DNA of 64,000 nucleotides from the IMG/VR virus record IMGVR_UViG_3300020429_000529, positions 198,762-262,761 of that record; one strand, given 5' to 3'. A program made the translations under genes and the position numbers. How positions within the stretch are numbered: the stretch's first letter is position 1; the number at the start of each line of letters is the position of its first letter. The notes beneath the pieces are model-generated. The model did no database searches and had not been told where the DNA came from. It saw only the letters and a list, made by a program, of their open reading frames with translations. This document shows, one piece after another, positions 1-64,000 of this stretch. The stretch comes from a virus.

Positions 1-542
1 CCGCTTGCTATGGCTACCTGTCTTATACGACCGCATATCTCAAGGCTCACTATCCAGAAGAATACATGTCTTCATACCTCAATGTCATGCTTCGTTCAAA
101 CAAGCAAGACAAGTACGAGAAGATCTCCCAGTTTGAGAAGGAATGCGAGCGGATGGACATGGAGATCCTGCCTCGCAGCATCAACAAATGCAAGTGGGAT
201 TACGAGATCATCACGAAGCGAGACCCCTCTAAGGGCGTCCAGAAGTCTGAGATCCGACCATCTATCAGATGCAAGGGTTTGAGCCAGCGCGCGGCTATGA
301 ACATCATCGAGAATCAGCCCTTCAAGGATTTGCGCGATTTTGCTTTTGCGACAGACCCGAAGAAGGTTGACTCGAAGAGCGTTGAGTGTCTTGCTCTTGC
401 CGGTTTCTTCAAAGAGAAGAAAGGCAATCGGGTTGTTCGTCGCAAGGCGGAAGAAGTTGTTGAAGAGTTCAGTGTATTGCGAGAAGATCGCAAACGAGTA
501 GGCCGAAAAGGTGTTGAGTCAGATGACCTATTTGGAGGATGA
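1..542 (+). CDS. dnaE: C-terminal fragment of DNA polymerase III alpha subunit (DnaE-like); the 5' end lies outside the window
   Basis: Frame 3 is open from position 3 to the stop at 542. The translation ACYGYLSYTTAYLKAHYPEEYM...EILPRSINKCKWDYEI...IRCKGLSQRAAMNII resembles the conserved DnaE C-terminal region (SYQTAYLKAHYPAEFM, VLPPDIN, IRxGLxAIKG). The ORF track only shows the internal Met at 66. Confidence 0.55.
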   Translation, partial: ACYGYLSYTTAYLKAHYPEEYMSSYLNVMLRSNKQDKYEKISQFEKECERMDMEILPRSINKCKWDYEIITKRDPSKGVQKSEIRPSIRCKGLSQRAAMNIIENQPFKDLRDFAFATDPKKVDSKSVECLALAGFFKEKKGNRVVRRKAEEVVEEFSVLREDRKRVGRKGVESDDLFGG

Positions 543-841
543 CAATGGCAGATGAAGCAAAGACGCCGCGTAAGGCGGTTATCACGAAGACAATCGTGAG
601 GAAGTTGAACACGGCAAAGTATGAGACGATGGATGTCTCGGCGAGTATTTCTCAGGAAGTTGAGTGGAACAACATCACGGAGCTTCTTGAGAAATCCGAG
701 AACATTGGCAAGCTCGTATTGCGAGATTACCAGGGTTTTGAGGCTGAGGCGCTGGAAGAGTTGAACTTGAACTCGTCTCATTCGTCAAAGAATGATGGAG
801 CAACCAAGCCGTTCTCGAAGGATGATTTCGACGGGCTTTGA
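539..841 (+). CDS. hypothetical protein
   Basis: 100-aa ORF that overlaps the dnaE stop by 4 nt (ATGA). No recognisable motif. Confidence 0.4.
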   Translation: MTMADEAKTPRKAVITKTIVRKLNTAKYETMDVSASISQEVEWNNITELLEKSENIGKLVLRDYQGFEAEALEELNLNSSHSSKNDGATKPFSKDDFDGL

Positions 842-860
842 ATCATAAAGGTGCGGACAG

Positions 861-2111
861 ATGGTTGACTATGACATTGCTGAAACAATGGACGACATCT
901 TTGGCGTCCCGCAAGACGGAAGCAACGTAAACGCTTCGTCTGATGAATCTCAAGAAGGCGCATACGCAGAGGTCTCAAATGATGGCGGTAACGCTACATT
1001 TGAAGACAAGGCTGCTGCTGTTAAGGAGACCATCAACGGAGACGGGGACGTTGAATACGGCGATGTTCCCGAGCCAGAGACGCCAGCGCCGCAGGCTGAG
1101 TCTCAAAGCGAGGAGCCATCTCATGATTCCGAACCGAGCAGTTTCGAAGACATCCTCACGGATGCGATTTCAGGCGAAGATAACGGAGGATCGAAGAGTC
1201 CAGAAGTGGATGACGAACCGACCGCTGATTCTGAACCTCCCTTCGACACCGGAGGCGATGAGACGAGCAGCGAAGTACGGGCCGAGCCTCCAATCGATCC
1301 TCAAGATGAGACCAAGATGAGCCAAGAAGAGAAGCCGGTCGAGACCAAAGCCGAAGAACCGACCAACGAGTTCGATGAGGCAGAGTCCGAATCACAAGAA
1401 GATGAGGACGGCTGGATTCTCAGCTTCCCAAGTTCCAAGTACGATGAGTTCTATCGAGAGAAGCGACGAGCCCTGAAGCAAGCTCTGGTTGGAGGCAAGC
1501 TGCCTGTTGACCGTTATGCGAAGGAGCTTATGGATTCTCGGGTAGATACTCGCAACGTGGATATGTATGCTCACGATCTCATCGCTGAGAAGATGGCTGA
1601 TATCCGCATGCAGAAGGATCGAGTCCTTGAGATTCGAGGGCGAGTTCTCCGTCAATACTACAAGTTCCAACGAACGACAGAGATGCTTGAGGGAGCCCTT
1701 GCTCGTTGTCAGTACGAGAAGCCCGTCATTCGTCAGCAGGGTCTCAATCTGATCCATCTGAGGGATTGCGAAAACTACCTGGCAGAACTCAAATATCTCG
1801 TTGAGTTCAGTAGCGAGGTCATGAAGAACCTCGAAGCTGGCTACGAGAACATGAGCCGTTTGGTGTCCATGTCGATGCCCAACAAGATGCTCGAAGGATA
1901 CCAGTCAAACCCTGTCCCCAGGGACTCAAAACCAGCCCCTCAAACTCCTTCTTCAGAACCGCAAAATGAAGAAGAAAACAAGTCCGATTTAAGTGACTTT
2001 GATGGGCTAAAAACCTGCGTGGAAGACAAGGGAAATAAGGCCGAAAAGCCGAAAGAGAATATACCGCCTAAGAAAGGCAACGGCAGTCTGGATTGGGGCG
2101 ACATTGACTGA
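861..2111 (+). CDS. hypothetical protein with a highly acidic low-complexity N-terminal region (about 180 aa) and a C-terminal helical domain
   Basis: 416-aa ORF. The N-terminal half is rich in D/E/S/P. The C-terminal part has a coiled-coil-like composition. No catalytic motif recognised. Confidence 0.45.
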   Translation: MVDYDIAETMDDIFGVPQDGSNVNASSDESQEGAYAEVSNDGGNATFEDKAAAVKETINGDGDVEYGDVPEPETPAPQAESQSEEPSHDSEPSSFEDILTDAISGEDNGGSKSPEVDDEPTADSEPPFDTGGDETSSEVRAEPPIDPQDETKMSQEEKPVETKAEEPTNEFDEAESESQEDEDGWILSFPSSKYDEFYREKRRALKQALVGGKLPVDRYAKELMDSRVDTRNVDMYAHDLIAEKMADIRMQKDRVLEIRGRVLRQYYKFQRTTEMLEGALARCQYEKPVIRQQGLNLIHLRDCENYLAELKYLVEFSSEVMKNLEAGYENMSRLVSMSMPNKMLEGYQSNPVPRDSKPAPQTPSSEPQNEEENKSDLSDFDGLKTCVEDKGNKAEKPKENIPPKKGNGSLDWGDID

Positions 2112-2159
2112 GCCCAGGACTGACGGAAACCCATGTTTGTAAGGAGCAGAAGCGCACAG

Positions 2160-2253
2160 AGAGTACGATAAGAACAGACCACCGAACAGATAAGAACGTT
2201 GAACAGCTAAAGACTAAGAACAGACAGAACAACCATGAACAGGAGAAACAATC
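2160..2253 (+). promoter_or_regulatory. array of short direct repeats (5x GAACAG, 3x TAAGAAC) upstream of the putative SSB gene
   Basis: GAACAG occurs at 2172, 2184, 2201, 2218 and 2237. TAAGAAC occurs at 2169, 2191 and 2215, about 22-24 nt apart. The last copy overlaps the AGGAG ribosome-binding site before the ATG at 2254. Confidence 0.35.
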
Positions 2254-2934
2254 ATGGGTACAGTAGATTGGGATAACGTAGACCCTCGTCCCGAGGGCGC
2301 AGGCTCGGGCAATGGCCGCAGCCGTTTTCTGAAGCTCGAAGCCAACAAGGAATACAAGATTCGACCTGTCGGTAAGCCTTACGAGGTACGCCGATACTTT
2401 GTCCGAGGCGAAGGCGGCAAGTTCAATGTCGCAATCACGGACGCCGGCGATGATTGCGTCATTCTTCGCAACTACAAGAACGCCGATGGAGAGCCTGAGT
2501 ACCAGCAGAGGGTACGCTATGCTCTCAACTGCCTCGACCGCAATGACACCGACCCGGATACCGGCCTTCCTCGACTGAAGATCATTGAGGTTCCGGTCAC
2601 CGTTGCTCGCTTCATCCGCGATTGGGGCAAGGAGATGGGAGTCAACCCCGGCTCTGGTAAGGGCGCTGACTTCAAGATCAAGGTTGTCCTCAAGGGAGAT
2701 GACCGTCGTAACACTCGTTACGAGACCTTCCCGCTCGCTCAGACCGCCTTTACCGATGAGGAGAAGGCGTTCCTCAAGGAGCATGGAGCGTATGACCTTG
2801 AAGAGCAGTTCGCTCCAACCCCGCAGAGCGAGATCGAGGAGAAGCTCGGTCTTTCTGGCGGAGGTTCCACCGTAACCGCAGGCGCATCGAGCGGCTCGTC
2901 TTCGAGCAGCGACGATGACGATCTCGACTTCTAA
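2254..2934 (+). CDS. putative single-stranded DNA-binding protein with an acidic C-terminal tail ending in Phe (T7 gp2.5 / bacterial SSB-tail-like)
   Basis: 226 aa. The C-terminus is GGGSTVTAGASSGSSSSSDDDDLDF, comparable to the SSB tail DDDIPF and the gp2.5 tail ending in DF. The gene sits immediately upstream of recA in the replication module. Assigned by architecture, not by sequence identity. Confidence 0.45.
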   Translation: MGTVDWDNVDPRPEGAGSGNGRSRFLKLEANKEYKIRPVGKPYEVRRYFVRGEGGKFNVAITDAGDDCVILRNYKNADGEPEYQQRVRYALNCLDRNDTDPDTGLPRLKIIEVPVTVARFIRDWGKEMGVNPGSGKGADFKIKVVLKGDDRRNTRYETFPLAQTAFTDEEKAFLKEHGAYDLEEQFAPTPQSEIEEKLGLSGGGSTVTAGASSGSSSSSDDDDLDF

Positions 2935-2965
2935 TCAACGACTCAGACAACTTGGTTAGAACGAC

Positions 2966-3007
2966 GAGCGCCGTGGCCGTTCCCCTCGGCTGCGGCGCTC
3001 ATTTTAC
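2966..3007 (+). terminator. rho-independent terminator-like hairpin between the SSB and recA genes
   Basis: The stem is GAGCGCCGTGGCCG / CGGCTGCGGCGCTC, with two G-U wobbles and loop TTCCCCT, followed by ATTTTA. Confidence 0.4.
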
Positions 3008-3031
3008 ATGCACACATTGCAGGAGCAAAAA

Positions 3032-4285
3032 ATGGCAAAGAAGAATCCAAAGCTTGATGCTCTGCGGAATCTCGCAAATCACGATCCAGATCTTGATAAG
3101 AACTCCCAGATCATTCCAAGCGGTCACTCAGAGCTTGACTTCTACATCTCTCGCGGGCTGTACGAAGATGAGCATGGACAGACAATCGAATACGATGAAG
3201 AAGTGCTGTATGGTTTTCCGAGCGGTAAGCTTGCGATGCTTTATGGCGGCGAGGGTTGCGGTAAGTCATCTCTTGCGTATCGCATTGGCGGCAACGCTCA
3301 GCAGATGGGGCGAGTGGTTTTCTGGATCGACGCAGAGAACTCGTTCAGTCCTCAGTTGGCAAAGATCAACGGTCTTGATCCCGATCAGATCGCTATCCAA
3401 CGACTCTTTGACACAAACGATCCTGACAAGATCTTTGATGCCGAGACGATTCTCGACATTGTGATGGACGCCTGTAAGAAGGGCGCTGGCGTTGTTGTTC
3501 TTGACTCTGTTGCTTCGCTTGTTCCGAAGTATGTCATGGATAACCCGACAGAGAAGGATACTGTCGCTGTTCTGGCGAGAGTCCTTGGCAAGTCGCTATC
3601 CAAGATCGCAGGATATGCTGCGGCCAACGATACGCTTGTCATCTTCCTAAACCAGCTTCGAGTCAACCCAGGACAGATGTTTGGCAACCCCGAGGGTACG
3701 ACTGGCGGTAACGCTCTTCGTCACTTCGTTAGCATCACGCTCAAGATGAACAAGCTGAGCAGCAAGGAAGCGTATCACTACGTTCAAGATGATGAGGGTT
3801 CTGAAACCCTAATCGCTGGGTCAACAAACGTTTGGATCGAGAAGAATCGCTTTGCGAGTCCTCACCGAGAAGCGGTCAAGATTCCGATCTACTACCGCTA
3901 CTACTTCCCTGATGCGGAAGAGATCATCTTTGATTACGGTCGTAAGACTCGCGTGATTTCTGTCCGTAAGGGCGTTTACTCATGGAACGATATCAAGGTT
4001 GAAGGCCGAGAAGATTTCATGAGCGCCGTGAAGGCCAGCGATGCGATCGGCGGTTTGGTCGAAGCTATTCGTGAGGCAGCCGTTGAGAAGGGCATTCCGA
4101 TCCCTCCCGAGGTTGTCAACTACGAGAAGCACGTTCAGTTTGGGCAGAACAACGAGGTTCAGCAGGGCAAAGAGCCGCCTGATTTCGATCCTGACAAGGA
4201 AGCGCCCAAGCGTAAGCAGACCAAGAAGAAGACAAGCAGGATGCCCAAGGTTACTGCAGGCAGCAATGACGAAGCAGAGATATGA
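3032..4285 (+). CDS. recA: RecA-family recombinase
   Basis: Walker A is GGEGCGKSS. The motifs IDAENSF, VLDSVASLVPK, IFLNQLR and MFGNPEGTTGGNALRHFVSITL match the RecA core (IDAE, [37 protein letters not shown]). The ORF track starts at 3008. The ATG at 3032 has an AGGAGC ribosome-binding site. Confidence 0.85.
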   Translation: MAKKNPKLDALRNLANHDPDLDKNSQIIPSGHSELDFYISRGLYEDEHGQTIEYDEEVLYGFPSGKLAMLYGGEGCGKSSLAYRIGGNAQQMGRVVFWIDAENSFSPQLAKINGLDPDQIAIQRLFDTNDPDKIFDAETILDIVMDACKKGAGVVVLDSVASLVPKYVMDNPTEKDTVAVLARVLGKSLSKIAGYAAANDTLVIFLNQLRVNPGQMFGNPEGTTGGNALRHFVSITLKMNKLSSKEAYHYVQDDEGSETLIAGSTNVWIEKNRFASPHREAVKIPIYYRYYFPDAEEIIFDYGRKTRVISVRKGVYSWNDIKVEGREDFMSAVKASDAIGGLVEAIREAAVEKGIPIPPEVVNYEKHVQFGQNNEVQQGKEPPDFDPDKEAPKRKQTKKKTSRMPKVTAGSNDEAEI

Positions 4286-5088
4286 GCGAAATCCGCCTAC
4301 CCGAGATTCAGCGAGAAAGAATTTGCCATCTTGGGCAGGACACTCTGTGGGAAGATGACGCACATGATGTTGAAGAAGCAAGAGAATACTTGCTGAAGAA
4401 GAGAAGGCTGCCAGAGCGTATCTTGAGAGAGTATCGCTTTGGCTACATGCCTCGCAGAGTTCGGCATGATTGGTCTGAGAGGATCATCATGCCGCTTTAC
4501 GACCCATACGGGGAACTCATTGTTCTGACCAGCCGCAAGTTCAGAGCAACCGAACAAAGAGAGTATCCTCACCTTCATGAGACTTTCAACAAGCGGTTCT
4601 ACTTTTACGGTTTCGATGTCGCCAAGAAAGACATCATGCAAAAAGGAAAGGCCATCGTTGTCGAAGGCCAGTTTGATACCGCGCGCATGCGGGCGGCAGG
4701 ATTCAAGATGACAATTGGCATCTTGGGTTCGGCCTTCACATTTGAGCATGCCTGTATTCTCCGTCGCTATTGTAGCGAAGTTTACCTGCTTTTCGATCAT
4801 GATGAGTCAGGACTAAAAACGCTCCGTCGCTCAATGGAGATGATGGACACCCAAGACATTACAGGCACGTTCGGCATGGACTTCATTCCTGTGATATTGC
4901 CAAAGCAGGAAGATCAGAAGAAGATCGATCCGGACGCTTTCCTTGAGGAGCGAGGCGCTGCAGAAATGCGTGATGTTCTCGCTCAGGCCAAACTCGAAAG
5001 AAAACAGTTCTCCTATGAGGACATAGACCGAAGGATCGAAAAGTATGGCATTTCTCAAGCAGCCAACGGAGGTTCAGGCTCTAAGTAA
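4282..5088 (+). CDS. DnaG-like DNA primase (Toprim domain)
   Basis: The Toprim signature is present: EGQFD (conserved Glu) and DHDESG (DxD). The start overlaps the recA stop (ATGA). Confidence 0.6.
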   Translation: MSEIRLPEIQRERICHLGQDTLWEDDAHDVEEAREYLLKKRRLPERILREYRFGYMPRRVRHDWSERIIMPLYDPYGELIVLTSRKFRATEQREYPHLHETFNKRFYFYGFDVAKKDIMQKGKAIVVEGQFDTARMRAAGFKMTIGILGSAFTFEHACILRRYCSEVYLLFDHDESGLKTLRRSMEMMDTQDITGTFGMDFIPVILPKQEDQKKIDPDAFLEERGAAEMRDVLAQAKLERKQFSYEDIDRRIEKYGISQAANGGSGSK

Positions 5089-6085
5089 CGTCCTGAACAC
5101 TTACCTGCGATGGAAGAGTCTTAACGGGCCTCCTCGCGGATACGAAATCTATCACCCCTCTGCATTCGGCAGTTGTCTTCGTAGGATGCAGTATCAGCGA
5201 TACGCAGAGCGAGGGCATATTGAAGTTGCGCCTATCGCTCACGAAGCGAAGACTGTCCGCATCTTTGACTCAGGTCACTCGATGCATGATCGATGGGCGA
5301 AGTATTGGGAAGAGATTGGGGTTCTTCGAGGTATCTGGGAGTGTAAGAACCCATGCTGCCGTCTGTGGGACGATGAGGGCAACTACAAGGGCGATAGCGA
5401 TAGCTGTCCGTTCGTGGTGCCTGAGCATGGAGGCAAGCCATCAGACGAGCCCCTGTCGCCTCCTCGCAAGTACGGCAAGGAAGACAAGCTCGGCGCTTTC
5501 AAGCCCGAGCGCTGCGTTTGCGGATGTCAGGATTTCGAGTATCATGAAATCACGGTCTACGACAAGGAACTGAACTTCCGAGGTCATGTTGACCAGATTA
5601 TTGACTTCTCAAAGTTTCCTGGCGGCAAGACCTACAAGGAGGGAAGACCCGTCAAGGTGCTTTTCAAGGACGAAGATCTTCCCAAGGAACCTATCGTTGT
5701 TGACATGAAGAGCATCAACTCTTTCGGTTTCAAGACCAAGCTTGAAGATGGCGCTGCACCCTTTGGGTACAGAGTCCAGGTCAACATCTATTTGCATCTG
5801 CTGGATCTGCAGTGCGGCGTCCTCTACTTCGAGAACAAGGACAACAGCGGAACTCGACTTGTTCATGTCCCAAGAGATCCTGATTTGTGGGAGAAGATCA
5901 AAGAACAGGCGAGGACAATGACAGATATGGTTGATGACTTGCTTTTGCCTCCTCCAAGACCCAAGGGCCAGGGCGAGTTTGAGTGTAGAAATTGTGAATT
6001 TCAGTCGATATGTCACTCATCGGGTATATGGGAAGACCCAAACCTGGCTGAGAAACGGCTGAAGTTCTATGGAGGCTTCTCCTAA
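5045..6085 (+). CDS. PD-(D/E)XK nuclease of the Cas4/RecB type with Cys clusters
   Basis: GHVDQIID ... VVDMKS gives a D...D/ExK arrangement. The C-terminal CRNCEFQSIC cluster is typical of Cas4/AddB Fe-S nucleases. There is an internal Cys-rich insert (CKNPCC...CVCGC). Confidence 0.5.
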   Translation: MAFLKQPTEVQALSNVLNTYLRWKSLNGPPRGYEIYHPSAFGSCLRRMQYQRYAERGHIEVAPIAHEAKTVRIFDSGHSMHDRWAKYWEEIGVLRGIWECKNPCCRLWDDEGNYKGDSDSCPFVVPEHGGKPSDEPLSPPRKYGKEDKLGAFKPERCVCGCQDFEYHEITVYDKELNFRGHVDQIIDFSKFPGGKTYKEGRPVKVLFKDEDLPKEPIVVDMKSINSFGFKTKLEDGAAPFGYRVQVNIYLHLLDLQCGVLYFENKDNSGTRLVHVPRDPDLWEKIKEQARTMTDMVDDLLLPPPRPKGQGEFECRNCEFQSICHSSGIWEDPNLAEKRLKFYGGFS

Positions 6086-6109
6086 AGGACTTGGCAGATC
6101 AAGGAGAAG

Positions 6110-6457
6110 ATGATGAGTAGCTACGCAGATGATCCAACCCTTCTGAAAGTTCGAGGCGAAGGCAACGGACAACGCGGTGCAAACGATGAAGAACGAGACC
6201 TGCAGCGAAAAGAGTATGTCAAGAAGGTTTCTTCTGCTGTCCTCACGGTTATCGGTAAGCATGGTTCCGCCAAGCTGAAGGCAGTTGGCGCTCCATCGTT
6301 GAGCAATGCAGTGAAGGCGGCGATTATTGCCCGAGGCGAGGGCGCTAAGAAGGGCATGGATCTCGTGGCAGAGATGAGTTTTGACAACGCAGAGTTCGAT
6401 GGATCTGTTAAGACAGCGATCGTTCTTCGCATTGTTGATCGCAACAACGGAGGTTGA
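6110..6457 (+). CDS. SpoVS-like (stage V sporulation protein S family) small protein
   Basis: SAVLTVIGKHGSAKLKAVGAPSLSNAVKAAIIARGEGAKKGMDLVAEMSFDNAEFDGSVKTAIVLRIV aligns with SpoVS (AIGAGALNQAVKAVAIARGFV...ERTAIKLIV). Confidence 0.55.
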   Translation: MMSSYADDPTLLKVRGEGNGQRGANDEERDLQRKEYVKKVSSAVLTVIGKHGSAKLKAVGAPSLSNAVKAAIIARGEGAKKGMDLVAEMSFDNAEFDGSVKTAIVLRIVDRNNGG

Positions 6458-7073
6458 AGTGAGTTACGACGCAGTAATCGATGAAATCTTGCAAGCAGAG
6501 CCGGATAAAATCTCGCGCATCTTGAGAGGCGAGGAAGAGATCGGCGATCCAACAGAGATCGAAGATGTCCTTCTTGAGATCAACCGACTCGAACGGAATG
6601 TCGAGTTCTTCAAGAAGCTCAAGAAGCGACGAACCGAGCCTTTGGATCAGCGGATCAAGGAGAGCGATGCGCAGATCGATCAGCTTCGAGCAGCCATTAT
6701 TGACTGCATGGAGCGAACCAACAATAGCAGCCTTGATTTCCCCGAGGTTGCCAAGATCAGTTGTCGCAAGAAGGCCGGATCCTGGGATATCAAGGATGAG
6801 GCCAATGTGGAAGAGCATCTTCAGGAGCTTGGCGTTCTCGATGATGTTGCAACCAGGACGTTGAAGTTCGACAAGAGGAAGCTGTATAAGCTCCTCAACG
6901 AGCTTCTTGAGAACAACAACGTTCCCGAAGGAGCAGAGAAGTCTGAGGACAGCCAAACGGTTGCTATCTCGTTCTATGAAAAGGCAGAAGATCGTGCGAA
7001 GCAGGATCAGGCCGAGCGAGAGGCAGCCAGGTGGAAGAAGGCTGAATCCAACTACGACTCGCTGACGATCTGA
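6381..7073 (+). CDS. hypothetical coiled-coil protein (true start probably the GTG near 6459)
   Basis: The ORF overlaps the SpoVS-like gene. GGAGG followed by a GTG at about 6459 sits right after the upstream stop. The protein is charged and helical, with no motif recognised. Confidence 0.4.
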   Translation: MTTQSSMDLLRQRSFFALLIATTEVEVSYDAVIDEILQAEPDKISRILRGEEEIGDPTEIEDVLLEINRLERNVEFFKKLKKRRTEPLDQRIKESDAQIDQLRAAIIDCMERTNNSSLDFPEVAKISCRKKAGSWDIKDEANVEEHLQELGVLDDVATRTLKFDKRKLYKLLNELLENNNVPEGAEKSEDSQTVAISFYEKAEDRAKQDQAEREAARWKKAESNYDSLTI

Positions 7074-7813
7074 TGAGCAAACGATTAGAAGACTCACGAA
7101 AACTGCTCGATTACATCTACTCAAAGATACCTGAGACAAAAGGATGTATGGAGCATATCTCGAAGCCCGTTTCCGAAGGAGGATGCGGAGCTTGGTGCTG
7201 TCAAACTCAGAACCCTCAAGTTCTGTACGTTGAGTTCCGCAATGCATGGAACAACGTACAAGAGAACTGGTCTGACCAGGATATCATTGAGCTTGTCCGC
7301 AGAAGCCTGCGAGCATATCTCTTTGCATCAGAGCGCGATGGTTGCGTGTTCTGGGATCGAGAAACCAAGATGTGTTCGCACCATGAAACCCGACCATTCA
7401 ACTGTCGAGTTTATGGCATTACTCCCGAGGAGGAATGGAGACCTCGCTACGAGCGACTCAAGGTCATCTATCCCGACACAAGGGAACAATGCAACCTTGT
7501 TTCGACAGCAGACGGTTCGGAGTTCACGAAGAAGAAAAGCGATTCTCTCTGGAACATGCTCAAGAACGCGGAGAAGACAATCGGCGTTCGTCCCTCTGAT
7601 ATCCATGATGATTTCGGGGGATCGTACCGCAGGTACTACGAGCATGTCATCTTGCATCTCATGGGCGATGAAGGCATGGAGATGTTGAGTCAAGTCAGAG
7701 AGCATGGCAGTAACGATGAGAAAGAAGGCGTTATCAAGGCGGCGCTCGACGGTCTCATCAAGATGAAGGAGACTGCAAATGTCGGAGCGACGAGCGACGA
7801 TTCTGACGGCTGA
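7073..7813 (+). CDS. YkgJ/UPF0153-like putative Fe-S or zinc-binding protein
   Basis: GGCGAWCCQ plus CVFWDRETKMCSHHETRPFNCRVYG matches the CxxCxxCC ... C..IY..RP..CR pattern of the YkgJ (PF03692-like) family. Confidence 0.45.
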   Translation: MSKRLEDSRKLLDYIYSKIPETKGCMEHISKPVSEGGCGAWCCQTQNPQVLYVEFRNAWNNVQENWSDQDIIELVRRSLRAYLFASERDGCVFWDRETKMCSHHETRPFNCRVYGITPEEEWRPRYERLKVIYPDTREQCNLVSTADGSEFTKKKSDSLWNMLKNAEKTIGVRPSDIHDDFGGSYRRYYEHVILHLMGDEGMEMLSQVREHGSNDEKEGVIKAALDGLIKMKETANVGATSDDSDG

Positions 7814-8090
7814 TTACAAGTCCGAAAGCGACCTGATGATTTGGACTCTTCGTTTTCACGACAACGATGAGGAGCAATCATTTTGTTGGCCGAGTCGAGA
7901 CTACCTTGAGCATGTTGTCAACATCAGCGTCCCCAAGAAGTTCGTGATCGATGAGAATCTCATCAAGCAGTTGTCCGATCATTGCGAGGCAATGAAAGGG
8001 AAAGAAGTCAACTTTGATGTGAGGAAAGAGATCAACAACCCGTTGACGGACATTGCGAAGGAGCTTTCATCGGGGAGTATTGAGGAATGA
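7779..8090 (+). CDS. hypothetical protein
   Basis: 103-aa ORF overlapping its neighbours. No motif recognised. Confidence 0.3.
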   Translation: MSERRATILTADYKSESDLMIWTLRFHDNDEEQSFCWPSRDYLEHVVNISVPKKFVIDENLIKQLSDHCEAMKGKEVNFDVRKEINNPLTDIAKELSSGSIEE

Positions 8091-8494
8091 GCGAAAAGCC
8101 AGGCATCATCAAGATTCGTATGTTTGGATCGCATGATTGCGACGAGTGTACGAAGTTTCGTAAGGCTTTTGGTATCTATTCGATACCTGTTGATTTCATT
8201 GATGCCATGGCTGATGAGAACCAAGAGTTGTGCGATCGGCATGGAGTTGACAAGCTTCCTCATATACAGGCCTTTAGGTCTGGTAGCGACGATATCATCT
8301 ACGAACGGATTGGTTACACATCTCCATTGTCGGTCATCGCAGAGATTGCAGAAGCGAAGGAATCGCAAAGAAGCAACATGACCCTTCAGGGTGTAAGAAG
8401 GCCTTCTCTCGGTCCAAAACTGCCGAAGAGAGGGTACAAGGGTCGAGGATGTAGCGGGTGCCGAAATGCAAAAACAAAAGATCAGTCTGAATGA
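8087..8494 (+). CDS. glutaredoxin/NrdH-like thioredoxin-fold protein
   Basis: CDEC (CxxC) active-site motif near the N-terminus in a thioredoxin-fold-like context (IKIRMFGSHDCDEC...). Confidence 0.45.
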   Translation: MSEKPGIIKIRMFGSHDCDECTKFRKAFGIYSIPVDFIDAMADENQELCDRHGVDKLPHIQAFRSGSDDIIYERIGYTSPLSVIAEIAEAKESQRSNMTLQGVRRPSLGPKLPKRGYKGRGCSGCRNAKTKDQSE

Positions 8495-10379
8495 ACATCA
8501 GGAACGAGCCGTCAATCACACTTGGGGGCCTTGCTTCGTTTCCGCATGTCCTGGATCCGGTAAAACGAGAGTCATCGTTGAGCGTTGCGCTCGATTGATC
8601 TCAGACGGTTTCGACCCAAAGTCGATCCTCTGCATCACGTTTACCAACAAAGCCGCAGCAGAGATGAAGAGTCGCCTGCAAGCCATGATCGGCGAAGAGG
8701 CGAACAAGCTCTACATCTCAACTTTCCATGCCTTGTGCGCGAACATTCTTCGCAAGTTTGGCAGCTATCTCGGCTATGACAAGAACCTCTCGATCCTGAC
8801 GCCTGATGATTCTGAATCATTGATGGCGCAGTGCGCCCGAGGTCTTGAGTATGAGCTTCAGACCCGAGATGTCCGCAAGATTATCTGGCAGTCAAATGAC
8901 GCCAGAGAGAAGCTTGTTGATGTTGATACGAGCGAGTTCGATAGCTTCTTCCAGGCTCCGTTCGAAGCAAGGATCGCCAGAGAGTATCTTGATCGCATGA
9001 GGAAGGCGAATCAGATCGACTTCAGCGGTCTTCTCTCCGAAACCATCCGTCTTCTTGAGAAGGACTCAGAGATCCTTGAGAAGCTACAGGACCGCTTCGA
9101 GCTTATACAGGTCGATGAGGCGCAAGATACGAACCTTGCTCAGTTCAAGATCGTTGAGATGCTCGGCGAACATACGAACGTCCTCATGGTCGGAGATCCG
9201 GATCAGTCGATTTACGGTTGGCGCGGCGCTCGATTCGAGAATATCGAAGACTTCATCGTCAACTTCAGCGCCGATGTCATCCGTCTTCCGTTGAACTACA
9301 GATCAACCAAGAAGATAGTTTCGACTGCATCGAGACTAATCAGTCACAACGAAAATCGAGAAGAGGTTGATTTCGACACGATCAATCCCGATGGACGAGA
9401 CGTTGACTGCTTTATCTTCCGCAACCCCGATGAAGAGGGTTCATGGATTGCTCATGCTATCCGAACTCTGATGGGGCGTCATGGGTACAAGCCTCACGAT
9501 TTCGCTGTTCTGTATCGAGCGAACTCGATGTCGAGAGCTATTGAAACGGGATTGCTTGGGGCTGGCATTGATTACGAGGTCATTGGATCTCGTAGCTTCT
9601 TTGATCGCATGGAGGTCAAGGATTCGCTGTCAATGCTCAAGTTTTATGCGAACCCGAAAGACGGTATCGCTCTCAATCGATTCATCAACAAGCCAACTCG
9701 ACGCATCGGACAGGGTACTGTTGCCAAAATCGAGAAGTATGCGAATGACCATAAGATCGATCTCATCGAGTCTATGGGCAAGGCCGACCAGTATATCAAC
9801 GGGGCAAACAGCAGCACGATCAAAACCGAACTGAAGCGAATATCAGGACTGTTTGCCGCAGCGCCCAAGGGCGATATCGGCTCGCTCATGCAGCATCTTG
9901 TGAGCGGTATGAACTATGTCAAGTATCTTGAAGAATACGATGACAAGGGCGTTCGCAACAGGCAAGATAACCTCGAAGAACTCTACAACTCTGCTTCGCA
10001 GTTCAAGGGCGATGCCTCTGCATACTTGAACAAGATTGCTTTGCAGAGCGCTTCTGACAAGGAGTCTGTGGACGACTGCGTTTCGCTGATGACTATCCAT
10101 GCTTCCAAGGGGCTTGAGTTCCCGGTTGTCTTCATGCCCTGCATGGACGAGGGAAGCATGCCGAGCAGCCTGGCGCTACAAGACAGAGATAACAACGCTG
10201 AAGAAGAGAGACGTTTGGCATACGTCGGTATGACGAGAGCCAAGGAGCATCTCATCTTCTCATACCCATCTACGCGCCTTAAGAGGGGTCGCAGGGGAAC
10301 GTTCCCGGTCAATACTCAGCCGAGCCGTTTCCTCAAGGAATGCGATGTTCTTGAACGGGCGAAGAGGATTAATCCATGA
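8466..10379 (+). CDS. uvrD: UvrD/Rep/PcrA-family superfamily 1 DNA helicase
   Basis: Walker A is ACPGSGKTRVIVER. Also ITFTNKAAAEM, QVDEAQDTN (motif II), LNYRST and TIHASKGLEFPVVF (motif V/VI). Confidence 0.85.
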   Translation: MQKQKISLNEHQERAVNHTWGPCFVSACPGSGKTRVIVERCARLISDGFDPKSILCITFTNKAAAEMKSRLQAMIGEEANKLYISTFHALCANILRKFGSYLGYDKNLSILTPDDSESLMAQCARGLEYELQTRDVRKIIWQSNDAREKLVDVDTSEFDSFFQAPFEARIAREYLDRMRKANQIDFSGLLSETIRLLEKDSEILEKLQDRFELIQVDEAQDTNLAQFKIVEMLGEHTNVLMVGDPDQSIYGWRGARFENIEDFIVNFSADVIRLPLNYRSTKKIVSTASRLISHNENREEVDFDTINPDGRDVDCFIFRNPDEEGSWIAHAIRTLMGRHGYKPHDFAVLYRANSMSRAIETGLLGAGIDYEVIGSRSFFDRMEVKDSLSMLKFYANPKDGIALNRFINKPTRRIGQGTVAKIEKYANDHKIDLIESMGKADQYINGANSSTIKTELKRISGLFAAAPKGDIGSLMQHLVSGMNYVKYLEEYDDKGVRNRQDNLEELYNSASQFKGDASAYLNKIALQSASDKESVDDCVSLMTIHASKGLEFPVVFMPCMDEGSMPSSLALQDRDNNAEEERRLAYVGMTRAKEHLIFSYPSTRLKRGRRGTFPVNTQPSRFLKECDVLERAKRINP

Positions 10380-10672
10380 ATGGAGTCGAGAGTTTCATGT
10401 CGTCGTTAGATGCGGACAACAAAGTTCACAAGCTAATGGTCCATGCGGCGACAAACTATCTTGTTACGACGATCAAGTTTTTCGATATCAGTCGTCATGA
10501 GTTCGGTCCACAAGTAACTCGCATTGTGATGGAGATGCATCAAGTTCTTGACGAAAGCGGGTCGATAGAGGTTCTGTGGGAACTTTACGCAGAGCTTGTA
10601 GCCGCTTGCAAGACAGAGGGACTCGATATCACAATGGTTCCATTGAGGGCATTCGGCTGCAGCATCCATTAG
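10376..10672 (+). CDS. hypothetical protein
   Basis: 98-aa ORF, start overlaps uvrD stop. Confidence 0.35.
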   Translation: MNGVESFMSSLDADNKVHKLMVHAATNYLVTTIKFFDISRHEFGPQVTRIVMEMHQVLDESGSIEVLWELYAELVAACKTEGLDITMVPLRAFGCSIH

Positions 10673-10681
10673 GAGGGCTGC

Positions 10682-10987
10682 ATGAACGTCTATGACGAGA
10701 AGATGAGAGAGGCAAGTCGTGAGTTTGTCCGAGCATATCTGAGATTCTACTTCGAGTTTTCGTTTGTTGCTGGCGAAGAGGGAGAGTATCCCGTCAATCT
10801 TGTTGCCGAAGCAAATGACTATCTCATGAAGATCGAAGACGAGAACACATCGGATCATGAACTCGTTGGCATTTACCAGATGGCGCTTACAAGTCTTGGA
10901 AACTCTGGCAATATCGAGGGTTACAACGCTCTGCCAGTACGGTTTTTGAGAGATGACACAGGGATTCCGTATGGGGCAAGTTTTTAG
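10682..10987 (+). CDS. hypothetical protein
   Basis: 101-aa ORF. Confidence 0.35.
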   Translation: MNVYDEKMREASREFVRAYLRFYFEFSFVAGEEGEYPVNLVAEANDYLMKIEDENTSDHELVGIYQMALTSLGNSGNIEGYNALPVRFLRDDTGIPYGASF

Positions 10988-11975
10988 CGAACCAGGCAAG
11001 TTTGACATCTACGTTGGCGATCCGCGAGAAGTATTGCCCGAGTCATTCGAGAAGCAGAGCGTTCATTGTTCTATCACAAGTCCTCCGTACTGGAAGCAGC
11101 GAACATACGGGCACGACGGAGAGATAGGCAATGAGCCAACTCTCGAAAGCTACCTCGACAACGTATGCGGTGTCTTTGATGCTGTTCGACCTGTGCTTCG
11201 CAACGACGGCACGCTCTTTGTGAACATCGGAGATAAGGTTGATGATGGTCAATGCCTGAACATTCCCTTCATGTTTGCTGAAGAGATGAAGCGTCGAGGA
11301 TGGTTTCAGAGACAGTGGATGCCCTGGTTGAAGCGTAACGGCATCCCCAAGGGAGGGCCATCCAAGCCCAACGACAATCTCGAAGTCATCCTCATGTTCT
11401 CGAAAACGAAGGGTAACTATTACTACGATCAGTTGTCGGCGAAAGAACAGGCAGGCTTGACGACTCGTATGTTCCGTAATGGCGATTCGATCACGCTTGA
11501 TCCAGAACCCGATTATTGGGTCTTCGACGTTCTGACTCGCAAGAACTTCTCGCCGCATTTCTCGACGTTTCCGCCGCTCTTGGCAGAGATCATGGTCAGA
11601 GCAGGCACGAGCGACGAGGGCGTTCACCCGACGACAGGCGAGCCCGCTGTCCGCAAGGTAGAGAAGCGTCGGTACGCAACAAGATCTGGTACAAAGTCAA
11701 AAGAAGACAAGAGCGGTATGGCGTTCCGAGACAAGGGTCGTCATATCACAGAGTTCAGCACTCTTGGGTGGGAGTTTTCTCAGCCGATCAAGGTTGATGA
11801 GATGAGTAAGCCCATTGTTCTTGATCCGTTTAGCGGTCTTGCGACAACCGGAGTGGCTTGTATGGATCACAGAAGGTTCTACAAGGGAATCGAGCTTGTT
11901 GAGGAGTTTGCTCAAGAGGGACGAGACAGGCTGTTGACCCATAATCCGCCGGATGTTTTCGATGACGTTCAGTAA
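10953..11975 (+). CDS. DNA methyltransferase (amino-MTase of the N6A/N4C type, beta-class motif order)
   Basis: SPPY motif IV (ITSPPYW) lies upstream of FDPFSGLATTG motif I. No adjacent restriction endonuclease is recognisable, so this looks like an orphan methyltransferase. Confidence 0.8.
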   Translation: MTQGFRMGQVFSEPGKFDIYVGDPREVLPESFEKQSVHCSITSPPYWKQRTYGHDGEIGNEPTLESYLDNVCGVFDAVRPVLRNDGTLFVNIGDKVDDGQCLNIPFMFAEEMKRRGWFQRQWMPWLKRNGIPKGGPSKPNDNLEVILMFSKTKGNYYYDQLSAKEQAGLTTRMFRNGDSITLDPEPDYWVFDVLTRKNFSPHFSTFPPLLAEIMVRAGTSDEGVHPTTGEPAVRKVEKRRYATRSGTKSKEDKSGMAFRDKGRHITEFSTLGWEFSQPIKVDEMSKPIVLDPFSGLATTGVACMDHRRFYKGIELVEEFAQEGRDRLLTHNPPDVFDDVQ

Positions 11976-12336
11976 TCACTACGACTATTACAGGGATAAA
12001 GCCTCGGATTGGTTCTATGAGAACGGCATCGAAGAGTATGTCGAAGCAACGACCATCGGAGACCCTTTGCCGGTTTACATGGCCAGAGTTGGCGACGAGT
12101 GGATGAGGATAACCTGTCACGAAATGGGGATAGAGATGGCTTACGGAAACATCAAGAAGCTCAAGACATCTGACGATCAGGTTGTCGAGATGGAGCAGCA
12201 CGATCCCAAGAAGGGCACGATGTCTATCCGAGATGTGGCTGAAGCCAAGCAGAAGGCAGAGAAGAAACGAAAAGACGAGGAAGAGCATCGCCTATCGAGA
12301 GAGGCGTCTCGGGGCGAGTTCATTGAACTTGATTGA
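11953..12336 (+). CDS. hypothetical protein ending in RGEFIELD
   Basis: 127-aa ORF. Its C-terminal octapeptide is shared with the next gene. Confidence 0.4.
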   Translation: MFSMTFSNHYDYYRDKASDWFYENGIEEYVEATTIGDPLPVYMARVGDEWMRITCHEMGIEMAYGNIKKLKTSDDQVVEMEQHDPKKGTMSIRDVAEAKQKAEKKRKDEEEHRLSREASRGEFIELD

Positions 12337-12770
12337 TGAAGATTGCGCTACCAGGCAAGACTGATGTCCTACGAGTTGGATCGGACCCCATTCTGTTGAG
12401 CAGAATGAAGGGCGTTCATGTGGACTTCGATGGTAAGCGAGTTTTGTATCAGGCGTGGGTCGTTACGAGCGATCACAACAAGCTCAAGCCTCCCATGAAG
12501 AACGTCATCGCAACCGATTCGTTCGAGATTCAGTCTGCTGGTACTTTTACGTCTGACAACGTATCGCATCCGTGCCATGTCCATCGGGCTGTTTATCACG
12601 CTGCAAAGCATATGTATCTTGTCGAGTTCACGTGCGGGCTCGATATGGAATCTGATCTGAAACCTACAACCATACAAAAAGGCATGTCGAATACACCGAA
12701 TACTGAAACAGACATAGCCGTTAAGGATGTTGCTGATAATGGCAGAGGAAACTTCATCGAGTTCGACTAA
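12333..12770 (+). CDS. hypothetical protein ending in RGNFIEFD
   Basis: 145-aa ORF. The C-terminal motif is similar to that of the preceding ORF. Confidence 0.4.
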   Translation: MMKIALPGKTDVLRVGSDPILLSRMKGVHVDFDGKRVLYQAWVVTSDHNKLKPPMKNVIATDSFEIQSAGTFTSDNVSHPCHVHRAVYHAAKHMYLVEFTCGLDMESDLKPTTIQKGMSNTPNTETDIAVKDVADNGRGNFIEFD

Positions 12771-13515
12771 GAGTATCAACGAACTCTCGGGCGCTCACAA
12801 AGAGCAGATGGCCTTCATTCTCGGAGCGGGGCCATCTCTACATTTCCAGGACTTAGAACCGCTTCATAACTATGTCACCTTTGCTGTCAATTCTGGTCTC
12901 CTAAAGATGCCAGATTGCGATTACTTTGTGACAGATGATGGCGCTGCGGCAGATTGGAACTACTTCAGAGACACCGCCAAGAATAGCCATTGCAAGAAGC
13001 TTCTTTTCCGCGCCAAGCTAAAGAAGTCGGCATCTCACTTTCGCCAAAATGAAGTCTTCTGGTACGATCATGTCAGAGAGCATAGCCCTGACTTTGACGG
13101 AGCCAATCTGAACGGCTATGAAATGGGACCAGTCAATCCTCTCATGGCCGCAAGAACCTCAGCAGGGTCAGCGGTACATGCTGCGCACATCATGGGGTGT
13201 AGTCCGATTGTTCTTCTCGGATGCGATTCGTGTCATAAGTACGGCAAGCGATATTTCTGGCAGTTCCCCAAGGAAGAGAAAGCGTACCGAGTCAATGATT
13301 CTCGACCGCCTTGGACAAAGGCTGACAGAGGCCAGCTTAGGGGCAAGCCGGTTGACCAGCATTGCATAGATTTCGATGTCTATTGGAAGCGAGTTGCCAA
13401 GGCCAATCCTGGTGTAAACATCATCTATGCGTCAGAGGGTGGACTGATTGATGCGTTCCCGTCGATGAAGCTGACAGAAGTGTTAGCGGAATACGGCGGG
13501 CGCACCAAGCAATGA
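12727..13515 (+). CDS. GT42/DUF115 (MAF, CstII-like) putative nonulosonic-acid (sialyl) transferase, paralog 1
   Basis: An N-terminal GAGPSL motif and an LLGCDSCH motif resemble CstII GNGPSL ... LSGIDFY. It is a tandem paralog of the next gene. Confidence 0.5.
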   Translation: MLLIMAEETSSSSTKSINELSGAHKEQMAFILGAGPSLHFQDLEPLHNYVTFAVNSGLLKMPDCDYFVTDDGAAADWNYFRDTAKNSHCKKLLFRAKLKKSASHFRQNEVFWYDHVREHSPDFDGANLNGYEMGPVNPLMAARTSAGSAVHAAHIMGCSPIVLLGCDSCHKYGKRYFWQFPKEEKAYRVNDSRPPWTKADRGQLRGKPVDQHCIDFDVYWKRVAKANPGVNIIYASEGGLIDAFPSMKLTEVLAEYGGRTKQ

Positions 13516-14261
13516 ACCTCAAAGACCTCGAAGACAAGCATAAGGGCAAACTCGGGTTTGTAGTAGGAGCAGGGCCATCGCTCCATTTTCAAGATGTTGA
13601 GCCCCTTAGCAACTACGTCACAATAACCGCAAACTCGGGTATTCTCAAAATTCCAGATTGCGACTACTTCGTCAGCGATGACGAAGGCGTTCGCCATTGG
13701 AACTACTACAGAGTCACAGCCAAAAACAGTAAGTGTACCAAGCTACTGTATCGAGCCAAGCTCGGAGATCATATCGGGCACTTCAAGCCCGAAGAGGTTT
13801 TGCTCTTTGATCACAAATCCTGGTATGAGCCAAGCAAAAGGGCATGGAAAGAAGGCGGCGGAACGATGACCAAGGATGCCGAAGCACCGATTATTGGCGC
13901 TCGGACATCTCTTGCAACCGGCCTTCATTGGGCTCACATTATGGGTTGCGATCCCATCGTTCTTCTCGGGTGCGATTGCTGCTACAAGGGTCGTAACCGT
14001 TACTTCTGGCAGTTCCCTGGTGAAACCAAGGGATACCAGATGAATAACCGACCTGTCTTTTCTACTCCGAATCGAGGGTTGAAAAAGAACAAGCCGGTCG
14101 ATAATCACTGTGTTGACTTCCTTGAGTATTGGAAGAAGCTCGCCGAAGAAGCCAAAGGCGTTGCGAACATCATCTACGCATCAGAGGGCGGCATCCTTGA
14201 TGTCTTTCCTTCGATGACTCTGGTTGAGGTTCTTGAGAAGTACGGAGATAGGACCAAATGA
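13512..14261 (+). CDS. GT42/DUF115-like putative sialyltransferase, paralog 2 (tandem duplicate)
   Basis: GAGPSLHFQDVEPLSNYVTITANSGILKIPDCDYFVSDD and LLGCDCCYKG are highly similar to the preceding ORF. Confidence 0.5.
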   Translation: MNLKDLEDKHKGKLGFVVGAGPSLHFQDVEPLSNYVTITANSGILKIPDCDYFVSDDEGVRHWNYYRVTAKNSKCTKLLYRAKLGDHIGHFKPEEVLLFDHKSWYEPSKRAWKEGGGTMTKDAEAPIIGARTSLATGLHWAHIMGCDPIVLLGCDCCYKGRNRYFWQFPGETKGYQMNNRPVFSTPNRGLKKNKPVDNHCVDFLEYWKKLAEEAKGVANIIYASEGGILDVFPSMTLVEVLEKYGDRTK

Positions 14262-14962
14262 TAAACGACCGCAGAGTCCTTGCAATCATACCGGCACGAG
14301 CCGGATCTAAAGGCGTTCCTGGTAAGAACTATCAAGACCTTGCAGGCAAGCCTCTTATTTCATGGAGCATCGAGGCCGCTATCAAGAGCGAGCTTATTGA
14401 TGCTATTTGCGTCACGACCAACTGCGATGAGTGCGCGAAGATCGCCAAGCGATACGAGAAGGATCATGTTATTACGATCCGTCGTCCCGAAGATCTTTGT
14501 TCGGCTACATCAAGAACAGAAGATGCCATGTCTCATGCCGTGGCATGTCTTGGCGAGAAGTGGGGATATGTCTGTCTGCTTCAGCCAACATCTCCCGCTC
14601 GTCCTCGAAGGCTGATCGATCGGGCCATCATGAAGATGATCGATACGGAGTCGGACAGCGTTATCACGGTAACATCAGAGACGCCTTTCTTTTGGCGAGT
14701 TACTCCCGATGCTCATCAGCCCTACCCGCTGTATTCCAATATCCGCCGTCCCATGCGTCAGGATCTTGACGACTCAGAGATGTTCTATCACGACAACGGC
14801 AACTTTTACGCCGTTGAAGGAGAGTTGTTGAGAGAGTATGGACGGATTGGAAGGAAAACCGCTCTTCAGGTAACGACTAAGTATGAAAGTATGCAAATAG
14901 ATACTGAAGAAGACTTCGCTGTTATGAACTCGATGGCGGAGGTATATGGCCCCCTGATCTAA
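14258..14962 (+). CDS. neuA: acylneuraminate (CMP-nonulosonate) cytidylyltransferase
   Basis: AIIPARAGSKGVPGKNYQDLAGKPLI is the N-terminal signature of the CMP-NeuAc/CMP-Kdo synthetase family. Confidence 0.7.
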   Translation: MINDRRVLAIIPARAGSKGVPGKNYQDLAGKPLISWSIEAAIKSELIDAICVTTNCDECAKIAKRYEKDHVITIRRPEDLCSATSRTEDAMSHAVACLGEKWGYVCLLQPTSPARPRRLIDRAIMKMIDTESDSVITVTSETPFFWRVTPDAHQPYPLYSNIRRPMRQDLDDSEMFYHDNGNFYAVEGELLREYGRIGRKTALQVTTKYESMQIDTEEDFAVMNSMAEVYGPLI

Positions 14963-14972
14963 GGGAGAAAAC

Positions 14973-15845
14973 GTGGAATACCCAACCCCTAATGTCATTG
15001 CCGAGATTGGCTGCGTGCATCTCGGTAAACCTGAAAGAGCTAAAGAGCTATGTAAGCTGGCAAAGCTTTGCTCCGCAGATTACGTCAAGTTCCAAAAGAG
15101 GAATCCCGAAGAGAGTACGCCTGTTCATATGAGGGACAAGCCTCATCCGAACAAGATCTTTGCTTACGGCGAGACTTACCTTGAGCATCGCCAGAATCTC
15201 GAACTCAGCATCATTGAGCATGCGGAGATCAAGCAGTTCTGCGAAGATATCGGTATCGGTTACTCGACATCGGTCTGGGATCTCACTTCAGCAAAAGAGG
15301 TCGTAGAGCTTGACCCCGAGTTTGTGAAGATCCCGAGCGCTTGCAATCAACACTATGAGATGCTGAAGTATCTCGTTGACAACTTCAAGGGCGATATTCA
15401 TGTTTCAACGGGCATGACTGATCGAAATGAGATGCAAGCTCTTCGCGAGTTTGTAGGTCAGAATCCCGATCGCTTTGTTGTCTACCATTGCACGAGCAAG
15501 TACCCATGCGAGTTTGATGATCTTCACTTGCTTGAGATAGAACGTCTCAAAAGCGAATGGAAGACCCGCATTGGTTTCAGCAACCACGGTAAGGGTATCG
15601 CTGCGGATGTAGCGGCATACATGCTTGGCGCAGAATGGATCGAGCGACACTTTGTTGATGATCGAACAATGCGTCATACTGATGCTGCTGCGAGTCTTGA
15701 GTCGCCCGGATTGCAGAGGCTCTGCAGAGACTTGAGAGCGATCCGTCGTGCATTGGTAAATCGGCCAGATGAAATGGACGAAGAAGAGTTGCTGCAGCGG
15801 CACAAGATGAAGTTCCACGGAGACAGTTATGGGTCTGGACATTGA
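14973..15845 (+). CDS. neuB: NeuB-family nonulosonic acid (sialic/legionaminic/pseudaminic) synthase, TIM-barrel core only
   Basis: IAEIGCVHLGKPERAKELCKLAKLCSADYVKFQKRNPEE matches the NeuB N-terminus. There is no C-terminal SAF domain. GTG start. Confidence 0.7.
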   Translation: MEYPTPNVIAEIGCVHLGKPERAKELCKLAKLCSADYVKFQKRNPEESTPVHMRDKPHPNKIFAYGETYLEHRQNLELSIIEHAEIKQFCEDIGIGYSTSVWDLTSAKEVVELDPEFVKIPSACNQHYEMLKYLVDNFKGDIHVSTGMTDRNEMQALREFVGQNPDRFVVYHCTSKYPCEFDDLHLLEIERLKSEWKTRIGFSNHGKGIAADVAAYMLGAEWIERHFVDDRTMRHTDAAASLESPGLQRLCRDLRAIRRALVNRPDEMDEEELLQRHKMKFHGDSYGSGH

Positions 15846-16317
15846 TAAGGTCAAGATGTTTGCGGTCGATGTTGATGGAACGCTCACAAACGGTCTCTAC
15901 ACCGTGGACGAATCAGGCATCGTTTCCAAGAGCTTTCATACCCGAGATTTTTACGCGCTCAATCGAATGAAGCAGCTTGGCTTCACGATTGTCATCATCA
16001 CATCAGCGCAAGATACTGTCATCGAAGAGAAGTGCCGTCCATTCGATTTCCTTGTCTATACAGGTGTTGAGAACAAGGCCGAAGAGATGGGCCGCATCCT
16101 GAAAGCTCACAAGATGAAGTGGGAGAATCTTGGGTATATCGGAGACGCAGAGAACGATCTTGAGTGCATGTCACATGCGGCATTCACAGGATGCCCTCTG
16201 GATGCAATCCCCGAAGTTGCAGAAAGTATCAATTATCAGTCTGTCCAGCACGGCGGGCACGCTGCTGTCTATGACATTATGCGTAAGTATTGCGATTACG
16301 CTGCTCTCGACTGGTGA
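15829..16317 (+). CDS. KdsC-like HAD phosphatase (nonulosonate-9-phosphate or KDO-8-P phosphatase)
   Basis: FAVDVDGTLTNG (DxDGT motif) and GDAENDLECM motif III. Size and layout are typical of KdsC. Confidence 0.7.
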   Translation: MGLDIDKVKMFAVDVDGTLTNGLYTVDESGIVSKSFHTRDFYALNRMKQLGFTIVIITSAQDTVIEEKCRPFDFLVYTGVENKAEEMGRILKAHKMKWENLGYIGDAENDLECMSHAAFTGCPLDAIPEVAESINYQSVQHGGHAAVYDIMRKYCDYAALDW

Positions 16318-16342
16318 AGACGAAGTAAGGTAGAATGTAGCC

Positions 16343-16753
16343 ATGTCAGAGTTTCACACGGTTCAGACCGAGTTTCTGCAGGACAATGAGGGAGCCTTGA
16401 TAAAGGCTCTGCAAGACATTGGGTACGAGCCCATTGTCTACGAAGACGCTGTTCATCTCGAAGGATACAGGGGAGACAAGAGAGAGCAGAAGGCTCACAT
16501 TGTCATTCCTCGCAAACAGATCAGCAACGCCAGCAACGATATCGGATTCGAGCGATTGGAGAACGGCAAGTACCGTCTTCATGTTTCTGAGTTCGATGAG
16601 ACTGGCTGGAAGAAGCAGTCTGAGAAACTGGTTCAGTATTACGGCAAGGCTGTTGTAGAGTCGATCGCTGAGTCTTCTGACTACTCGATGGTTGAGGAAG
16701 TTGAGGACGAAGATGGCACCATCCGTATCCGTATGCGGATCAACGAGTATTGA
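16343..16753 (+). CDS. DUF1257-like protein
   Basis: MSEFHTVQTEFLQDNEGALIKALQDIGYEP...GYRGDKREQKAHIVIPRKQ...DIGFERLENGKYRLHVSEFD matches the pattern I recall for the DUF1257 family. Confidence 0.4.
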   Translation: MSEFHTVQTEFLQDNEGALIKALQDIGYEPIVYEDAVHLEGYRGDKREQKAHIVIPRKQISNASNDIGFERLENGKYRLHVSEFDETGWKKQSEKLVQYYGKAVVESIAESSDYSMVEEVEDEDGTIRIRMRINEY

Positions 16754-17675
16754 TCTCGCTGATGGGCGGATCGAATGCTCGCTCTGTCCGATCCGCTGCA
16801 AGCTCCGTGAGGGACAGCGAGGCCGTTGCATGGCTCGGTACTCGGATGGTCAGTCGATCCTCTTAGAAGCCCCTCAGATCAGTTCTGCGGCTATCGAGCC
16901 GATCGAGAAGAAACCTCTCTATCACTACAAGCCCAATCTTCGAACTCTGTCGTTCGGAGGTTATGGCTGCAACATGTCCTGCGATTTTTGTCAGAACTGG
17001 ATGGTTTCGCAAGAGAAGCCTTCTGATCTGATGGACGGCTATCAGCTTATCAGTATGGCCCGAGAGCATGAATGCGATGCTCTCTGTATGACATACAACG
17101 AGCCGCTGATCTACTTTGAGTTCTTAGATTTCCTGCGACAGTCTTGGGATCAAGATCTGGTCATCAAAACCAATGCCTATTGCGAGGCCGATCCATGGTC
17201 TGAGGTCTGCGATTGGGTCGATGCCATGAATATCGACTGGAAGGGCTCTGAGGCTCGCTACAGGGCTGTCGCAAAGACAGATGGGGCGACGACCCTTCGA
17301 CGCATCGAAGAGGCTCTGGCGGCGTCTGTGCATGTCGAGATCAGCGTTCCTGTCTATCTTGATGGAGAGGATGACGAGTACCTCGATTTTGCTGATTGGT
17401 TGTCGAGCCTCGATCGATCAACGCCTATCCATCTGCTCAAGCTCTTTCCCGCATTCAGGAACGTGTCGCAGCCTGCTACTCCCGACAAGAAGATCTCTCG
17501 TATCCGAGATGCGATGCTTGAGCGTCTTGATTACGTCTATGCTCACAATATCTTTGGCGAAGCTGGACGAGAGATGAAGAGAACCATCTGCAGATCTTGC
17601 GGGCAAAAAATCGCTGATCGGACGGGTCTTCGTACCGAGTTTTCTGTCTGTGGATGCGGCACGATTAGGACATAA
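16692..17675 (+). CDS. radical SAM enzyme (PflA / AmmeMemoRadiSam-like)
   Basis: The CNMSCDFCQNW CxxxCxxC cluster and an N-terminal Cys motif (CSLCPIRCKL...GRC) resemble PFL-activating-enzyme-like radical SAM proteins. It lies inside the glycan island. The start is uncertain (16692 or 16713). Confidence 0.65.
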   Translation: MRKLRTKMAPSVSVCGSTSIDLADGRIECSLCPIRCKLREGQRGRCMARYSDGQSILLEAPQISSAAIEPIEKKPLYHYKPNLRTLSFGGYGCNMSCDFCQNWMVSQEKPSDLMDGYQLISMAREHECDALCMTYNEPLIYFEFLDFLRQSWDQDLVIKTNAYCEADPWSEVCDWVDAMNIDWKGSEARYRAVAKTDGATTLRRIEEALAASVHVEISVPVYLDGEDDEYLDFADWLSSLDRSTPIHLLKLFPAFRNVSQPATPDKKISRIRDAMLERLDYVYAHNIFGEAGREMKRTICRSCGQKIADRTGLRTEFSVCGCGTIRT

Positions 17676-17718
17676 ACCGCTTCTGGACGATACATGAGTA
17701 TCGTACCTGGGAGCAAGT

Positions 17719-18771
17719 ATGTCTAAACTCGATATCTTTCATGTCATACCGACGCTGTTTCCGTATGGGGCATATAGCTCGCTCTCGGAACTCCATTACG
17801 CAATCGACAAGTATTACGGAGACGTTGGACAATATATCTTGTCTCTGAAAGACGAGAATCATAAGGGGATGTTCGAACTCCCTCACAAGATCGTTCCATT
17901 GAGCGGTCTCAAAGCGAAGATCCAATCCAAGTCAACGAATCCGGTTGTCTTTTTTCACAAGCTCTCAGCGACAGATTGCAAGCCTGTGTCCGCTGTTCTT
18001 TACAATGACATACCCTTTGTCATTGTAAATCATACGCAGACTAATAAGCCGAGAGGTTTTGCTCGCAACAATGGTATCGTTGCGGTGTCCGATCATATGT
18101 ACCAAACATTGTCAAAGGGCTTCAAGGGATTCAATTTTCATCGTATCCGAAATGGCGTCAACGGCGAACGCTATGAGAACATCGAGCCCTATTACCCTGA
18201 CGAAGTTGAAGGCTACTTTGTTACGGGTCGGATGAACAACTTCAATGGATGCAAGCATCCGAACGACTGGATCCCGTGGGTCAAGGCGACTTGGATCGGC
18301 TCTCCTCATTGGCATGACTATCTTGGCGACGGTCAATACTTTCAACGAGCCAGTCAGCAGGCCAACAAGCGGGGTCGATCAGCCATGCGACCCAATGTCT
18401 GCAATATGCCAGGTCGAATCAACGGCTTCAAAGACAAGGTTGCCTATCTGAAGCGATGGCAAGTATTCTTGTACGAGATCCGAGGAACTGAAGGTACGAG
18501 CATGGCTCTTCTCGAAGCGCTTGCTTGCGGAATCCCTGCCATCATCAACAACAAGCCAGGAAACCATGAGATTGTCACAAAGAAGGTCAATGGCTATGTC
18601 TACAACAGCAGAGAACAACTGCTTGCAAAGATAAAATACCTGGTTGAAAACCCAGCCTATCTTGAAGACTTGAGCGCCAGCACGAAGGCCAACTTTGATG
18701 CCAAGCTCGACGCAAGGTACATGGCGAAAGAATACGTCGATCTGGCGAAGAAGGTCATCAATGAGTTCTGA
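17719..18771 (+). CDS. GT-B glycosyltransferase (GT4-like)
   Basis: The C-terminal EGTSMALLEALACGIPAIINN motif is typical of the GT1/GT4 retaining glycosyltransferases. Confidence 0.65.
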   Translation: MSKLDIFHVIPTLFPYGAYSSLSELHYAIDKYYGDVGQYILSLKDENHKGMFELPHKIVPLSGLKAKIQSKSTNPVVFFHKLSATDCKPVSAVLYNDIPFVIVNHTQTNKPRGFARNNGIVAVSDHMYQTLSKGFKGFNFHRIRNGVNGERYENIEPYYPDEVEGYFVTGRMNNFNGCKHPNDWIPWVKATWIGSPHWHDYLGDGQYFQRASQQANKRGRSAMRPNVCNMPGRINGFKDKVAYLKRWQVFLYEIRGTEGTSMALLEALACGIPAIINNKPGNHEIVTKKVNGYVYNSREQLLAKIKYLVENPAYLEDLSASTKANFDAKLDARYMAKEYVDLAKKVINEF

Positions 18772-19540
18772 GAAGCCTCTGTTCTCTATTTTGACCTGCT
18801 CCTACAATCAGAAGCAGTTCCAAGGTGTTTGGCTGAAGTCCGTGTTGCGTCAGGACTATCGACCTCTTGAGGTTGTGTTTGTTGATGATTGCTCCGATAC
18901 AAACGATGCAAAAGCTCTTGAGAAGCATCGCAAGCTATTCGAGGATGCAGGTATAGATCTCACGATTCATCGCAATCAAGACAGTCTCTACTGCGCCTCT
19001 TCTTACCTTGAGGCTCTGCGTCTTGCTAAAGGAGACTACTTCGGGGTTGTTGACGCTGATGATGCTTTGACTGAGGGATCTGTTTCGGCTGTCATGAAGT
19101 GCTATCTCAAGCATCCTGATGTTGGCTTTATCTATACGCAGTTTGATTGGTGTAACTCTGAAATGGGAAACTGCCGCAGGGGATTCTGCAGACAACCAGC
19201 AAGGGGTCGTAATCTGTTGACGGGAGAGAAGAGTCCGCAGTCAAGGCATTGCTATTCTCACTGGCGGACGTTTAGGCGGCTTCCTGATATTGAGTCGATT
19301 TTCAAGCCAAGGTTGAGATGTTCAGTTGACAAGTATATGGGCTACCGTCTTGAGGAGTTGGCTCCAGGAGTCTTCTTAAATCGGGTATGTTACAAGTATC
19401 GTAACGGCGTATCTTCGGGGGTAACTCAAAACGAAAAGTCGATAGAAACATGGAAGTCGGTACGAAGAGAAGTCATGCGGCGCAGAAAAGCCAATCAAAC
19501 CAAGGTCTATCCAATCAGGACAATACAGACTAAACGATGA
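18761..19540 (+). CDS. GT2 family glycosyltransferase
   Basis: FSILTCSYNQ ... VVFVDDCSDTND is the GT-A N-terminal signature. The ORF track starts at 18695; the ATG at 18761 overlaps the upstream stop. Confidence 0.65.
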   Translation: MSSEKPLFSILTCSYNQKQFQGVWLKSVLRQDYRPLEVVFVDDCSDTNDAKALEKHRKLFEDAGIDLTIHRNQDSLYCASSYLEALRLAKGDYFGVVDADDALTEGSVSAVMKCYLKHPDVGFIYTQFDWCNSEMGNCRRGFCRQPARGRNLLTGEKSPQSRHCYSHWRTFRRLPDIESIFKPRLRCSVDKYMGYRLEELAPGVFLNRVCYKYRNGVSSGVTQNEKSIETWKSVRREVMRRRKANQTKVYPIRTIQTKR

Positions 19541-20478
19541 GACTATCGCTATCAAGAAGTTTGAAAGGCGACCGAGGAGTAAATCACTTCATGCGTCGTC
19601 TCGTGAAGCATCTGAAGTCAGATTACGATGTCAAGATTGTAGATGCCAAGGCTCCGTCTGATATCCATCTGGCAGTCATCAGCGGCATCAAGCCTGGCAC
19701 AAAGAACGTCTTGCGTCTGGATGGCGTCTACTATGACGTTGGTCGTCTCAAGATGAATGTCCCCATTCTGAAGGCTCTCAAGGCCGCAGATGGAGTTGTC
19801 TACCAGAGCGCATGGTGTCAGACATTCGTTCAGAAGATGCTCAGAGCAAAGCCTCGTAGTTCTACGGTTGTATGGAACGGCGTCGATCAGTCTCAGTTCA
19901 AGCTCCCGAAGCAGAAGAACCCCCATGGCTTTGATAAGGTGTTCGTCTCATGCGCTCACTGGCGACCCAATAAAAGACCTGAAGCTATGGCTGAGGCCTT
20001 CATCCAGGCCAACAATCTGACTGATTTGAACTTGGGTTTCTACTTCATAGGTAAGGTTGAAAAGCGAGCCAAAGTCGATCATCCCAATATCATCTACCAC
20101 GGGACGGTCTCGAATGACTCTTTACCGGAGTTGTATTCTCAATCAGACTACATGGTTCACATTTGTCACATTGATGCCTGCCCCAACTCGGTTGTCGAGG
20201 GGCTTTCGGCAGGGCTGCCTGTCTTGAGCAACAACTTGTCGGGCACTCCTGAGATTGTTGGCAAGAGCGGAATCATTCTTCCGATCGACAAGCCATTTAA
20301 CTTCAAACCGTTGCATGATATCAACTCGGTCGGGTCATCCTCTGTAAGGATCAAGACTCTGCGACAAGGCATGCTGAGCATGCTTGATAAAGATTGGAAC
20401 ATAGAAAGACCAGACCTCGATATCAAGGTCTCGGCGAGGAAGTATTATGACTACTTCTGCGAAATCCTCAAGTCCTAA
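19537..20478 (+). CDS. GT-B glycosyltransferase (GT1/GT4-like)
   Basis: CPNSVVEGLSAGLPVLSNN C-terminal GT-B motif. Confidence 0.6.
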   Translation: MRLSLSRSLKGDRGVNHFMRRLVKHLKSDYDVKIVDAKAPSDIHLAVISGIKPGTKNVLRLDGVYYDVGRLKMNVPILKALKAADGVVYQSAWCQTFVQKMLRAKPRSSTVVWNGVDQSQFKLPKQKNPHGFDKVFVSCAHWRPNKRPEAMAEAFIQANNLTDLNLGFYFIGKVEKRAKVDHPNIIYHGTVSNDSLPELYSQSDYMVHICHIDACPNSVVEGLSAGLPVLSNNLSGTPEIVGKSGIILPIDKPFNFKPLHDINSVGSSSVRIKTLRQGMLSMLDKDWNIERPDLDIKVSARKYYDYFCEILKS

Positions 20479-21271
20479 GACGACTATCGTTGTTTCGAAC
20501 TACAACTACAAGCGGTACGTCGGTGCGTGCCTTGAAAGCTGCGCGAAACAGACAAACCCTTGCAAGGTCATTATTGTTGATGATTGTTCGACCGATAGTT
20601 CTTGGCAGGTTATCAAGAAGACCATTGACGAGAATCCTCATTTCTCTGCAATCCGACTGAACGCAAACAGCGGAGGCAACGCCAGGGGCAAGAACGTCGG
20701 TATCTTCTATGCGAAGACCCCATATATCATGTGTCTCGATTCTGATGATGCTCTTGTTCCGAAGGCAATTGAGAAGCTTGAAGACAGTATCGAGGGCGTT
20801 GATATTGTCCATGGCAAGGCTCGTCGAGTCGAGACAACAGTCGATACCTTCAAGGGGATGATGGCGAAAAAGTATCAGACCTGGGAACGATACGAAAAGT
20901 TTGAAAACACTCCCGAAGACAGCATCGAATGGTATAAGTGCATGGAGGCCTCAACCATCCTTGTTCGTCGAAATGTCTATGAGCATGTAGGTCTTTTTAA
21001 CGAAGACCTGAAGTGGAAGATAGACAGAGAGATGTGGTATAGAGCAATCAACGAGGGACATTCTCGTCGATTCCTTGATCTCCATGTTTCTCTCTATCGA
21101 GGTCATCCGCAGCAGATTACAAGAAACCCGAAGAGGAAGAAGCCGCTCAAGATTGACGAGAAGTTTGAGCAGATTATCCGTTCGTATGGAACCAAAACCG
21201 ACAAGAGGCTTTCGTTGGACTCGTACAACCCCGAACCTCATGTCCTTAAGACCATTGGGGCACCTCTCTAA
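20447..21271 (+). CDS. GT2 family glycosyltransferase
   Basis: TIVVSNYNYKRYVGACLESCAKQTNPCKVIIVDDCSTDSS is the GT-A signature. Confidence 0.65.
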   Translation: MTTSAKSSSPKTTIVVSNYNYKRYVGACLESCAKQTNPCKVIIVDDCSTDSSWQVIKKTIDENPHFSAIRLNANSGGNARGKNVGIFYAKTPYIMCLDSDDALVPKAIEKLEDSIEGVDIVHGKARRVETTVDTFKGMMAKKYQTWERYEKFENTPEDSIEWYKCMEASTILVRRNVYEHVGLFNEDLKWKIDREMWYRAINEGHSRRFLDLHVSLYRGHPQQITRNPKRKKPLKIDEKFEQIIRSYGTKTDKRLSLDSYNPEPHVLKTIGAPL

Positions 21272-21273
21272 GT

Positions 21274-22134
21274 ATGGAATACTTCAAGCTCATCAACGGA
21301 CAGACAGGACGGAACACGGGCTACATCATGGTCCGTCGTCCTCCTATCAATAGGAAGCGCTGGAAAGAAGTCCAGAAGAGATACGAAGGCAAGATCATCG
21401 GCATTTCTTGCAATCGTGATTTCCCTCGCAAGAGTCCCGATGTTGTAGACGTAGCTTCGGGCTGGTTGCATGTCTTCCGAGATCCGCAGGCGCATGGAAT
21501 ACCTGAGTCAATGCCTCAGATGCTATTGGGCGAATCGGACTTCGTTTCCGTTGATAAGAGGTTTGTCACAAAGAAGAAACGCTTTGACTTCTACTATGTC
21601 TGTCTTGGTTCTTCTTCGCAACGTCGCTCCAAGAACTTCAAGCTCTTTCAAGCGAGTCTCCCAATTCTCTGCGGAGAACTTGGACTAAGAGGCGTCGTCA
21701 TCGGTATGAAGCAGTTCAAGGACATGGAGCAATGGAATAGTTATCTCACATGGACGGGCCGCAGACGACCAAGCGAAGTTTTCAACTACATTGGTCAGTC
21801 TCGGTTTGGCTTCTTTCCAAACGTAACAGACGCATCCCCAAAGGCCCTTACCGAGGGCTTTGCTCTCAATGTGCCGTCGCTTGTCAACAACAAGATCTAC
21901 GGAGGCTGGAAATACATAGACGACCAGACTACTGGTCATTTCTTCAATCCGGATCTGACAGATCTCAAGGAGAAGGCTAAGCTCATAACAGCAGGCCACT
22001 ACTCCGCAAGGGATACTTTCTACAAGGACTGGGGGACCAAGAATGCCAGCCGTAAACTTGGCAAGTTTCTCCGAGATATCTACGGTAAGCAAGGTCTGAA
22101 GAAAGTGTATATCCAAAAAGCGCAGAAGGTGTAA
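21274..22134 (+). CDS. putative GT-B-like glycosyltransferase / hypothetical
   Basis: The C-terminal FGFFPNVTDASPKALTEGFALNVPSLV resembles the GT-B E-x7-E region. Weak call. Confidence 0.35.
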   Translation: MEYFKLINGQTGRNTGYIMVRRPPINRKRWKEVQKRYEGKIIGISCNRDFPRKSPDVVDVASGWLHVFRDPQAHGIPESMPQMLLGESDFVSVDKRFVTKKKRFDFYYVCLGSSSQRRSKNFKLFQASLPILCGELGLRGVVIGMKQFKDMEQWNSYLTWTGRRRPSEVFNYIGQSRFGFFPNVTDASPKALTEGFALNVPSLVNNKIYGGWKYIDDQTTGHFFNPDLTDLKEKAKLITAGHYSARDTFYKDWGTKNASRKLGKFLRDIYGKQGLKKVYIQKAQKV

Positions 22135-22135
22135 G

Positions 22136-22894
22136 ATGAGCGATAAGCCACTTGTATCCATTGTGATACCTCTTTACAACTATGCTCGGTACGTTTCAGA
22201 TTGCTTGAAGTCTGTTCTGTCTCAAACGCATCAGAACATCGAAGTCATTGTCATTGACGACTGTTCAAGCGATAATCCAAAGAAGGTCATCAAGCCTTTT
22301 CTTGAGACAGATAGTCGGCTGCAGTTTCACAAGAACGACAGCAATCGAGGCGTAAGCTTTACACGGAATCGAGGCATCAGGATGTGCAAGGGAAGTTACA
22401 TCTGCTATATCGATGCCGATGACATGATGACTTTGAAATCGATTGAGCTAAGGCTTGCAAAGCTTCAAGCGTCTGAGAGGATATGGGTCCATGGCAGGGT
22501 CTATGACCTCATTAATGGCAAGAGGGTGCCCGACAAGAGCTTCCATGGTATTCAGAAACAGTATCGCTCTGCGATGCCGAAGCCTGTAACCCGATATGCG
22601 AAATCGGTTCATTCTCAATCTGTTCTTGTTGAGCGAGAGTTCTTCAAGATACTTGGTATGTTCGAAGAGGATATCCATTACGGAGAAGAGCAAGACTTAT
22701 GGCGTCGGGCTCTTGCCTTTGGTTATCATCCTGAATACGTTAGCGACTTTGTTGCGGTTCATAGAAATCACAAGCAGCAAACCAGATTTGGCAAGTATAG
22801 GCCAAGAAAAGAAGAGTGGTACAAAGAGTCTGAGCGACGACTGAAGATCAGGCTAAAGAACGGTATTACAGCCGAGAACACGATATTGCTATGA
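22136..22894 (+). CDS. GT2 family glycosyltransferase
   Basis: VSIVIPLYNYARYVSDCLKSVLSQTHQNIEVIVIDDCSSDN and a DAD (DxD) motif. Confidence 0.65.
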   Translation: MSDKPLVSIVIPLYNYARYVSDCLKSVLSQTHQNIEVIVIDDCSSDNPKKVIKPFLETDSRLQFHKNDSNRGVSFTRNRGIRMCKGSYICYIDADDMMTLKSIELRLAKLQASERIWVHGRVYDLINGKRVPDKSFHGIQKQYRSAMPKPVTRYAKSVHSQSVLVEREFFKILGMFEEDIHYGEEQDLWRRALAFGYHPEYVSDFVAVHRNHKQQTRFGKYRPRKEEWYKESERRLKIRLKNGITAENTILL

Positions 22895-23508
22895 TCGTAC
22901 ACGGAAAGAGATGCATCTTCATACATATCAACCGCTGCGCCGGGAACAGCATGGAGGAGATTCTGCGCCCCTTCACTCAGGGTAAGTTTGGGCTTCAATC
23001 TCCGTATCCAAGTCGGTCAGCCAAACATCTCAATGCTATTGAGCATCGCAATGCTGCTCACAGGTTAGCATGGCGAGATTACTACAAGTTCTCTTTTGTG
23101 AGGAATCCTTGGGACAAAATGCTTTCGTACTATCTTCTCAAGAGGCGAGACAACAAAGACTTCAAGAAACAGTACCGAACGTTCGACGACTGGATCAAGT
23201 CGGATTTCTTTACTCTCAAGCTTCCTTACATGCATACTTATCGTCATCGCAAGTTTACCAATCAGATCGATTGGCTCACAAACGAGCGAGGTCAGAATCA
23301 GATGAACTTCGTAGGCAGGTTTGAGACGATAGCAAAGGACTGGGCAACGGTTGCGGCCAGAATCGGCGTCGATCGAAAACTTCCTCACACCAACAAGACA
23401 AGTCACGATCATTATTCTTGCTACTATGACGATGAAAGCATAGAGATTGTTCGAAAGCTATTTGAGAAAGACATAGCGTACTTCAGGTACGATTTCGAGG
23501 AGGCCTGA
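22891..23508 (+). CDS. carbohydrate sulfotransferase (Sulfotransfer_2-like)
   Basis: CIFIHINRCAGNSMEEIL is the 5'-PSB-like motif (compare IFIHIPKTGGTS). VRNPWDKMLSYY is the 3'-PB motif (compare RDPxxRxxSxY). Confidence 0.6.
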   Translation: MIVHGKRCIFIHINRCAGNSMEEILRPFTQGKFGLQSPYPSRSAKHLNAIEHRNAAHRLAWRDYYKFSFVRNPWDKMLSYYLLKRRDNKDFKKQYRTFDDWIKSDFFTLKLPYMHTYRHRKFTNQIDWLTNERGQNQMNFVGRFETIAKDWATVAARIGVDRKLPHTNKTSHDHYSCYYDDESIEIVRKLFEKDIAYFRYDFEEA

Positions 23509-24140
23509 TGCTATTTCAGTGTAGGACAAAGCTCAAGAATGCAATGGATGATCCCAAGATCCGAAGCGTGCTTGAAATAGGCAGCGGCCTAAATGCTACT
23601 CCGGTCATCGTCAAGAAGTTTGATCGAGGAGCTATCGACCGCTATGTTTCTCTTGAAACAAGTTCCGAATGGGCTGAGAAGGTCAACGGCAAGTGCAAGA
23701 GAGAAGTCGTCACGCTGGCGGACTTTGGCTTCGACAAAGAACGAGGCATCTTTGCGTATGACTACAGCAGCGTTTACAAGTTTGATCTCATCTTCGTAGA
23801 TGGGCCTGGCAAGCTTCAGGGAGACGACTATAGCGCTGCGGTCAAGCTCTGCGAACAATCAGACTTTTGTTTGAGTTCTCCTACCGCTGCTGGTATCCAG
23901 TCCATCCATATGATCGAGGCATTCCGCAGCAACATCCATGACGATACGGTTATCATGGTAGACGGTCGCAGGGCGGCTGTCCTCTATTATCTGAGCAGGT
24001 ATCAGGATGAGTTTGATTTCTTCTTTGGCGGGACTCCGTATCCCAAGAAGCGACTCAAGGAAATACTGAAACCAGAGTTTCGCCATCTCGCTAAATTCAA
24101 TGTCGGAGAAATCACGACCATGGTAAGGAAGAAGAAGTGA
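23508..24140 (+). CDS. putative class I SAM-dependent O-methyltransferase (Methyltransf_24-like)
   Basis: VLEIGSGLN motif I and DLIFVDGPG (compare DLIFIDGDH). Confidence 0.45.
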   Translation: MLFQCRTKLKNAMDDPKIRSVLEIGSGLNATPVIVKKFDRGAIDRYVSLETSSEWAEKVNGKCKREVVTLADFGFDKERGIFAYDYSSVYKFDLIFVDGPGKLQGDDYSAAVKLCEQSDFCLSSPTAAGIQSIHMIEAFRSNIHDDTVIMVDGRRAAVLYYLSRYQDEFDFFFGGTPYPKKRLKEILKPEFRHLAKFNVGEITTMVRKKK

Positions 24141-24787
24141 GAGTATTTGACTTTAGCACAGCAAGGCAAGCCGATGCGGTTGTTGTGATCGGCGGCGGTC
24201 CAACCGCAGGCAGACGGCTGCCAGATGCTCGAAAGTTCGCAGAAGAACGAGGCGCTCTCGTCTATTCGGCCAACTATGAGCATGACGATTTGCCTTCAGA
24301 TTACATCTGCTTCGCTACGCCATCGAAGTTCAAAGAGTGTCTCAACAAGAAACCGAACTGCAAAGATCTTGTTGTTCGAGACAAGGTGGCTCCAAAGACC
24401 AAGAGGTATCCTGGGTACAACTATTACCAGTTCTGCTCGCAAGACGCCAGCGATGGGGCATATTCGATCAAGAGCATCCCCTTGACAAAGTATGGTCATT
24501 TCCCCCTTTACAACATTGGTAACGCTGGCTTTTCAACCATAGCCCTCGCTTGCTTGAGCAGACCCAAGGATATGCTTCTTGTTGGCTTTGATGGATTGAG
24601 AGACGAAAGCAGTAAGCTCACATACGAAAACAAAGTCATGGCGTATCCTGCAAAGAAGGGCGCTGACAAGAAGATCTACTTCGGCAAGGTCATTCTTCAG
24701 TTTGCCCTTGATAGGGGCATACGGTTGCATGCCTTTGAGGATGACGCCCTATGGGGATGGCAGAGTAAGGCAAATATCATCGCATGA
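24137..24787 (+). CDS. DUF115/GT42-like protein, paralog 3
   Basis: VVVIGGGPTAG ... LLVGFDGLRDE has the same GxGPS + GxDG architecture as the 12727 and 13512 genes. Confidence 0.4.
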   Translation: MRVFDFSTARQADAVVVIGGGPTAGRRLPDARKFAEERGALVYSANYEHDDLPSDYICFATPSKFKECLNKKPNCKDLVVRDKVAPKTKRYPGYNYYQFCSQDASDGAYSIKSIPLTKYGHFPLYNIGNAGFSTIALACLSRPKDMLLVGFDGLRDESSKLTYENKVMAYPAKKGADKKIYFGKVILQFALDRGIRLHAFEDDALWGWQSKANIIA

Positions 24788-25443
24788 AGAATGTAAGCTA
24801 CGACATTTTCAAGCCTGTTGATTCGGTAATCATCATGGCTGCGGGACCATCTATCAGCAGTAACTTTGATGGTATACGCAGGTTCCAGGCGGAGAATCCT
24901 GATCACGTGGTTCTTGCTTGCAACTATGATTTTCCGATTGATGCGGAGTATACGGTCTTCATAGACAATGGCAGATATCGCAGGTTCATCGATTCGATTC
25001 GTAGCCCCAACATCATCATTGCTCCCTACTTTGGGCCTTGGCTTAAGAAGAAGCACTTCACGGCAGATCGTACCTTCTACAAGCTAAAATGGAATGCTGA
25101 CGTACAGCCATATGACGTAAGCGGAATTCTCGTCAACAAAGATGGCAGTACGGGTCATAAGCTTGGCAACTGCGGAATGACATGCTTGTATCTTGCTCAC
25201 ATGTTTAGGCCAACCAAGGTTCTTGTTGCTGGTCTCGACGGCCCTCAGCCTGACAATAAGACTGTCAAGCATTTCAACAATATCACAAGGACTTGGACTA
25301 AGAAAGACATCGATCGAGTAGATCCGAAGAAGAAGTACCTTCGAAAGCTTGTCAAGTTTTTGCGAGCAAGAGGTGCGGAGACTTACACGTTTAGTAACTG
25401 TCCTTTTTGGGAACAGCAGAGCATAGCGAGGATTTGGGAATGA
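24784..25443 (+). CDS. DUF115/GT42-like protein, paralog 4
   Basis: VIIMAAGPSISS ... VLVAGLDGPQPDN. Confidence 0.4.
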   Translation: MKNVSYDIFKPVDSVIIMAAGPSISSNFDGIRRFQAENPDHVVLACNYDFPIDAEYTVFIDNGRYRRFIDSIRSPNIIIAPYFGPWLKKKHFTADRTFYKLKWNADVQPYDVSGILVNKDGSTGHKLGNCGMTCLYLAHMFRPTKVLVAGLDGPQPDNKTVKHFNNITRTWTKKDIDRVDPKKKYLRKLVKFLRARGAETYTFSNCPFWEQQSIARIWE

Positions 25444-26102
25444 GCCTGGTAGAGGCATTCATCTTCACTAATGGAGCAGAAATTGCCAAGCATTGCGAGC
25501 AATGCCTGAAGGCGCAGACGGTTCCCTGCCCATATCGCATTATACAAGGCAAGTCTCTGTTGGATGCGATACAGTTTGCCATGGAAGAGAGCGTATCGGA
25601 TTTCTTCATCAAGCTCGATGATGACATGTTGCTTCATCCGAGAGCGATTGAGTATCTAACTCCGAGGCTAAGGGTCTGTAGAGAGCGACGAAATCTCGCT
25701 ATGTACGGATGCAGGCTATGGGAGCCTTGGGGCAATAGGACAATTCGTTGCATCAAGGCATACAAGACCAAGGCTTGTCGAGACATTGGTTTTCGATCAG
25801 ACAAGAGAGGCAAGATAGATCGCGCCTTTGTTGCCGATATGACTCAGAAGGGGTACAGGCATCTGCAGGATCGAAGCGTGATTGCCGTTCATGGTTTGAG
25901 ATCGCTTTCGGATCAGCAGCAGTATCGTCGGCTTTGGGCCAGGAATGCTGGCAAGACCGTTTCTGAACTAAGATCGGTAGACAAGGATCAGACTCGCATT
26001 GTCTCAGTCGTTCCTTCATACAAAAAACAGGTCAAATGGATTCGCAAAATTGACACTGTAAACGAGAAGACCAAGTTTGGCAAGTTGCTAAGAGATGGGT
26101 AA
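25440..26102 (+). CDS. putative GT-A-like glycosyltransferase / hypothetical
   Basis: N-terminal layout with IKLDDDMLLHP (DxD-like). The ORF track starts at 25407. Weak call. Confidence 0.3.
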   Translation: MSLVEAFIFTNGAEIAKHCEQCLKAQTVPCPYRIIQGKSLLDAIQFAMEESVSDFFIKLDDDMLLHPRAIEYLTPRLRVCRERRNLAMYGCRLWEPWGNRTIRCIKAYKTKACRDIGFRSDKRGKIDRAFVADMTQKGYRHLQDRSVIAVHGLRSLSDQQQYRRLWARNAGKTVSELRSVDKDQTRIVSVVPSYKKQVKWIRKIDTVNEKTKFGKLLRDG

Positions 26103-26904
26103 TCGCATACGACAACTTTTCACGTTTCCTCAGGTTCAGCATCTACATGATCGGCTGAAGGCGAGGTACGGTCTTGAGGATCGGGCGACTAAGAAGGCTC
26201 CGATGATTTCCTTCGGCTGCTATCCTGGTAGCAAGAAAGAGATCCAGATGTTACTTAAGCAGCAGGATCTTGTCGTTGTCGTTTGGGCCGGTAGCGATGC
26301 CATGTATATGAGAATGCCCAAGCATCGCGAGATGATGAAGGCGGTCAAGAAGGCATCTCATTTCCGTCATATCGCTATCTCTCAATACATTGTCAAAGAC
26401 CTCAAAGCTCTCGGGATACGCCATGAGTTTCTCCCGGTTTCGCAGGTCAACGAATCAATGTTTTCGCCCGAGCCTATGGGGGACAGTATCTTCTTCTACG
26501 ATTCAGTTTCATCTCGTAAGAGCGTTTTCTATGGAAGCGAGATTGTCAAGGAGATCAAGGCCAAGATGCCTGGCGTCAAGTTTGTCTCGGGCGCTCAGGC
26601 AGGTAAGACTCATGTTTCATACGCATCAATGCCCGATGTCTATCGGAAGTGCTTCTTAGGACTAAGGCCGACCCCTCATGATGGTTTGCCGAATACGGCG
26701 GTTGAACTCGGCCTCATGGGACGGAGATGCATTTGCAATCATGAGCTACCAAACTGCCTTCGCTACAGAGATGTCAAAGACATCATGGAGATTATCGAGC
26801 GAGAGCAGGGTCGTATTGGTCAAACGGATATTGAGACGGCTGAAAAGATGAAACGATACATCAGTATACCTGATGATTGGCTAAATGAGGATCACTATGG
26901 CTGA
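26095..26904 (+). CDS. hypothetical protein, possibly glycosyltransferase-like
   Basis: GLRPTPHDGLPNTAVELGLMGRRCICN is weakly like a GT-B C-terminal segment. Confidence 0.3.
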   Translation: MGNRIRQLFTFPQVQHLHDRLKARYGLEDRATKKAPMISFGCYPGSKKEIQMLLKQQDLVVVVWAGSDAMYMRMPKHREMMKAVKKASHFRHIAISQYIVKDLKALGIRHEFLPVSQVNESMFSPEPMGDSIFFYDSVSSRKSVFYGSEIVKEIKAKMPGVKFVSGAQAGKTHVSYASMPDVYRKCFLGLRPTPHDGLPNTAVELGLMGRRCICNHELPNCLRYRDVKDIMEIIEREQGRIGQTDIETAEKMKRYISIPDDWLNEDHYG

Positions 26905-27562
26905 ATGGAATGCAAATAAGACTCGGATTATCTATGAGAGCGAAGAAGAGTTCTTGGAGATTCAATCTGGTCGAACCAAGGATGAACTTGAGCCTTACGA
27001 CTCAACGCAATACCCGCAAGTTGTAACTGATCTTCTTCGATTCTATCCCTACATCGAGAAGAACTCGTTGATCCTTGATGCTGGATGCAGAGACGGATGG
27101 ACCATGCTCCGCATGAAGGAAGATGGTTATAATTGCGTCACTGGTGTTGATGTTGTTCCAAGGGCTATCGATTTCTGTCATCAGAGGGGGCTGAACGCTT
27201 CTGTTCAGAACATTCAAGAGATGGACTTCGATGACGCCTCGTTTGATGCTGCCTTTTGCAGGCATACGCTTGAACACACCATCAACCCCAAGAAGGCATT
27301 GAAGGAGATGGCGAGGGTCGTAAAGCCCGGTGGCGTCGTCTTTGTAATCATTCCCATTGAGTCAGGCAAGAGGAAGCTCAAGGCGAGACGGAAGATCAAG
27401 TTTGGTCACTCTTATGTCTTTGAAGGCGACAACAAGTTCCTTGAACTGATCGATGATTCTCTATACAAGCTGGTTGGCCGATTCCATGACCAAACCATCA
27501 AATACATTGCTTCGATTTTTGTGCTGAGAAGGAGATCCGATGACGACGAAGCTGATAGCTGA
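26885..27562 (+). CDS. class I SAM-dependent methyltransferase
   Basis: ILDAGCRDGWTM (motif I), VTGVDVV (motif II) and VKPGGVVFV (post-III). Confidence 0.65.
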   Translation: MRITMAEWNANKTRIIYESEEEFLEIQSGRTKDELEPYDSTQYPQVVTDLLRFYPYIEKNSLILDAGCRDGWTMLRMKEDGYNCVTGVDVVPRAIDFCHQRGLNASVQNIQEMDFDDASFDAAFCRHTLEHTINPKKALKEMARVVKPGGVVFVIIPIESGKRKLKARRKIKFGHSYVFEGDNKFLELIDDSLYKLVGRFHDQTIKYIASIFVLRRRSDDDEADS

Positions 27563-28337
27563 ACTGTCAATGAACTTCATGGGCGACATGGAGCTTGCCG
27601 AAGAGATGATCTCTGCTGCCGCTCATGCAGGCGCAGATTACGTCAAGTTTCAAACCTGGAAGGTTGACAAGCTTGTAGAAGGTCCATGGGACAATGATGG
27701 GCGTCGAGAGGTCTACGAGAAGGCAGAGCTTTCTGAGGCCGATCATGAGCATCTGAAGGTCATCTGCGAGGCGAATGGGACGAAGTTCTTGACTTCGGTC
27801 TTCTCTCCTGATCTGCTCCCCATGGTCAGCGGTCTGAGCGATTCTGTGAAGATCGCAAGCACCGAATGTTGCAATCGAGAACTGATCGATCAAGCAACAA
27901 GGTTGTTTGAGAATGTCTTTGTGAGCGTTGGCGCTACGAATGCCGAAGACTACCGATATCTTGCGGATATCGAGAATGTCTACATGTTGCATTGCGTTTC
28001 GGCATACCCTTGTCCTGCAGATCAAGTCAACATGCCTCGCCTTGACTACATCAGGAGTTTGACTCCTCGCTTTGGTTATAGCGGTCATTACTTTGGCATA
28101 TGGGATGCTATTGCTGCCATCAGCAGAGGCGCAACAGTTGTAGAGAAGCACTTCACTACTGACCAATCTCTTCCGTTTCGAGATAACCAGTTTGCGATTT
28201 TGCCGCAAGATCTGGCTCTAATCAGAGAGTATGCCGATGAGTTCGATAGGATGAACATCGATCATGGGGTCGATATGCAATCCGCCGAGGCCGAAGTTAA
28301 GAAAGCGTACTCTGGCAGATGGATGGGCACCTCTTGA
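27540..28337 (+). CDS. second NeuB-family nonulosonic acid synthase (core TIM barrel)
   Basis: IAELSMNFMGDMELAEEMISAAAHAGADYVKFQTWK matches the NeuB/PseI N-terminus. Confidence 0.65.
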   Translation: MTTKLIAELSMNFMGDMELAEEMISAAAHAGADYVKFQTWKVDKLVEGPWDNDGRREVYEKAELSEADHEHLKVICEANGTKFLTSVFSPDLLPMVSGLSDSVKIASTECCNRELIDQATRLFENVFVSVGATNAEDYRYLADIENVYMLHCVSAYPCPADQVNMPRLDYIRSLTPRFGYSGHYFGIWDAIAAISRGATVVEKHFTTDQSLPFRDNQFAILPQDLALIREYADEFDRMNIDHGVDMQSAEAEVKKAYSGRWMGTS

Positions 28338-29251
28338 TACTGTATGTTGGTCCAACTGAATACATGGATCTTGTCAAAGAAGTTTCCGGCATGTCGGTTT
28401 TTGCCGTCAACGACGAGCGAGAGATTGACATTCTCATACCGGAATGCGAATACATCCTCGATGCTTGCGTCAAGATCCCTTTTGATGCCAAGAGACTTTC
28501 GAGGGCCATGGTACTGAGGGCTTATGTTGCGGCATCAACGGGCACTTCTCACATTGATGTCGATCATCTTTCCGAGAGAAACATCCCGGTTTTGTCTCTT
28601 CTTGGTCGTCCTGAGATCAAGAATATCACATCGGCTGCCGAGCATTCATGGCATTTGTTGATGGCCGCTGCCAGAAATGTAAGAGCCTCAACGCAGCATG
28701 TTATCGACGGAGAGTGGGATCGGATGGCCTTCGATTCTCCCATGTTCATCGGTAGAACGCTTGGCGTCATCGGCTGCGGACGCATCGGAACTTGGATGGG
28801 AAGATACGCAACCGCTTTTGGCATGAATGTTGTCGGTTGCGATCCTCACGTGTCTGATTGGGAGTTTGAGCTTGCCGATATGGACGAGGTTCTGAGTCGT
28901 TCAGATTTTGTCACGATCAATGTCGCTTTGACCGATGATACGAAAGACATGATCGATCATGCTCAGTTGATGAAGATGAAGGATGGGGTCATCCTTGTCA
29001 ATACCTCCAATGGAGGCGTCATCAATGAGTACGCCTTGGCAGATAAGCTGATGTCGGGTAAGGTAGCTGCTGTAGGTCTTGATGTTCTGAAGAACGAACC
29101 CAACGTTCAAGAGAGCCCCCTTCTTGTTCTGGCTCGAAAGAATCCGAACATTGTCATAACCCCTCATATCGGAGGACGTAGCAGCGATGCCCTCAAGTAC
29201 GTCATCAAGTTCTGCGCAGAGCGAATCAGGGACCACGCCATACCTCGTTGA
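28319..29251 (+). CDS. D-isomer-specific 2-hydroxyacid dehydrogenase (phosphoglycerate dehydrogenase-like)
   Basis: Its NAD-binding motif is GVIGCGRIGTWMGRYATAFGMNVVGCDP. Catalytic-region motifs are present (VTPHIGG). Confidence 0.65.
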   Translation: MDGHLLILYVGPTEYMDLVKEVSGMSVFAVNDEREIDILIPECEYILDACVKIPFDAKRLSRAMVLRAYVAASTGTSHIDVDHLSERNIPVLSLLGRPEIKNITSAAEHSWHLLMAAARNVRASTQHVIDGEWDRMAFDSPMFIGRTLGVIGCGRIGTWMGRYATAFGMNVVGCDPHVSDWEFELADMDEVLSRSDFVTINVALTDDTKDMIDHAQLMKMKDGVILVNTSNGGVINEYALADKLMSGKVAAVGLDVLKNEPNVQESPLLVLARKNPNIVITPHIGGRSSDALKYVIKFCAERIRDHAIPR

Positions 29252-30611
29252 TGTAGCCTTTGGCGTTACGGGTAGCGGCAAATCTTGGCGAGTCGCCGAC
29301 AGCCTTGGGCCTCGATACATTCCGACGTATCACGAGGCTTCTGCTGCAATTATGGCCGGGGCTGTGAGTCTCAAAGGTTTCTTAGGGGCATCTCTTTCGA
29401 TCAAAGGGCCGGGCCTTACGAATGCCTTGCCGGGCATTGCAAACAACTTCTTTGAGAATCGACCGGCTCTCTCGATTTCTGAGCGATTCGAAGACGGATC
29501 AGAAAAGGCCCACAAAAGAGTAGACCATGACGCTCTCTTGCGACCCCTTGTGAAGGCAAGAGGACGACAAGGCTCTGACCTTGAAGTTCTATGGCATCGA
29601 GCAAGGATAGAACCTTGCGGTCCTGTTCATCAAGATCTTTGCGAGGGCGGAGAGATAGTTGTCGAGGCAGATCCGTATCGCCTGGATCCTGATGATTATC
29701 GCAAATCAAAGAGACCATCCATCCTTCTTGGAGGCGCTGCCTTGCGGAAGGGCGTTGATTTTTCGGGCGTCAACGTGCCCGTCTTTACGACTGCGACAGC
29801 GAAGGGTCTTCTCGATGAGTCGTTACCTCAGAGCGCTGGCGTCTTTACCGGGGTTGGGCTTGAGAACACCTGCGAGCCAATGACTGTTGCGGGCGATTGC
29901 GTTATCTGCGTTCAGGTTTACGATCATGAGCTTCTTTCTCCGCCTCCGAGGGCTAAGCACATAACGCTGAATGGCGTTGATGAGTTGCTGTCGTTCTTGG
30001 ATGGTAAAGAATGGGGTCTCCCGGTCATAGAGAAGACCAAGAGACAGCTTTCTGAGTTCAACATGGACGCCTGGTTGCCCTATCAGGCGTTTGACCATCT
30101 CAGCGCCCTTCCATGGCATCATGATGTTGTTGTCGATGTGGGGCTGTTCTCTGTCGTTGGAGAGCATGTCTGGCGGGCGTCTCCTGATAGAGGGTTCTAC
30201 GGAAGCCTGAATAGCCGCTATATGGGGACGGCGATCCCAACGGCCATCGGTCTCGGAGCAGTAAGCAAGAAGCCTATTTTCTGCGTCACCGGCGATGGCG
30301 GTTCCAATATGTACCTGACTGAGGCAAGAATCGCAGCAAACAGATCGATGCCCATCTGCTTCGTCATCATGTCCGATGGACGTTACGGAAGTATCGCACA
30401 GTCTTCGTCTGAACTGTATCAAGATGCTGTGAATATCTCTGCTCCCGATCATCGGGTTTTTGAAACATTTGGCATAGAGACTCATCAGGCTTTCTCGTTC
30501 AACTCTTTCGCGCACTACGTCGATACTTGGGATAGGGAATCTCCGCTCGCAATCTTCTGCTCGTTTGACCAAGATAGATATGCGACAATGACGAGAGGCT
30601 TGCGAAGATGA
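29187..30611 (+). CDS. thiamine-diphosphate-dependent enzyme (acetolactate synthase / sulfopyruvate decarboxylase / YerE-like carboligase family)
   Basis: The N-terminal Pyr domain is VDVAFGVTGSG. The C-terminal TPP-binding motif is GDGGSNMYLTEARIAANRSMPICFVIMSDGRYGSI (GDG-x24-N). The start overlaps the upstream gene by 65 nt. Confidence 0.6.
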   Translation: MPSSTSSSSAQSESGTTPYLVDVAFGVTGSGKSWRVADSLGPRYIPTYHEASAAIMAGAVSLKGFLGASLSIKGPGLTNALPGIANNFFENRPALSISERFEDGSEKAHKRVDHDALLRPLVKARGRQGSDLEVLWHRARIEPCGPVHQDLCEGGEIVVEADPYRLDPDDYRKSKRPSILLGGAALRKGVDFSGVNVPVFTTATAKGLLDESLPQSAGVFTGVGLENTCEPMTVAGDCVICVQVYDHELLSPPPRAKHITLNGVDELLSFLDGKEWGLPVIEKTKRQLSEFNMDAWLPYQAFDHLSALPWHHDVVVDVGLFSVVGEHVWRASPDRGFYGSLNSRYMGTAIPTAIGLGAVSKKPIFCVTGDGGSNMYLTEARIAANRSMPICFVIMSDGRYGSIAQSSSELYQDAVNISAPDHRVFETFGIETHQAFSFNSFAHYVDTWDRESPLAIFCSFDQDRYATMTRGLRR

Positions 30612-31582
30612 AGATACTGATACTTGGCGCTGGTTCGGTCGGTAAACGACATGCTCGTAATCTGAAAGAGCTTGGCGCTGATGTGTCTGTTTTTGACCCC
30701 AGGGAAGACCGTCGCAAAGAATGCGAAGACTTTACCGAATACCAGTTTGATGATTTAGTTTCTGTGTTTGATATCAACTGGGACGGAGCCGTTATAGCTT
30801 CGCCTCCTCATGTCCACTGCGAGCAGTTGCAGATGCTCGCAGAACGAAACATCCCGACTCTTCTTGAGAAACCGATCTGTCCAACAAGAGACGCTGCCCT
30901 TGAGACGTACAGAAAGATCGGCGGCTTCTCCAAGAAAGTCATTCTTGGGTACTCGTATCGCTGGTGGGCTCCGTTCTTGTTCTTCAAAGAGAGTCTGAGC
31001 GAGGTTGGCGATATTTTGCGAGTTGAATGCAGTATGGCTGCTCATCTTGAGGATTGGCATCCTTGGGAGTCTTACAAGGATTTCTTCATGGCTCATAAAG
31101 AGCAGGGCGGAGGCGCTTTGCTGGATGAGAGTCATGTTATTGATCTCATGCTGTGGCTATTTGGCGCTCCCAGGAAGCTTTTTGGCTGCGTAAGCAAGGT
31201 CAGCGACCTCGATATCACGACCGATGACAATGTTGACACAATCTGGTATTACGATGATAAGATCGTTCAGATTCATCTTGATTTGCATCGTCGTCCGCAT
31301 GAAAGGTCCATCAAGGCTTACGGTACAAATGGTCAGTTGACATGGAGCTTTGACGAGGTTCGCATGGACCCTAAAGACGGACCAGGTAGATCTCATAAGT
31401 TTGAGATAGAACGCAACGAAATGTTCATGCATACGGCAAGAGAGTTCTTGGATTTCATTCGCAACGGGTCTCCTTTGCGATGCTCGCTTGCCGATGGTAT
31501 ATGGGCTCTCGATATGGTTGAGGCCATCAGAGAAAGTTCACAGAAGGAAGAGGTAGTCAAATGCTCTCTGTCGCGATTGTAG
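30608..31582 (+). CDS. Gfo/Idh/MocA-family NAD(P) oxidoreductase
   Basis: MKILILGAGSVGKRHARNL Rossmann N-terminus and EKP motif (LLEKPICPT). Confidence 0.65.
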   Translation: MKILILGAGSVGKRHARNLKELGADVSVFDPREDRRKECEDFTEYQFDDLVSVFDINWDGAVIASPPHVHCEQLQMLAERNIPTLLEKPICPTRDAALETYRKIGGFSKKVILGYSYRWWAPFLFFKESLSEVGDILRVECSMAAHLEDWHPWESYKDFFMAHKEQGGGALLDESHVIDLMLWLFGAPRKLFGCVSKVSDLDITTDDNVDTIWYYDDKIVQIHLDLHRRPHERSIKAYGTNGQLTWSFDEVRMDPKDGPGRSHKFEIERNEMFMHTAREFLDFIRNGSPLRCSLADGIWALDMVEAIRESSQKEEVVKCSLSRL

Positions 31583-32232
31583 TCAATGCAAGGCTCGGTT
31601 CTTCGAGACTGCCGAACAAGATCATCAAGCCTTTCGGAGACACAACTCTCCTTGATATCGCTCTGAAGAAACTTGCAGCCATCGATAATCGAGAGAAGTA
31701 TCTCGCTGTTCATGACCAAGAACTGATCGATATCTATCGGAAGTACGAGAACGACATAGGCCTTATAGTGAGGTCTCCTGAATCGGTAGAGAAGGGAGCG
31801 GTTCCTCATCATATCGCTTTCCAGCACTACATGGATGTCAACGCCGATTCTGTCATGGTCATGAACCCTTGCCATCCCTTTACTCGACCTGAGACATACG
31901 AGAATGCTATTCAGCACTATATCGCAAAGGGTATGAGGTCCATGACATCTGTTGTCAAGAAGGAGAACATCTTCTTCGACCAGAACGGAGGGGTCGTGAA
32001 CTCCTCAAAGCAAAGGGAAGTCACGACTGTTGGGCATGACGCTCTATTCGAGATGGCGCATGCCTTCCATATCTTCCCGAAGAATGCCTTCCAAGAGGGC
32101 AGCAAAATTTGGAGCTATGAGTACGGCGATCCTGAGATGTATATTGTTGACAAGATGTCAGCCCTTGATGTAGATGATGAGATCGACTTCGCTCTCTGCG
32201 AAGGACTATACAAGAGCAATGCGAGAGATTAG
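31561..32232 (+). CDS. second CMP-sugar cytidylyltransferase (CTP_transf_3 family; CMP-nonulosonate synthetase-like)
   Basis: VAIVVNARLGSSRLPNKIIKPFGDTTLL is the N-terminal signature. Confidence 0.6.
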   Translation: MLSVAIVVNARLGSSRLPNKIIKPFGDTTLLDIALKKLAAIDNREKYLAVHDQELIDIYRKYENDIGLIVRSPESVEKGAVPHHIAFQHYMDVNADSVMVMNPCHPFTRPETYENAIQHYIAKGMRSMTSVVKKENIFFDQNGGVVNSSKQREVTTVGHDALFEMAHAFHIFPKNAFQEGSKIWSYEYGDPEMYIVDKMSALDVDDEIDFALCEGLYKSNARD

Positions 32233-32818
32233 TCTTGAACAATACATCATATCGAGAAGACCGATACTTGACAAAGAAGGCAAGTTCATTTTCTTCCCCA
32301 CGCATAAAGCATGCATGACATCCATTCAGCATGTGCTGAGGGATCGTATACTGACTCACAAAAAGCATGGTAAGAAGTACCAGAAGGCATTGAGAGCGGC
32401 AGCGGCATACCCCAAGGGGTACTACAAGTTCACGGTTGTTCGCAATCCCTATGACAGAACACTGTCTGCTTACAGGTATCTGAGCAAGATCAAGAGATAT
32501 CGAACTCTTGCGGAAGATAGGTTTAGGGACTTTTGCGTTAAGGGACTGGTTGGCTATTTGGGAGATGCGCATTTTTCGCACCAGCATCACAATGTCATGT
32601 TCCAAAACAGTCAGTTTGTTGACTTCGTTGCAAGATTCGAGAACATCGATACTGATTGGGAGATAATCGCTAACACGATTGGCTGCAAGGCCTCGCTTCC
32701 TGTCAAGAATGCGTCGAAGAAGAAGGTTGACTATCGAGACTACTACACGGACATGTCCAAGAAGACAGTCAAAAAGATATACAAGAATGATCTGAGGATA
32801 TTAGGGTATGACTTCTAA
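32174..32818 (+). CDS. second carbohydrate sulfotransferase
   Basis: FIFFPTHKACMTSIQHVL (5'-PSB-like) and VRNPYDRTLSAYRY (3'-PB RDPxxRxxSxY-like). Confidence 0.6.
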   Translation: MMRSTSLSAKDYTRAMREISLEQYIISRRPILDKEGKFIFFPTHKACMTSIQHVLRDRILTHKKHGKKYQKALRAAAAYPKGYYKFTVVRNPYDRTLSAYRYLSKIKRYRTLAEDRFRDFCVKGLVGYLGDAHFSHQHHNVMFQNSQFVDFVARFENIDTDWEIIANTIGCKASLPVKNASKKKVDYRDYYTDMSKKTVKKIYKNDLRILGYDF

Positions 32819-33911
32819 GCTCGTCGTTCCAATGTCAAACCGAACGAACTACACGAAGATACGCCCCGTGTTGTTTGAGCTTCAGAAGCATCCTGAGGTT
32901 GATGTCTCGGTTATTCTTAGCTCGGCCATACTCCTTGACGAGTACGGAGGAGCATGCAAGGATATAGAGAAGGACGGCTTCAGGATCGCCGCCAACATTG
33001 ATTGTCTATTCAAGAGCGATAGCCTCTCTGCAATGTCAAAGACGGTTGCGGTGTCTCTTCTTGAGCATACCTCGACCTTTGATCGCATCGAAGCAGATGG
33101 CATGATGTTGGTTGGAGATCGATTTGACATTTTGGGCTCTGTGCTTGCGGCAAGAATGCTCAATGTCCCGATCTTTCATATTCAGGGCGGCGAGATCACT
33201 GGCTCGATTGATGATGCTGTTCGAGACATGATTAGCGTCTGCTCTTCGAGGCATTATGTTGCCACCGATGCAGCCGCAGAACGGCTCAAGTCGATTGTCA
33301 AGCAGCCAGAGAACATCTTCAACTACGGCTGCCCTGCTGTAGAGATGATTGCCAAGACAATCATCGGAGATCCATGCCATGAGGTTTGGGGGCAAGTCGG
33401 ATTGAGCTACGGCGAAGAGTTTTTCTTGATTGCTCTCCATCCCAATACGGATGACAAGAACGATGTCGATTTCGATGTCATTATGGATGGCGTCAATCAG
33501 TTTGACAAGAAGTGTCTGATCTTTCAGCCAAATCCTGATGCGTTCAACTCGTACATCAGAGACAAGATGAACGCCATGAACTCGGACAGGCTCAGGGTCA
33601 TCAAGCATTTGCCGGTTGAATCGTTCGTTGTTCTGATGGCTCATACCAAATGCATGATCGGGAACTCAAGCGCTGGTATTCGAGAGGCCGCAAGCTTCGG
33701 AACGCCTGTTGTCAACATTGGCAAGAGGCAGAGATTCAGAGAGAGAAATCACAACGTGATCGATGTAGATTGCGGGAAAAATGAGATCGCTGATGCGATA
33801 ACGAAGTCTCTTGAAATCGGTCGATACGAGAGAAAGAACATCTATTACAAGACGGATGCATCGAAGCTCATTGCGAGCGATATTGTTTCAACTCTAACGG
33901 AGAAGTCATGA
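32808..33911 (+). CDS. neuC: UDP-N-acetylglucosamine 2-epimerase (NeuC-like, probably hydrolysing)
   Basis: The overall epimerase_2 layout is present. The N-terminal segment is TNYTKIRPVLFELQKHPEVDVSVI. The HIQGGE motif and the C-terminal GNSSAGIREA segment are present. Confidence 0.7.
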   Translation: MTSKLVVPMSNRTNYTKIRPVLFELQKHPEVDVSVILSSAILLDEYGGACKDIEKDGFRIAANIDCLFKSDSLSAMSKTVAVSLLEHTSTFDRIEADGMMLVGDRFDILGSVLAARMLNVPIFHIQGGEITGSIDDAVRDMISVCSSRHYVATDAAAERLKSIVKQPENIFNYGCPAVEMIAKTIIGDPCHEVWGQVGLSYGEEFFLIALHPNTDDKNDVDFDVIMDGVNQFDKKCLIFQPNPDAFNSYIRDKMNAMNSDRLRVIKHLPVESFVVLMAHTKCMIGNSSAGIREAASFGTPVVNIGKRQRFRERNHNVIDVDCGKNEIADAITKSLEIGRYERKNIYYKTDASKLIASDIVSTLTEKS

Positions 33912-34846
33912 AGATACTTGTCACAGGAGCTTCGGGTCAGATCGGAGCCAATCTCATAGATCGCTGGGAAGGCGAGGCCGTTGGCGTTGACCGCAACCCT
34001 CAACCATGGCCCATTAGCCACGATCGATTGGAGTTCGTACACGCTGATCTTATGGACCCGAACTGGCATGAATCAGTCAACTGGAACGACATCGACTTCC
34101 TTGTTCATTTTGCTGCATATGCCAAGGTTCATGAACTTGTTGTTGAGCCTCGAAAGGCGCTGGAGAACATTCAGGTTCTCTACAATGCTCTCGAAGTTGC
34201 CCGAGACAAGAAGTTGCCGTTTCTCTTTTCGAGTTCGAGAGAGGTCTACGGCAATATCCAAGAAAGGGATCGTCCCATCGATGAGGACGATTACGACCTC
34301 ATGCAGGAGAGCCCCTACAGCGCAAGCAAGCTCTCGGGAGAGGCAATGGTTCATGGGTTCGCCAACTGCTACGGCATGAAGTGCGGCATCATTCGCTTCA
34401 GTAATGTGTATGGGCGATTTGACAACGATCTTGAGAGAATGGAGCGAGTGATCCCGCTGTTCTTCAAGAAGATAGCCAACGATGAGCCGATCGAGGTTTA
34501 TGGGCCTGAGAAGACTCTTGACTTCACATATGTTGCGGACGCTGTTGCGGGTATCAAGTCTGCCATCCGTCATGTCAGCGAGAAAATGAAACCAGGAAGC
34601 GTTGAGACGTTCAATCTGGCTTATGGGAGCGGGCACTCGCTGAGAGAGCTTGTGATGTTCATTTCCGAGGCTGTAGGCAAGGTTCCCGACGTTTCTTGGC
34701 AGAAGCCCAGGGTAGGAGAGGTCTGTTGGTATGTTGCGGATATTGACCATGCGAAGACATGGCTTGATTTTGATCCTCAAGTGAGTCTTCGAGAGGGGAT
34801 TCAAAAAACCGCCCAATGGTACAGGGAGACTGGATTCATCTCATGA
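33908..34846 (+). CDS. NAD-dependent epimerase/dehydratase (extended SDR)
   Basis: MKILVTGASGQIGANLI (GxxGxxG) and YSASK catalytic motif. Confidence 0.7.
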   Translation: MKILVTGASGQIGANLIDRWEGEAVGVDRNPQPWPISHDRLEFVHADLMDPNWHESVNWNDIDFLVHFAAYAKVHELVVEPRKALENIQVLYNALEVARDKKLPFLFSSSREVYGNIQERDRPIDEDDYDLMQESPYSASKLSGEAMVHGFANCYGMKCGIIRFSNVYGRFDNDLERMERVIPLFFKKIANDEPIEVYGPEKTLDFTYVADAVAGIKSAIRHVSEKMKPGSVETFNLAYGSGHSLRELVMFISEAVGKVPDVSWQKPRVGEVCWYVADIDHAKTWLDFDPQVSLREGIQKTAQWYRETGFIS

Positions 34847-34889
34847 ATCTGGCCGATGTCATAGAATGTAACTGCAGGAGGATCTCTAA

Positions 34890-35753
34890 ATGCAAACAGT
34901 AGCCATCATCGGTCACGGATACGTTGGTCAAGCGATGACCGGATTCTTCCGAGACCATTACAACCTCGTTGTTGTTGACACCAAGTTCGCAGGCGATATC
35001 GTTGAGGGGCAGGTCGGCGGAACCGATCCGATCTGCACTTTCACCAAGGACTACAGAGCCGCCAATGGCGCAGACCTCGTTGTCGTCTGTCTGCCAACTC
35101 CGAGAGACGAAAAGGGGTTCTGCGATACCTCTCTTGTCGAAGAGGCGTTGCGGACGATTGAGGCTCCGTTCTTCATCATCAAGTCTACGGTTGAGCCTGG
35201 AACGACCAAGAAGCTCCAAGAAGAGACAGGCAAGAACATTGTCTTTGCTCCCGAGTTCGCTGGTGAGTCAAGGTACTGGACTGAATACAAGTTCCACACG
35301 GATGTCAAGGAGACGCCATGGTTTGTCTTCGGAGGCGAGCCCGAGTGGACGGAGAAGGCAGTCCAGTTCTACATCAAGGTTGCAGGCCCAACCAAGACCT
35401 ATCATCAGACAGACTGCACTACGGCGGAACTCGTCAAATACATCGAGAACACTTTCTTCGCCATGAAGGTTGCTTTCTGCTATGAAGTCGATCAGGTCTG
35501 CAAGACCTTTGGCGTTGACTACTACAAGCTTCGCACTGCTTGGTTGCTTGATCCAAGGCTCAGCCCGATGCATACGGCAGTCTTCGAGGAGAGCGAGAAG
35601 CCATTCGGCGGTAAGTGCTTCCCGAAGGACGTTTCTGCGATCGTAGAAGCAAGCTCTGCTAATGGATATGAACCTGAGTTGCTCAGGGAAATCTTGAAGT
35701 CAAATGAGCGCATTGGCGAGATTAGGCGAGAGCAGCACGCCAAGAAACAGTGA
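34890..35753 (+). CDS. UDP-glucose/GDP-mannose dehydrogenase family protein lacking the C-terminal UDP-binding domain
   Basis: N-terminal VAIIGHGYVGQAMT NAD-binding motif. The catalytic motif FGGKCFPKDV (GGxCFxKD) is present. The ORF ends about 100 aa short of the full-length family. Confidence 0.5.
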   Translation: MQTVAIIGHGYVGQAMTGFFRDHYNLVVVDTKFAGDIVEGQVGGTDPICTFTKDYRAANGADLVVVCLPTPRDEKGFCDTSLVEEALRTIEAPFFIIKSTVEPGTTKKLQEETGKNIVFAPEFAGESRYWTEYKFHTDVKETPWFVFGGEPEWTEKAVQFYIKVAGPTKTYHQTDCTTAELVKYIENTFFAMKVAFCYEVDQVCKTFGVDYYKLRTAWLLDPRLSPMHTAVFEESEKPFGGKCFPKDVSAIVEASSANGYEPELLREILKSNERIGEIRREQHAKKQ

Positions 35754-35846
35754 GATTTACAAGCGCTTTGCGTGGAATGCTCAGTGAAACTTGCAGGTAT
35801 CTCCGATTTTAAGTTATAGCGTCAGGCTACAACTACGGAGAACACC

Positions 35847-36164
35847 ATGCCACGCCGAAGGAAAAAGATACAGGAAGAGTTTCCATACGAAGCTACGGCT
35901 GTCATCAACATGGACGACATTTATGCGGTCATCAACTATGTTCAGTTGTCCCGCAAGAACTGCTCGTTCATTGCTGATACAGACGATTCAATCACAATGG
36001 AACATCTCTTCAAGGATTGTGAGATCAGCTTTTCGAAGCTACCCGACCCCAGCGGAGTCAAGTATAGTTTAGAGCCTCCTCCAGTGAATGCTATTCCTGA
36101 GGAGGCTTTTTTGATCGATGAAGACTACGACGACGAGATTACTGAAGAAGGTCAGTGTTTCTGA
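35847..36164 (+). CDS. hypothetical acidic protein
   Basis: 105-aa ORF preceded by a 93-nt intergenic gap. Confidence 0.35.
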   Translation: MPRRRKKIQEEFPYEATAVINMDDIYAVINYVQLSRKNCSFIADTDDSITMEHLFKDCEISFSKLPDPSGVKYSLEPPPVNAIPEEAFLIDEDYDDEITEEGQCF

Positions 36165-36232
36165 GTCAGCGAATGACAGAACGAACCGATATGTCTTAGA
36201 CAGCAGTCGTAAAACTTGAAGGAACAAACACG

Positions 36233-36685
36233 ATGCCGATACGAAAGTCAGAAGATGGAACCAGTCACCTGCGAAGCATGCGTCAGTTCAGCGGTACGCG
36301 AGGAGAGCGTATTGAAGAGAATACTCTGGTGAATCCAGAGACTCTTGAGCCGTTGACCGAGCAAGATCGCCAGGAGCTTGGTATTGAAGAACCGCTTGTT
36401 CTCTACATTGGAGTTGTCGCCGTTGTCAATGCGGTAATGCAGCCGATGGGTCCGATTGGGATTCCTTGCGATGCAAGATTCCCCATTCGAGATGCGACCA
36501 CTCCCGCCGAGGCTCTTGCAAACTTCGACACAGCAGTCGAGGCTTTTGAGCAGCGAATGAGAGAGCAGCAGGAAGCAGTCGAGCAGAAGATCCGAGAGCA
36601 GCAATCTCAGAGCGAGTTGATCGTCCCGAATGCGGCTGAGTCGCAAGCGATCAATGAAGGACTAAAGCTTGTGACTGACGACTAA
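36233..36685 (+). CDS. hypothetical protein
   Basis: 150-aa ORF. Confidence 0.35.
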   Translation: MPIRKSEDGTSHLRSMRQFSGTRGERIEENTLVNPETLEPLTEQDRQELGIEEPLVLYIGVVAVVNAVMQPMGPIGIPCDARFPIRDATTPAEALANFDTAVEAFEQRMREQQEAVEQKIREQQSQSELIVPNAAESQAINEGLKLVTDD

Positions 36686-36736
36686 GCTCTCGATTGACGA
36701 TACACAAGTGCTGTCGCTGTTTTTGAGGTCAGCGCT

Positions 36737-37369
36737 ATGAAGATCGCAATCGTGAGCGATACGCTCGGTACTCTTCCCAACATCAAAGAAAGCTTCGATG
36801 TTTTCATCCATTGTGGAAACTTCTGCCCAAGGCCATCTTCGGATGGTCTTGCTATTGCTACGCAGCAACATTGGCTTGAAACCAGGTTTTCGCCATGGTT
36901 GAAAAACATCGATGCCGAAGTCAAGATCGTTATACCAGGTCAATCCGATATTGCGGTCAACTTTTTGGAGGCTCAGTTTGAGTATCACATCGGGGCCATG
37001 TTTCTCAAGGATTCTCAGGCTATGGTCGGAGGACTTGTGGTTCATGGAATGCCCTGGATACCCAACTACTACCGACAGAAGTTACCAGCAAAATCAGCCT
37101 ACATCGCTCGTAACAAAATGATGTATGAGGCAGCGATCGATAACATACCTGACGAGACAAACATTCTTCTCACCCGGATCCCGCCGCAAGGAATCTTGGA
37201 TTCAGGTTCGGGCGATAAGCTGCTTCGAGACAAGGTTGAGAGCATGAAGAATCTCAAGATGCATTGTTTCGGTTTCCTGCAGTCTGAGGAAGCTCCCTTT
37301 GAGAACGAAGGCGTTTGCTATGCGAACGGCTATCTCGGCAAACCAGGCTACATTGAAGTAAATGCGTGA
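36737..37369 (+). CDS. calcineurin-like metallophosphoesterase
   Basis: MKIAIVSDTLG (compare IxxxSDxHG), VFIHCGNF (GDxxD/GNH-like) and VVHGMPW. Confidence 0.45.
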   Translation: MKIAIVSDTLGTLPNIKESFDVFIHCGNFCPRPSSDGLAIATQQHWLETRFSPWLKNIDAEVKIVIPGQSDIAVNFLEAQFEYHIGAMFLKDSQAMVGGLVVHGMPWIPNYYRQKLPAKSAYIARNKMMYEAAIDNIPDETNILLTRIPPQGILDSGSGDKLLRDKVESMKNLKMHCFGFLQSEEAPFENEGVCYANGYLGKPGYIEVNA

Positions 37370-37835
37370 ACCTCTCAGACTTTATGGCAAAGCGTTCGAT
37401 AAGAGACTTGTGAGGAAGATCAAAATGAACAACAAGTACGAGCAGGTCGTTCGGCTGGTTTGCGGGGACGACTGGTGCGGACCCGATAAGTCTGCTGACG
37501 ATCGAGATGGAGCGTTGGGGGTAGCGATTATCCTTGCCTATCTGCAAGGCATTCCCGCTCGTTTGCCTGATTTGGCAAGCGCTCTCGATCTCCCTCCTTA
37601 TCTATTGGAGATGTCATACAAGCGTCTTCAAGCCAATGGATTGTTCTCTCCTCGATCATACATCGTAGGCGATCCAGTTCTGATGGGTCATGCTGGTAGC
37701 GATGAGAGCCGCTTGACGGCTTGGTGCTACATCGCTGGCATGGCAAGCGGCTATACAGGAATGGGCTTTACGAGAGATGAGTACGCCGCATTGTACGGCA
37801 ACAAAGAAGAGCAGAAGCATGAATCCAGAGCGTAA
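37362..37835 (+). CDS. hypothetical protein
   Basis: 157-aa ORF. The start may be the internal Met (MNNKYEQ). Confidence 0.3.
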   Translation: MREPLRLYGKAFDKRLVRKIKMNNKYEQVVRLVCGDDWCGPDKSADDRDGALGVAIILAYLQGIPARLPDLASALDLPPYLLEMSYKRLQANGLFSPRSYIVGDPVLMGHAGSDESRLTAWCYIAGMASGYTGMGFTRDEYAALYGNKEEQKHESRA

Positions 37836-38469
37836 GATCGCTATCGCAGTCATCAAGAGGTACAGAGAGAATCTTGACGATACGTTGAGACCGACTGTTG
37901 TACCCGAGATGTTCGTACAGAAACAGACCGACAATGCTATTTTCTTCGCCATGGGCGGAGACGAGCGTCCAGATGTCGAAGATGCAGCGACCAAGCGACT
38001 CGAAAACAACCTGAAAGAAGCTTTCAAGGAGATCAACACTGATCTTATGAAGCATGTTCAGGAAGAGTATGATGCTCGGTTGACAGAGACTATCGATGCT
38101 GCGATGGCTCGCATCGAAGACTATCTCGTCAAAGAGTTCACAAACGAAGAGCTTGATCGTCTTAGCGAGATTGTTGAAGATGGTCTTGTTTTGAAGCTCT
38201 TCGATAAGAGCGGTATGTTCGAGATTCTTGACGAAGAGAAGCATGGTTTGTGGATGCAGGTCAACTCTGCCTTCACGACGTTCTCATCCAATCGTGATCG
38301 TCAGGACGAAATCCGAGCAGCGGTTCAGTTGGCTGTCGATAGGTATCGAGAAGAGAAGCATGGAGACGAAGAGCTTGATGTCTCATTCGAGTTTGATGTC
38401 TTCGATTCCAATGATCTCGTCGATCCCGATATTCTCGATGACGATGATGACGATGACAATCCGTTTTGA
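37777..38469 (+). CDS. hypothetical acidic helical protein with an SSB-tail-like C-terminus (DDDDDDDNPF)
   Basis: The C-terminus ILDDDDDDDNPF resembles the bacterial SSB tip DDDIPF. The start is possibly at 37819 (MNPERK). Confidence 0.4.
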   Translation: MSTPHCTATKKSRSMNPERKIAIAVIKRYRENLDDTLRPTVVPEMFVQKQTDNAIFFAMGGDERPDVEDAATKRLENNLKEAFKEINTDLMKHVQEEYDARLTETIDAAMARIEDYLVKEFTNEELDRLSEIVEDGLVLKLFDKSGMFEILDEEKHGLWMQVNSAFTTFSSNRDRQDEIRAAVQLAVDRYREEKHGDEELDVSFEFDVFDSNDLVDPDILDDDDDDDNPF

Positions 38470-38511
38470 TCCCGAAACGATCGCAGTAACACAAGAAGAA
38501 GGAGTTTGAAT

Positions 38512-38754
38512 ATGGCATCAACAGAGAGCATTCAGAAGCGTGTCGTCAATACCAAGCGACACACCGTTGGTTATCTTCTGCGGGGCGGCAAGCGTGTCAC
38601 CCGCACTCAGGCGTACAACATGGCCCGTCGAAACCAGATCCGAAACGTTCGCGCAGTCAACGGTCCTAACGGTCGGTACATTCAGAGCATCAATGGTGCG
38701 CGTAATCTGTATGACCTGCCGATCACGATCGAAAGCGGAAGCAGGCGTAGCTGA
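38512..38754 (+). CDS. small basic protein (about 80 aa)
   Basis: AGGAG ribosome-binding site before the ATG at 38512. Arg/Lys-rich. Followed by a strong terminator hairpin. The ORF track starts at 38506. Confidence 0.4.
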   Translation: MASTESIQKRVVNTKRHTVGYLLRGGKRVTRTQAYNMARRNQIRNVRAVNGPNGRYIQSINGARNLYDLPITIESGSRRS

Positions 38755-38779
38755 CCTTTTTGGTCGTTTCGGGATATTC

Positions 38780-38813
38780 AAGCCGTGGCCTGAGAAGGCT
38801 GCGGCTTTTTTCT
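38780..38813 (+). terminator. rho-independent terminator
   Basis: AGCCGTGGCC-TGAGAA-GGCTGCGGCT stem-loop (10 bp including two G-U pairs) followed by TTTTTTCTT. Confidence 0.55.
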
Positions 38814-38829
38814 TGCCGATAGGAATCCC

Positions 38830-40836
38830 ATGGCTAAATACCTCGTCATAGTCGAGGCTCCGAGAAAGACCTCGAAGTATCAGAAGTACCTCGGGAAGGA
38901 TTACAAGGTCGTTGCTACCGCAGGCCATGTTATCGATCTGCCCTCGAAGGGCATCAATATCAAGATCCGCAAAGACAAGAAGTCAGGCGATTACGATTTT
39001 GACCCGCAATATGATGTCATGGATGGCAAAGACTCCATCGTCGATGGCATTATCAAGGATGCTACGAAGTACGGGACCGTCTATGTGATGACTGACCCTG
39101 ACCGAGAGGGCGAGGCTATCGGGTGGCATGTCGCCAACCAACTGCCCGCAGGCACCAAGGTCATCCGAGCATCAACGAACAGCATTACTCAGCAGGGCAT
39201 CGCCGATGCTCTCAAGAATGCTCGACAGATCAGCGATGATCTCGTTTACGCCTACGAAGCGCGACGCATGCTCGATCGTATCGTCGGTTACAAGTGTAGC
39301 TATTTGACCAAGACAGCTACCGGCGGCCCGTCTGTTGGTCGAGTCCAGAGCGCTGCGCTCCGAGTCCTGGCCGAACGAGAAGAAGAGATCCAGAGCTTCA
39401 AGCCTCAAGAGTATTGGGATATCGAAGCGGAGTTGCTCACAAGCAACAAGCACAAGGTTCCGGCGAAACTCGTCAAACCGGACAAGATGGACATCGATAA
39501 CAAGACAAAGGCTGACAAGATCGTACAGGATCTTCAAGGTCAGACGGTTACTATCTCCGTCTATGATGTCAAACAGGTCTCGTCGAAGCCATACGCTCCG
39601 TTTACGACTTCGACGCTGCAGCAGGCCGCATCGACCTATCTGCATTGGAATCCCAAGAAAACGATGCAGGTCGCTCAGGCTCTTTACTCAAACGGCGACA
39701 TCACTTATCACCGTACTGATTCAACATCGATCTCTCCCATTCGAGTTGCGGCGATTCGGACTCACATTCAAACAGCCTTTGCTCCCAAGTATCTTCCCAA
39801 GAATCCGATTGTCTACAAGACGGCAGTCAAGAATGCGCAGGAAGCTCACGAAGCTATCTTGCCAAACGATCCTGCTATTCGCTCTGCAGGTAGCTCTGCG
39901 GATGAGAAGAAGCTGTACGATCTTATCTGGCGTCGATCGGTTGCATCGCAGATGTCGAATGCAGAGTCAGAGAACATCAATGTGAAGTTCGCCTACAAGA
40001 GCTATGAGCTTGAGACAAGGGGCATTCGTTCGCTGTTTGATGGATGGAAGAAGGTTTGGACATATGCCATGGGGCAAGATGTCATTCTCCCGCAAATGGC
40101 AAAGGGTGACAAGCTCGACATCATCGATATCGATGCGCAGCAGAAGTTCACGCAGCCGCCTCCTCGATACTCTGGCGCATCTCTTGTCAAGACGCTTGAG
40201 AAGTCGGGTATTGGTCGTCCTTCGACCTTTGCTTCGATCATCGATACCTTGACAGCCCGGGAATATGTCGAAGAAAAGAAGCGAGTCTTCCATGTGACTG
40301 ATCTCGGTCTCAAGGTTGTCAAGTTCCTCAAGGATGCCAACTTTTGTTTCATCGATCTTCAGTTCACGGCGAATATGGAGAATGACCTTGACCTGATCTC
40401 AAATCAGAAGGCGACCAAAGAGAACGTCCTGAACGTCTTCTACAAGCGATTGCTTCAAGATATCGATAACGCCAAGAAGATCAAGGCATCTGCTCAGATG
40501 ACTGGCATTCCATGTCCTAAATGCGGGACCGAGTTGATGATGAAGCATGGTCGCTTCGGTTCATTCTTCGCTTGTCAGGATAAGGACAACTGCGGTTTCA
40601 CGGCCAATGTTGGCGAAGACGGCAAGCCGAAGGAGAAGGCCAAGAAAGAGTACGGACCTGATCCCTGCCCGAACTGCAAGGCCAAGATGGTCAAGCGAAA
40701 GAGCAAGTTTGGCGAGTTCTTTGGTTGCGAGAAGTATCCCGAGTGCAAGGGTATGCGGGATATGAATGGCGACGAGATCAAGCCGAAGCCAAAGACGGGT
40801 AAGAAGAAAAGGTACACGAGAAAGAAGAAGCCGTGA
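38830..40836 (+). CDS. topA: DNA topoisomerase I (type IA) with C-terminal zinc-ribbon repeats
   Basis: Toprim DPDREGEAIGWHV motif, the TopoIA core, and two C-terminal C4 ribbons (CPKCG...C...C and CPNC...C..C). Confidence 0.85.
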   Translation: MAKYLVIVEAPRKTSKYQKYLGKDYKVVATAGHVIDLPSKGINIKIRKDKKSGDYDFDPQYDVMDGKDSIVDGIIKDATKYGTVYVMTDPDREGEAIGWHVANQLPAGTKVIRASTNSITQQGIADALKNARQISDDLVYAYEARRMLDRIVGYKCSYLTKTATGGPSVGRVQSAALRVLAEREEEIQSFKPQEYWDIEAELLTSNKHKVPAKLVKPDKMDIDNKTKADKIVQDLQGQTVTISVYDVKQVSSKPYAPFTTSTLQQAASTYLHWNPKKTMQVAQALYSNGDITYHRTDSTSISPIRVAAIRTHIQTAFAPKYLPKNPIVYKTAVKNAQEAHEAILPNDPAIRSAGSSADEKKLYDLIWRRSVASQMSNAESENINVKFAYKSYELETRGIRSLFDGWKKVWTYAMGQDVILPQMAKGDKLDIIDIDAQQKFTQPPPRYSGASLVKTLEKSGIGRPSTFASIIDTLTAREYVEEKKRVFHVTDLGLKVVKFLKDANFCFIDLQFTANMENDLDLISNQKATKENVLNVFYKRLLQDIDNAKKIKASAQMTGIPCPKCGTELMMKHGRFGSFFACQDKDNCGFTANVGEDGKPKEKAKKEYGPDPCPNCKAKMVKRKSKFGEFFGCEKYPECKGMRDMNGDEIKPKPKTGKKKRYTRKKKP

Positions 40837-41111
40837 CTCAGGATCGCAGACAGTCTCTTCGCAGGATCAAGAGCAATCAGAGGAGGGTATGGACAGTGAA
40901 CTCGGATGAAGAAAGACGAGCAGTTCATGGGTTCCTTCGGTTGTGTTCATCGATCTTTACGCTCAACGAGATGGATGAACTGAATCAGGAAGATATGCAG
41001 AGAGTGGTAAACGAAATCATTGATGGCAAAACGACGATGGATGATCTAAAGGCGCTCAGCGCGAGCGAACTTTACGATCACATCATAGGACAGGGGCGGC
41101 TTTTCCAATGA
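40833..41111 (+). CDS. hypothetical protein
   Basis: 92-aa ORF. Confidence 0.3.
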   Translation: MTQDRRQSLRRIKSNQRRVWTVNSDEERRAVHGFLRLCSSIFTLNEMDELNQEDMQRVVNEIIDGKTTMDDLKALSASELYDHIIGQGRLFQ

Positions 41112-41305
41112 GAGGCGAGATTCAAGGCCTGAAAGCAGGCACCTACTACTCGGAAGACGAAAGCGCTCTTGTTCGGGTAAGTATGCATGACGACGGTGTA
41201 ATCATAGAGGTAGCGGACTTTGATGCCGATATCTTCTACGAGTTCGTTGTCAACGAAAAGGGCGAAACGAAGTTCAACTACGGTCAAGTCACACCGACCG
41301 GCTGA
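41108..41305 (+). CDS. hypothetical protein
   Basis: 65-aa ORF. Confidence 0.25.
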   Translation: MRGEIQGLKAGTYYSEDESALVRVSMHDDGVIIEVADFDADIFYEFVVNEKGETKFNYGQVTPTG

Positions 41306-41316
41306 AGGAGTAACAG

Positions 41317-41751
41317 ATGCAGAAGGAATGCGAATACGACGAGATCGTTGAGTTTATCGATATCGCTGATAAGCTCGTAGCGAAGTACCCCGATGAGTTT
41401 GGCGATATCGACCTGGCGACCGTCGCTTGCGTTGGCATCACAAACAAAACGAGATCCGACAAGAAGAAGCAGTTCTGGGATATCAAGCCTGTGAAGCAGC
41501 CGCTTGCTCGTTACTGCAACAAGCGGTACGTTGTTGTCTTCTACATGCATGACTGGGATGAGTGGGATGACATTCGTCGAGCGGCCATTACCGCAGACGT
41601 TCTTTGCTCCATTCCTCCCGGCGGTAATGGCGAAGTCACAGCCATGGACTACAAGGACCACGGCATCATGCTTCGTACTCTTGGCGTTGATTACATGGAG
41701 AATGAGCAGTTGCCAAATATCCTCGATGAGGATGTGGAATGGAGGAAGTAA
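41317..41751 (+). CDS. hypothetical protein
   Basis: 144-aa ORF. Acidic, with a WDEWDD segment. Confidence 0.35.
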   Translation: MQKECEYDEIVEFIDIADKLVAKYPDEFGDIDLATVACVGITNKTRSDKKKQFWDIKPVKQPLARYCNKRYVVVFYMHDWDEWDDIRRAAITADVLCSIPPGGNGEVTAMDYKDHGIMLRTLGVDYMENEQLPNILDEDVEWRK

Positions 41752-42167
41752 TGAGTATTCAGGTTATCTCGCGAGACTATAACGGAACGACTTCGATCGT
41801 TGCCACTGTTGAAGACCTTGATGATGCGATCGATCGGATCAAGTCAGAGGTCAGCGACATGAACTTCAACAACGCCCTCACAACGGACAACAAGTTCCGT
41901 TCAATCGAGGCGTATTTCCCGCAGTTCGTTGACGAGGACGGCGAGGTTGTTGAAGGCCTTGTTTACGCTGGTAATGCTACCGATGGTACGCATCGAGTGT
42001 ACGATGAGGGAAGCCTTCGTAACATGACTGATGAAGAGTTGAGGTTCTACATCGGTCGCAACGAGGGCGAAGAGTTCTTCTTGCAGACTTGGCAGAACCG
42101 TCCAGTCAACAACTTTGGTCACGACCTTCTTGAGGACAAGACCTACTTCTTCGTCAAGGTGGTCTAA
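41739..42167 (+). CDS. hypothetical protein
   Basis: 142-aa ORF. Confidence 0.35.
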   Translation: MEEVMSIQVISRDYNGTTSIVATVEDLDDAIDRIKSEVSDMNFNNALTTDNKFRSIEAYFPQFVDEDGEVVEGLVYAGNATDGTHRVYDEGSLRNMTDEELRFYIGRNEGEEFFLQTWQNRPVNNFGHDLLEDKTYFFVKVV

Positions 42168-42973
42168 TGACGTTCATTCTCGCAGTATCAGGTAAGAAAC
42201 AAAGCGGCAAATCAACGCTCGTCGATTTCCTTGTCGAGTGGTTTGAGAACGAGGGGCTGATCGTCAAAGCGTATTCGTTCGCTGATTCGCTCAAGGAGTT
42301 TCTTGTCAACGCCATGGGGCTTCGCCCCGAGCAAGTGTACGGTACTGATGCAGAGAAGAACTCGTTGACCGACTACCGTTGGGAAACTCTGCCTCTCAAA
42401 GTTAGATGGCAGAACTCAGGAAAGCCCGCTGAGACTTTTTTGCGGGCTCATGAAGGCAACTATGCCATGCATCCTGGCGGGAAAGAAATGGCTTGGGCTG
42501 CGTTCGTTAAGTCGCATTGGCAGACTATCTCAAAGGATCTTCGTACAGGGCCAATGAGCGGTCGAGAGATGATGCAGGTGTTCGGAACGGACATCATGCG
42601 AGAGATGTTTGACGATCGCATCTGGGTCAATGCAACATTCCGTTCGATCTGTAAGGATGATCCCGACATTGCTTTGATCCCTGATCTCCGGTTCCCTTCG
42701 GAGATTCGAGGTCTTGAGGAAAATGATGGTTACATCATTCGACTCACAAGGGATGTGAGCGGAGGAGATCCTCACCCGAGCGAGACGGCGCTTGATGATT
42801 TCGATTGGGACAAGATCAGTCACCAGGACGGAATGGCGAGAGTTGTTCCTGCTGAAGCAAGTATTGAAGATGTGAGAGCGGCTGCGTTAAACTTCATAAC
42901 GTGGCTTGGCTATAGCAAGCCAGAGGCTTTCGAGAAATCGGGAGCGATGGCTGAAGAAGAAGGACAGCGATGA
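42167..42973 (+). CDS. deoxynucleoside monophosphate kinase (T4 gp1-like P-loop kinase)
   Basis: MTFILAVSGKKQSGKSTLVDF closely parallels the T4 dNMP kinase N-terminus MKLIFLSGVKRSGKDTTADF. Confidence 0.5.
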   Translation: MTFILAVSGKKQSGKSTLVDFLVEWFENEGLIVKAYSFADSLKEFLVNAMGLRPEQVYGTDAEKNSLTDYRWETLPLKVRWQNSGKPAETFLRAHEGNYAMHPGGKEMAWAAFVKSHWQTISKDLRTGPMSGREMMQVFGTDIMREMFDDRIWVNATFRSICKDDPDIALIPDLRFPSEIRGLEENDGYIIRLTRDVSGGDPHPSETALDDFDWDKISHQDGMARVVPAEASIEDVRAAALNFITWLGYSKPEAFEKSGAMAEEEGQR

Positions 42974-44094
42974 GCAACGATATTCTCGTAGACAAGTACC
43001 GTCCCAAGAAGCTCTCTGAGATTGTTGGGCAAGACCATGTTGTCCGCATCCTTGAGAACTCGATCAAGGAAGGCAAGTTCCATCACGCTTACATCTTTGC
43101 GGGTAACTTCGGTTGCGGCAAGACGAGCGCTGCGAGAGTCTTCGCTGCGTCTTTGAACGACCCGAAGGGCGTTACTCTTGAGCCGAATCTTGAATCAGGA
43201 TTGGTCAAGTCAATCTTCGAGGGCAAGAGCGCAGATGTCCTTGAGATCGATGCTGCTTCTGCTGGTAGCATCGACGGAGTGCGAACGCTCAAAGACAAGA
43301 TCCAGTACGCTCCTATCGAGTGCCGTTACAGATTCGTCATCCTCGACGAGGCGCATCGCTTGAGCGGAGCGGCTGCTGAAGCTGCTCTCAAGATGATCGA
43401 GGAGCCGCCGCCCGAGACCATCTTCATTCTTGCGACAACTGATCCTCAGAAGCTCAAGGACACGATTCATAGCCGCTGTCTGACGCTTCGTTTCAGCCAG
43501 GTCTCATGGGATCGAACGTTCCAGCATCTCAAGATGATTGCGGATGCTGAGGGCTTCGATTACGAAGACAATGCTTTGAGGGTTGCGGCTCGTCGCTCGA
43601 AGGGCAGTGTGAGAAACTCGCTGCAAAACCTGCAAATGGTCAAGACGTTTGCAGGAAAAGATAAGATGACAGCAGAGGGCGCTCTGCAAGCTTTGCAAGC
43701 CGTTGACGAAAGTTATTACTTCGATTTGGTCGATGCAATCTTGAAGCCCGACGCTGGCGATGCCATGCGAGTCATAGCCGATCTACTATCAGACGGTCGT
43801 GATATTGGGGAAGTTTTGAGTGGCCTTGTTGGTCATTTGAGAAACCTTCTGGTTATCAAGACATGTCCCAAAACGGATGGGCTGCTATTTCTCACCGAAG
43901 ACGAGAAGAAGAAGTATCTGCATCAAACCTCGCTTATGCCAGAGGGCAAGGCGATGGTACTGGTCGCTCACATGATCGATCTGTTGCAGAATACGAATCG
44001 AGGCATTGTCCTCAATCTCAACCCGCAAACGCTCCTGGAGAAGTTTGTGGTCGAGTCGATCTCGTTCAATGCGGCTTTGAAGAAGAGGGAATAG
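42970..44094 (+). CDS. dnaX: clamp loader ATPase (DNA polymerase III gamma/tau-like AAA+)
   Basis: Walker A GNFGCGKTSAARV, Walker B ILDEAHRL, the SRC motif (IHSRCLTLRF) and sensor 2. Confidence 0.8.
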   Translation: MSNDILVDKYRPKKLSEIVGQDHVVRILENSIKEGKFHHAYIFAGNFGCGKTSAARVFAASLNDPKGVTLEPNLESGLVKSIFEGKSADVLEIDAASAGSIDGVRTLKDKIQYAPIECRYRFVILDEAHRLSGAAAEAALKMIEEPPPETIFILATTDPQKLKDTIHSRCLTLRFSQVSWDRTFQHLKMIADAEGFDYEDNALRVAARRSKGSVRNSLQNLQMVKTFAGKDKMTAEGALQALQAVDESYYFDLVDAILKPDAGDAMRVIADLLSDGRDIGEVLSGLVGHLRNLLVIKTCPKTDGLLFLTEDEKKKYLHQTSLMPEGKAMVLVAHMIDLLQNTNRGIVLNLNPQTLLEKFVVESISFNAALKKRE

Positions 44095-44114
44095 ACAGGA
44101 ATATCTAATCGCCT

Positions 44115-44894
44115 ATGACTGAACCCCGTAAAAAGACCGGGGCACAGAAAACCGCTAAGAAGACCACAACGAAGAAGATTACGACCAAGAAGGTCGAAGT
44201 AGATGCACAAGAAGAGCAAGAAAATCAGCGGTTCGTCGAGCTTATCGAGACTGTACGAGGGTCGTCTGTTGAGACAGACATCAACAAAGCCTTCGAAGAC
44301 ATCCTCGACAAGCTCAAGCCGCGCATACAGCGCATGGTCAATCGATTCTCCATCAAGGGACTCGATTCCAGCGATGTCATGCAAGAGGCGCTCTTTGCCC
44401 TTCGGTACAAGGCCATTAAAGACTATGACGAAACCCGAGGAACAACGACTGGCGTTGCTCCCTTTGACAGATTCGCCCTTCTCTGTATTCGCAGGCACCT
44501 CTCGACCGAGTTCAAGTCGAGCTTGCAGAACAACCGCAAGAAGGTTCTCAACCAGAGCATCTCGCTCGATCAGGAGAACAAGGGCAACGACGATGAGTTG
44601 GCGCTCATCAATATCTTGCCAGCAGACGAAGGTTCCGTCTTGGAAATCATCCAGGAACAGGAATACTACCAAGATCTCATGTCCGCTCTTGTCAAGACGC
44701 TCTCTCAGTTCGAAAAGGAAGTCCTGGTGCTTTATGCCCAGCGGTTTACTTACGAAGAGATCGCAGAGAAGATCAACGAGAAGAGAGTCAAAATCAGAGT
44801 GAATGTCAAGGGAGTAGACAACGCTTTATCAAGAGTGAAAAACAAAGCTAAAGCGATTTTTGCCCAGTACGAACAAGACAATCCCGAAGACTGA
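44115..44894 (+). CDS. sigma-70-family RNA polymerase sigma factor
   Basis: Region 2-like DVMQEALFALRYKAIKDYD and a region 4-like HTH (LSQFEKEVLVLYAQRFTYEEIAEKINEKRVKIRVNVKGVDNALSRV). Confidence 0.6.
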   Translation: MTEPRKKTGAQKTAKKTTTKKITTKKVEVDAQEEQENQRFVELIETVRGSSVETDINKAFEDILDKLKPRIQRMVNRFSIKGLDSSDVMQEALFALRYKAIKDYDETRGTTTGVAPFDRFALLCIRRHLSTEFKSSLQNNRKKVLNQSISLDQENKGNDDELALINILPADEGSVLEIIQEQEYYQDLMSALVKTLSQFEKEVLVLYAQRFTYEEIAEKINEKRVKIRVNVKGVDNALSRVKNKAKAIFAQYEQDNPED

Positions 44895-44949
44895 CTTAGT
44901 TTTTACCCTTCCTTGAAGGATTATTGGAAGAAGGACTGTAAGGCCATGT

Positions 44950-45741
44950 ATGAAACGACTATTTCAAACATTGGATTCAGAAGATAGCTCATACTGGTTT
45001 GGCTTTACAGCAGCAGATGGCTGTCTTGTAACAGGCGGCAACCGAGTTTCATATACTCAATCAGCTAAGGATGAAGCTCATTTATCTCTGCTTGCTTCTC
45101 ATTTCAATCGTCCGCTGTATAGAGGCTCAACGAAGCTGGGAGAGAATACGCATCATTCAGTTAGCTTGCAAATCAACGGACGAGAAACATGGGACGATTT
45201 GTACGAAAAAGGTATGCGTCCGAGAAAATCATTGACCGCAATGAGAGGCGTGATAAGCTCTGTACCTACTGATATGACCCATCATTTTGTTCGAGGGTAC
45301 TTTGATGGGGACGGTTCAATAACAAGCAATAGACTCACAACAGTTGCGAGTTTTGTTGGATCACATGACTTTCTTGAGGAACTGAAACAGGCGATTTTGA
45401 ATCATGTTCCTCTCAATGATAACAAGGTCATTCCTGATGGCACGATTCATAAGGTAGGCTGGTCTGGTAAACAGCAATTGAATCTTTTCCGAGATTGGCT
45501 GTATAGAGATGCAACGGTATTCTTAGCCAGGAAGAAGAATAGATTTGATGCCTTGCGAAGTCGAAAGTATCGAGGAGTTTCTTGGATCAAGAAGCGAAAC
45601 AAGTGGCAATCGATGATAACCATTGATAAGAAGCCGATGTTTCTTGGATACTTTGATTCCGAAGAAGATGCAGCAAAGGCATATGACGAGCAGATTATCA
45701 ATCACGGGCTTGCTCTTCACAGATTGAACTTTCAGCGGTGA
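44950..45741 (+). mobile_element. free-standing LAGLIDADG-family homing endonuclease with a C-terminal AP2 DNA-binding domain
   Basis: Two dodecapeptide motifs (YWFGFTAADGC and VRGYFDGDGSI). The C-terminal YRGVSWIKKRNKWQSMITIDKKPMFLGYFDSEEDAAKAYD matches the AP2 domain. It has its own ATG and is flanked by a duplicated target. Confidence 0.7.
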
Positions 45742-45769
45742 AAGTTGACCGAGAAGAGGTAGAAAGAGC

Positions 45770-45832
45770 CGAGTTAAGAACAAGGCGAAAGCCATTTTTG
45801 CTCAGTACGAGCAAGACAATCCCGAAGATTGA
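45770..45832 (+). pseudogene. orphan duplicate of the last 20 codons plus stop of the sigma factor gene, recoded synonymously
   Basis: 45770..45832 encodes RVKNKAKAIFAQYEQDNPED*, identical in protein to 44832..44894. It has 9 nucleotide differences over 63 nt, all at synonymous positions. There is an in-frame TGA 8 codons upstream, so it is not part of an intact ORF. Confidence 0.6.
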
Positions 45833-45853
45833 TGAAGCATTGGAGGACAACCG

Positions 45854-47212
45854 ATGAAGTTTCGAGCCGCAGTAAAGGATTTCACCGAGGGATTGAACTC
45901 GGCGATTTCTGTCGCAACAAAGGGCGTCGTCAAAGAGCATCCGCTCGCATTCCTGGTGACGCTCGCCGCTGAAGATGATGAGATCATTGCCCTGTCGCAC
46001 GGCGGACGCATGAGCATCCGTTCGTACATCTCTGATCGCCATGGTTGCGATGATCTGAGATACGACTGCGAAGACAAGGGTCATTGCACCGTTCGCGCCT
46101 CTGATCTGAAGGCGACCCTTTCTTCGTTCGATGAGAGCGATGAGATCTGGGTCGAGCTTCGGACCTACGATGAGCCGCAGGACGGCGATGATGGCGATGA
46201 TGGAGACACCGACGCTCCGAACGCTGAGAAAGACTCGGGACGAGAGCTTGTCCTCACGCTCGTCAATGATCCCGAGCAGTTCCAGACCATGCCGACCTAC
46301 CGCGAGACGATAGAGATCCCGCAGTACGTCAACGACATCATGGAGACTAAGAGCGACGATGATGCGCTCCAAGTCCGCAGAGACATCTTTATCAGCGGCG
46401 CGAACAGAGTCTTCTTCGCTCGCGGATTCGAAGACGAGCGAGAAGCGTACAAGTATTGGAAGATCGATGCCCAGCCTGGCGAAGTTCGCTTTGCCGCCGG
46501 AAGCGGTCCTCGTTTTGCCATCCTCGACCTGTCTGGTCATGATCTAACAAAGGGCAAGGATAAGTTCGGCCTTCTGATGCCCAACGATCAGACCCCTGCG
46601 ATTCTCGATATCCTCAACCAGGCGATCGATGAATACATCAACTTCTACCCCGAAGACAAGTACCTCATCATCAAGAGCAACTCGTTCTTGGCCTACATCG
46701 CTCAGTATGACGCTGATGTGACTTGGCCTGATGTCAATATGTTCCTTGATCGTAAGAGCCCCATCAAGCTCACGACGCAGATCAAGAACTGGGCCAATGT
46801 CGTTCGAGGCATCTCCGCGACGTACAACGACGAGATGAAGAAGGCTCATGACATTCACTTTGCAACTCTGAGCATTGACTTCGAGAACTCGGACTTCATT
46901 GAAACGAAGACTGAGGGAGTCATGCGAGCCCGCCGTAAGGTTGGAGTCGATGACATTGAGATCAACGATTCCGCCAAGAGCGATGGCGCTCTGTCGATCA
47001 GTTGCGTTTCGTTCTATCTTGCCGAGGCTGTCAAGAGAGCGGCTGACGATGACCATGTTCAGGTCGAGTTTGAGTCCTCGAAGGCTCCGATTCTCTTCCG
47101 TTACCACGCTGGTTCGAAGGTCGATGAGCGAGATTTCTGGTCCGAACCCGATCAGTCTGGCATCAAGGAGCGATACTCCATCTTCTTCGCTCCCAAGAAG
47201 TCTCGTCGCTGA
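45854..47212 (+). CDS. dnaN: DnaN-like sliding clamp (beta clamp) with an acidic insertion
   Basis: The N-terminal MKFRAAVKDFTEGLNSAISVATKG...LAFLVTLAAEDDEIIALSHGGRMSIRSYI follows the DnaN pattern (MKF...L...L..V..............PIL..V.L.A....L.L.ATD.E.). Its position between the clamp-loader subunits supports the call. Confidence 0.55.
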   Translation: MKFRAAVKDFTEGLNSAISVATKGVVKEHPLAFLVTLAAEDDEIIALSHGGRMSIRSYISDRHGCDDLRYDCEDKGHCTVRASDLKATLSSFDESDEIWVELRTYDEPQDGDDGDDGDTDAPNAEKDSGRELVLTLVNDPEQFQTMPTYRETIEIPQYVNDIMETKSDDDALQVRRDIFISGANRVFFARGFEDEREAYKYWKIDAQPGEVRFAAGSGPRFAILDLSGHDLTKGKDKFGLLMPNDQTPAILDILNQAIDEYINFYPEDKYLIIKSNSFLAYIAQYDADVTWPDVNMFLDRKSPIKLTTQIKNWANVVRGISATYNDEMKKAHDIHFATLSIDFENSDFIETKTEGVMRARRKVGVDDIEINDSAKSDGALSISCVSFYLAEAVKRAADDDHVQVEFESSKAPILFRYHAGSKVDERDFWSEPDQSGIKERYSIFFAPKKSRR

Positions 47213-47238
47213 TTCTCAAGTCCATTGATTGTTCTCCG

Positions 47239-47273
47239 CCCCTGGCCGCTCTATCGGGGCGTCAGGGGTTTTT
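47239..47273 (+). terminator. hairpin followed by a T-tract downstream of the clamp gene
   Basis: CCCCTGGCC ... GGCGTCAGGGG stem followed by TTTTT. It lies immediately before the ATG at 47274. Confidence 0.4.
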
Positions 47274-48443
47274 ATGAGTAGCGACAAGAGTCATATCGCC
47301 TGGATGCACGGTAGCTATCATGCTCGTCGAGCATTGATGAATCGTTTCCGCGAGAAGTTTCAAGGCTGCGAAACGTTCAGTTGCGATAACGATGTGACGT
47401 ATGAGTTCCTTGCGGTTGAACTGCAAGAGACCGGCTGCTTCGCTGAGCAGAAGCTCGTCATTATCAATGCAATGCCAAAGTTCAAGAACTCGAACAAGGC
47501 AACGCACATCAAGAAGTTCAAGGAAGTCCTCGAAGGTCTTGATGACAATATCTTCGTGATCTTCAATGGTATCGATCCAAAGAAAGAGAAATCTCTCTTC
47601 GATCATGTCAAGAAGCTCGGAGGCAAGGTCTATGAGTTTCCCGACACCCTCGACAAGAATGCTGCGCCGAAATGGGTTAAGGATCAGCTTGAGAAGAGGG
47701 GCTACAAGATTGACTTCGAGGTTGCAGAAGCCATCGTCGAAACATGCGGGCACGATGCCGCCGTCAATGGCATTGGAGCAGACCAGCTTGAGATGGTCAT
47801 TCAGAAGCTTGCTGCATACCAGGGTGGACGCAAGCAGATCACTCTTGAATCTGTAGAAGCGACTGCATCATCGGTTGAGAACTTCATCATCTGGGATCTG
47901 CTGAATGCGATTGATGCCAAGGACTACGAACGCTGTATCAATATGATCTCGAAGGCATATCTGGTAGACAACAACGTTCCTGTTGCGGTCAGCCAGATGC
48001 TCTCTACGTTGTATTGGAAGTTCCGTCTTCTATGGCTGCTCAAAGACAGAGCCGCAAATGAGGATATGACCGCTGCTGCCAAGACTGCTTTGCAGATGCC
48101 GAAGCTCAAGGGCTCGGGATCCGGCTATTCTCGCAAGATGGAAAAGCAGATCAACCAAAGCGGCGATAACGCCGGACAGCCTGCTCAGCAATGGAGCAAG
48201 TTTGTGGTCCAGCAGGCTATCGAAGGAGCCTATGGTCGGCAGCCTTCATTGTCTCTCTACAACAGAAGAGATCTGTATCGCATTGTGAGGTCTCTGCAGA
48301 CGGCGTTGATATGTCTTCGTTCAATCTCGTCTGAGAGCGAAGCATTGCTTATTGCCGATACAGTCTTTATGACGGCTTGCAACACAGCAGAAGATCAGCA
48401 AATCAGGTCGATCATGAGAACGTTTGAAGAGGCAACAGTATGA
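47274..48443 (+). CDS. holA: clamp loader delta subunit (HolA-like)
   Basis: The layout and the motif pattern KLVIINAMPKF...KEVLEGLDDNIFVIFNGID...KLGGKVYEFP...WVKDQLEKRGYKIDFEVAEAIVETCGHD resemble DNA pol III delta. The ORF track starts at 47229. Confidence 0.5.
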   Translation: MSSDKSHIAWMHGSYHARRALMNRFREKFQGCETFSCDNDVTYEFLAVELQETGCFAEQKLVIINAMPKFKNSNKATHIKKFKEVLEGLDDNIFVIFNGIDPKKEKSLFDHVKKLGGKVYEFPDTLDKNAAPKWVKDQLEKRGYKIDFEVAEAIVETCGHDAAVNGIGADQLEMVIQKLAAYQGGRKQITLESVEATASSVENFIIWDLLNAIDAKDYERCINMISKAYLVDNNVPVAVSQMLSTLYWKFRLLWLLKDRAANEDMTAAAKTALQMPKLKGSGSGYSRKMEKQINQSGDNAGQPAQQWSKFVVQQAIEGAYGRQPSLSLYNRRDLYRIVRSLQTALICLRSISSESEALLIADTVFMTACNTAEDQQIRSIMRTFEEATV

Positions 48444-48703
48444 TGCATAAGATTGGAGCAGCTAACAGCGTTGCGGATAAGGGCATGGACCTGATCTCGA
48501 AGATTTCTTCGATCTCCGAAACCCTTCGCCAGTTGGCTGTAGAAACAGAGCAAGAGAATCTCGATCAGATCGCAAAGCAAGCGGGCAAGCTTGAATCCTC
48601 ATACGAGGAATACAAGGCATCGTTGCTTTCGGCTATTCAAGAGATAGCTCACGATTCTGATGAGTTTTCTGGCATTCAAGAGAACGATGGCGTTCGTTTG
48701 TAG
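48440..48703 (+). CDS. hypothetical protein
   Basis: 87-aa ORF. Confidence 0.3.
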   Translation: MMHKIGAANSVADKGMDLISKISSISETLRQLAVETEQENLDQIAKQAGKLESSYEEYKASLLSAIQEIAHDSDEFSGIQENDGVRL

Positions 48704-48712
48704 GAGAAACGC

Positions 48713-49045
48713 TTGTCTAAGAATATCGACAGACCCGATGATGGTCTTCCTCCGATGGATGATAGCGGCATCAACAACGATCATATCCTTGACTTGTGCG
48801 ATTTCATCATCACTAAGTCCTGGGAAAAGTACGTCCATAATCAGAACCGTCCGACCGCTGAAGAGCTTTCGATCCGGGATCTGAGGGATCTTGCTTACAC
48901 GATCGGGGCGGTATGGGGCCTTGTCCAAGACATCATCGATCTTGACTCTCGTTTGAGAGAGATGGGCGGGCCGCCTGATATGGATGGGCCTGCTGGTCCT
49001 CCCGGCGGACCAACTTTCGGACCATATGAAGACGAGGATGACTGA
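48713..49045 (+). CDS. hypothetical protein with a Pro/Gly-rich acidic C-terminus
   Basis: 110-aa ORF. Its C-terminus is GGPPDMDGPAGPPGGPTFGPYEDEDD. Confidence 0.3.
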   Translation: MSKNIDRPDDGLPPMDDSGINNDHILDLCDFIITKSWEKYVHNQNRPTAEELSIRDLRDLAYTIGAVWGLVQDIIDLDSRLREMGGPPDMDGPAGPPGGPTFGPYEDEDD

Positions 49046-49242
49046 TGGCAAAGGAAATTGAGTTTCGCATTGGACCTGACGGCAAGATTGACATGGAGCT
49101 AATCGGCTTTCATGGCGATGGTTGCGCCGAAGAAGCCCGTAAGCATGTTGAAAGACTTGGCGAGAGCGTTCATAGCGAGCAGAAGGCTGAGTTTTACGAT
49201 ACCTGCGATACCGATGAGGATCAAGAGCAGTACGGATCGTAA
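49045..49242 (+). CDS. DUF2997-like small protein
   Basis: MAKEIEFRIGPDGKIDMELIGFHGDGCAEEARKHVERLGE matches the pattern I recall for DUF2997 (M..IEF.I.PDGKV..EV.G..G..C...T..LE..LG). Confidence 0.4.
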   Translation: MAKEIEFRIGPDGKIDMELIGFHGDGCAEEARKHVERLGESVHSEQKAEFYDTCDTDEDQEQYGS

Positions 49243-50382
49243 ATGCCTGATTACTACAAGACACTTGGGGTTGATCGCAAGGCCAGCGATGATGAGATCA
49301 AGCGAGCTTATCGCAAGCTTGCTATGAAGTATCATCCTGATCGCAATCCTGATGATGCCGCAGCCGAGAAGAAGTTCAAGGAAGCCGCGGAAGCCTATGA
49401 AGTGCTATCGGATTCCAACAAGAAGCAGCAGTACGACAGATTTGGTACTGTAGGAGGTCAGGGCGCTCGCCGTCGTCCGACCCGTTCGCCGATGGACGAC
49501 ATGTTTGATTTCGGCTTTGGCGGCATGGGAGGTAGAGGGCGTTCCCAAGACCCTTTCGGATCAGTAGACCCGAAAGACATTCCGGGTCTCGATCAGCAGT
49601 CCGTAGCGAATGTGACTCTCGAAGAAGCATTCGAGGGTTGCACAAAGACATGTACCGCTCGTTGGAACGACAAGTGTTCCGATTGCGAAGGCAAGGGCCT
49701 GAAAAAGGATGCCCAATCAACAACGTGCCCTGACTGCAATGGCAGAGGCTTCTTCGTCAAGAGCTTCAGCAAAGGCTCTCAATCTGTTCAGGTGCAGCAA
49801 TCGTGCCCGACTTGCCGAGGCGCGGGAACTTTTGTGAGACCGACCGATCGTTGCAATAAGTGCAAGGGCGAAGGTATGGTCTCCTCTTCGAAGAGTATCG
49901 AGGTCAAGATTCCTTCTGGCGTACTGTCGGGCACTTCTCTCCGTATGAAGAATCAGGGCTTGCTTCGACATGCCGAGGGGCATCGAGGCGATTTGTACGT
50001 TGTTGTGAATGTTTTGCGCCATGAAATCTTCGAGGTCAACAATCGACGAGATGTGAGGCTCCTGTATCCTCTCAGTCCGTCTCAGGCGATCTTTGGGGAT
50101 GAGATCAAGGTTCCGACCCTCAGGGGCGATGAAAGCGTCACAGTCGCTCCTGGGACGCAGCACGGACAGATCCATGCAATACCAAGAGCGGGCATACCTC
50201 ACATTCGGGGCGGCGGCGCTGGTGACATGCTGGTTCAGTACGAAATAGAAATGCCAAAAGTTGAAAACGCCGATAGTAGATCTGTGCCACTGACGGATTT
50301 GGAGAGCAAAGAATCTCTACCAGGCACTTACCTGAAAAAACGTAAGATTGAGAGCTACTTACAGGAGAATTCAAATGAGTGA
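49243..50382 (+). CDS. dnaJ: DnaJ (Hsp40) co-chaperone
   Basis: J-domain ([33 protein letters not shown]), a G/F-rich linker, four CxxCxGxG repeats and a C-terminal substrate domain. Confidence 0.85.
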
Positions 50383-50713
50383 CTCACAGAAGAAGGAAAC
50401 CGCCCGAGGCATGGAGGCGGTCGTAAGGAACGCAAGCGTCATGAATCGTTCCGCTATCTCAAAGGTCCACTTCAAGGAAGGCGACCGAATCATCATCAGC
50501 AACCAGGACTATGCAGCCCAAGAGCTTCGGATCGTCGATGTTCAGCGTTCAGGCGGAGACGTTCATGTTCGTTTGCAGGGCGGAAGCGTAGACATGGTTA
50601 CTGAGATGTCTTGGCTTCAGAGAGAGTACGCAACCGGCAAGGTTGCTCGTCTTGACGAGAATGGCGAGATCATCAAGGATGACGAGAAGCTTAGCGATGG
50701 AACTGGCGCTTGA
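50348..50713 (+). CDS. hypothetical protein
   Basis: 121-aa ORF. Confidence 0.3.
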
Positions 50714-50896
50714 TATCATGCCTGATGGATCTATTCGGTTCTGCCGATGCGATCCAGAGACCAACGAACGTTTGTTCGAGGTCTTAAGCAGGTTGGCTCC
50801 CGAGAAGTCAGTCGAGGTTCGAGAGTTCCTCGACTGCTCTCGGGATGTCAAACGTCTCTTTGGAGACGAGCCGCTATGCGGATAGGAGATTACGCA

Positions 50897-51243
50897 TGAA
50901 GATGACAAGACCAGATTTCATGGATCATACTTATAGAAACATTGATATCTATGTCATCGATCTTGATCCTGAACAGTTTCAAGGGCTTGTAGGGTTGAAG
51001 AATTCCTCAACCGAAGAAGATGTCTTGTTACCATTTTGGCGACTTGAACAAATCACAGATGAATCTCATCGGAGCGTTGAGTTTCAAATCAAAGCATGCA
51101 TAGATGCATCGCATGAGGAAAAAGAAAATCAACATACCTCATGCTACTTATTGTATCGAGGCGATGAGTTAGCCATGTGCATGACGGGTTCATTTTTTGA
51201 TTTGCTAATGTTCTCGTCTTACGAGAAGCTTGAACTGGACTAA
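50897..51243 (+). CDS. hypothetical protein
   Basis: The ORF track starts at 50845; the ATG at 50897 (MKMTRPDF) is more likely. Confidence 0.3.
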
Positions 51244-51349
51244 AGTTTTCCAGGTCTTTTGACCGATAAGCCACAATGACATACTTCACGCTATGACGTT
51301 TGCTCAGAGTAAGTGCCTGGCAAGGGTTAGTAGTAAAAGGAGAATGAAT

Positions 51350-51811
51350 ATGGCTAAGAAGCGCACTGCGCGGAAGGCAAGCTCTACAAAGAAGGGGGCT
51401 TGTACGGAAGCAAAGGAGGGCGGGATCTCCCTGATGGTCCGCCCTGACAAACTGCCCGAGCATATCTATGTGCTAAGGGGCGGAACCAGGACCAAAGTCA
51501 ACGTTAATCCGATACCGAAAGAGTTTTTCGAAGTTGATGATAGCAACTTCGGAACTTGCGGTCATAAGAACATCCATTTGGGCGGAAGTTCTGTGGCGGT
51601 CAAGGAACATCTCCGCTTTCGACACATTGACTTTGAAAAGCTTGCCCAAAACCTCAAAGAGAAGAACGACGCCCGAATCGCTGAAGCCGAAGAGAAACTT
51701 CGCGCGGAGAGAGACAAGGGGAACTACTGGACGATCCGCAAGCCGAAACTTTGGCTTCGCTTGGAGAAGACGGTGGTATACTCAAAGATTCGGAGGCTTT
51801 TTAGACGATAA
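51350..51811 (+). CDS. hypothetical protein with a basic N-terminal tail
   Basis: AAAGGAGA ribosome-binding site before the ATG at 51350. The N-terminus MAKKRTARKASSTKKG is Lys/Arg-rich. Confidence 0.4.
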   Translation: MAKKRTARKASSTKKGACTEAKEGGISLMVRPDKLPEHIYVLRGGTRTKVNVNPIPKEFFEVDDSNFGTCGHKNIHLGGSSVAVKEHLRFRHIDFEKLAQNLKEKNDARIAEAEEKLRAERDKGNYWTIRKPKLWLRLEKTVVYSKIRRLFRR

Positions 51812-51839
51812 GTAGCCAGACACCAAAGGAGATTTCTCT

Positions 51840-52772
51840 ATGCGAGTTCTGGTTACTGGCGGTTGTGGTTTCATCGGGACAAACCTTGTCATTCGATGTT
51901 TCAATGAGGGATGGAAAACTGACGTAGTTGACAACAGCTACGAACATGTTCAACGAGCAACCGAATGCCTACCGTCTGTGAGAATTCTCAATACCGACTT
52001 TGCAAGCGAAGAAGTTCTTGATGCCATACATCACGAGCATTATGACGTAATCTTTCACCAAGCAGCAGTACCCCGAGTCTCGTACTCGGTCGAAGAACCA
52101 GCATATACAACTGACGAGAACCTGTTTAAGACCGTCAGGCTACTCGAAGCGGCGGCGGGCCACTGCCGTCGCTTTGTTTTCGCATCATCTTCATCAGTCT
52201 ATGGAGACACCGAAAGACTGCCGATCGTCGAAGACGATTTCATCGGTTCGGTCACGAAGTCTCCCTATGCGCTGCAGAAGAAGTCGTCGGAAGAGTTCAT
52301 TCGACTCTTCTGCGATCTCTATGAGATGGATGCTGTTTGTCTCAGGTATTTCAATGTCTTTGGACCGCATCAGTATGGTGACAGTCCGTACTCAACGGCG
52401 CTTAGCAGTTGGTGTCATCGCATCAAGGAAGGTACGCCTCTCCGCAAGGATGGAGACGGAGAGCAGAGCCGAGACCTTTGCTATGTTGACAACGTAGTTG
52501 AGGCCAACATTCTCGCTGCAAAGGCTTCTCGAACTTTCAAGGGCGAGGGAATCAACATTGCTTGCGGCGACCGTACATCGAACAATGAGATCCTGGACGC
52601 TTTTGCTAAGAAGTTCAAGTTCGAGATCGATCAGCAGCCGTTTAGAGTTGGAGATATCATGCATACGCAGGCAGACATCTCGTATGCAAAGGAAATGCTC
52701 GGTTACGAGCCGGTTGTACGCTTCTGGGACGGTTTCGAGAAAACGCTCGATTGGTGGGGACTGAATGACTGA
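51840..52772 (+). CDS. NAD-dependent epimerase/dehydratase (extended SDR, UDP-sugar 4-epimerase / 4,6-dehydratase-like)
   Basis: MRVLVTGGCGFIGTNLV and a YALQK-type YxxxK motif. Confidence 0.7.
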   Translation: MRVLVTGGCGFIGTNLVIRCFNEGWKTDVVDNSYEHVQRATECLPSVRILNTDFASEEVLDAIHHEHYDVIFHQAAVPRVSYSVEEPAYTTDENLFKTVRLLEAAAGHCRRFVFASSSSVYGDTERLPIVEDDFIGSVTKSPYALQKKSSEEFIRLFCDLYEMDAVCLRYFNVFGPHQYGDSPYSTALSSWCHRIKEGTPLRKDGDGEQSRDLCYVDNVVEANILAAKASRTFKGEGINIACGDRTSNNEILDAFAKKFKFEIDQQPFRVGDIMHTQADISYAKEMLGYEPVVRFWDGFEKTLDWWGLND

Positions 52773-53451
52773 CGAGAGCTTGCTACATCAGGTTATCTAT
52801 CAGATTGCGAATACGCCGATGCGCAAGTATCCGTATCCGCATCTCATAACGGACAACGTATTTCCCAGCGATTACTACAAGGAGATGCTGCGTCTCTTCC
52901 CAGAGCAGAAGCTCATGGATTCGCATTCTGCTACATACAAGAAGCGAACCATATTCAAGCTAAGCGATATTGATGATTCGTTGATGAGCGATGAGCAGAA
53001 AACCTTCTGGACGGGTTTTAATTCTGCCCTTGGCGGCGATGAGTTTCGGAACTTCATGCTCGACGTTTGGGGAACATCGTTCAGAGAGACATACTCATTC
53101 CATACCTATTCTCGTATTGAGCTTGCTGAGGATATGCCTGGTTATTCGATTGGGGCTCATAAGGATAGTCACAATAAGATGGTAACTATCTTGTTCTATC
53201 TTGCAGAAGACACCAAAAGAAGGGATCTCGGTACGAACATTCTTGTTCCAAAGGGCGAGATTGCCGAAGGCTTTGGTCACGGAAACAACAAGGAGTTCCA
53301 CCAGGCTTCCATGGTCGAGTTCGTCCCGAATCGAATGTTTGCTTTTGCGCCTAACGATTATACCTACCACTCGGTATCGAAGTTGAAGACCAAGCTGCCT
53401 CGTAAGACAGTTCAGTTCAACATTACTCACAAAGACCTTGGGAAGATCTAA
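52765..53451 (+). CDS. putative 2OG-Fe(II) oxygenase-like protein
   Basis: The N-terminal KYPYPHLITDNVFP resembles the PfPHLVIDNFL start of 2OG oxygenases. HKD (HxD) and a later His are present. Weak call. Confidence 0.35.
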   Translation: MTDESLLHQVIYQIANTPMRKYPYPHLITDNVFPSDYYKEMLRLFPEQKLMDSHSATYKKRTIFKLSDIDDSLMSDEQKTFWTGFNSALGGDEFRNFMLDVWGTSFRETYSFHTYSRIELAEDMPGYSIGAHKDSHNKMVTILFYLAEDTKRRDLGTNILVPKGEIAEGFGHGNNKEFHQASMVEFVPNRMFAFAPNDYTYHSVSKLKTKLPRKTVQFNITHKDLGKI

Positions 53452-54509
53452 CCTTCGATATACCCTTTTCGCATCGGGTTGGGAGGAGCAATAACTGCCC
53501 TCTGCTTGGCGAGTGCTTTTTCCAACTCTGCGATCTTCTCTTCGAGAATGGCAATCGGATCGGGTTCATCGAGATCAGATGGTTCTGGCTGGTCGTTGAC
53601 CATAAACAGTTTGTTCGCGTCGATTAGACCAAATCCAGTTGTCACATCGTGCCCGCCGCCTTCCAGATCGATACATGTCCATTTCAGATGCTCTCTGATC
53701 TGTTCGACGGTATCTACGGGCGTTGATCCGCCATGAAGACGATGCTTAGAGAGCATCAAGGCAATGACGCCCGAAACCCAAGGCGTAGCCATGCTTGTTC
53801 CGCTGTATGACTGGTAGACGTTGCCTCCAATGGTTGAAACGATGTCTACGCCTGGCGCTACAAAGTCGAGACCGATGCCCGTATTACTGAACCACGCTCG
53901 AACGTTGTTGCGATCGATTGCCCCTACTGCGATAGCTTCATTGTAGCGAGCGGGAAACTCGACTTGACCTACATCGCCAGCGTTGCCTGCTGCGCAGACG
54001 ACAGGCACATTCAGGGCATAAGCTCGTTTGATAGCCGCATGGATTTCAGGAGACTCGGTAGGTCCGCCAAGAGACATGTTGATAACATCTGCGTTGTTGG
54101 CGAGAGCCAGGTCGATGCCTCGTGCGATATGATGATCGTATCCCCATCCCTCGTCATGCAGAACCTTGATAGGCATGAGTTTGCATTTTGGGGCAATGCC
54201 TGAAACGCCAAAGCTGTTGTTGTTTGCGGCGATAGTCCCGCAGACGTGCGTTCCATGACCATCGGGATCATTGACATTGTTTGAGTTGTCAACGACATTC
54301 CAGACGTAGGGAGCGAAACGATCTTGCAAGTCGTCGTGCTGAACCCAGCACCCGATGTCAAGGACAGCGACGGTAACGCCTTCTCCTTGAGAGTGCGTCC
54401 ACGCTTCGGGTATGTTGTAGTTTGTGATTTGATATCCGAAGGTTTGGCCGAGCGCTACTCGATCAAACTTCTTCATTCGACGCAAGGATGGCAGATAGCG
54501 TTCGCCCAT
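53448..54509 (-). CDS. subtilisin-like serine protease (S8 family)
   Basis: Catalytic triad motifs VAVLDIG (Asp), HGTHVCGTIAA (His) and GTSMATPWVSG (Ser). Confidence 0.8.
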   Translation of the reverse strand: MGERYLPSLRRMKKFDRVALGQTFGYQITNYNIPEAWTHSQGEGVTVAVLDIGCWVQHDDLQDRFAPYVWNVVDNSNNVNDPDGHGTHVCGTIAANNNSFGVSGIAPKCKLMPIKVLHDEGWGYDHHIARGIDLALANNADVINMSLGGPTESPEIHAAIKRAYALNVPVVCAAGNAGDVGQVEFPARYNEAIAVGAIDRNNVRAWFSNTGIGLDFVAPGVDIVSTIGGNVYQSYSGTSMATPWVSGVIALMLSKHRLHGGSTPVDTVEQIREHLKWTCIDLEGGGHDVTTGFGLIDANKLFMVNDQPEPSDLDEPDPIAILEEKIAELEKALAKQRAVIAPPNPMRKGYIEG

Positions 54510-54558
54510 AGCGATGTTTACTATGGGAGACCAGTCGAATCCTTGGGGCGGATATCAT

Positions 54559-54969
54559 TTACGCAGAGAAACTGGACCCGCAGCCGCAACTACTGGTTGC
54601 GTTGGGGTTATTGAATACGAATCCTCGACCCATGATCTCGTCTCGGAAATCGATCTGAGTGCCATTCAGGTAGAGCAGGCTCTTAGGATCGCAGATGACC
54701 GTGACTCCATGCTGCTCGAACTCCTCGTCGGTGTCCTTTTTGCTCTCAGTCAGGTCAAGGAGATAACTGAATCCAGAGCAGCCTCCGCCACGAACTCCCA
54801 CGCGAAGATAAGCGCCTGTATCAAGCTCTTGCTCTTCCGTGATTTTGCGTATTTCTTTTGCGGCGCTTTCCGTGAGAATCACACCCTCGCTCAAGGACTG
54901 TTCCGCATTCGGGACAGATTGTGTCTCTGGGGTAGAGGTATCCTGATTTTCCGGACCTGTATCGCTCAT
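54559..54969 (-). CDS. iscA: IscA/HesB-family Fe-S cluster assembly protein
   Basis: ILTESAAKEI ... GGGCSGFSY ... CGCGSSF are the three conserved Cys of the IscA signature. The N-terminal extension overlaps the upstream ORF, so the true start may be internal. Confidence 0.75.
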   Translation of the reverse strand: MSDTGPENQDTSTPETQSVPNAEQSLSEGVILTESAAKEIRKITEEQELDTGAYLRVGVRGGGCSGFSYLLDLTESKKDTDEEFEQHGVTVICDPKSLLYLNGTQIDFRDEIMGRGFVFNNPNATSSCGCGSSFSA

Positions 54970-55246
54970 AGTTATCCCTCGTCATTCCTGGGTAGCCCGC
55001 TTGGGCATGCGCTCTTCGCCAAACAAAGAACTCGTCTCCGTTGTCAATGGTATCGACTTGACAGTTGTTGCATGCTCGAACCTTGCCATAACCCTTGTAC
55101 GTTCTGATGCTTGAGCAGTTCGTACAAACAGGTAGTCCGCATACAAAGCAAGAAGCCCGCAGAACGGGCATCTGATCTTCATCGAGATTGGCGGGAGCAT
55201 GGCAGCCTTGATCGCAGACGCAGCACGGTTCTCGTTCAGTCGAAGT
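54821..55246 (-). CDS. Cys-rich putative zinc-finger protein
   Basis: Several CxxC pairs (CCVCDQGC, CFVCGLPVCTNC, CNNCQ, CPECG). The ORF track starts at 55321. The 3' end overlaps the IscA 5' region. Confidence 0.35.
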   Translation of the reverse strand, partial: TSTEREPCCVCDQGCHAPANLDEDQMPVLRASCFVCGLPVCTNCSSIRTYKGYGKVRACNNCQVDTIDNGDEFFVWRRAHAQAGYPGMTRDNYERYRSGKSGYLYPRDTICPECGTVLERGCDSHGKRRKRNTQNHGRARA

Positions 55247-55586
55247 CATCGAAAGGTATCCTTGGCAAATCGTATCCGTCCTCGGGAGCATTGTCGGCAA
55301 GGTCTGCCAGAACATCTCCATGGCAAGGTCTGCCCGGATCCGATGGGATCTTGCACCAACATCCGAGCCGTTTGCCTCTTAGTTCGTGTATCGAATCAAG
55401 AAGCTCGGGCTGTTTCATGATCCACTCTCGGTATTTGGCGATAGCCTCGTCCCGAGTATCAACTTGGAACTTTGCCGTGGTGCCTGATTTGTGAGTGAAT
55501 GGGTTGCCCCATTTTGAGCCGCGACCGATGTAGACATCGTATGCGTCAATCTTGCAGTGAACTACCTGAGTCTTTTGAGTCATCAT
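55236..55586 (-). CDS. DUF4326-family protein
   Basis: MMTQKTQVVHCKIDAYDVYIGRGSKWGNPF...GCWCKIP...CHGDVL matches what I recall of DUF4326. The ORF track extends to 55709. Confidence 0.45.
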   Translation of the reverse strand: MMTQKTQVVHCKIDAYDVYIGRGSKWGNPFTHKSGTTAKFQVDTRDEAIAKYREWIMKQPELLDSIHELRGKRLGCWCKIPSDPGRPCHGDVLADLADNAPEDGYDLPRIPFDDFD

Positions 55587-55964
55587 CTTGCCTTTTCTGG
55601 CAGCAGCAACAGCACGAGCCGTTAGACGGATAGTCTCTGCGGAGACGACGTTCCAGCCATTTCGCTTGCACGAACGTCCTGAGGATGTCCCATATCGCCA
55701 TCCCTGCAAATCCCGCTAATGCTATTCCGAACGGCTCCATAGACAGTCTCCGTTGGACAATCGTCCAAGCAAAGTAGGCTCAAGAAACGACTACACAAAA
55801 CGAACCAACTATTAGGACCGCCTTCGTCCTCGTCCATTCTGCGATCTACCTCCTGAAGAGAAAACGGCTCTTCGTGGATCGTGATACATGATTATTGTAC
55901 CAAGAACCTTCTCACCTTGTAGCCGTTTACGCAAGTTTACCAGCTATCTTGTCGAAAAGATAGT

Positions 55965-56600
55965 ATGGCTAACTGGCAAACATATACCACTATCATCGGC
56001 ATAGATCCCGGAATCGGGGGCGGAATCACGATTTTGACTGAAGATTCTGTCTCAGTCCATTACGTTCCTCATATCACAGAGAAGCGCGGGAAAACTAACA
56101 AGAAGAACTACGACAAGCGAGCGATGGCGGATCTTCTGCGTCCTCATGCTGGTCCGAAGACCGTGGCTGTTCTTGAACAGGTGCATGCGATGCGAGGTCA
56201 AGGCGTCACATCGATGTTCAACTTCGGTCGGGGCTTTGGCATTTGGGAGGGGATTTTCGCGGGCTTGGAGTTTGACGTTGAGTTGGTGACTCCGCAAACG
56301 TGGAAGAAGCAATGGGCCGATGAACTGATGGCGAAAGTCGTCAAACCTGAGATTCTCAAGACCAAGACCGCCGAATACAATCGACTCTCTCCAAAGAAGC
56401 GTCTTGAGTACGACGAAGCAGAGAAGGAATGGCAGCAGGAAAAGAAGAAAGCTAAAGAGAACGCTAAGGATGCTGCTCGAACGCTGGCGGCGAAACTGTA
56501 TCCTGACCTGTCCGACCATTTCAAGCTCAAAAAAGACGATGGTAAGGCAGAATCGCTCTTGATCGCTGAACGCAAGAGATTGGAGATTGCAGATGGCTGA
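55965..56600 (+). CDS. RuvC-like Holliday junction resolvase (RNase H fold)
   Basis: The N-terminal IIGIDPGIGGGITIL resembles RuvC ILGIDPGSRVTGYAV. It has a basic C-terminal extension. Confidence 0.45.
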   Translation: MANWQTYTTIIGIDPGIGGGITILTEDSVSVHYVPHITEKRGKTNKKNYDKRAMADLLRPHAGPKTVAVLEQVHAMRGQGVTSMFNFGRGFGIWEGIFAGLEFDVELVTPQTWKKQWADELMAKVVKPEILKTKTAEYNRLSPKKRLEYDEAEKEWQQEKKKAKENAKDAARTLAAKLYPDLSDHFKLKKDDGKAESLLIAERKRLEIADG

Positions 56601-57297
56601 TAGAAGTAAAGAAACGCTGGAAGAAAAGCGGGCCGCGGCTGAAGAAGCAAATCGTATGAATCGAGTAGACAAAGAGGGTCTGCTTGAAAATCTCCTGCGT
56701 ATTGGTACGGGTCACAGTCCTATTTACAAAGACGCAGGAGGGCGAGAGCCGTCAGGGTTCATTGATACATCCGCCGATCGTCCAGATGCGGATGTTGAAG
56801 CAGAGCATATTGACTTCGATGGGTTGATGTCCTCGATGGGCTATGCTCCTCCTCAGACTCAAACCAAGGTTGCATCGATCCAGTCGTTTGGCGACATCGA
56901 TCCCTTGTTCCAGGATATTGCTGAGTTCAAGTTCTCTTCGAGAAACCGAGATGACGAAATCGCCATCTTGCGAGAGGCTATCCGTCAGGGGAAGCTCGTC
57001 ATCATACAGCAGCGTCAGAAGGAAGTCACAAATCAGGTCGTAGAGAACACGAAGAAGGCATCGAAGGGAACGGAGAAGTTCTTCAGGCTCAAGGACGGCG
57101 GTCTTCGAGTCGAGTTTTCGCTACTTGGTCAAAAGTATTCCATGAGCGCTCACGGCATGCTTCAAAGCAACGACTGCCTTTGCTGGCAGGTTGAAGGCGA
57201 TTCTATTCAGGGTCATGTCATGAGGCTTCAGAACGGGCAGTTCCATAACGTCAGTAGCGGTTTTGAAATCAACGTGACTCAGGGCTGGAAGAGCTAA
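56587..57297 (+). CDS. hypothetical protein
   Basis: 236-aa ORF. Confidence 0.35.
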   Translation: MQMADRSKETLEEKRAAAEEANRMNRVDKEGLLENLLRIGTGHSPIYKDAGGREPSGFIDTSADRPDADVEAEHIDFDGLMSSMGYAPPQTQTKVASIQSFGDIDPLFQDIAEFKFSSRNRDDEIAILREAIRQGKLVIIQQRQKEVTNQVVENTKKASKGTEKFFRLKDGGLRVEFSLLGQKYSMSAHGMLQSNDCLCWQVEGDSIQGHVMRLQNGQFHNVSSGFEINVTQGWKS

Positions 57298-57689
57298 TGC
57301 GAAACTGGTACAAGATAGCTAAAGACGAGAAGCCTGAGGTCCAGTCGATTCATTCGATGGAAGACCGTAATCGCGTGAACGCGAAGATCAGGCATCTTGA
57401 AGCTCTTGTATCTGTTCTTGACCGAGCGGCGGATCTTGCTTTTCAGACTCAGCGAGGCGCTCGCGGTATGGTTCAGCGAGTTCTTGCCGATAAGAGATTG
57501 TCGTCTTACCCGTCGATCAAAGGAGTTCTTGTCGAGGCCGATGAGATTGCTATGGACTCTCCTCCCCGTTTCATCGAAGTATGCCGAGCCGGTATCATCG
57601 AGATCGAAATGAAAATCGCAGCCCTCAAAGCAGAGCGTAAGCGATTTGTTGATGAAGAGTTGGGCTTGCCTCGCAAGGGACTCTCCTAA
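57297..57689 (+). CDS. hypothetical protein
   Basis: 130-aa ORF. Confidence 0.35.
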   Translation: MRNWYKIAKDEKPEVQSIHSMEDRNRVNAKIRHLEALVSVLDRAADLAFQTQRGARGMVQRVLADKRLSSYPSIKGVLVEADEIAMDSPPRFIEVCRAGIIEIEMKIAALKAERKRFVDEELGLPRKGLS

Positions 57690-57700
57690 AGGAGTCCTGT

Positions 57701-58342
57701 ATGTCGGATGAAGAAAAGGCGCTTGCCAAAAACGAAGATTCCTCATCGCTTTCTGATTTTGCCGACTCGATAGATACGAGTCGAGTTGTCACAAGAGCCA
57801 ACTGCCGTCTTTGCAACCATCCGCTTCGAGAACAAGCGGAAGCCATGTACGCAGAGAGCAGCAATGCCAAGAAGGTCCATCGTTGGCTTGTTTCGCAAGG
57901 CCTCAACGATATCCATTACAACTCGGTCTACAATCATCTGACCCGACACTTCATGCAGCCGATCCTCGATGAGAGGATCAAAGATTACGCAAGCGACCTG
58001 AAGAGATACGCTCAGCTTCAGGAAGCTCAAGAAGAGAAGATCAGGCGACACATCGGAATGATCGAGAGGCGTATTCTCTTGATCGAGGCGAATACAGACG
58101 AGGAGAATATCGATTCGCAGCGAAAGACGGGCGAGACAGTCGCTAAGCTGATGGATCAGATTCACAAGTGGGAAGAGAAGCTTGCCGAACTCGAAGGGGC
58201 CAAGGAGCCAGTTCGAATCGTTCTGCACAAGTTCAATGATATCGTGAGAATCAAAATCGATGACATCCAAGATCCTGCGGCAAGGTTGGTCCTGCAGGAG
58301 ATCATCGATGAGTTTGCCCAAGAGGTTCAGGAGATTCAATAA
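57701..58342 (+). CDS. hypothetical coiled-coil protein with an N-terminal CxxC (possibly a DNA-packaging or regulatory protein)
   Basis: 213 aa. CRLCNHP near the N-terminus; the rest is helical and charged. Confidence 0.3.
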   Translation: MSDEEKALAKNEDSSSLSDFADSIDTSRVVTRANCRLCNHPLREQAEAMYAESSNAKKVHRWLVSQGLNDIHYNSVYNHLTRHFMQPILDERIKDYASDLKRYAQLQEAQEEKIRRHIGMIERRILLIEANTDEENIDSQRKTGETVAKLMDQIHKWEEKLAELEGAKEPVRIVLHKFNDIVRIKIDDIQDPAARLVLQEIIDEFAQEVQEIQ

Positions 58343-58345
58343 CTA

Positions 58346-58510
58346 TGGCTGAACATCATGACAGCATGAAGCGACTCATGCAAAAAGTCGAGGGGAAGAA
58401 AACCGTGCAGAGCAAACCTATTGCAAAGGCTCAGTCGAATACAAGCAAGACAACCACGGTCAATGCCTCTTCAAAGAAACGTGGCTGCGGCTGTAAGCGG
58501 AGAAAGAAGT
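58346..58510 (+). CDS. small Lys/Arg-rich peptide (54 aa), not in the ORF track
   Basis: ATG at 58346 to TAG at 58508-58510. It ends SSKKRGCGCKRRKK. Confidence 0.25.
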
Positions 58511-58511
58511 A

Positions 58512-61165
58512 GATTGGATAGCAACCAGATCATCTCGGATCTGCAGACTGTTGTTCACTCTCGTAATGGAAGATCGATCTCTGATAAAGAGGCTCGATCT
58601 GTCATTAGGGGACTGCTGTCGTATCGCGATACCTCAAAACAACTGCTCTCTGCGCCTCGGCATCTGTTTCAGGCGATCGTTGAAAACGACAGTTTCTACG
58701 GCAAGAGCCTGATCCCCTGCGATACCGTCCAACTTCGTTCAATGCTGTCGGACCAGCAGATCTCAACATGCGGAAGTCTGTGCGTCTTTTCGCTGTCTCT
58801 TGCCAAGAAGCTCTTCAGAGACTACGCTTGCTTCCTGATTCTCAAAGGAGAGCCAGAAGATATCTGTCACGATTTGAAGACCGTTGGCGGGATGGCTGTT
58901 TGCGGTCGAAACCGAATCAACTTCAAGGGTAGAGTTTCGAGTATCGTTGTCAACGATGATGCTCCCTTCGATGAGGTTGAGCGTATTGTTTCCGACACAA
59001 TCCCCGAGTGCCCGATCTACAACGTCAGCTATATTCCTGGCCTTGAGCAGGTCAGGGTTGCCGCTGTAGAGAGGCGATATGTTGTTGAGCTATCGGCTGT
59101 CAACCTGCATAAGATGATTGTCAAGGCTCCTACCGCTGAGGATGCCGTAGACCGAGCTTTGACAAAGCGGTGGAATACAAATCCGGACAACAAGGGCAAG
59201 AGACGATCAGAGCGATACCGTTCAGAGTATTGGAAGAATTCAGGTTTTTGGGACTCAATCGTGCGAGAAGCATCTATCAGAACATCTCAGTCGCAGGCAC
59301 CGTCGCTGCAGCTAACTCCTGAAGAGGAGCAGGTGTTCTCTACGATCATGGCAATCGATAAGCAGTTCGGGCTTGGACAGCAGTACCGAGTTGCGGGCGG
59401 ATGGGTTCGAGATCGATTGCTCGGAACGCAGAGCGACGACATCGACATCGCTCTTGACAAGATGACTGGTCAACAGTTCCGAGAGTATGCGGATCGATAT
59501 GCTCAGCAAAATCCTGATTCGCAGATCGGCAAGAGCTACGTTGTCGATCAGAATCCTGATGCCTCGAAGCATCTTGAAACGACTGCGATTCAGATGGGTC
59601 CGTTCAAGATCGACTTTGTAAATCTTCGCACCGAAGACTACGCCTCGGACAGTCGTATCCCTGAGATGCAGTTTGGATCTCCCGAGGAAGATGCTCAGCG
59701 ACGAGACCTGACGATCAATGCTTTGTTCTACAACATTGGAACAGGTCAGGTTGAGGATTATGTCGGAGGGCTGCAGGATATTCAGTCCATGACGCTCAGG
59801 ACGCCGTTGGATGCTCAACAGACGTTCATGGATGACCCTCTCCGTATGCTGAGGGTACTGAGGTTCCATAGCCGCTACGAGGGCTCTCAGATCGCTCCTG
59901 AGACGCTTGAGGGCATGAGCCATCCCGAGGTCCATGAGGCGTACAGAACGAAGGTCTCGCCCGAACGAGCGGGCCCTGAGATCATGAAGCTGTTTGGCGG
60001 AGCTACGCCCGAGGCATCTGTGCGCGTTCTCTACGAAACCGGCATGGATGCGGCTATTTTGAATCTGCCAGACTTCCAGGGCCTTCAGCCTGCAACCATG
60101 GACCAGAGGAATCCCAATCATCGCCTCAACTGGCTTGAGCATACGCTGAAGGTTGTCAAGAACCTGAATGATCTTCTCGCGCAAAATGGCATCGAAGGCA
60201 AGGATCGATCGCTTGCTCTAATGGGAGCTTGGTTCCATGACTTCGGTAAGTTGCATCCTGATATTCAGCAGCCCAAGGACGGCAATCCTGACCACATGAC
60301 CTATCACGGTCATGAGGATGTCTCCGCTAAGCTGTCCGAGAAGTTCCTCAAGAGTATCGGCGTAGGACGAGACGATCGAGAAGTCGTCAACATGATCGTG
60401 CAAGAACATATGACGCCCCACAACTATGGGAAGGACTGGAACAAGCGACAGATGGGCAAGTTCCGTCAGAAGACATTGATCCCTGGTCAGGACCGAGAGG
60501 ATCTTTGGAAGCTTGTCATGTGGCATGCCCAGGCGGATGCTGCGGCAAAGAGCGAAGACTCGACCCTTGAGGACGTTCCTGAGTATGCCGATCGCTTCAG
60601 CGCTATGCAGACGTACATGGATACCCCTCCGCCTGCGAAGCCTCTTGTTGACGGGAGGAGATTGATTGAACTTTTCCCAACACTAAGTCCTAAGAGCGGG
60701 TTTATTCGAGACGTTCATAGCCGACTGCTCGATGAGCAGGGCGCGGGAAACATTACAGACCAAGCGCAGGCTGAGGCCTATGTTGAGAGTCTCCGTTTGG
60801 AAATCGAATCAAGATACGGCGGAGGTCAGCCCATGGCGTCAAACTGGTACAAGAAAGTCAAAATCGCAGATGCCAGCAGCGCTTCCGGCACTGAGGGTTA
60901 CAACGCTGGCCCAGACAGCAACCCAGAGAGAGATCGATGGGATGGCGTAAAGCAAATGATCCGATATGAACCTGGGGAGAATAGTGTCTTCCGAGTCGGC
61001 GATCGGGTTAAGCGCCGTCAAGTTGGGCTTGGCGACGAACCTCTCATGGGCAAGGTCATTGGAAAGAAGGGGAATCGCATCAAGGTTCGTTGGGACGATG
61101 GCGATGAGGTTGAATCCTTTGATCTCAACGACACCAAGACGACTTTTACGTTGGAGCGGTTTTGA
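58512..61165 (+). CDS. CCA-adding tRNA nucleotidyltransferase / poly(A) polymerase family enzyme (Pol-beta-like head plus HD domain) with about 280-aa N-terminal and about 190-aa C-terminal extensions
   Basis: Head-domain GGWVRDRLLG ... DDIDIALD and RDLTINALFYNI. The HD motif is WFHDFGK...H. The ORF track start at 58421 overlaps the small ORF; a TTG at 58512 is a possible start. Confidence 0.6.
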
Positions 61166-61172
61166 GTTATAG

Positions 61173-64000
61173 ATGCCAACTTCTGATCTAACCATCATCA
61201 ACTTCAAGCAGGAATGGATCGTCGGTCCCGATGTCACGTTTAACTCGGGCTTTGAGGCCGATTCAAATGAACCATTCTTCAGCGCCGTAACGCTCGAAGC
61301 TGAGCGTCCCTTTACCGAGAGGTTGAGGGAGACGATTCAGCCTACTGCTGTTTCTGGCGTCGAAGGTCCAATTGTCTACGGAGGCAACTACAAGCCTGTC
61401 CTGCAGGATATTGAGATCGTTGAAGTTGCAAGTCAGGATCTTGATGCAACGCAGTTGCAAGTCATTCGTCAAAACCTCACGGTCAATGTAAGCCCGGATC
61501 CTGGCGGTCCTGATGTTTTCTTGCTGAACATCACGCCAATCGCTCTTGCAGGAGCGCAGTTCTTTGAGTTGAAGATTCCGTATGAGGAAACGGATATCGT
61601 CAACAACAGCCCTGACCTTACGATTCCGTTCTTGCAGTTTACAGGAACCGACGCCCTTCCGACAGAAACAGTCATAGGACTTAGCCAGTCCAACAACGAG
61701 CTTACTGTCTATGCGGGCAACGAGGTTATCACCGAACTCGTTCTTGAAGTTAATGATATCACAGCAGGAACTCGAACTTTTACTTCTAAGACGGCTGAGG
61801 TAACAGCGACAGATCTGGATATCAACTGGGCTGAGGACATCAACGGTCAAACATTGTTGATGATGGATAATCCAGGAGATACATTCCCTCAGTTCGTGCA
61901 GGCCACTTCTCTTGGTAGTAACACGATCGGCGTCAACTATTACTATTTGATGACAATCGATCCGAATACAGATACCATTAGCGCATTAGTCAACAAAGAA
62001 GTTGCTGGTGTAGAGGGCGGATCATTCGAAACGTCATCGACAGGCGTTCCTCTTTTCTCAATTTGTGTTGGGCCTGGTATTTTTGTTAGCGTCAATAAGG
62101 GTTCTCAAGGCGCATCAGGTATGCTTACTGTTACGGTTAACAGACAAAGCCTGCCAACTCCTGGAAACTTCAGAAGAAGCCTTCCTGTTATAGCCTTCAG
62201 AAACAATCACTCTTTCAATCAGGCTCTTTCAGTAACATGCGGAACAAGCACAATTGAACTCTCATCGACAAAAGATGCGATAGGCACAGTCGCTAATGCA
62301 ACGGCGATAGTCGATGCAGACATGACTGTAACCGAACTCATTACGGCGCTGAATGATGCTATTGCCACAGTGCCCGAATGGGTTCCCTGGTTCGAAGCTG
62401 TTTTGTTTGAAGGAGAATGGCAGCCAATTGCAAGTGCAGTTCTTTACATCAATGATCTTGCTATCAATGCCAAGTACGGTAATAACACAACAGGATTGCT
62501 TGATGGCATTAGGCATGGAACCTACATTATTCCAGATAACGGAGGCAACATTCCGACAAGGTTGCCGTCAGACCCTACTTCATTTGCTCTTCCTCTTGAG
62601 GTAGAACAAGGAACTGGTCTTCCTATCTATAGCGAATCGTATGATGCTTCTGATCTGAGTATCACAATCAAAGATGTTTTCGATGACCTTATTGAAAACC
62701 TTCCTGCAGGTTTCTTCCGCTTTTACCAGGGATCGACTTTTGCTGGAAGCGCATTCAATAACATTGACTTCACAACATTTGTTGATACGCCAATTGAATA
62801 CTACGAGAATCTTCCAATCGCAGCGATTAACGATGGAACGGTTTCCGTAAGCGGCAACAATGCAAGCAATAATGTCATCCATCTACAATGGATAAAGTTT
62901 GACCATACGTTCGAAACAGCGGTCGGTCAGTATACTTACTCCATCGCAACAGATACTATGTCTACTGTTGCTGCGGCTCTCGAAGCGGACGCTGATTTTA
63001 CCTCAGTCGGCGCATCGATCGAAGCAGGACTCCTGCTTGGAGATGCTCCCGTAGGCCTGATTGATAGACCAGAAACCATTACTGTCAATTCGATGCTGGC
63101 TCCGTTTGTGCTGACCGTCAAAGGAGAGCCCGGACAATCAATCTCTGCAAGCTCGACATTTTCATTGGCAGGCAAAACCGTTAATGAACTGATCTCTGAG
63201 TTCAATATCGACGCTGATATCGGCGGAGCTTTTGAAGCGGTTCTGCTGAATAGCACAAGAGGCAACGCTTCGGCAACTTCACTTATTGAAGCAGGCCCCC
63301 TTGATATCGATGAGCCACCTTCATCGCCAGCGAAGTTTGCTGGTTCGTTTACTCGACCTCGTTTTTCTCAGTACGATCTGTCAACTTTCCCAACCCTTGC
63401 CTCTCTGGCGACTCGCATCAACAGCGATTGGAGCGGAGATGGATTGTCTGTATTGGTCCGCTCTGAAACAAATCCGTTTCCAGATGCTATCTCAGCCAAT
63501 CTCCTTGAGGTCATTCCTGCTGTCTCGATTTACGATACGGTTGTTGTCTTCAATGGAGTTGTCAAAGAAGTTGCAACGCCAGAGGCTCCAAGAGAAGATG
63601 TCACGCTATCTTTCAACATCAAGTTTGCTGCTGGCGGCGTACCTTTCGAAGAAACAGGCATTCAAGTTGCGCTTGGAGGATACGAGAGCGAGGGAACGTT
63701 CTTCCCCAACAATGCTCCAAACTCATTCTTCGAACCTGGTTACAATACTCTCTTCCCGATAACGTTTAGCGTCGTTGATGCTGATACGATCTATCTGCTT
63801 GTGCGAACCCGTAAGAACCTTGACGGAACGATTTATCTATCTGAAGTCAATGATTATGCTGGTCGCATAACATACACAAACGGATCGAGAGGCGAACAAG
63901 CCTCGCCCTTCATCCCTACCGAACCGCAGTTCGTTGATGCATGGGAAGAGACAAATCTTGGCGATCCTCCTACGGATCAAGTTCCTGTTGTTGTCGCTTT
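61173..64000 (+). CDS. large virion structural protein (tail fibre or other structural component), 3' end outside the window
   Basis: I translated by hand from the ATG at 61173 and it stays open to the window end (more than 940 codons). It is absent from the ORF track, presumably because no stop lies inside the window. The composition is rich in T/S/N/G/A and low in charge, typical of fibre or beta-rich structural proteins. Confidence 0.45.
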   Translation, partial: MPTSDLTIINFKQEWIVGPDVTFNSGFEADSNEPFFSAVTLEAERPFTERLRETIQPTAVSGVEGPIVYGGNYKPVLQDIEIVEVASQDLDATQLQVIRQNLTVNVSPDPGGPDVFLLNITPIALAGAQFFELKIPYEETDIVNNSPDLTIPFLQFTGTDALPTETVIGLSQSNNELTVYAGNEVITELVLEVNDITAGTRTFTSKTAEVTATDLDINWAEDINGQTLLMMDNPGDTFPQFVQATSLGSNTIGVNYYYLMTIDPNTDTISALVNKEVAGVEGGSFETSSTGVPLFSICVGPGIFVSVNKGSQGASGMLTVTVNRQSLPTPGNFRRSLPVIAFRNNHSFNQALSVTCGTSTIELSSTKDAIGTVANATAIVDADMTVTELITALNDAIATVPEWVPWFEAVLFEGEWQPIASAVLYINDLAINAKYGNNTTGLLDGIRHGTYIIPDNGGNIPTRLPSDPTSFALPLEVEQGTGLPIYSESYDASDLSITIKDVFDDLIENLPAGFFRFYQGSTFAGSAFNNIDFTTFVDTPIEYYENLPIAAINDGTVSVSGNNASNNVIHLQWIKFDHTFETAVGQYTYSIATDTMSTVAAALEADADFTSVGASIEAGLLLGDAPVGLIDRPETITVNSMLAPFVLTVKGEPGQSISASSTFSLAGKTVNELISEFNIDADIGGAFEAVLLNSTRGNASATSLIEAGPLDIDEPPSSPAKFAGSFTRPRFSQYDLSTFPTLASLATRINSDWSGDGLSVLVRSETNPFPDAISANLLEVIPAVSIYDTVVVFNGVVKEVATPEAPREDVTLSFNIKFAAGGVPFEETGIQVALGGYESEGTFFPNNAPNSFFEPGYNTLFPITFSVVDADTIYLLVRTRKNLDGTIYLSEVNDYAGRITYTNGSRGEQASPFIPTEPQFVDAWEETNLGDPPTDQVPVVVA

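What the first reader, a model, noticed from the sequence alone, without database searches (positions are those of the whole stretch)
2254..2934. Two proteins carry bacterial-SSB-like acidic C-terminal tips (…DDDDLDF and …DDDDDDDNPF)
The putative SSB ends SSSSDDDDLDF. The unrelated acidic helical protein at 37777..38469 ends ILDDDDDDDNPF, very close to the E. coli SSB tip DDDIPF that recruits more than a dozen genome-maintenance proteins. The second protein could be an SSB-tail mimic that hijacks or blocks host SSB-interacting enzymes, or an adaptor that uses the same docking site on viral replisome proteins.
Basis: partly seen in the sequence, partly recalled or inferred. Interest (0 to 1): 0.5.

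Follow-up and report, generated by a model that had tools for sequence, protein, structure and literature searches.

The report
Megaphage SSB and helical protein acidic tails
A roughly 500-kb marine phage encodes a T4-gp32-like single-stranded-DNA-binding protein whose flexible tail always ends in an acidic patch plus a final phenylalanine, and a second unrelated helical protein has a similar-looking tail that is only partly conserved, so whether the two share a docking site is unproven.

Summary
ORF 2254..2934 ends SSSSSDDDDLDF. ORF 37777..38469 (true start probably 37819) ends DDDDDDDNPF.

The second protein ("X") is an acidic all-helical orphan with a disordered tail. It sits in a conserved block: VCGDDW protein, X, DUF3892, Topo IA. 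It occurs only in one megaphage sub-lineage. The tip DDDDDDDNPF is a lineage-specific extension. Close homologs end SLDPNDIF, and more distant ones lack a terminal Phe. That ancestral tip looks more like the phage DnaE C-terminus (D[MIL]F, clamp-motif-like) than like the SSB tip.

A shared docking site, as in T7 gp2.5 and gp4, is possible but untested. Verdict: an ordinary SSB with an interesting hybrid tail, and the mimic idea is only partly supported.

The parts
2254..2934 (+). gp32-fold single-stranded-DNA-binding protein (226 aa plus stop)
2254..2316 (+). SSB N-terminal disordered peptide (aa 1-21) with invariant Trp6; inferred cooperativity or contact peptide
   Evidence: pLDDT below 50 for residues 1-21. 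W6 is invariant in 24 sequences. The function is inferred by analogy with the gp32 N-terminal domain.
2317..2859 (+). SSB OB-fold core (aa 22-202), without Zn-finger ligands
2860..2931 (+). SSB disordered Gly/Ser/Ala linker plus acidic tip; the tip DDDDLDF is 2911..2931
   Evidence: pLDDT below 50 for residues 203-226. Tip profile in 34 distinct sequences: F 34/34 at position 0, L/I/V/M/F 34/34 at -2, D/E 32/34 at -3.
37819..38469 (+). Protein X: acidic (net charge -31) all-helical orphan protein, 216 aa plus stop; the mechanical ORF starts at 37777
   Evidence: ORF. Start supported by homolog N-termini and public gene calls. AF2 pLDDT 80, seven helices over residues 3-181. No Pfam, PHROG, PDB or BFVD match. 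Net charge.
38362..38466 (+). X low-confidence acidic tail (aa 182-216), HGDEELDVSFEFDVFDSNDLVDPDILDDDDDDDNPF
   Evidence: pLDDT is 56, 46, 50 and 42 in the last four 10-residue blocks (residues 181-216), with residues 188-197, 199-202 and 210-216 below 50. Sequence.
38419..38436 (+). Internal VDPDIL, which aligns with the C-terminal (S)LDPNDIF tip of close X homologs
   Evidence: Alignment A2. Homolog tails.
38437..38466 (+). Lineage-specific extension DDDDDDDNPF, encoded by a GAT/GAC run plus AAT CCG TTT
   Evidence: DNA. Full-length members of the 90%-identity cluster differ only at residue 2. Absent from all other homologs.
1..542 (+). Context: C-terminal end of DnaE (Pol III alpha), running off the left edge and ending ...ESDDLFGG (clamp-motif-like)
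   Evidence: HHH_6 and PHROG DNA polymerase hits. Translation. Eleven homologs end [DN][MIL]F plus 1-3 residues.
3008..4285 (+). Context: RecA/UvsX-like recombinase immediately downstream of the SSB
   Evidence: Pfam RecA E=8e-38; PHROG UvsX-like E=9e-45.
4282..5088 (+). Context: DnaG-type Toprim primase
   Evidence: Pfam Toprim_4 and DNAG_N.
37362..37835 (+). Context: conserved 'VCGDDW' protein immediately upstream of X and overlapping its start
   Evidence: synteny in L012, L013, L014, L015, L018, L024 and L103.
38506..38754 (+). Context: DUF3892 small protein between X and the topoisomerase
   Evidence: Pfam DUF3892 E=6e-4 (below the gathering cutoff); same position in L012 and L024.
38830..40836 (+). 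Context: type IA topoisomerase with C-terminal zinc ribbons
   Evidence: Pfam Topoisom_bac E=7e-118, Toprim, Zn_ribbon_Top1.
42970..44094 (+). Context: DnaX-like clamp-loader ATPase
   Evidence: Pfam DNA_pol3_delta2 E=7e-35, DNA_pol3_gamma3.
45854..47212 (+). Context: sliding-clamp-like processivity factor
   Evidence: PHROG 947 'DNA polymerase processivity factor', E=5e-8.
47229..48443 (+). Context: delta-like clamp-loader subunit
   Evidence: Pfam DNA_pol3_delta E=8e-4; PHROG clamp loader E=3e-3.

Best explanation
The window comes from a roughly 500-kb marine megaphage that replicates with a bacterial-type (Pol III) replisome.

Gene 2254..2934 is its replicative and recombination SSB. It has a gp32-fold OB core without a zinc finger. 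A short conserved N-terminal peptide precedes the core. A disordered Gly/Ser/Ala linker and an acidic tip, [DE]-[LIVMF]-x-Phe-COOH, follow it. The fold, the disorder and the conservation are shown here. The following is inferred: the tip is a docking peptide whose terminal Phe and free carboxylate insert into a basic, hydrophobic pocket on partner proteins, as bacterial SSB-Ct and the T7 gp2.5 tail do, and it may also fold back on the ssDNA groove. The residue before Phe varies freely (G, D, P, A and others), whereas in E. coli that Pro matters. I therefore infer that the receptor is mainly phage-encoded, for example the clamp-loader module, the primase, the RecA-like recombinase or the polymerase, rather than a host SSB partner.

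Protein X (37819..38469) is a lineage-specific accessory protein of the Topo IA / clamp-loader gene block. It is an acidic helical bundle with a disordered acidic tail, and the conserved element of that tail is hydrophobic-D-P-x-D-[IL]-F-COOH. I infer that this tail is also a docking peptide anchored by its terminal aromatic residue. In this phage it has acquired an extra Asp7-Asn-Pro-Phe end, which makes it resemble the SSB tip in charge and terminus. This could let X share or compete for the SSB-tip pocket, as the tails of T7 gp4 and gp2.5 share sites on the T7 polymerase. The shared-receptor step is the least supported.

For: Bacterial-type replisome. DnaE, DnaX, delta-like, clamp-like and Toprim primase genes are in the window, and a DnaB-type helicase is in the syntenic relative L023.

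X. Helical core plus low-confidence tail. The block VCGDDW - X - DUF3892 - Topo IA is conserved in at least 7 contigs. A terminal aromatic residue is kept in 10 of 17 representatives, with a recurring D-P-x-D motif. On the same 191,867-bp contig the SSB ends DDDIAF and X ends SLDPNDIF.

Precedents. E. coli SSB-Ct is MDFDDDIPF and recruits at least 17 partners (PMC7913777). T7 gp2.5 ends ...DEDGDF and gp4 ends ...NDTDF, and both are modelled on the same site of the T7 polymerase (PMC12339929).
Against: No binding partner was identified, and no complex prediction was possible.

The tip of X in this phage is not conserved: it is a lineage-specific extension from a GAT/GAC run. Two lineages keep the SSB Phe tip, but their X ends GRKPKDS or DNTDFWN. 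X is absent from three more distant Topo IA lineages inspected by hand and from about 60 further Topo IA loci screened with the X profile. If there is a shared receptor, it cannot depend on X.

The two motifs differ in register: the SSB has its hydrophobic residue at -2 and the X clade at -1. The window's X ends N-P-F and fits neither fully.

At sequence level the SSB is not a Pfam gp32 or bacterial SSB member.
Confidence: 0.5

Rival explanations
1. The X tail is a sliding-clamp-binding motif, not an SSB-tip look-alike. X would then be a client or regulator of the phage clamp, tethered through ...D-[IL]-F-COOH in the same way as the phage DnaE C-terminus.
For: The window's DnaE ends ESDDLFGG, and 11 homologs end [DN][MIL]F plus 1-3 residues. 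This echoes the E. coli alpha clamp motif QADMF and the consensus Q-phi-x-[L/M]-[F/L] (PMC11139829). The X-clade tips DPNDIF, DPRDIF, DPDSIF, NPDDIF and DPNDLF share the [DS]-[IL]-F register. X lies in the same gene block as DnaX, the clamp-like gene and the delta-like gene.
Against: There is no Gln at motif position 1 in X or in DnaE. The window's own X ends N-P-F, with Pro where Leu, Met or Ile is expected. Distant X homologs lack the motif. Binding of the phage clamp to any of these tails has not been tested.
Confidence: 0.2
2. Host hijack or blockade. The X tip, and possibly the SSB tip, mimics the host SSB-Ct and so sequesters or recruits host SSB-interacting enzymes such as ExoI, RecQ, PriA and chi.
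For: DDDDDDDNPF and DDDDLDF resemble E. coli DFDDDIPF in charge and in the terminal (P)F. Some SSB family members end DDDDVPF, EDEDLPF, DDDFPF or GDDLPF, essentially the bacterial consensus.
Against: Position -1 of the SSB tip is mostly Gly, Asp or Ala, and Pro in only 5 of 34 sequences. X lacks the -2 hydrophobic residue. The X tip is not conserved even among close relatives. The phage encodes its own bacterial-type replisome, so it has less need of host partners. The host is unknown.
Confidence: 0.1
3. The X tail is not a specific docking motif. It would then be a generic acidic low-complexity tail, for solubility, DNA mimicry or a decoy against DNA-binding host or defence proteins, or an entropic spacer. 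The Asp7 run would be a product of replication slippage, and the terminal Phe incidental.
For: The poly-Asp is encoded by a GAT/GAC run. The whole protein is strongly acidic: net -31 here and -8 to -34 in homologs. The tail end varies widely across the family. The fold has no informative match.
Against: Eight representatives with only about 23-35% identity to the window protein keep a nearly identical [DN]-P-x-[DS]-[IL]-F-COOH end. Terminal Phe with an acidic run is otherwise absent from 1,480 background ORFs. X has a fixed position in a replication gene block rather than in an anti-defence locus.
Confidence: 0.2

Closest known systems
[quoted passage not shown]
   Different: No Pfam gp32 hit. 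No conserved zinc ligands. The N-terminal peptide is acidic with an invariant Trp, not basic. Seven canonical gp32 proteins end differently (five in DDLDxLLxxL/M-like motifs) and never in Phe, whereas this family always ends [LIVMF]-x-F. The partner replisome is Pol III-type, not T4-type.
Bacterial SSB C-terminal tip (SSB-Ct, E. coli MDFDDDIPF)
   Same: A disordered linker followed by an acidic tip with a hydrophobic residue at -2 and a terminal Phe. Some family members end DDDDVPF or DDDFPF. It co-occurs with DnaE, DnaX, DnaG-type primase and (in relative L023) DnaB-type proteins, the class of partners SSB-Ct serves in bacteria.
T7 gp2.5 and gp4 acidic C-terminal tails
   Same: Two proteins of one phage replisome each end in an acidic run plus terminal Phe: T7 has ...ADEDGDF and ...WSNDTDF. 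In T7 both tails use the same sites on the polymerase. This is the direct precedent for a shared docking site.
   Different: The SSB fold is different. X is not a helicase-primase. The X tail is not conserved across its family. No common receptor has been identified here.
Beta-clamp-binding motifs (Q-phi-x-[L/M]-[F/L]; E. coli alpha QADMF)
   Same: The phage DnaE C-terminus ([DN][MIL]F) and the X-clade tips (D[IL]F-COOH) share the last three motif positions.
   Different: No Gln at position 1. The window's X ends NPF. The SSB tip has the L-x-F register. Clamp binding has not been tested.

Membership tests
T4 gp32-like SSB | gp32-type OB-fold core | tested here: met
T4 gp32-like SSB | Sequence-level membership (Pfam gp32 model or profile match) | tested here: inconclusive
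   No Pfam family at E up to 0.1. PHROG 1192 'ssDNA binding protein', E=1.5e-4. hhalign against T4 gp32: E=0.01, probability 4%, collinear over 67 columns. No tblastn hit in GenBank phages.
T4 gp32-like SSB | Zinc-binding subdomain (His/Cys3 ligands; from my own knowledge of T4 gp32) | tested here: not met
   Only one Cys (C68) and no His are invariant in the 24-sequence alignment.
T4 gp32-like SSB | Acidic C-terminal region ending in a DDLDxLLxxL/M-type motif | tested here: not met
   An acidic, Ser-rich tail is present. The tip, however, is [DE]-[LIVMF]-x-F in 34 of 34 sequences. T4 and six diverse gp32 homologs never end in Phe.
Bacterial SSB (PF00436) | Bacterial SSB OB domain | tested here: not met
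Bacterial SSB (PF00436) | Disordered linker plus acidic tip ending hydrophobic-x-Phe-COOH | tested here: met
   Residues 203-226 have pLDDT below 50. Tip profile. Compare MDFDDDIPF.
Bacterial SSB (PF00436) | The tip binds partner proteins in a basic, hydrophobic pocket | not testable with these tools
   No complex prediction or binding assay was available.
T7-type shared acidic tails (gp2.5 / gp4) | Two replisome proteins of one phage end in an acidic run plus terminal Phe | tested here: met
   Window: DDDDLDF and DDDDDDDNPF. Contig DRR438487_479: DDDIAF and SLDPNDIF. T7: DEDGDF and NDTDF. X's membership of the replisome is inferred from gene position only.
T7-type shared acidic tails (gp2.5 / gp4) | Both tails bind the same receptor site | not testable with these tools
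   Indirect evidence is weak. The motif registers differ. In two lineages X lacks the terminal Phe while the SSB keeps it.
Beta-clamp-binding motif (for the X tail) | Q-phi-x-[L/M]-[F/L] or Q-phi-x-[L/M]-x-[F/L] | tested here: not met
   No Gln at position 1, and the window's X ends D-N-P-F. Close homologs match only the last three positions, D-[IL]-F. Consensus taken from PMC11139829.
Any described protein family (for X) | Match to Pfam, PHROGs, PDB sequences, PDB folds or BFVD folds | tested here: not met
   Searches gave only sub-threshold or generic helical matches.

The most novel reading that the evidence does not exclude
In Pol III-type megaphages, a gp32-fold SSB has converged on the bacterial SSB-Ct docking code. 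A dedicated lineage-specific helical protein (X) then carries a look-alike tail and competes with, or hands over from, the SSB tip at one replisome pocket. This would be an independent re-invention of the T7 gp2.5/gp4 tail-sharing principle, or alternatively a decoy that titrates host SSB-interacting enzymes.
Probability: 0.15. Interest if true: 0.6.

Novelty: new variant of a known kind. Interest (0 to 1): 0.38.

Why it matters
SSB tails are the hubs that organise replication, repair and recombination proteins. Here the tail type appears to go with the type of replisome rather than with the fold of the SSB. The tail is bacterial-style, [LIV]-x-Phe, and the replisome is Pol III-type. The core is gp32-like, yet seven canonical gp32 proteins read here have different tails that never end in Phe.

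If confirmed, this would give a simple sequence rule for predicting which partners a phage SSB talks to. It would also give a handle on the almost unstudied replisomes of marine megaphages.

Protein X and several neighbouring proteins carry conserved C-terminal aromatic motifs. Together they suggest that this replisome is wired by a set of short docking peptides that could be mapped experimentally. On its own, however, the finding is an ordinary SSB plus an orphan acidic protein.

Tried and rejected
**Searches that gave nothing**
- GenBank phage searches found no relatives: blastn of 1..8000 and tblastn of both proteins.
- PDB sequence searches gave nothing for either protein.
- For X, Pfam and PHROG scans of all 16 family members gave only scattered sub-threshold hits.

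**Attempts to find more X homologs**
- The search for related loci with X alignments failed because no stretch was conserved enough.
- A degenerate DNA pattern for PERKIAIAFI found only a chance match.
- The word-indexed protein search with the X profile added only P0041.
- An X profile scan of 69 further Topo IA loci found no new homologs.

**Attempts to obtain more same-genome SSB/X pairs**
- The P0032 contig (50 kb) probably ends before the SSB position.
- Contig walking was not attempted because of the look-up limits.

**Ideas considered and dropped**
- X as a T4 gp33-like partner of a clamp-coupled sigma factor. The sigma-like protein next to the clamp gene ends ...QDNPED, without an aromatic tip. 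T4 gp33 ends TLDFLL, and X shows no similarity to it.
- The SSB as gp2.5-like. gp32 is the clear top structural match.
- A DnaB helicase tail like that of T7 gp4. The DnaB homolog in L023 ends ...NSLDLD.

Full report
**1. The observation**

ORF 2254..2934 (+) encodes a 226-aa protein ending ...GASSGSSSSSDDDDLDF. It has an AGGAGA ribosome-binding site 8 nt upstream. ORF 37777..38469 (+) ends ...LVDPDILDDDDDDDNPF.

The second gene most likely starts at 37819 (MNPERK..., 216 aa). Close homologs P0026 and P0027 begin with this motif, public gene calls use that start, and the upstream gene ends at 37835.

Among 307 six-frame ORFs of at least 60 aa in the window, only these two combine at least 4 acidic residues in positions -7..-1 with a terminal aromatic residue. 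None of 1,480 ORFs in 69 other jumbo-phage loci does (Fisher one-sided p=0.03). With a looser threshold the window is not enriched. Conservation, not counting, carries the argument.

**2. Where the window comes from**

Both exact proteins occur on about 21 public contigs each. About a dozen of these are 0.2-1 Mb long, including contigs of 498,610, 498,618 and 502,461 bp from marine (Tara Oceans) metagenomes. There are no DNA or protein relatives among 50,697 GenBank phage records.

The window encodes these replication and repair genes:
- the C-terminal end of DnaE (1..542)
- a RecA/UvsX-like recombinase (3008..4285)
- a DnaG-type Toprim primase (4282..5088)
- a Cas4-like exonuclease and a UvrD helicase
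- Topo IA (38830..40836)
- DnaX (42970..44094)
- a clamp-like protein (45854..47212) and a delta-like subunit (47229..48443)

A syntenic 191,867-bp contig adds a DnaB-type helicase, a DnaG zinc ribbon and a DnaE split into two ORFs. The replisome is therefore bacterial (Pol III) in type. This matches the published hallmark of the largest marine jumbo-phage cluster (PMC9123017).

**3. The 2254 protein is a gp32-fold SSB**

- Pfam gives no hit, and PHROG 1192 ("single strand DNA binding protein") matches at E=1.5e-4.
- Twenty-four homologs with 39-65% identity were found, many on contigs of 190-490 kb. Eleven more came from IMG/VR contigs of about 5-490 kb, eight of them over 100 kb.
- An AF2 model built on this alignment has a confident core (residues 22-202, pLDDT above 90). 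Residues 1-21 and 203-226 are disordered.
- hhalign against T4 gp32 is weak but collinear: GADFKIKV aligns with GANFVLKV.
- The gp32 zinc ligands are not conserved. The alignment has one invariant Cys and no invariant His.

**4. The SSB tip**

In 34 distinct family sequences the last residue is Phe in 34 of 34. Position -2 is L/I/V/M/F in 34 of 34. Position -3 is D or E in 32 of 34. Position -1 is free (G 13, D 7, P 5, A 3 and others).

This is the form of the bacterial SSB-Ct (MDFDDDIPF; PMC7913777). Some members end DDDDVPF, EDEDLPF, DDDFPF or GDDLPF.

T4 gp32 ends ...[22 protein letters not shown]. Six diverse gp32 homologs were also read: Tevenvirinae, Slopekvirus, an Aeromonas jumbo phage, Ackermannviridae, a Vibrio phage and a cyanophage. 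Some end in related Leu-rich acidic motifs and the others end differently. None ends in Phe.

The Ser-rich acidic tail design is thus gp32-like. The terminal [LIV]-x-F code is specific to this megaphage family, and it coincides with a Pol III-type replisome.

The free -1 position argues for a phage-encoded receptor rather than host SSB partners. In E. coli that position is Pro, and from my own knowledge the ssb113 mutation P176S is defective. The receptor assignment is inference.

A subgroup (P0007-P0013) carries a second, internal DDDDF-APR motif.

**5. Protein X**

X is very acidic: net -31 overall, of which -14 lies in the last 30 residues. AF2 gives seven helices over residues 3-181 at mean pLDDT 80, followed by a low-confidence tail.

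It matches no described family or fold.

An exhaustive profile-free search of 1.8 billion representatives found only 15 homologs with 25-37% identity. One more (P0041) came from the word-indexed search.

X sits in a conserved block: a 105-aa protein, a 150-aa protein, (a metallophosphatase), the VCGDDW protein, X, DUF3892, Topo IA. This order is seen in L012, L013, L014, L015, L018, L024 and L103.

X is missing from three more distant Topo IA lineages, where the VCGDDW-like and DUF3892 genes are adjacent. It was also not detected in about 60 further IMG/VR Topo IA loci. It is a narrow, lineage-specific accessory gene.

**6. Is the X tail conserved?**

Partly.
- Eight representatives end [DN]-P-x-[DS]-[IL]-F-COOH: SLDPNDIF, SLDPRDIF, PIDPDSIF, PLDPNDIF, SLNPDDIF (twice) and SLDPNDLF.
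- One ends NEEFEF and one ends RDIW.
- Seven representatives do not end in an aromatic residue, although most keep acidic and aromatic residues near the end.
- In the alignment, the window's internal VDPDIL matches these tips. DDDDDDDNPF is an added extension, encoded by a GAT/GAC run. It is seen only in this phage population.

Four same-genome pairs are available:

| Genome | SSB tail | X tail |
|---|---|---|
| This window | DDDDLDF | DDDDDDDNPF |
| DRR438487_479 | DDDIAF | SLDPNDIF |
| IMG/VR 3300020429_000539 | DDDFPF | GRKPKDS |
| IMG/VR 3300033067_001661 | KLDLGF | DNTDFWN |

The SSB tip is therefore constant whether or not X has a Phe tip. The X-clade tip places its hydrophobic residue at -1, and the SSB tip places it at -2.

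**7. A competing reading from the neighbours**

DnaE in the window ends ...ESDDLFGG. Eleven homologs end [DN][MIL]F plus 1-3 residues. This resembles the E. coli alpha clamp motif QADMF and the consensus Q-phi-x-[L/M]-[F/L] (PMC11139829).

The X-clade tip D-[IL]-F matches that register better than it matches the SSB tip. X may therefore be a clamp client. The window's own N-P-F end fits neither pattern fully.

**8. Mechanism and precedent**

In T7 the SSB gp2.5 (...ADEDGDF) and the helicase-primase gp4 (...WSNDTDF) both end in acidic runs plus Phe. Both are placed on the same site of the polymerase (PMC12339929). Two replisome proteins sharing one docking code is therefore an established principle.

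I commit to the following.
- The 2254 product is the phage's SSB, and its tip is a partner-docking peptide. Confidence is about 0.85 for the identity and about 0.6 for a phage-encoded receptor.
- X is an accessory protein of the Topo IA / clamp-loader block. Its tail is a docking peptide anchored by the terminal aromatic residue (about 0.45).
- That X and the SSB use the same pocket is possible but weakly supported (about 0.2).
- Host hijack is less likely (about 0.1).

**9. Verdict**

The SSB call is right in function but wrong in family: it has a gp32 fold with a bacterial-style tip.

Novelty is a new variant of a known kind. Interest is moderate to low unless a shared receptor is demonstrated.

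Noticed in passing
window 1..542 (+); related loci L001-L011 and L023, about 6200-8300: DnaE (Pol III alpha) runs off the left edge of the window and ends ...GVESDDLFGG. Eleven homologs end [DN][MIL]F plus 1-3 residues. This is a likely C-terminal clamp-binding motif, like E. coli alpha QADMF.
   Followed up: partly
L023 4758..6197; L001 4524..5918; L002 3038..4489; L007 3417..4811; L009 4929..6323: In relatives DnaE is split into two ORFs, sometimes with inserted genes between them. The N-terminal half always ends in an acidic run plus ...D[LMA]GGVDRY.
   Followed up: no
window 539..841 (+): A 100-aa protein between DnaE and the 416-aa protein ends ...SKDDFDGL. Most homologs end KKDFDxL or a close variant. 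This is another conserved C-terminal aromatic motif of unknown partner.
   Followed up: partly
window 861..2111 (+): A 416-aa protein just upstream of the SSB has an N-terminal half that is extremely acidic and low-complexity. It contains an internal SDFDGL and ends ...SLDWGDID. Most homologs keep a Trp within the last few residues (W[LDM]D-type). It has no family match.
   Followed up: partly
window 35847..36164 (+); L012 8159..8476; L013 3882..4235; L015 2978..3343; L024 7965..8345: A 105-aa protein in the X / Topo IA block ends ...DEDYDDEITEEGQCF. The end GQCF (DQCF in L015) is conserved in five lineages, and larger proteins at the same position in two others end IGQIFG.
   Followed up: partly
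window 44115..44894 and 44950..45741 (+): A sigma-70-like protein (weak region 2 and region 4 hits) and a LAGLIDADG/AP2 homing endonuclease lie between the DnaX clamp-loader gene and the clamp-like gene. An unannotated 311-317-aa gene occupies the slot after DnaX in relatives (L024, L103), but its homology to the sigma-like protein was not tested. The sigma-like tail, ...QDNPED, has no aromatic tip.
   Followed up: partly
SSB homologs P0007-P0013 (for example L023 10001..10681): One SSB subgroup carries a second, internal acidic-Phe motif (DDDDF-APR) about 20-30 residues before the terminal DD[IV]xF tip.
   Followed up: no
window about 12700..35750 (+): A long block of about 25 genes lies between the replication modules. 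By synteny with L012, L024 and L103 it encodes sugar and glycan biosynthesis enzymes: glycosyltransferases, DegT aminotransferase, epimerases, UDP-glucose dehydrogenase and acetyltransferases. In the window itself only the MptE-like protein at 12727..13515 was scanned.
   Followed up: no
window 49243..50382 and 58421..61165 (+): The window encodes a full-length DnaJ chaperone (J domain, zinc-finger domain and C-terminal domain). It also encodes a 914-aa protein with poly(A)-polymerase/CCA-adding head and HD domains.
   Followed up: no
window 11953..12336 and 12333..12770 (+); L001 20028..20441: Two adjacent small ORFs end ...RGEFIELD and ...RGNFIEFD, and an ORF in L001 ends ...ARGEFIEFD. They may be tandem paralogs. 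They follow a DNA methylase gene, and their function is unknown.
   Followed up: no
L069 8135..8791 (+): In an unrelated IMG/VR jumbo-phage Topo IA locus, a 218-aa ORF ends ...SKSIDTSSVSDDDLF. It may be another SSB-like protein with an acidic tail and terminal Phe.
   Followed up: no

Follow-up and report, generated by a model that had tools for sequence, protein, structure and literature searches.

The 64,000 nt of viral DNA analysed here (the window) include a small plus-strand ORF encoding a SpoVS-family (PF04232) protein. The ORF exists as first called, with 115 aa from ATG 6110, and comparison with homologues showed that differences at codon position 3 are 2–3 times commoner than those at positions 1 or 2, indicating that the plus frame is under selection. 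Two minus-strand ORFs that overlap the gene (6121–6552 and 6017–6262) were rejected as coding, as the substitutions fit the plus frame. The initial annotation had allowed for a different start or frame. The frame stands, but the start is more likely ATG 6113 than ATG 6110, given the spacing to the Shine-Dalgarno-like sequence and the use of ATG 6113 (114 aa) by most public gene calls.

Table 1. Features around the SpoVS-family gene; positions are those of the window.
Feature	Position	Strand	Remarks
DnaE-type DNA polymerase III alpha, C-terminal part (gene 3′ end)	66..542	+	Opens the conserved block
SSB-like protein	2254..2934	+	PHROG 1192, E 1.5e-4; acidic C-terminal tail DDDDLDF
Terminator-like hairpin, strong, before recA	2966..3000	+	14 pairs, 11 of them G-C
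RecA/UvsX-like recombinase	3008..4285	+	Pfam RecA, E 8e-38; PHROG 97, E 9e-45
Toprim/DnaG-type primase	4282..5088	+	Pfam and PHROG matches
Cas4-like PD-(D/E)XK exonuclease	5045..6085	+	PDDEXK_1, E 4.4e-4; PHROG 1990/1706/2506, E 4e-20 to 3e-16
Shine-Dalgarno-like AAGGAG	6101..6106	+	Read from the sequence; 3 nt before ATG 6110, 6 nt before ATG 6113
SpoVS-family gene	6110..6457	+	115 aa; probable true start ATG 6113 (114 aa)
Gp157-like protein	6459..7073	+	Sipho_Gp157, 27.7 bits, just under the cut-off of 28.6; PHROG 253, E 8.5e-9
CxxCxxCC protein, putative Zn/Fe-chelating	7073..7813	+	Conserved in the module
103-aa ORF	7779..8090	+	Conserved in most relatives
Thioredoxin-like protein	8087..8494	+	Pfam and PHROG matches; conserved in the module
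UvrD/Rep-type helicase	8466..10379	+	Pfam UvrD-helicase, E 4e-75

The hairpin upstream of recA probably marks the start of a transcription unit that runs from recA to uvrD (Table 1). The end of the gene for the Cas4-like exonuclease lies 24 nt upstream of the SpoVS ORF. The exonuclease has a DMK motif and four cysteines (one N-terminal, the others in a C-terminal CxxCxxxxxC), and scored 26 bits against the TIGR00372 cas4 model, below the cut-off of 65. On the other side, the Gp157-like gene begins with GTG 1 nt past the SpoVS stop codon, and its PHROG is labelled “Mu Gam-like end protection.” The SpoVS gene had been placed between a Cas4-like nuclease and a UvrD helicase gene. The former is indeed its upstream neighbor, but UvrD is not adjacent, as four genes intervene (those for the Gp157-like protein, the CxxCxxCC protein, the 103-aa ORF and the thioredoxin-like protein). 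No NCBIfam model matched the SpoVS-like protein or its uncharacterised neighbors. We detected no structural genes among the scanned ORFs of the window, and PHROG searches with 10 further unannotated ORFs gave no matches. The replicon, which is roughly 500 kb and marine phage-like, is considered viral because its relatives are listed in IMG/VR and because of the PHROG matches.

Assignment of the window protein to the SpoVS family, as initially proposed, is secure. The profile comparison with PF04232 gave a significant match (E 1.3e-13, 50.9 bits against a Pfam gathering score of 24) that pairs residues 37–108 with model positions 11–82 of 83, and the same domain is carried by 26 of 26 close homologues. 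BLASTP aligned residues 40–111 with Bacillus subtilis SpoVS at 40% identity (72 residues, E 1e-14), and the Thermus thermophilus SpoVS-related proteins of known structure (PDB 2eh1/2ek0) matched at E 3.9e-6. PHROG 35646 (“sporulation protein”) matched the window protein at E 3.4e-8 and the SpoVS of another viral contig (L075) at E 5.7e-29. Similarity to Bacillus SpoVS had been described as running along the whole length of the ORF; it covers only residues ~37–111, leaving the first 36 outside.

The window protein has the fold and the G...N.A.K.A and (K/R)TA motifs of its bacterial homologues (B. subtilis SpoVS and T. thermophilus 2eh1/2ek0). In detail, the conserved (V/I)GA...N(Q/N)A(V/I)KA and C-terminal (E/K)(R/K)TA motifs are both present; the former is kept as VGA..(S/N)NA(V/I)KA, in which the lysine is invariant across all SpoVS proteins. 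Residues G60, A67, K69, A74 and F91 are invariant among phage and bacterial members, and T102 is nearly so. Bacterial SpoVS proteins are neutral, compact single domains of ~86–90 residues, whereas the window protein is basic and has 114–115 aa, with the Pfam match starting at residue 37. The additional length is due to an acidic insertion of ~20 residues between strand 1 (LLKV, residues 11–14) and helix 1. Its core has a pI of 9.9 and a net charge of +5 (the clade median pI is 9.2); the pI is 6.2 in B. subtilis SpoVS and 10.5 in the Alba protein Sso10b. Lysines K13, K34, K50, K57, K69, K81 and K101 are conserved and may line a single face, and the acidic insertion could have an autoinhibitory role or be an arm that contacts partners.

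AlphaFold predicted a beta-alpha-beta-alpha-beta-beta topology for the window protein (pLDDT 88), in which the first 36 residues comprise strand 1, the insertion and an N-terminally extended helix, followed by an alpha-beta-alpha-beta-beta core. The best Foldseek matches of this model were B. subtilis SpoVS (9a7h_B), 2ek0 and 2eh1 (E 2e-8 to 4e-7), with TM-scores to SpoVS structures of 0.81–0.89, normalised to the target. Next came archaeal, plant and human Alba/Rpp20-25 proteins, including Sso10b and Mja10b (probability 0.97–1.00, E 8e-4 to 1e-2, TM-score 0.45–0.74). The predicted structure thus supports the Alba-like (Alba/IF3-C-like) fold that the initial annotation had suggested, and SpoVS has been placed in the Alba superfamily in previous studies (PMC11621453; PMC2732212). 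The similarity detected to the Alba superfamily is structural, with moderate TM-scores and no sequence-level match for the window protein: the Pfam Alba family (PF01918) gave no match in the window protein, and a weak one (E 0.004) in a related tandem SpoVS protein (P0085). An hhalign comparison of the clade alignment (A1) with one Sso10b sequence returned a probability of 0.6%; with one sequence as the target, the comparison has too little power for this result to count against a relationship of fold.

What the window protein shares with Sso10b and Rpp20-Rpp25 (PF01918) is the overall fold, small size and basic charge, and it may also resemble them in being a dimer. A lysine at the start of helix 2 occupies a position that we take to be comparable to that of the conserved lysine of the Alba motif. 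Alba proteins are chromatin and RNA proteins of archaea or eukaryotes, and we know of none in phage recombination modules. In one 461-kb relative (L035), a tandem double SpoVS ORF occupies the same genomic slot as the single gene, and many proteins with two or four SpoVS domains exist. These observations would suit a functional dimer like that of Alba, and we suggest that phage SpoVS may also work in this form. A tandem protein (P0028) modelled by AlphaFold without an alignment had a pLDDT of 38.7, too low for interpretation. Tandem SpoVS repeats were all that a search for functionally informative domain fusions recovered.

The gene order around SpoVS is conserved across over 20 different viral contigs of 100–548 kb, although neighboring genes have diverged to 30–40% identity. 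Every related locus with enough flanking sequence (L009–L049; the largest contig has 548 kb) shows the order DnaE, x, x, SSB-like, RecA, primase, Cas4-like, SpoVS, Gp157-like, CxxC, ..., Trx, UvrD (x, other gene), even where neighbors share as little as 25–40% identity, and the gaps between genes are ≤50 nt. The identity of SpoVS between contigs tracks the identities of RecA, primase, DnaE and UvrD (Pearson 0.73–0.85), and few proteins of the block are as well conserved as SpoVS. Within this recombination/replication module SpoVS is inherited vertically and belongs to the core, which points to a function in nucleic-acid handling rather than in control of host sporulation.

Carriers of the window-type SpoVS were recovered from metagenomes of the sea and other environments, Tara among them. 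Megablast of window positions 2000–12000 against GenBank phages gave no match, and tblastn searches with the Cas4-like, RecA and clamp-loader proteins detected no cultured relative, only distant or uninformative matches. Two pattern-limited scans through the 185,579 species genomes of bacteria and archaea in GTDB yielded one match: one pattern (A4) recovered no relative and the other (A2) recovered one contig of a MAG (L053), which itself looks like a phage-type PolA-RecA module. By these two scans, the variant is in essentially no bacterial species genome.

These findings bear on the usual virome annotation of PF04232 matches, in which the gene is a host-derived auxiliary gene that steers host sporulation or development. 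The family name, which reportedly dates from 1995 and was taken from a sporulation phenotype, the B. subtilis phenotype itself, and the PHROG category “moron/AMG” all favor this interpretation. Matches to spoVS have been reported from marine oxygen-minimum-zone and soil viromes and given as sporulation AMGs (PMC8940887; PMC6172770). In addition, Lysinibacillus phages, which infect a spore-former, carry canonical 90-aa SpoVS genes among small accessory genes (e.g., LysYB1). The window gene is not a sporadic, recently host-derived gene at an accessory location: it has a fixed position and is a core replication-block gene that co-diverges with its neighbors in all relatives. Its product is divergent, insertion-bearing and basic, the two pattern-limited scans of species genomes gave only one match, the family is widespread in non-sporulating phyla, and the carriers are huge viral contigs from the environment. 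The manipulation of host development suggested by the initial annotation therefore finds no support, and a sporulation role for the window protein is very unlikely.

IMG/VR contains more than 486 PF04232 matches. We surveyed phage homologues using the 80 IMG/VR SpoVS loci most similar to one query, a biased sample in which 32 loci form one cluster of ≥90% identity. Both RecA and a Cas4-like gene are encoded upstream on the same strand in 40 of the 80, and a Cas4-like gene is present in seven more, where the upstream DNA is cut off; in total, 47 of these 80 have Cas4-like and/or RecA upstream. The association occurs in at least six SpoVS sequence clusters below 60% identity. The host genes rny and ymdB were found in none of the 80. 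The genomic context, previously considered unusual for SpoVS, is unusual only relative to annotated reference phages; among these best IMG/VR matches, RecA plus Cas4-like is the commonest setting. We found no description of this recurrent setting in the literature searched.

The same association occurs independently in unrelated phage contigs of PolA type. Three of these (L075, L053 and L050) have the order PolA, RecA, HJ resolvase, Cas4-like, x, x, RuvC-like resolvase, SpoVS, and in another contig (L051) RecA is followed further on by Cas4-like, HJ resolvase and SpoVS. These contigs are relevant to the possibility that SpoVS is a DNA architectural (“chromatin-like”) protein that coats or bends a large genome, or a phage transcription regulator that switches gene classes, with its early-operon position serving timing. 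Alba is a chromatin protein in archaea, and SpoVS was predicted to be a DNA-binding transcriptional regulator by Rigden and Galperin (PMC2732212). The basic core, the very high conservation within the clade, and the tandem and fourfold repeat versions, as expected of cooperative DNA coating, are also consistent with such a role. However, it does not account for SpoVS directly following RuvC-like, Cas4-like and RecA genes in small (13–90 kb), unrelated PolA-type contigs, and the net charge of only +3 is well below that of typical nucleoid proteins. We consider this explanation unlikely. More generally, gene neighborhood is circumstantial, and a regulator is just as plausible a product of a small gene within a replication operon.

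In each of the two module types SpoVS directly adjoins a nuclease gene, to which it is probably coupled in translation: the Cas4-like gene in the window and the RuvC-like gene in L075 and L053. This raises the possibility that the protein is a nuclease adaptor or regulatory subunit that modulates, for example, the Cas4-like or RuvC-like enzyme by protein binding and does not itself bind nucleic acid. The best structural match, 9a7h, is B. subtilis SpoVS modelled with YunD by cross-linking mass spectrometry; YunD we take to be a metallophosphoesterase-type putative nucleotidase or nuclease. A metallophosphoesterase gene, ymdB, also precedes spoVS in Firmicutes. We found no description of the YunD-SpoVS pair in the literature searched, and proteins with a conserved basic face and an Alba-type fold more typically bind nucleic acids, making a purely protein-binding role quite improbable. 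An adaptor role would be compatible with that of a nucleic-acid-binding accessory.

The genomic neighborhoods of bacterial spoVS differ from that of the window gene, in that the Firmicute gene follows rny-ymdB and the phage gene is part of a recombination/replication operon. In Firmicutes the order is recA-rny-ymdB-spoVS or recX-sbcD-sbcC...rny-ymdB-spoVS, with spoVS 3 kb downstream of recA. The rny-ymdB-spoVS arrangement is present in the Firmicute loci L054–L056 and absent from the window. In a Thermus-like genome, one gene separates recX from spoVS. The rRNA methyltransferase gene rsmB overlaps or adjoins spoVS in Thermus-like and Longimicrobiales genomes, with a beta-CASP RNase nearby, and in Deinococcus spoVS has neither recA nor RNA genes as neighbors. 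A universal linkage of bacterial spoVS to recA was rejected: it holds in Firmicutes, is limited to recX in the Thermus-like genome and is absent from Deinococcus and Longimicrobiales. The bacterial neighborhoods (RNase Y, YmdB, RsmB, beta-CASP RNase) involve RNA metabolism at least as much as recombination.

Accordingly, phage SpoVS could be an RNA-binding protein, namely a post-transcriptional regulator, an RNA chaperone or a handler of primers or R-loops, with phage or host transcripts as its targets and not DNA intermediates of recombination. Besides the RNase Y and YmdB genes next to spoVS in Firmicutes and the rsmB and beta-CASP RNase genes near it in the other lineages, RNA binding is ancestral to the Alba superfamily (PMC11621453), expression of the sigma-D regulon is raised in spoVS mutants (PMC2732212), and a primase gene lies two genes upstream of SpoVS in the window. 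Against this, homologues of RNase Y, YmdB and RsmB occur in none of the best 80 viral loci, where the recurrent partners are DNA enzymes (RecA, the Cas4-like exonuclease and Holliday-junction resolvases). An RNA-directed role is thus rather unlikely.

Taken together, the fold, the basic core and the conserved place in the operon make nucleic-acid binding the best-supported reading of the window protein. We propose that this phage-specific variant may bind nucleic acid in dimeric form, its targets being DNA ends, branched recombination intermediates or RNA-DNA hybrids, and that it could serve as an accessory of RecA-dependent phage recombination and replication. Its partners would be the adjacent Cas4-like exonuclease, the Gp157-like protein, RecA, SSB, primase and UvrD. 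To this full description (a dimeric, Alba-fold, nucleic-acid-binding accessory) we give about an even chance of being correct; participation in recombination is suggested by the gene's neighbors. Functional counterparts may be T4 UvsY, the Mu Gam/Gp157-type end binders and RuvA-type junction binders, which are likewise small and encoded beside a recombinase or nuclease. None has a sequence or fold relationship to the window SpoVS, and a distinct Gp157-like protein is encoded in the window besides SpoVS.

We found no demonstrated molecular function for any SpoVS-family member in the literature searched. A broader, tentative and rather doubtful extension is that the family is a so-far unrecognised, widespread accessory of phage RecA-dependent modules. 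Binding of recombination and replication intermediates (junctions, D-loops, R-loops) would then be its primary function, bacteria included, the stage V phenotype of B. subtilis would be a downstream effect, and the huge-phage clade would have a specialised, insertion-bearing version that works with the Cas4-like exonuclease.

The virome studies that routinely count PF04232 matches as “sporulation AMGs,” and PHROG 35646, concern the same Pfam family as the window SpoVS. In those reports the gene is read by its name only, whereas here the context and the core-gene behavior argue for a role in DNA or RNA transactions. Phage-type SpoVS also differs from the bacterial proteins in its natural tandem duplications and in lacking any apparent link to sporulation. 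The presence of SpoVS as a core gene in a clade of very large viruses that occurs worldwide, and in unrelated smaller phage contigs, makes the AMG interpretation doubtful for many viral matches. Even if the recombination hypothesis is wrong, this result is a useful warning for re-annotation. The family hypothesis is testable: SpoVS proteins would bind recombination intermediates made of DNA or RNA-DNA, partnered by RecA and nucleases. Naturally fused SpoVS dimers and simple phage systems suited to testing it were identified.

The frame at 6110-6457 is uninterrupted for 115 codons, with an AAGGAG motif (6101-6106) 3 nt upstream of the ATG at 6110 and 6 nt upstream of a second ATG at 6113, which most public gene calls choose (114 aa). 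Compared with eleven homologous genes, changes at codon position 3 are two to three times commoner than at positions 1 or 2, and the frame is therefore under purifying selection. As this selection falls on the plus frame, overlapping minus-strand ORFs were ruled out as coding. The product matches Pfam PF04232 (SpoVS; E = 1.3e-13, scoring 50.9 bits where the gathering cut-off is 24), PHROG 35646 "sporulation protein" (E = 3.4e-8), the T. thermophilus SpoVS-related protein (PDB 2eh1/2ek0; E = 3.9e-6) and B. subtilis SpoVS (40% identity across residues 40-111, E = 1e-14). These matches bear out the SpoVS assignment of the initial annotation but not its full-length alignment, as the PF04232 match spans residues 37-108 (model positions 11-82 of 83).

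An AlphaFold model based on 26 homologues (pLDDT 88, pTM 0.80) contains a strand at 11-14, a helix at 26-51, a strand at 53-58, a helix at 61-80 and strands at 85-96 and 99-110, the beta-alpha-beta-alpha-beta-beta topology of the Alba/SpoVS type. Foldseek against the PDB placed B. subtilis SpoVS first (E = 2.3e-8, target-normalised TM 0.89; chain B of the integrative YunD-SpoVS model 9a7h) and T. thermophilus SpoVS second (E = 4e-7, TM 0.81-0.84); Alba proteins of archaea (Alba/Sso10b/Mja10b) and of plants and human Rpp20/Rpp25 came next (E = 8e-4 to 1e-2, probability ~1.0). The protein is a genuine SpoVS-family member with an Alba fold.

Given the modelled strand at 11-14, the conserved N-terminal "DDPTLLK(I/V)(R/K)G" is strand 1 of the fold; here MAFFT alone puts the canonical strand 1 in the wrong place. 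The added length is a clade-specific insertion of ~20 residues, mainly acidic and variable in length, followed by an N-terminally extended helix 1. The added length is therefore no detached N-terminal tail. Clade-invariant residues include L12, K13, G16, Y36, K50, G60, N66, A67, K69, F91, K101, T102 and A103, and phage and bacterial SpoVS are both invariant at G60, A67, K69, A74 and F91. Residues 37-111 form a basic core with a net charge of +5 and a pI of 9.9 (clade median 9.2); by comparison, the pI is 6.2 for B. subtilis SpoVS and 10.5 for the Alba protein Sso10b.

At least 28 contigs carry the identical protein, among them marine assemblies that are circular or near-complete (498,610 and 502,461 bp), scaffolds from Tara Oceans and a marine metagenome in GenBank. 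Near homologues (45-72% identity, 104-134 aa, all with PF04232) come from metagenomes only, and no close cultured phage relative was found. IMG/VR lists the relatives as viral contigs of 100-548 kb. Because the window ORFs scanned yielded no virion gene, "huge phage" status rests on this listing and on PHROG matches. Besides the features tabulated here, the window encodes a topoisomerase IA and a dNMP kinase.

Features of the window around the SpoVS-like gene and in the wider replicon
Feature	Coordinates	Strand	Remark
DnaE-type DNA polymerase III alpha, 3' end	66-542		acidic-hydrophobic tail
ORF	539-841		acidic-hydrophobic tail
ORF	861-2111		acidic-hydrophobic tail
SSB-like	2254-2934	+	acidic-hydrophobic tail
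Strong terminator-like hairpin	2966-3000		between SSB-like and RecA genes
RecA/UvsX-like	3008-4285	+	
Toprim primase	4282-5088	+	
Cas4-like PD-(D/E)XK exonuclease	5045-6085	+	
SpoVS-like	6110-6457	+	
Gp157-like	6459-7073	+	
CxxCxxCC protein	7073-7813	+	
103-aa ORF	7779-8090	+	
Thioredoxin-like	8087-8494	+	
UvrD	8466-10379	+	
101-aa ORF	10682-10987	+	
N6/N4 DNA methyltransferase	10953-11975	+	
ORF	11953-12336		acidic-hydrophobic tail
ORF	12333-12770		acidic-hydrophobic tail
Glycan-synthesis cluster	12727-35753	+	~23 kb
Clamp loader	42970-44094		
Sigma-70-like protein, then homing-endonuclease-like and sliding-clamp genes	44115-47212	+	weak r2 and r4 matches (sigma)
Homing-endonuclease-like gene	44950-45741		LAGLIDADG and AP2 domains; directly upstream of sliding clamp
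Sliding clamp	45854-47212		
Pol III delta-like (weak)	47229-48443		
CCA-adding-type protein	58421-61165	+	914 aa

All genes of the recombination/replication block are on the plus strand, the SpoVS gene is separated from its neighbours by 24 nt and 1 nt, and it is probably co-transcribed with the block. The Cas4-like gene does lie upstream, as initially annotated, but UvrD is not adjacent, with four genes between. We compared the window proteins with the ORFs of 41 related loci, among which some contigs are represented twice. Wherever the flanks reach far enough, the order is DnaE, two other genes, SSB-like, RecA, primase, Cas4-like, SpoVS, (Gp157-like), CxxC, further genes, thioredoxin and UvrD, and this order persists although neighbouring proteins fall to 25-40% identity. 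Identity of SpoVS to the window protein tracks that of RecA, primase, DnaE, CxxC and UvrD (Pearson 0.73-0.85), and its conservation equals or exceeds that of RecA and DnaE. Thus, SpoVS holds a fixed position, co-diverges with the block and behaves as a vertically inherited core gene rather than a sporadically captured host gene. Manipulation of host development (the other role suggested in the initial annotation) or of sporulation is very unlikely for a gene that behaves in this way.

In other phage lineages, too, SpoVS independently recurs beside RecA, Cas4-like exonucleases and junction resolvases. The two most distant loci of the first scans (L050 and L051) and a Nocardioidaceae MAG contig (L053), the single match of two pattern-limited scans of 185,579 GTDB species genomes, have other replication machinery but retain the RecA/Cas4-like/resolvase theme. 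L053 and L050 share the order PolA, RecA, Holliday-junction (HJ) resolvase, Cas4-like exonuclease, another gene, RuvC-like resolvase, another gene, SpoVS; L051 has RecA, HJ resolvase, AAA/VWA, Cas4-like exonuclease, another gene, HJ resolvase, SpoVS, QueC. Scanning IMG/VR with a canonical-SpoVS alignment found SpoVS relatives on at least 486 viral stretches, of which the best 80 were taken for context. RecA and a Cas4-like exonuclease lie upstream on the same strand in 40 of the 80; seven have a Cas4-like gene but reach the contig end before any RecA is visible, and 33 have neither, many being cut close upstream and ~10 having >6 kb of upstream DNA. This sample is biased, being similarity-ranked to one query with 32 loci in one cluster at ≥90% identity; within it, six or more SpoVS clusters below 60% identity show the association, at G+C 0.36-0.66. 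Neither rny nor ymdB was found near SpoVS in any of the 80, so none of them is a host flank. On one 87-kb contig (L075), a 97 aa SpoVS with 58% identity to that of B. subtilis follows PolA, another gene, UvsX-like RecA, HJ resolvase, Cas4-like exonuclease, two other genes and a RuvC-like resolvase. In a second class, from Lysinibacillus phages and one gut phage, a canonical 90-aa SpoVS lies among small accessory genes, and neither RecA nor a Cas4-like gene occurs within 6-9 kb.

VWA proteins appear repeatedly near SpoVS, which may be coincidence: in L051 (8421-9089) an AAA_5 and CobT/VWA pair precedes SpoVS and a QueC-like 7-deazaguanine synthesis gene comes after it, and in Lysinibacillus phage LysYB1 (L052, 6245-7009) the gene directly after SpoVS encodes a vWA/TerF-C protein.

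In bacteria, spoVS neighbours include both recombination genes (recA, recX, sbcCD) and RNA-metabolism genes (RNase Y, YmdB, RsmB), although linkage to recA is not universal among the genomes examined. A Bacillaceae genome has cinA, DEAD helicase, recA, rny, ymdB, spoVS, and Natroniella has recX, sbcD, sbcC-like and further genes, then rny, another gene, ymdB, spoVS. A Thermus-like genome has spoVS after recX, overlapping the start of an rsmB-type rRNA methyltransferase gene; in Longimicrobiales a Zn-peptidase gene and rsmB follow, with a beta-CASP RNase beyond, and in Deinococcus peptidase genes flank spoVS. The family is therefore present in non-sporulating phyla. These neighbourhoods favour an RNA-directed role, which we consider possible but unlikely for the phage protein. 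A cross-linking-based model (9a7h) of a complex between YunD and B. subtilis SpoVS, on which we found nothing in open-access full text, and the metallophosphoesterase gene ymdB preceding spoVS in Firmicutes hint at a possible recurring partnership with metallophosphoesterase-type enzymes. Both also hint that SpoVS might be purely a protein adaptor of nucleases, a reading we hold improbable.

Natural tandem SpoVS fusions exist. On a 461-kb relative (L035), a 216-codon ORF of two SpoVS repeats occupies the SpoVS slot, the one genomic setting seen for a tandem form. Searching 1.84 billion representative proteins with a profile gave 108 clusters at E ≤ 1e-10, many with two SpoVS domains (~207-250 aa) and some with four (~420-450 aa); no other domain was found fused to SpoVS among these homologues. 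Metagenomic examples are P0028-P0033 (two domains, 207-247 aa) and P0057, P0092 and P0103 (four domains, 420-452 aa).

The nucleic-acid role in the initial annotation is the best-supported reading, with binding itself predicted. We give about half our confidence to a dimeric, nucleic-acid-binding protein serving the RecA-dependent recombination/replication machinery. Tandem forms and Alba precedent suggest that it would work as a dimer; putative targets are DNA ends, branched intermediates or RNA-DNA hybrids, or it might instead modulate neighbouring nucleases. That it is a general architectural or transcription-regulatory DNA binder seems rather doubtful.

SpoVS was originally defined by B. 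subtilis genetics. An Alba fold and DNA binding have been predicted for it (PMC2732212), and it was assigned to the Alba superfamily (PMC11621453); we found no report of its biochemical function in open-access full text. Viral matches have been reported solely as "sporulation AMGs" (PMC8940887, PMC6172770), PHROGs places the family in "moron/AMG", and just two viral proteins in BFVD significantly match the model. The window protein represents a variant form of the family, insertion-bearing, basic and sometimes tandem. We found no description of SpoVS as a phage recombination-module component in open-access full text, where the recurrent viral context is, as far as found, undescribed; this context is a testable lead toward SpoVS function.

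Several other features of the replicon were noted. DnaE is split (L001/L002, the ~500-kb genomes, 1-4430) into a gene with the PHP domain and N-terminal part and one with the C-terminal part, including finger and HHH_6 domains; the 500-kb genomes have three small genes between the two, one of them for a methyltransferase, and in L009 the two are adjacent. In several relatives, UvrD (~3.0 kb in L026/L028/L030/L037/L039/L040/L045; L020 10924-14190), RecA (L032 3901-6240) or CxxC (~1.9 kb in L030/L036/L040) frames exceed those of the window by 1-1.3 kb, which may reflect inteins, fusions or inserted domains. The short tails marked in the table (...DDDDLDF in SSB-like, ...KDDFDGL, ...SDFDGL.., ...ESDDLFGG at the DnaE C-terminus, ...GEFIELD and ...GNFIEFD) look like common docking peptides for SSB or clamp. 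In the window and L001, the 101-aa and methyltransferase ORFs share 35 nt; in the 502-kb ENA assembly (L002 14570-15862) they are called as a single 430-aa gene. A frameshift, an assembly difference, or fused versus split alleles may account for this. The CCA-adding-type protein has a central tRNA nucleotidyltransferase region (PHROG 2244, E = 5e-45) and long additional N- and C-terminal parts; ARAGORN found no tRNA genes across the 64-kb window. The glycan-synthesis cluster encodes two MptE-like/Maf-type proteins, a CMP-sugar synthetase (CTP_transf_3), NeuB (nonulosonic-acid synthase), a HAD hydrolase, a radical-SAM protein, three GT2 and two GT1/GT4 glycosyltransferases, a 2-hydroxyacid dehydrogenase and a GFO/IDH/MocA oxidoreductase. 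Its Maf, NeuB and CMP-synthetase segment is kept beside the replication block in relatives, and the cluster suggests sialic-acid-like sugar modification, perhaps on virion or host surface proteins.

Follow-up and report, generated by a model that had tools for sequence, protein, structure and literature searches.

What does a long run of sugar genes do inside the replication module of an uncultivated marine phage of ~500 kb, and to what would its product be attached? The run lies on a contig of 498.6 kb, in the 64-kb stretch of DNA that was analysed here (the window, 64,000 nucleotides). A first-pass annotation had counted about 28 same-strand genes between positions 12727 and 35753; we found 29 ORFs on one strand in these ~23 kb, and neighbouring ORFs mostly overlap or abut, with gaps of -77 to +43 nt (Table 1). 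Gene identities were established by Pfam and NCBIfam profile searches, with PHROG profiles used for some ORFs. The island consists of three parts, a clade-conserved core (12727-16317), a hypervariable block of glycosyltransferases and a sulfotransferase (17719-27562) and a second cassette (27540-33911), and it very probably represents phage-encoded machinery for a nonulosonate glycan. To the whole proposal, a three-part phage island whose glycan would be assembled in the cytoplasm with a virion protein as the likeliest acceptor, we assign a probability of about 0.5.

Table 1. ORFs of the glycan island, with positions in the window and supporting matches.
Position	Strand	Assignment	Evidence
12727..13515	+	DUF115/MptE-like (Maf-like) putative CMP-nonulosonate transferase, copy 1	PF01973 36.7 bits, cut-off 34.6
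13512..14261	+	DUF115/MptE-like (Maf-like) putative CMP-nonulosonate transferase, copy 2	just above gathering score
14258..14962	+	CMP-nonulosonate synthetase 1	CTP_transf_3 3e-21; PseF-like 110 bits, below cut-off; motif PARAGSKGVPGKN
14973..15845	+	nonulosonate synthase NeuB1, without SAF domain	PF03102 1e-61
15829..16317	+	KdsC-type HAD phosphatase, nonulosonate-9-phosphate phosphatase candidate	KdsC 2e-23, Kdn-9-P phosphatase 5e-19, both below cut-off
16343..16753	+	DUF1257 protein	PF06868 9e-12
16692..17675	+	radical SAM enzyme, AmmeMemoRadiSam type	TIGR04337 187 bits, cut-off 220; CxxxCxxC at residue 93
17719..18771	+	GT4 (GT-B) glycosyltransferase	Glycos_transf_1 9e-16
18695..19540	+	GT2 (GT-A) glycosyltransferase	Glycos_transf_2 1e-18
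19537..20478	+	GT4 glycosyltransferase	Glyco_trans_1_4 6e-13
20447..21271	+	GT2 glycosyltransferase	Glycos_transf_2 8e-26
21274..22134	+	GT4-like protein, below threshold	Glyco_trans_1_4 23.4 bits, cut-off 27
22136..22894	+	GT2 glycosyltransferase	Glycos_transf_2 7e-29
22891..23508	+	carbohydrate sulfotransferase 1 (Sulfotransfer_2)	PF03567 1e-12; PHROG 3347 7e-21
23508..24140	+	protein with 'LEIGSG' SAM-binding-like motif only	motif read from sequence
24137..24787	+	weak DUF115-like paralogue	hhalign vs DUF115 profile E 2.5e-5, probability 75%
24784..25443	+	weak DUF115-like paralogue	PF01973 20 bits, below cut-off; hhalign E 1.9e-3
25407..26102	+	protein with 'DDD' motif only	no profile match
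26095..26904	+	protein without assigned family	no profile match
26885..27562	+	class I SAM methyltransferase	Methyltransf_11 2e-21
27540..28337	+	nonulosonate synthase NeuB2, without SAF domain	PF03102 4e-45
28319..29251	+	D-2-hydroxyacid (PGDH-like) dehydrogenase	2-Hacid_dh_C 5e-49
29187..30611	+	acetolactate-synthase-like TPP enzyme	TPP N, M, C domains
30608..31582	+	GFO/IDH/MocA oxidoreductase	Pfam match
31561..32232	+	CMP-nonulosonate synthetase 2	CTP_transf_3 4e-13
32174..32818	+	carbohydrate sulfotransferase 2 (Sulfotransfer_2)	PF03567 2e-10; PAPS-binding motifs HKACMTS, RNPYDRTLS
32808..33911	+	hydrolysing UDP-GlcNAc 2-epimerase NeuC	TIGR03568 311 bits, equivalog cut-off 236
33908..34846	+	SDR nucleotide-sugar epimerase/dehydratase	PF01370 2e-42
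34890..35753	+	UGDH-type nucleotide-sugar dehydrogenase without C-terminal domain	UDPG_MGDP_dh N-terminal + central domains only

Most of the island's gene families are typical of bacterial surface-polysaccharide loci, and one relative has been binned into a 'Pacearchaeota' MAG, as might be expected if host LPS or capsule DNA had been joined to the phage by misassembly or recent capture. This is extremely unlikely. The island is flanked by phage genes for a UvsX-like recombinase, a Cas4-like exonuclease, a UvrD helicase and DNA methyltransferases, and by a topoisomerase, a clamp loader, a dNMP kinase, DnaB and DnaG, with Pol III alpha in split form; phage structural genes were found neither in the window nor in the fetched flanks. 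Its tetranucleotide composition correlates with that of the flanks at 0.86-0.94 and its GC3 is indistinguishable from theirs. ENA, NCBI, JGI, Logan and Tara data each yielded the same arrangement in separate assemblies, on contigs of up to 498-502 kb, and the closest homologues of NeuB1 and of the DUF115 proteins all lie on such contigs, none in named bacteria. Position within the replication module, flank-like composition and left-hand synteny with phage replication genes, kept in related viral contigs, thus establish the island as phage DNA, part of the viral replicon.

The core is the part that the relatives share. DUF115, cytidylyltransferase and NeuB genes were found close together on 11 IMG/VR contigs of 65-548 kb, ten of which also have a match to the phosphatase. 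In L007-L013 the core genes are adjacent and in the same order, with conserved upstream synteny; in L014-L017 they are scattered over several kb or lie on the opposite strand. The cassette is also kept in relatives from NCBI (389 kb) and Tara (487 kb), and the DUF1257 gene is close to it in several relatives. Identity across divergent phages falls to 46% for NeuB and to about 36% for DUF115. The exact NeuB1 protein occurs on 23 contigs, the longest contig being 0.2-1 Mb in 10 of the collection blocks read, and homologues at least 54% identical form more than 100 metagenomic clusters, all of about 280-300 aa. Judging by sequence, a whole clade of marine huge phages has kept the core, at a fixed spot in the replication module. 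The remainder is variable: the glycosyltransferase block is absent from the 389-kb relative, and that of the Tara relative differs, with three GT4, one GT9, a methyltransferase and an SDR.

The two NeuB synthases and two CMP-sugar cytidylyltransferases predicted earlier were both upheld by the profiles. The catalytic residues of NeuB1 align with those of N. meningitidis NeuB, except for a Cys at E134; in NeuB2, 28% identical to NeuB1, every catalytic residue checked is kept. The KdsC-like phosphatase has the HAD motifs DVDGT and GDAEND. The scores of the two NeuBs, the two cytidylyltransferases and the phosphatase all fall far short of the NCBIfam equivalog cut-offs, so we can only infer their substrates, and the products and acceptor discussed below are likewise predictions.

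CMP-Kdn is made from Man-6-P and PEP by three enzymes, a synthase, a phosphatase and a cytidylyltransferase (PMC6200933). The core holds the same set, plus a transferase. The SAF-less NeuB1 would condense a phosphorylated hexose with PEP, in the simplest case mannose-6-phosphate to Kdn-9-phosphate, alternatively ManNAc-6-phosphate; the phosphatase would then remove the phosphate and the cytidylyltransferase would form the CMP-sugar. We regard a Kdn-type route only tentatively as that of the core. The activated sugar could be moved onto an acceptor by one or two of the small Maf-like DUF115 enzymes, which are 54% identical to each other here and are present at this position in one or two copies in relatives. 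They had been labelled GT42-like, but no match to Cst-II was found at the sequence level, and in structure comparison Maf was the closest fold and an archaeal pterin pyrophosphokinase the second. Maf is a cytoplasmic protein O-glycosyltransferase with CMP-nonulosonates as donors. Four such proteins had been proposed; the two core copies pass the DUF115 threshold, whereas 24137 and 24784 (24% identical) are weak paralogues, and the AF2 model of 24784 was unusable (pLDDT 48). For the DUF1257 and radical SAM proteins a glycan role could not be demonstrated, and a link to the pathway is uncertain.

In the hypervariable block, about nine glycosyltransferases had been expected. Five are solid and one is below threshold; 25407 and 26095 had no match in Pfam, NCBIfam or PHROG profiles. 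Similarly, of two supposed SAM methyltransferases, 26885 is supported, whereas 23508 has the motif only and matched nothing in Pfam, NCBIfam or PHROG. Both carbohydrate sulfotransferases were confirmed, the one in this block with the PAPS-binding motifs NRCAGNS and RNPWDKMLS. The GT2 and GT4 enzymes, sulfotransferase, methyltransferase, weak DUF115 paralogues and unassigned proteins may together build and decorate the remaining glycan.

Polysaccharide loci of cellular genomes show the gene order of the second cassette as well. The nearest homologues of its TPP enzyme (35-45%) are always found in the order NeuB, 2-Hacid_dh, TPP, GFO, cytidylyltransferase; the 2-hydroxyacid dehydrogenase shares 44-47% identity with its syntenic counterparts in the cellular loci L034 and L036, and the GFO protein 43% with that in L036. 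Sulfotransferase 2 is an insertion, missing from this cassette elsewhere. NeuC, which scores above its equivalog cut-off, would convert UDP-GlcNAc to ManNAc and NeuB2 would make a sialic acid, which the dehydrogenase, TPP enzyme and GFO-type oxidoreductase might tailor before cytidylyltransferase 2 activates it. The SDR, which reaches no NCBIfam equivalog, and the truncated dehydrogenase would accompany this route; the C-terminal domain of the latter is not encoded in any downstream frame, and the enzyme may be inactive. The remaining sugar-enzyme and radical SAM calls of the first-pass annotation were borne out by the profiles.

Two distinct nonulosonic-acid routes, as had been suggested, are supported by the different content and evolutionary history of the cassettes, and two chemically different CMP-sugars are probably made. 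Pseudaminic or legionaminic acid, proposed as a possible product, is unlikely because the island has no aminotransferase, and no N-acetyltransferase was found in it either. Nor is the toolkit complete, as had been claimed: the Pfam profiles revealed no flippase, polymerase, priming phosphoglycosyltransferase, ligase or transporter among the island ORFs, which also lack PAPS synthesis genes.

Since all 29 island proteins are predicted to be soluble (no 19-residue hydrophobic window >1.6), the glycan would be assembled in the cytoplasm of the infected cell. The lack of transmembrane helices and export machinery favours glycosylation of virion proteins there, and we place these as acceptor at somewhat less than even odds. 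The main rival, which we consider rather unlikely, is remodelling of the host envelope, in which the same enzymes would act on undecaprenyl- or other lipid-linked intermediates of the host, or on its flagellin, pilin or S-layer proteins, and the product would be displayed by flippase, ligase or secretion systems that the host itself supplies; during a long infection, the altered surface could lead to superinfection exclusion, mask receptors or let the cell escape grazers. Enzymes of the GT2 and GT4 families that work on undecaprenyl-linked intermediates are likewise soluble or peripheral, so the absence of membrane proteins is compatible with use of host export machinery. These families are typical of surface-polysaccharide pathways, the second-cassette homologues share their cellular surface-polysaccharide loci with Poly_export, Bac_transf and Glyphos_transf genes, Maf proteins normally act on flagellin, a host protein, and the hypervariable block recalls the diversity of O-antigen and capsule loci. 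However, the island brings none of the membrane or export functions of such pathways, and its core is conserved across divergent phages whose hosts, probably different, would have different envelope machinery, so an acceptor intrinsic to the phage fits better.

An improbable reading is that the island merely supplies precursors, the DUF115 proteins being kinases or pyrophosphokinases like archaeal MptE, the second fold match, which might phosphorylate the hexose of NeuB1, while pools of activated sugars are boosted or redirected for host transferases. Still less credible is glycosylation of modified phage bases as a protection from restriction, known from T-even phages and from other viruses whose DNA bears diverse glycans. 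The island does lie in the replication module, with DNA methyltransferases and a dNMP kinase as neighbours, and virus-encoded transferases that place diverse glycans on DNA have been described (Pyle et al. 2024, as cited in PMC12619734). Yet the profiled window ORFs (all but ~20 mostly small flank ORFs) yielded neither a base hydroxymethylase nor any other enzyme of base modification, and Maf-like and sialyltransferase-like folds work on proteins or glycans. To our knowledge, neither CMP-nonulosonates nor sulfation have ever been reported on DNA.

The island belongs to a known category, virus-encoded glycosylation clusters. In the literature searched, we found no comparable phage pathway with two sialic-acid-like sugars in a sulfated, methylated glycan. 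The gene mix is not unique to this phage. Profile matches show NeuB together with sulfotransferase in at least one independent lineage of viruses: L020, a 52-kb viral contig unrelated to this phage, has two NeuB, two sulfotransferases, a methyltransferase and a weak, sub-threshold GT29-like match. In addition, a published 484-kb phage (LR756508.1) has, by tblastn only, a NeuB homologue ~10 kb or less from sulfotransferase- and SDR-like matches. Overall, the locus first noticed is confirmed and its interpretation is partly supported. If virion proteins are the acceptor, these phages would have a particle coat that is acidic, sulfated and variable between strains.

The island consists of 29 consecutive ORFs on one strand, mainly overlapping or abutting (gaps of −77 to +43 nt); in a promoter and terminator scan of the window, promoter-like sites occurred at chance level. 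The ORFs were profiled with Pfam, NCBIfam and PHROGs. Nearly all the family assignments of the first-pass annotation were supported by Pfam and NCBIfam, although its counts were somewhat generous. Both NeuB synthases that it had named match Pfam (NeuB1, E = 1e-61; NeuB2, 4e-45), both cytidylyltransferases match CTP_transf_3, the phosphatase is by profile a KdsC-like HAD phosphatase, and the two carbohydrate sulfotransferases are Sulfotransfer_2 proteins. The count of two SAM methyltransferases stands for one Methyltransf_11 protein, whereas the other, 23508, has a LEIGSG motif only, and the approximately nine glycosyltransferases came down to three GT2 and two GT4 proteins and one sub-threshold GT4-like protein. 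Two of the four proteins described as GT42/DUF115-like are MptE-like/DUF115 proteins (PF01973), barely over the gathering score; 24137 and 24784 are only weakly similar (hhalign E of 2.5e-5 and 1.9e-3 against the DUF115 profile). An AF2 model of 24784 from a two-sequence alignment had a pLDDT of 48 and was not used for a fold search. ORFs 23508, 25407 and 26095 gave no match in Pfam (E up to 5), NCBIfam or PHROGs. Profiles also identified a radical SAM enzyme with the CxxxCxxC motif, a 2-hydroxyacid dehydrogenase, an acetolactate-synthase-like TPP enzyme, a GFO/IDH/MocA oxidoreductase and an SDR protein. At the gene level a glycosylation cluster is well supported by these matches; its chemistry and target are predicted.

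Features of the window and of two other contig stretches, with ORFs of the island named by start coordinate (L040, contig stretch just upstream of the window; L020, an unrelated 52-kb viral contig)
Position	Strand	Feature
6110-6457	+	SpoVS homologue, conserved in all close relatives
12727-35753	+	Island
12727-16317	+	Part 1, core cassette
12727	+	DUF115 protein, copy 1
13512	+	DUF115 protein, copy 2
14258	+	Cytidylyltransferase
14973	+	NeuB1
15829	+	Phosphatase
16343-17675	+	DUF1257 (Ycf35-like) protein and AmmeMemoRadiSam-type radical SAM enzyme
17719-27562	+	Part 2, glycosyltransferase/sulfotransferase/methyltransferase block
22891	+	Sulfotransferase
27540-33911	+	Part 3, second cassette
27540	+	NeuB2
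29187-30611	+	TPP enzyme
31561	+	Cytidylyltransferase
32174	+	Sulfotransferase
32808-33911	+	NeuC
34890-35753	+	Nucleotide-sugar dehydrogenase, NAD-binding and central domains only
44950-45741	+	Homing-endonuclease-like ORF, LAGLIDADG and AP2 domains
49243-50382	+	Full-length phage DnaJ (J domain, zinc-finger domain, C-terminal domain)
51840-52772		Second SDR nucleotide-sugar epimerase/dehydratase, 16 kb downstream of the island
52765-53451		Weak 2OG-Fe(II) oxygenase, downstream of the island
53448-54509	-	Subtilase, downstream of the island
58421-61165	+	914-aa protein, centre matching tRNA nucleotidyltransferase (CCA-adding enzyme), large N- and C-terminal extensions
L040 4632-9682		Pol III alpha in two ORFs with three small ORFs between; several N6/N4 DNA methyltransferases
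L020 6648-8108		NeuB domain fused to a C-terminal cupin, adjoining two sulfotransferases and a weak GT29-like protein

The placement of the island in the viral replicon rather than in host LPS or capsule DNA agrees with its flanking replication genes, its composition and the synteny of its relatives. The window lies within the 498,610-bp contig ERZ17089788 NODE_1289088, and independent assemblies from ENA, NCBI, JGI, Logan and Tara data contain the same genes. Genes in the flanks include those for a UvsX-like recombinase, a Cas4-like exonuclease, a UvrD helicase, N6/N4 DNA methyltransferases, a topoisomerase, a clamp loader, a dNMP kinase, a sigma-like factor, DnaJ and a tRNA nucleotidyltransferase, and the stretch just upstream of the window adds DnaB, DnaG and a Pol III alpha divided between two ORFs. 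The tetranucleotide correlation between island and flanks was 0.86–0.94 (flank against flank, 0.97), and GC3 was the same. NeuB1 homologues with 46–62% identity occur on 11 IMG/VR viral contigs of 65–548 kb; the upstream synteny (exonuclease, SpoVS, helicase, methyltransferase) is kept in seven of them (L007-L013) and was not detected in L014-L016, and in L017 the genes are inverted. Phage replication genes on both sides of the island and its synteny in viral contigs thus indicate the replicon of a tailed huge phage, and composition, synteny and the independent assemblies all speak against host DNA contamination, which was rejected. It is also unlikely that the locus is an assembly artefact. 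In the approximately 85 kb read of the 498.6-kb contig (window and L040), no terminase, portal, major capsid or tail genes were seen. The window carries no tRNA genes and so offers no host hint from them.

Other genes near the island were also noted. Homologues of the homing-endonuclease-like ORF are variously placed beside the core cassette (L011, L012, L013, L017 and L038), and these different positions suggest a mobile element hopping around the locus. In several relatives, the DUF1257 and radical SAM pair stays together near the core cassette; neither AMMECR1 nor Memo was seen as a partner. The UDP-binding C-terminal domain of the nucleotide-sugar dehydrogenase is present in no downstream frame, and the gene may be decayed or may encode a non-canonical enzyme.

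The NeuB TIM-barrel domain (PF03102) scored 208.9 bits in NeuB1 and 154.7 bits in NeuB2, against a gathering cut-off of 22.1. Both proteins were aligned to N. meningitidis NeuB and checked at the catalytic and metal-binding positions E25, K53, Q55, K129, S132, E134, S154, Y186, S213, H215, E234, H236 and D247, in what we take to be the numbering of 1XUU. NeuB2 retains every residue, and NeuB1 all but E134, where it has a Cys. The C-terminal SAF/antifreeze-like domain, which in canonical NeuB proteins forms the remaining part of the sugar site, had no match in NeuB1 (290 aa) or NeuB2 (265 aa); short forms of NeuB exist elsewhere, for example PDB 6ncs (290 aa). The substrates are not assignable, because both proteins scored below the equivalog cut-offs for N-acetylneuraminate synthase (TIGR03569: 174 and 152 bits, cut-off 400) and pseudaminate synthase (TIGR03586: 119 bits each, cut-off 340). 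The proposed NeuC passed the curated cut-off for the hydrolysing UDP-GlcNAc 2-epimerase (TIGR03568), with 311.4 bits against 235.9. The phosphatase has the HAD motifs DVDGT and GDAEND; it scored 69 bits with the Kdn-9-P phosphatase model (cut-off 180) and 83 bits with KdsC (cut-off 208).

The core cassette comprises a DUF115 gene in tandem duplicate (54% identity), the cytidylyltransferase, the short NeuB1 and the phosphatase. DUF115, cytidylyltransferase and NeuB1 genes are present in all 11 IMG/VR relatives and the phosphatase in 10, and the same genes lie adjacent in L007-L013 and in further contigs of 389 kb and 487 kb. The closest 120 database clusters listed have at least 54% identity for NeuB1 and at least 42% for DUF115; several are on contigs of 170–580 kb, and one contig among them is binned as 'Candidatus Pacearchaeota'. 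The cytidylyltransferase, synthase and phosphatase genes are contiguous, as would be expected for a route of the CMP-Kdn type. In Bacteroides thetaiotaomicron and Prymnesium parvum, CMP-Kdn is made from mannose-6-phosphate and PEP by a 9-phosphate synthase, a KdsC-type phosphatase and a cytidylyltransferase (PMC6200933). The core cassette is like this pathway in its enzyme set and its start from a central metabolite; it differs in that the phage adds a dedicated putative transferase, and in that its phosphatase and synthase fall far under the equivalog cut-offs. Part 1 might thus make a CMP-Kdn-type sugar from mannose-6-phosphate and PEP, which the DUF115 transferase would then use. Because it draws on a central metabolite that is universal, such a route would be a good match for a cassette that phages retain across different hosts. 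All three enzymes score far below equivalog cut-offs, and their specificity is putative.

The closest fold to the two DUF115 proteins (262 and 249 aa) is that of Maf, with 193 residues aligned to the 632-residue protein; the multidomain layout of Maf (about 600 aa with flanking N- and C-terminal domains) was not found in either. Compared with the Maf flagellin glycosylation islands of Campylobacter, Aeromonas and Magnetospirillum (PDB 5mu5), in which Maf has about 630 aa, the phage proteins are about 250 aa long without flanking domains, the pseudaminic/legionaminic pathway (dehydratase, aminotransferase, acetyltransferase) is missing and no flagellin is involved. Membership in GT42 (Cst-I/Cst-II), as had been proposed, was not borne out at the sequence level. 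With what we take to be the Cst-II sequence, the hhalign match was weak and local and the catalytic histidine was not convincingly aligned, and a conserved Cst-II-type active site was therefore rejected. Sequence searches of the PDB with the DUF115 protein and its 44-sequence profile gave chance matches only. Proteins of the DUF115 fold are frequent in uncultured phages and were also found in a choanoflagellate giant virus, Mimiviridae ChoanoV1, together with GT29-like proteins.

Part 2 is not conserved among the relatives. In the 487-kb Tara relative the same place holds a different set (three GT4, one GT9, a methyltransferase and an SDR), and in the 389-kb relative no block of this type was found there. 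The two sulfotransferases of the island scored 48.9 bits (22891) and 41.8 bits (32174) with PF03567, against a cut-off of 22, and 22891 matched PHROG 3347 at 7e-21. PAPS-binding motifs are recognisable in both (NRCAGNS/RNPWDKMLS in 22891 and HKACMTS/RNPYDRTLS in 32174), for binding of the 5'-phosphosulfate and the 3'-phosphate. A sequence search of the PDB with the sulfotransferase gave only chance matches.

The second cassette (part 3, or module 2) encodes NeuB2, the 2-hydroxyacid dehydrogenase, the TPP enzyme, the GFO oxidoreductase, a cytidylyltransferase and NeuC. Cellular-looking polysaccharide loci that also encode export and priming proteins (L034-L037) carry these six families in identical order, as does a 9.5-kb contig similar to a related phage, in which a Peptidase_S8 gene directly follows the cassette. 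Identity to the phage proteins is 27–47%. The cellular version has a full-length NeuB with SAF, whereas in the phage the NeuB is short and a sulfotransferase has been inserted; in addition, the cellular cassette sits among export and priming genes, which the phage island does not encode. Named homologues of the cellular six-gene cassette come from Methanocella, Phycisphaerae, Burkholderiales and Oligoflexia MAGs. Relatives of the TPP enzyme were obtained from a word-index protein search; single-sequence pattern scans of viral and genome collections gave none. Public gene calls start this enzyme later (419 aa, against 474 aa for the longest ORF); the 474-aa form is probably correct, as the match to the N-terminal TPP domain begins at its residue 21.

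Because part 3 starts from UDP-GlcNAc via a bona fide NeuC, it is predicted to yield a sialic acid derived from ManNAc. Tailoring of this sugar presumably falls to the dehydrogenase, TPP enzyme and oxidoreductase, possibly by oxidation followed by TPP-dependent two-carbon addition, a sequence of steps that occurs in branched-sugar pathways. No description of the product of a TPP/2-hydroxyacid dehydrogenase cassette was found in the literature searched. The first-pass annotation had also suggested a legionaminic or pseudaminic sugar. The set of 4,6-dehydratase, DegT-type aminotransferase and N-acetyltransferase was not found, and since neither an aminotransferase nor an N-acetyltransferase family is present among the 29 ORFs, both acids are unlikely and were rejected as products.

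As to where the glycan goes, no transmembrane helix was predicted in any of the 29 proteins (maximum 19-residue Kyte-Doolittle mean 1.53, below 1.6), and among the 29 ORFs there is no Pfam family for a priming phosphoglycosyltransferase, flippase, ABC transporter, polymerase or ligase. The island therefore cannot display a polysaccharide alone, and a self-sufficient capsule or O-antigen locus of the Wzx/Wzy or ABC type was rejected for lack of membrane components. Remodelling of the host envelope is a serious rival, in which the products would pass through the export machinery of the host. Our analysis favours cytoplasmic glycosylation of virion proteins, because the DUF115 proteins are closest in fold to a glycosyltransferase that acts on proteins in the cytoplasm, divergent phages keep the core, and strains differ in the outer block. 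Glycosylation of DNA is unlikely.

We rate the island as belonging with virus-encoded glycosylation clusters. Among giant viruses, the Mimivirus family has fibril glycosylation clusters, and Cafeteria roenbergensis virus has a bacterial-type carbohydrate island of about 38 kb that includes KDO synthesis. The phage island is like these in being a large, contiguous, virus-resident and clade-variable set of nucleotide-sugar and glycosyltransferase genes. The giant-virus enzymes act in the host cytoplasm or viral factory and decorate the particle, as those of the phage would do, with KDO, viosamine or bacillosamine as sugars; the phage island, in contrast, has a prokaryotic host and a tailed-phage-type replicon, and is predicted to make nine-carbon nonulosonates, with sulfotransferases in addition. 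In mycobacteriophages, capsid and tail proteins are glycosylated in the cytoplasm by soluble glycosyltransferases that the phage encodes, one or two of them, with host nucleotide sugars, according to the account of Freeman et al. 2023 in PMC12619734. Unlike these, the 23-kb island is predicted to make its own activated sugars and to add sulfate and methyl groups, the acceptor being putative.

The whole island had no megablast match among 50,697 phage records, and NeuB is absent from PHROGs. NeuB matched three of the 50,697 deposited records, all of them annotation-free or a mislabelled bacterial contig, and sulfotransferase homologues were found in five. In the published 484-kb uncultured phage LR756508.1, tandem sulfotransferase-like matches and SDR-like matches lie no more than about 10 kb from a NeuB homologue (by tblastn only), and L020 (IMGVR_UViG_3300018080_000234) carries two NeuBs, two sulfotransferases, a weak sub-threshold GT29-like match, a methyltransferase and two GT8 proteins. 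The theme of this gene mix is therefore not unique to the window. The NeuB homologues of these two contigs are distant (32–36% identical) and differently arranged, and the DUF115/phosphatase core and the TPP cassette are absent from about 16 kb of L020 and 48 kb of LR756508.1. In the literature searched, neither contig is annotated or discussed, and no description was found of phage-encoded nonulosonate synthesis, sulfated phage glycans or marine megaphage glycan genes.

A further, more speculative reading is given about three chances in ten: a cosmopolitan clade of marine huge phages would coat its virions with an acidic, nonulosonate-capped glycan, anchored directly on virion proteins by small stand-alone Maf-like enzymes, with an outer part that varies between strains and is sulfated in some members. 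The NeuB/2-hydroxyacid dehydrogenase/TPP/GFO cassette, found also in many bacteria and archaea, would make an undescribed nonulosonate derivative, for example one that is C-branched or chain-extended by TPP-dependent carboligation. If true, this would be the first sialic-acid-type and the first sulfated glycan on a phage particle. If they function as predicted here, the small DUF115 enzymes would be of interest to biotechnology as minimal sialyltransferases for proteins or glycans. The core cassette is conserved in a clade of marine huge phages that is abundant but uncultivated, so that it could mark the lineage and offer a handle for capturing the particles with lectins or antibodies. The second cassette points to a sialic-acid derivative that has yet to be characterised and is widespread in the polysaccharide loci of cells as well. 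On cell surfaces, nonulosonic acids and sulfated glycans have key roles in recognition and masking. With a pathway of its own for them, a phage would have a new form of control over the way its particle or the infected cell is perceived; candidates for the perceiving side include host receptors and defences, grazers, marine gels and, in relatives associated with the gut or with animals, immune lectins.
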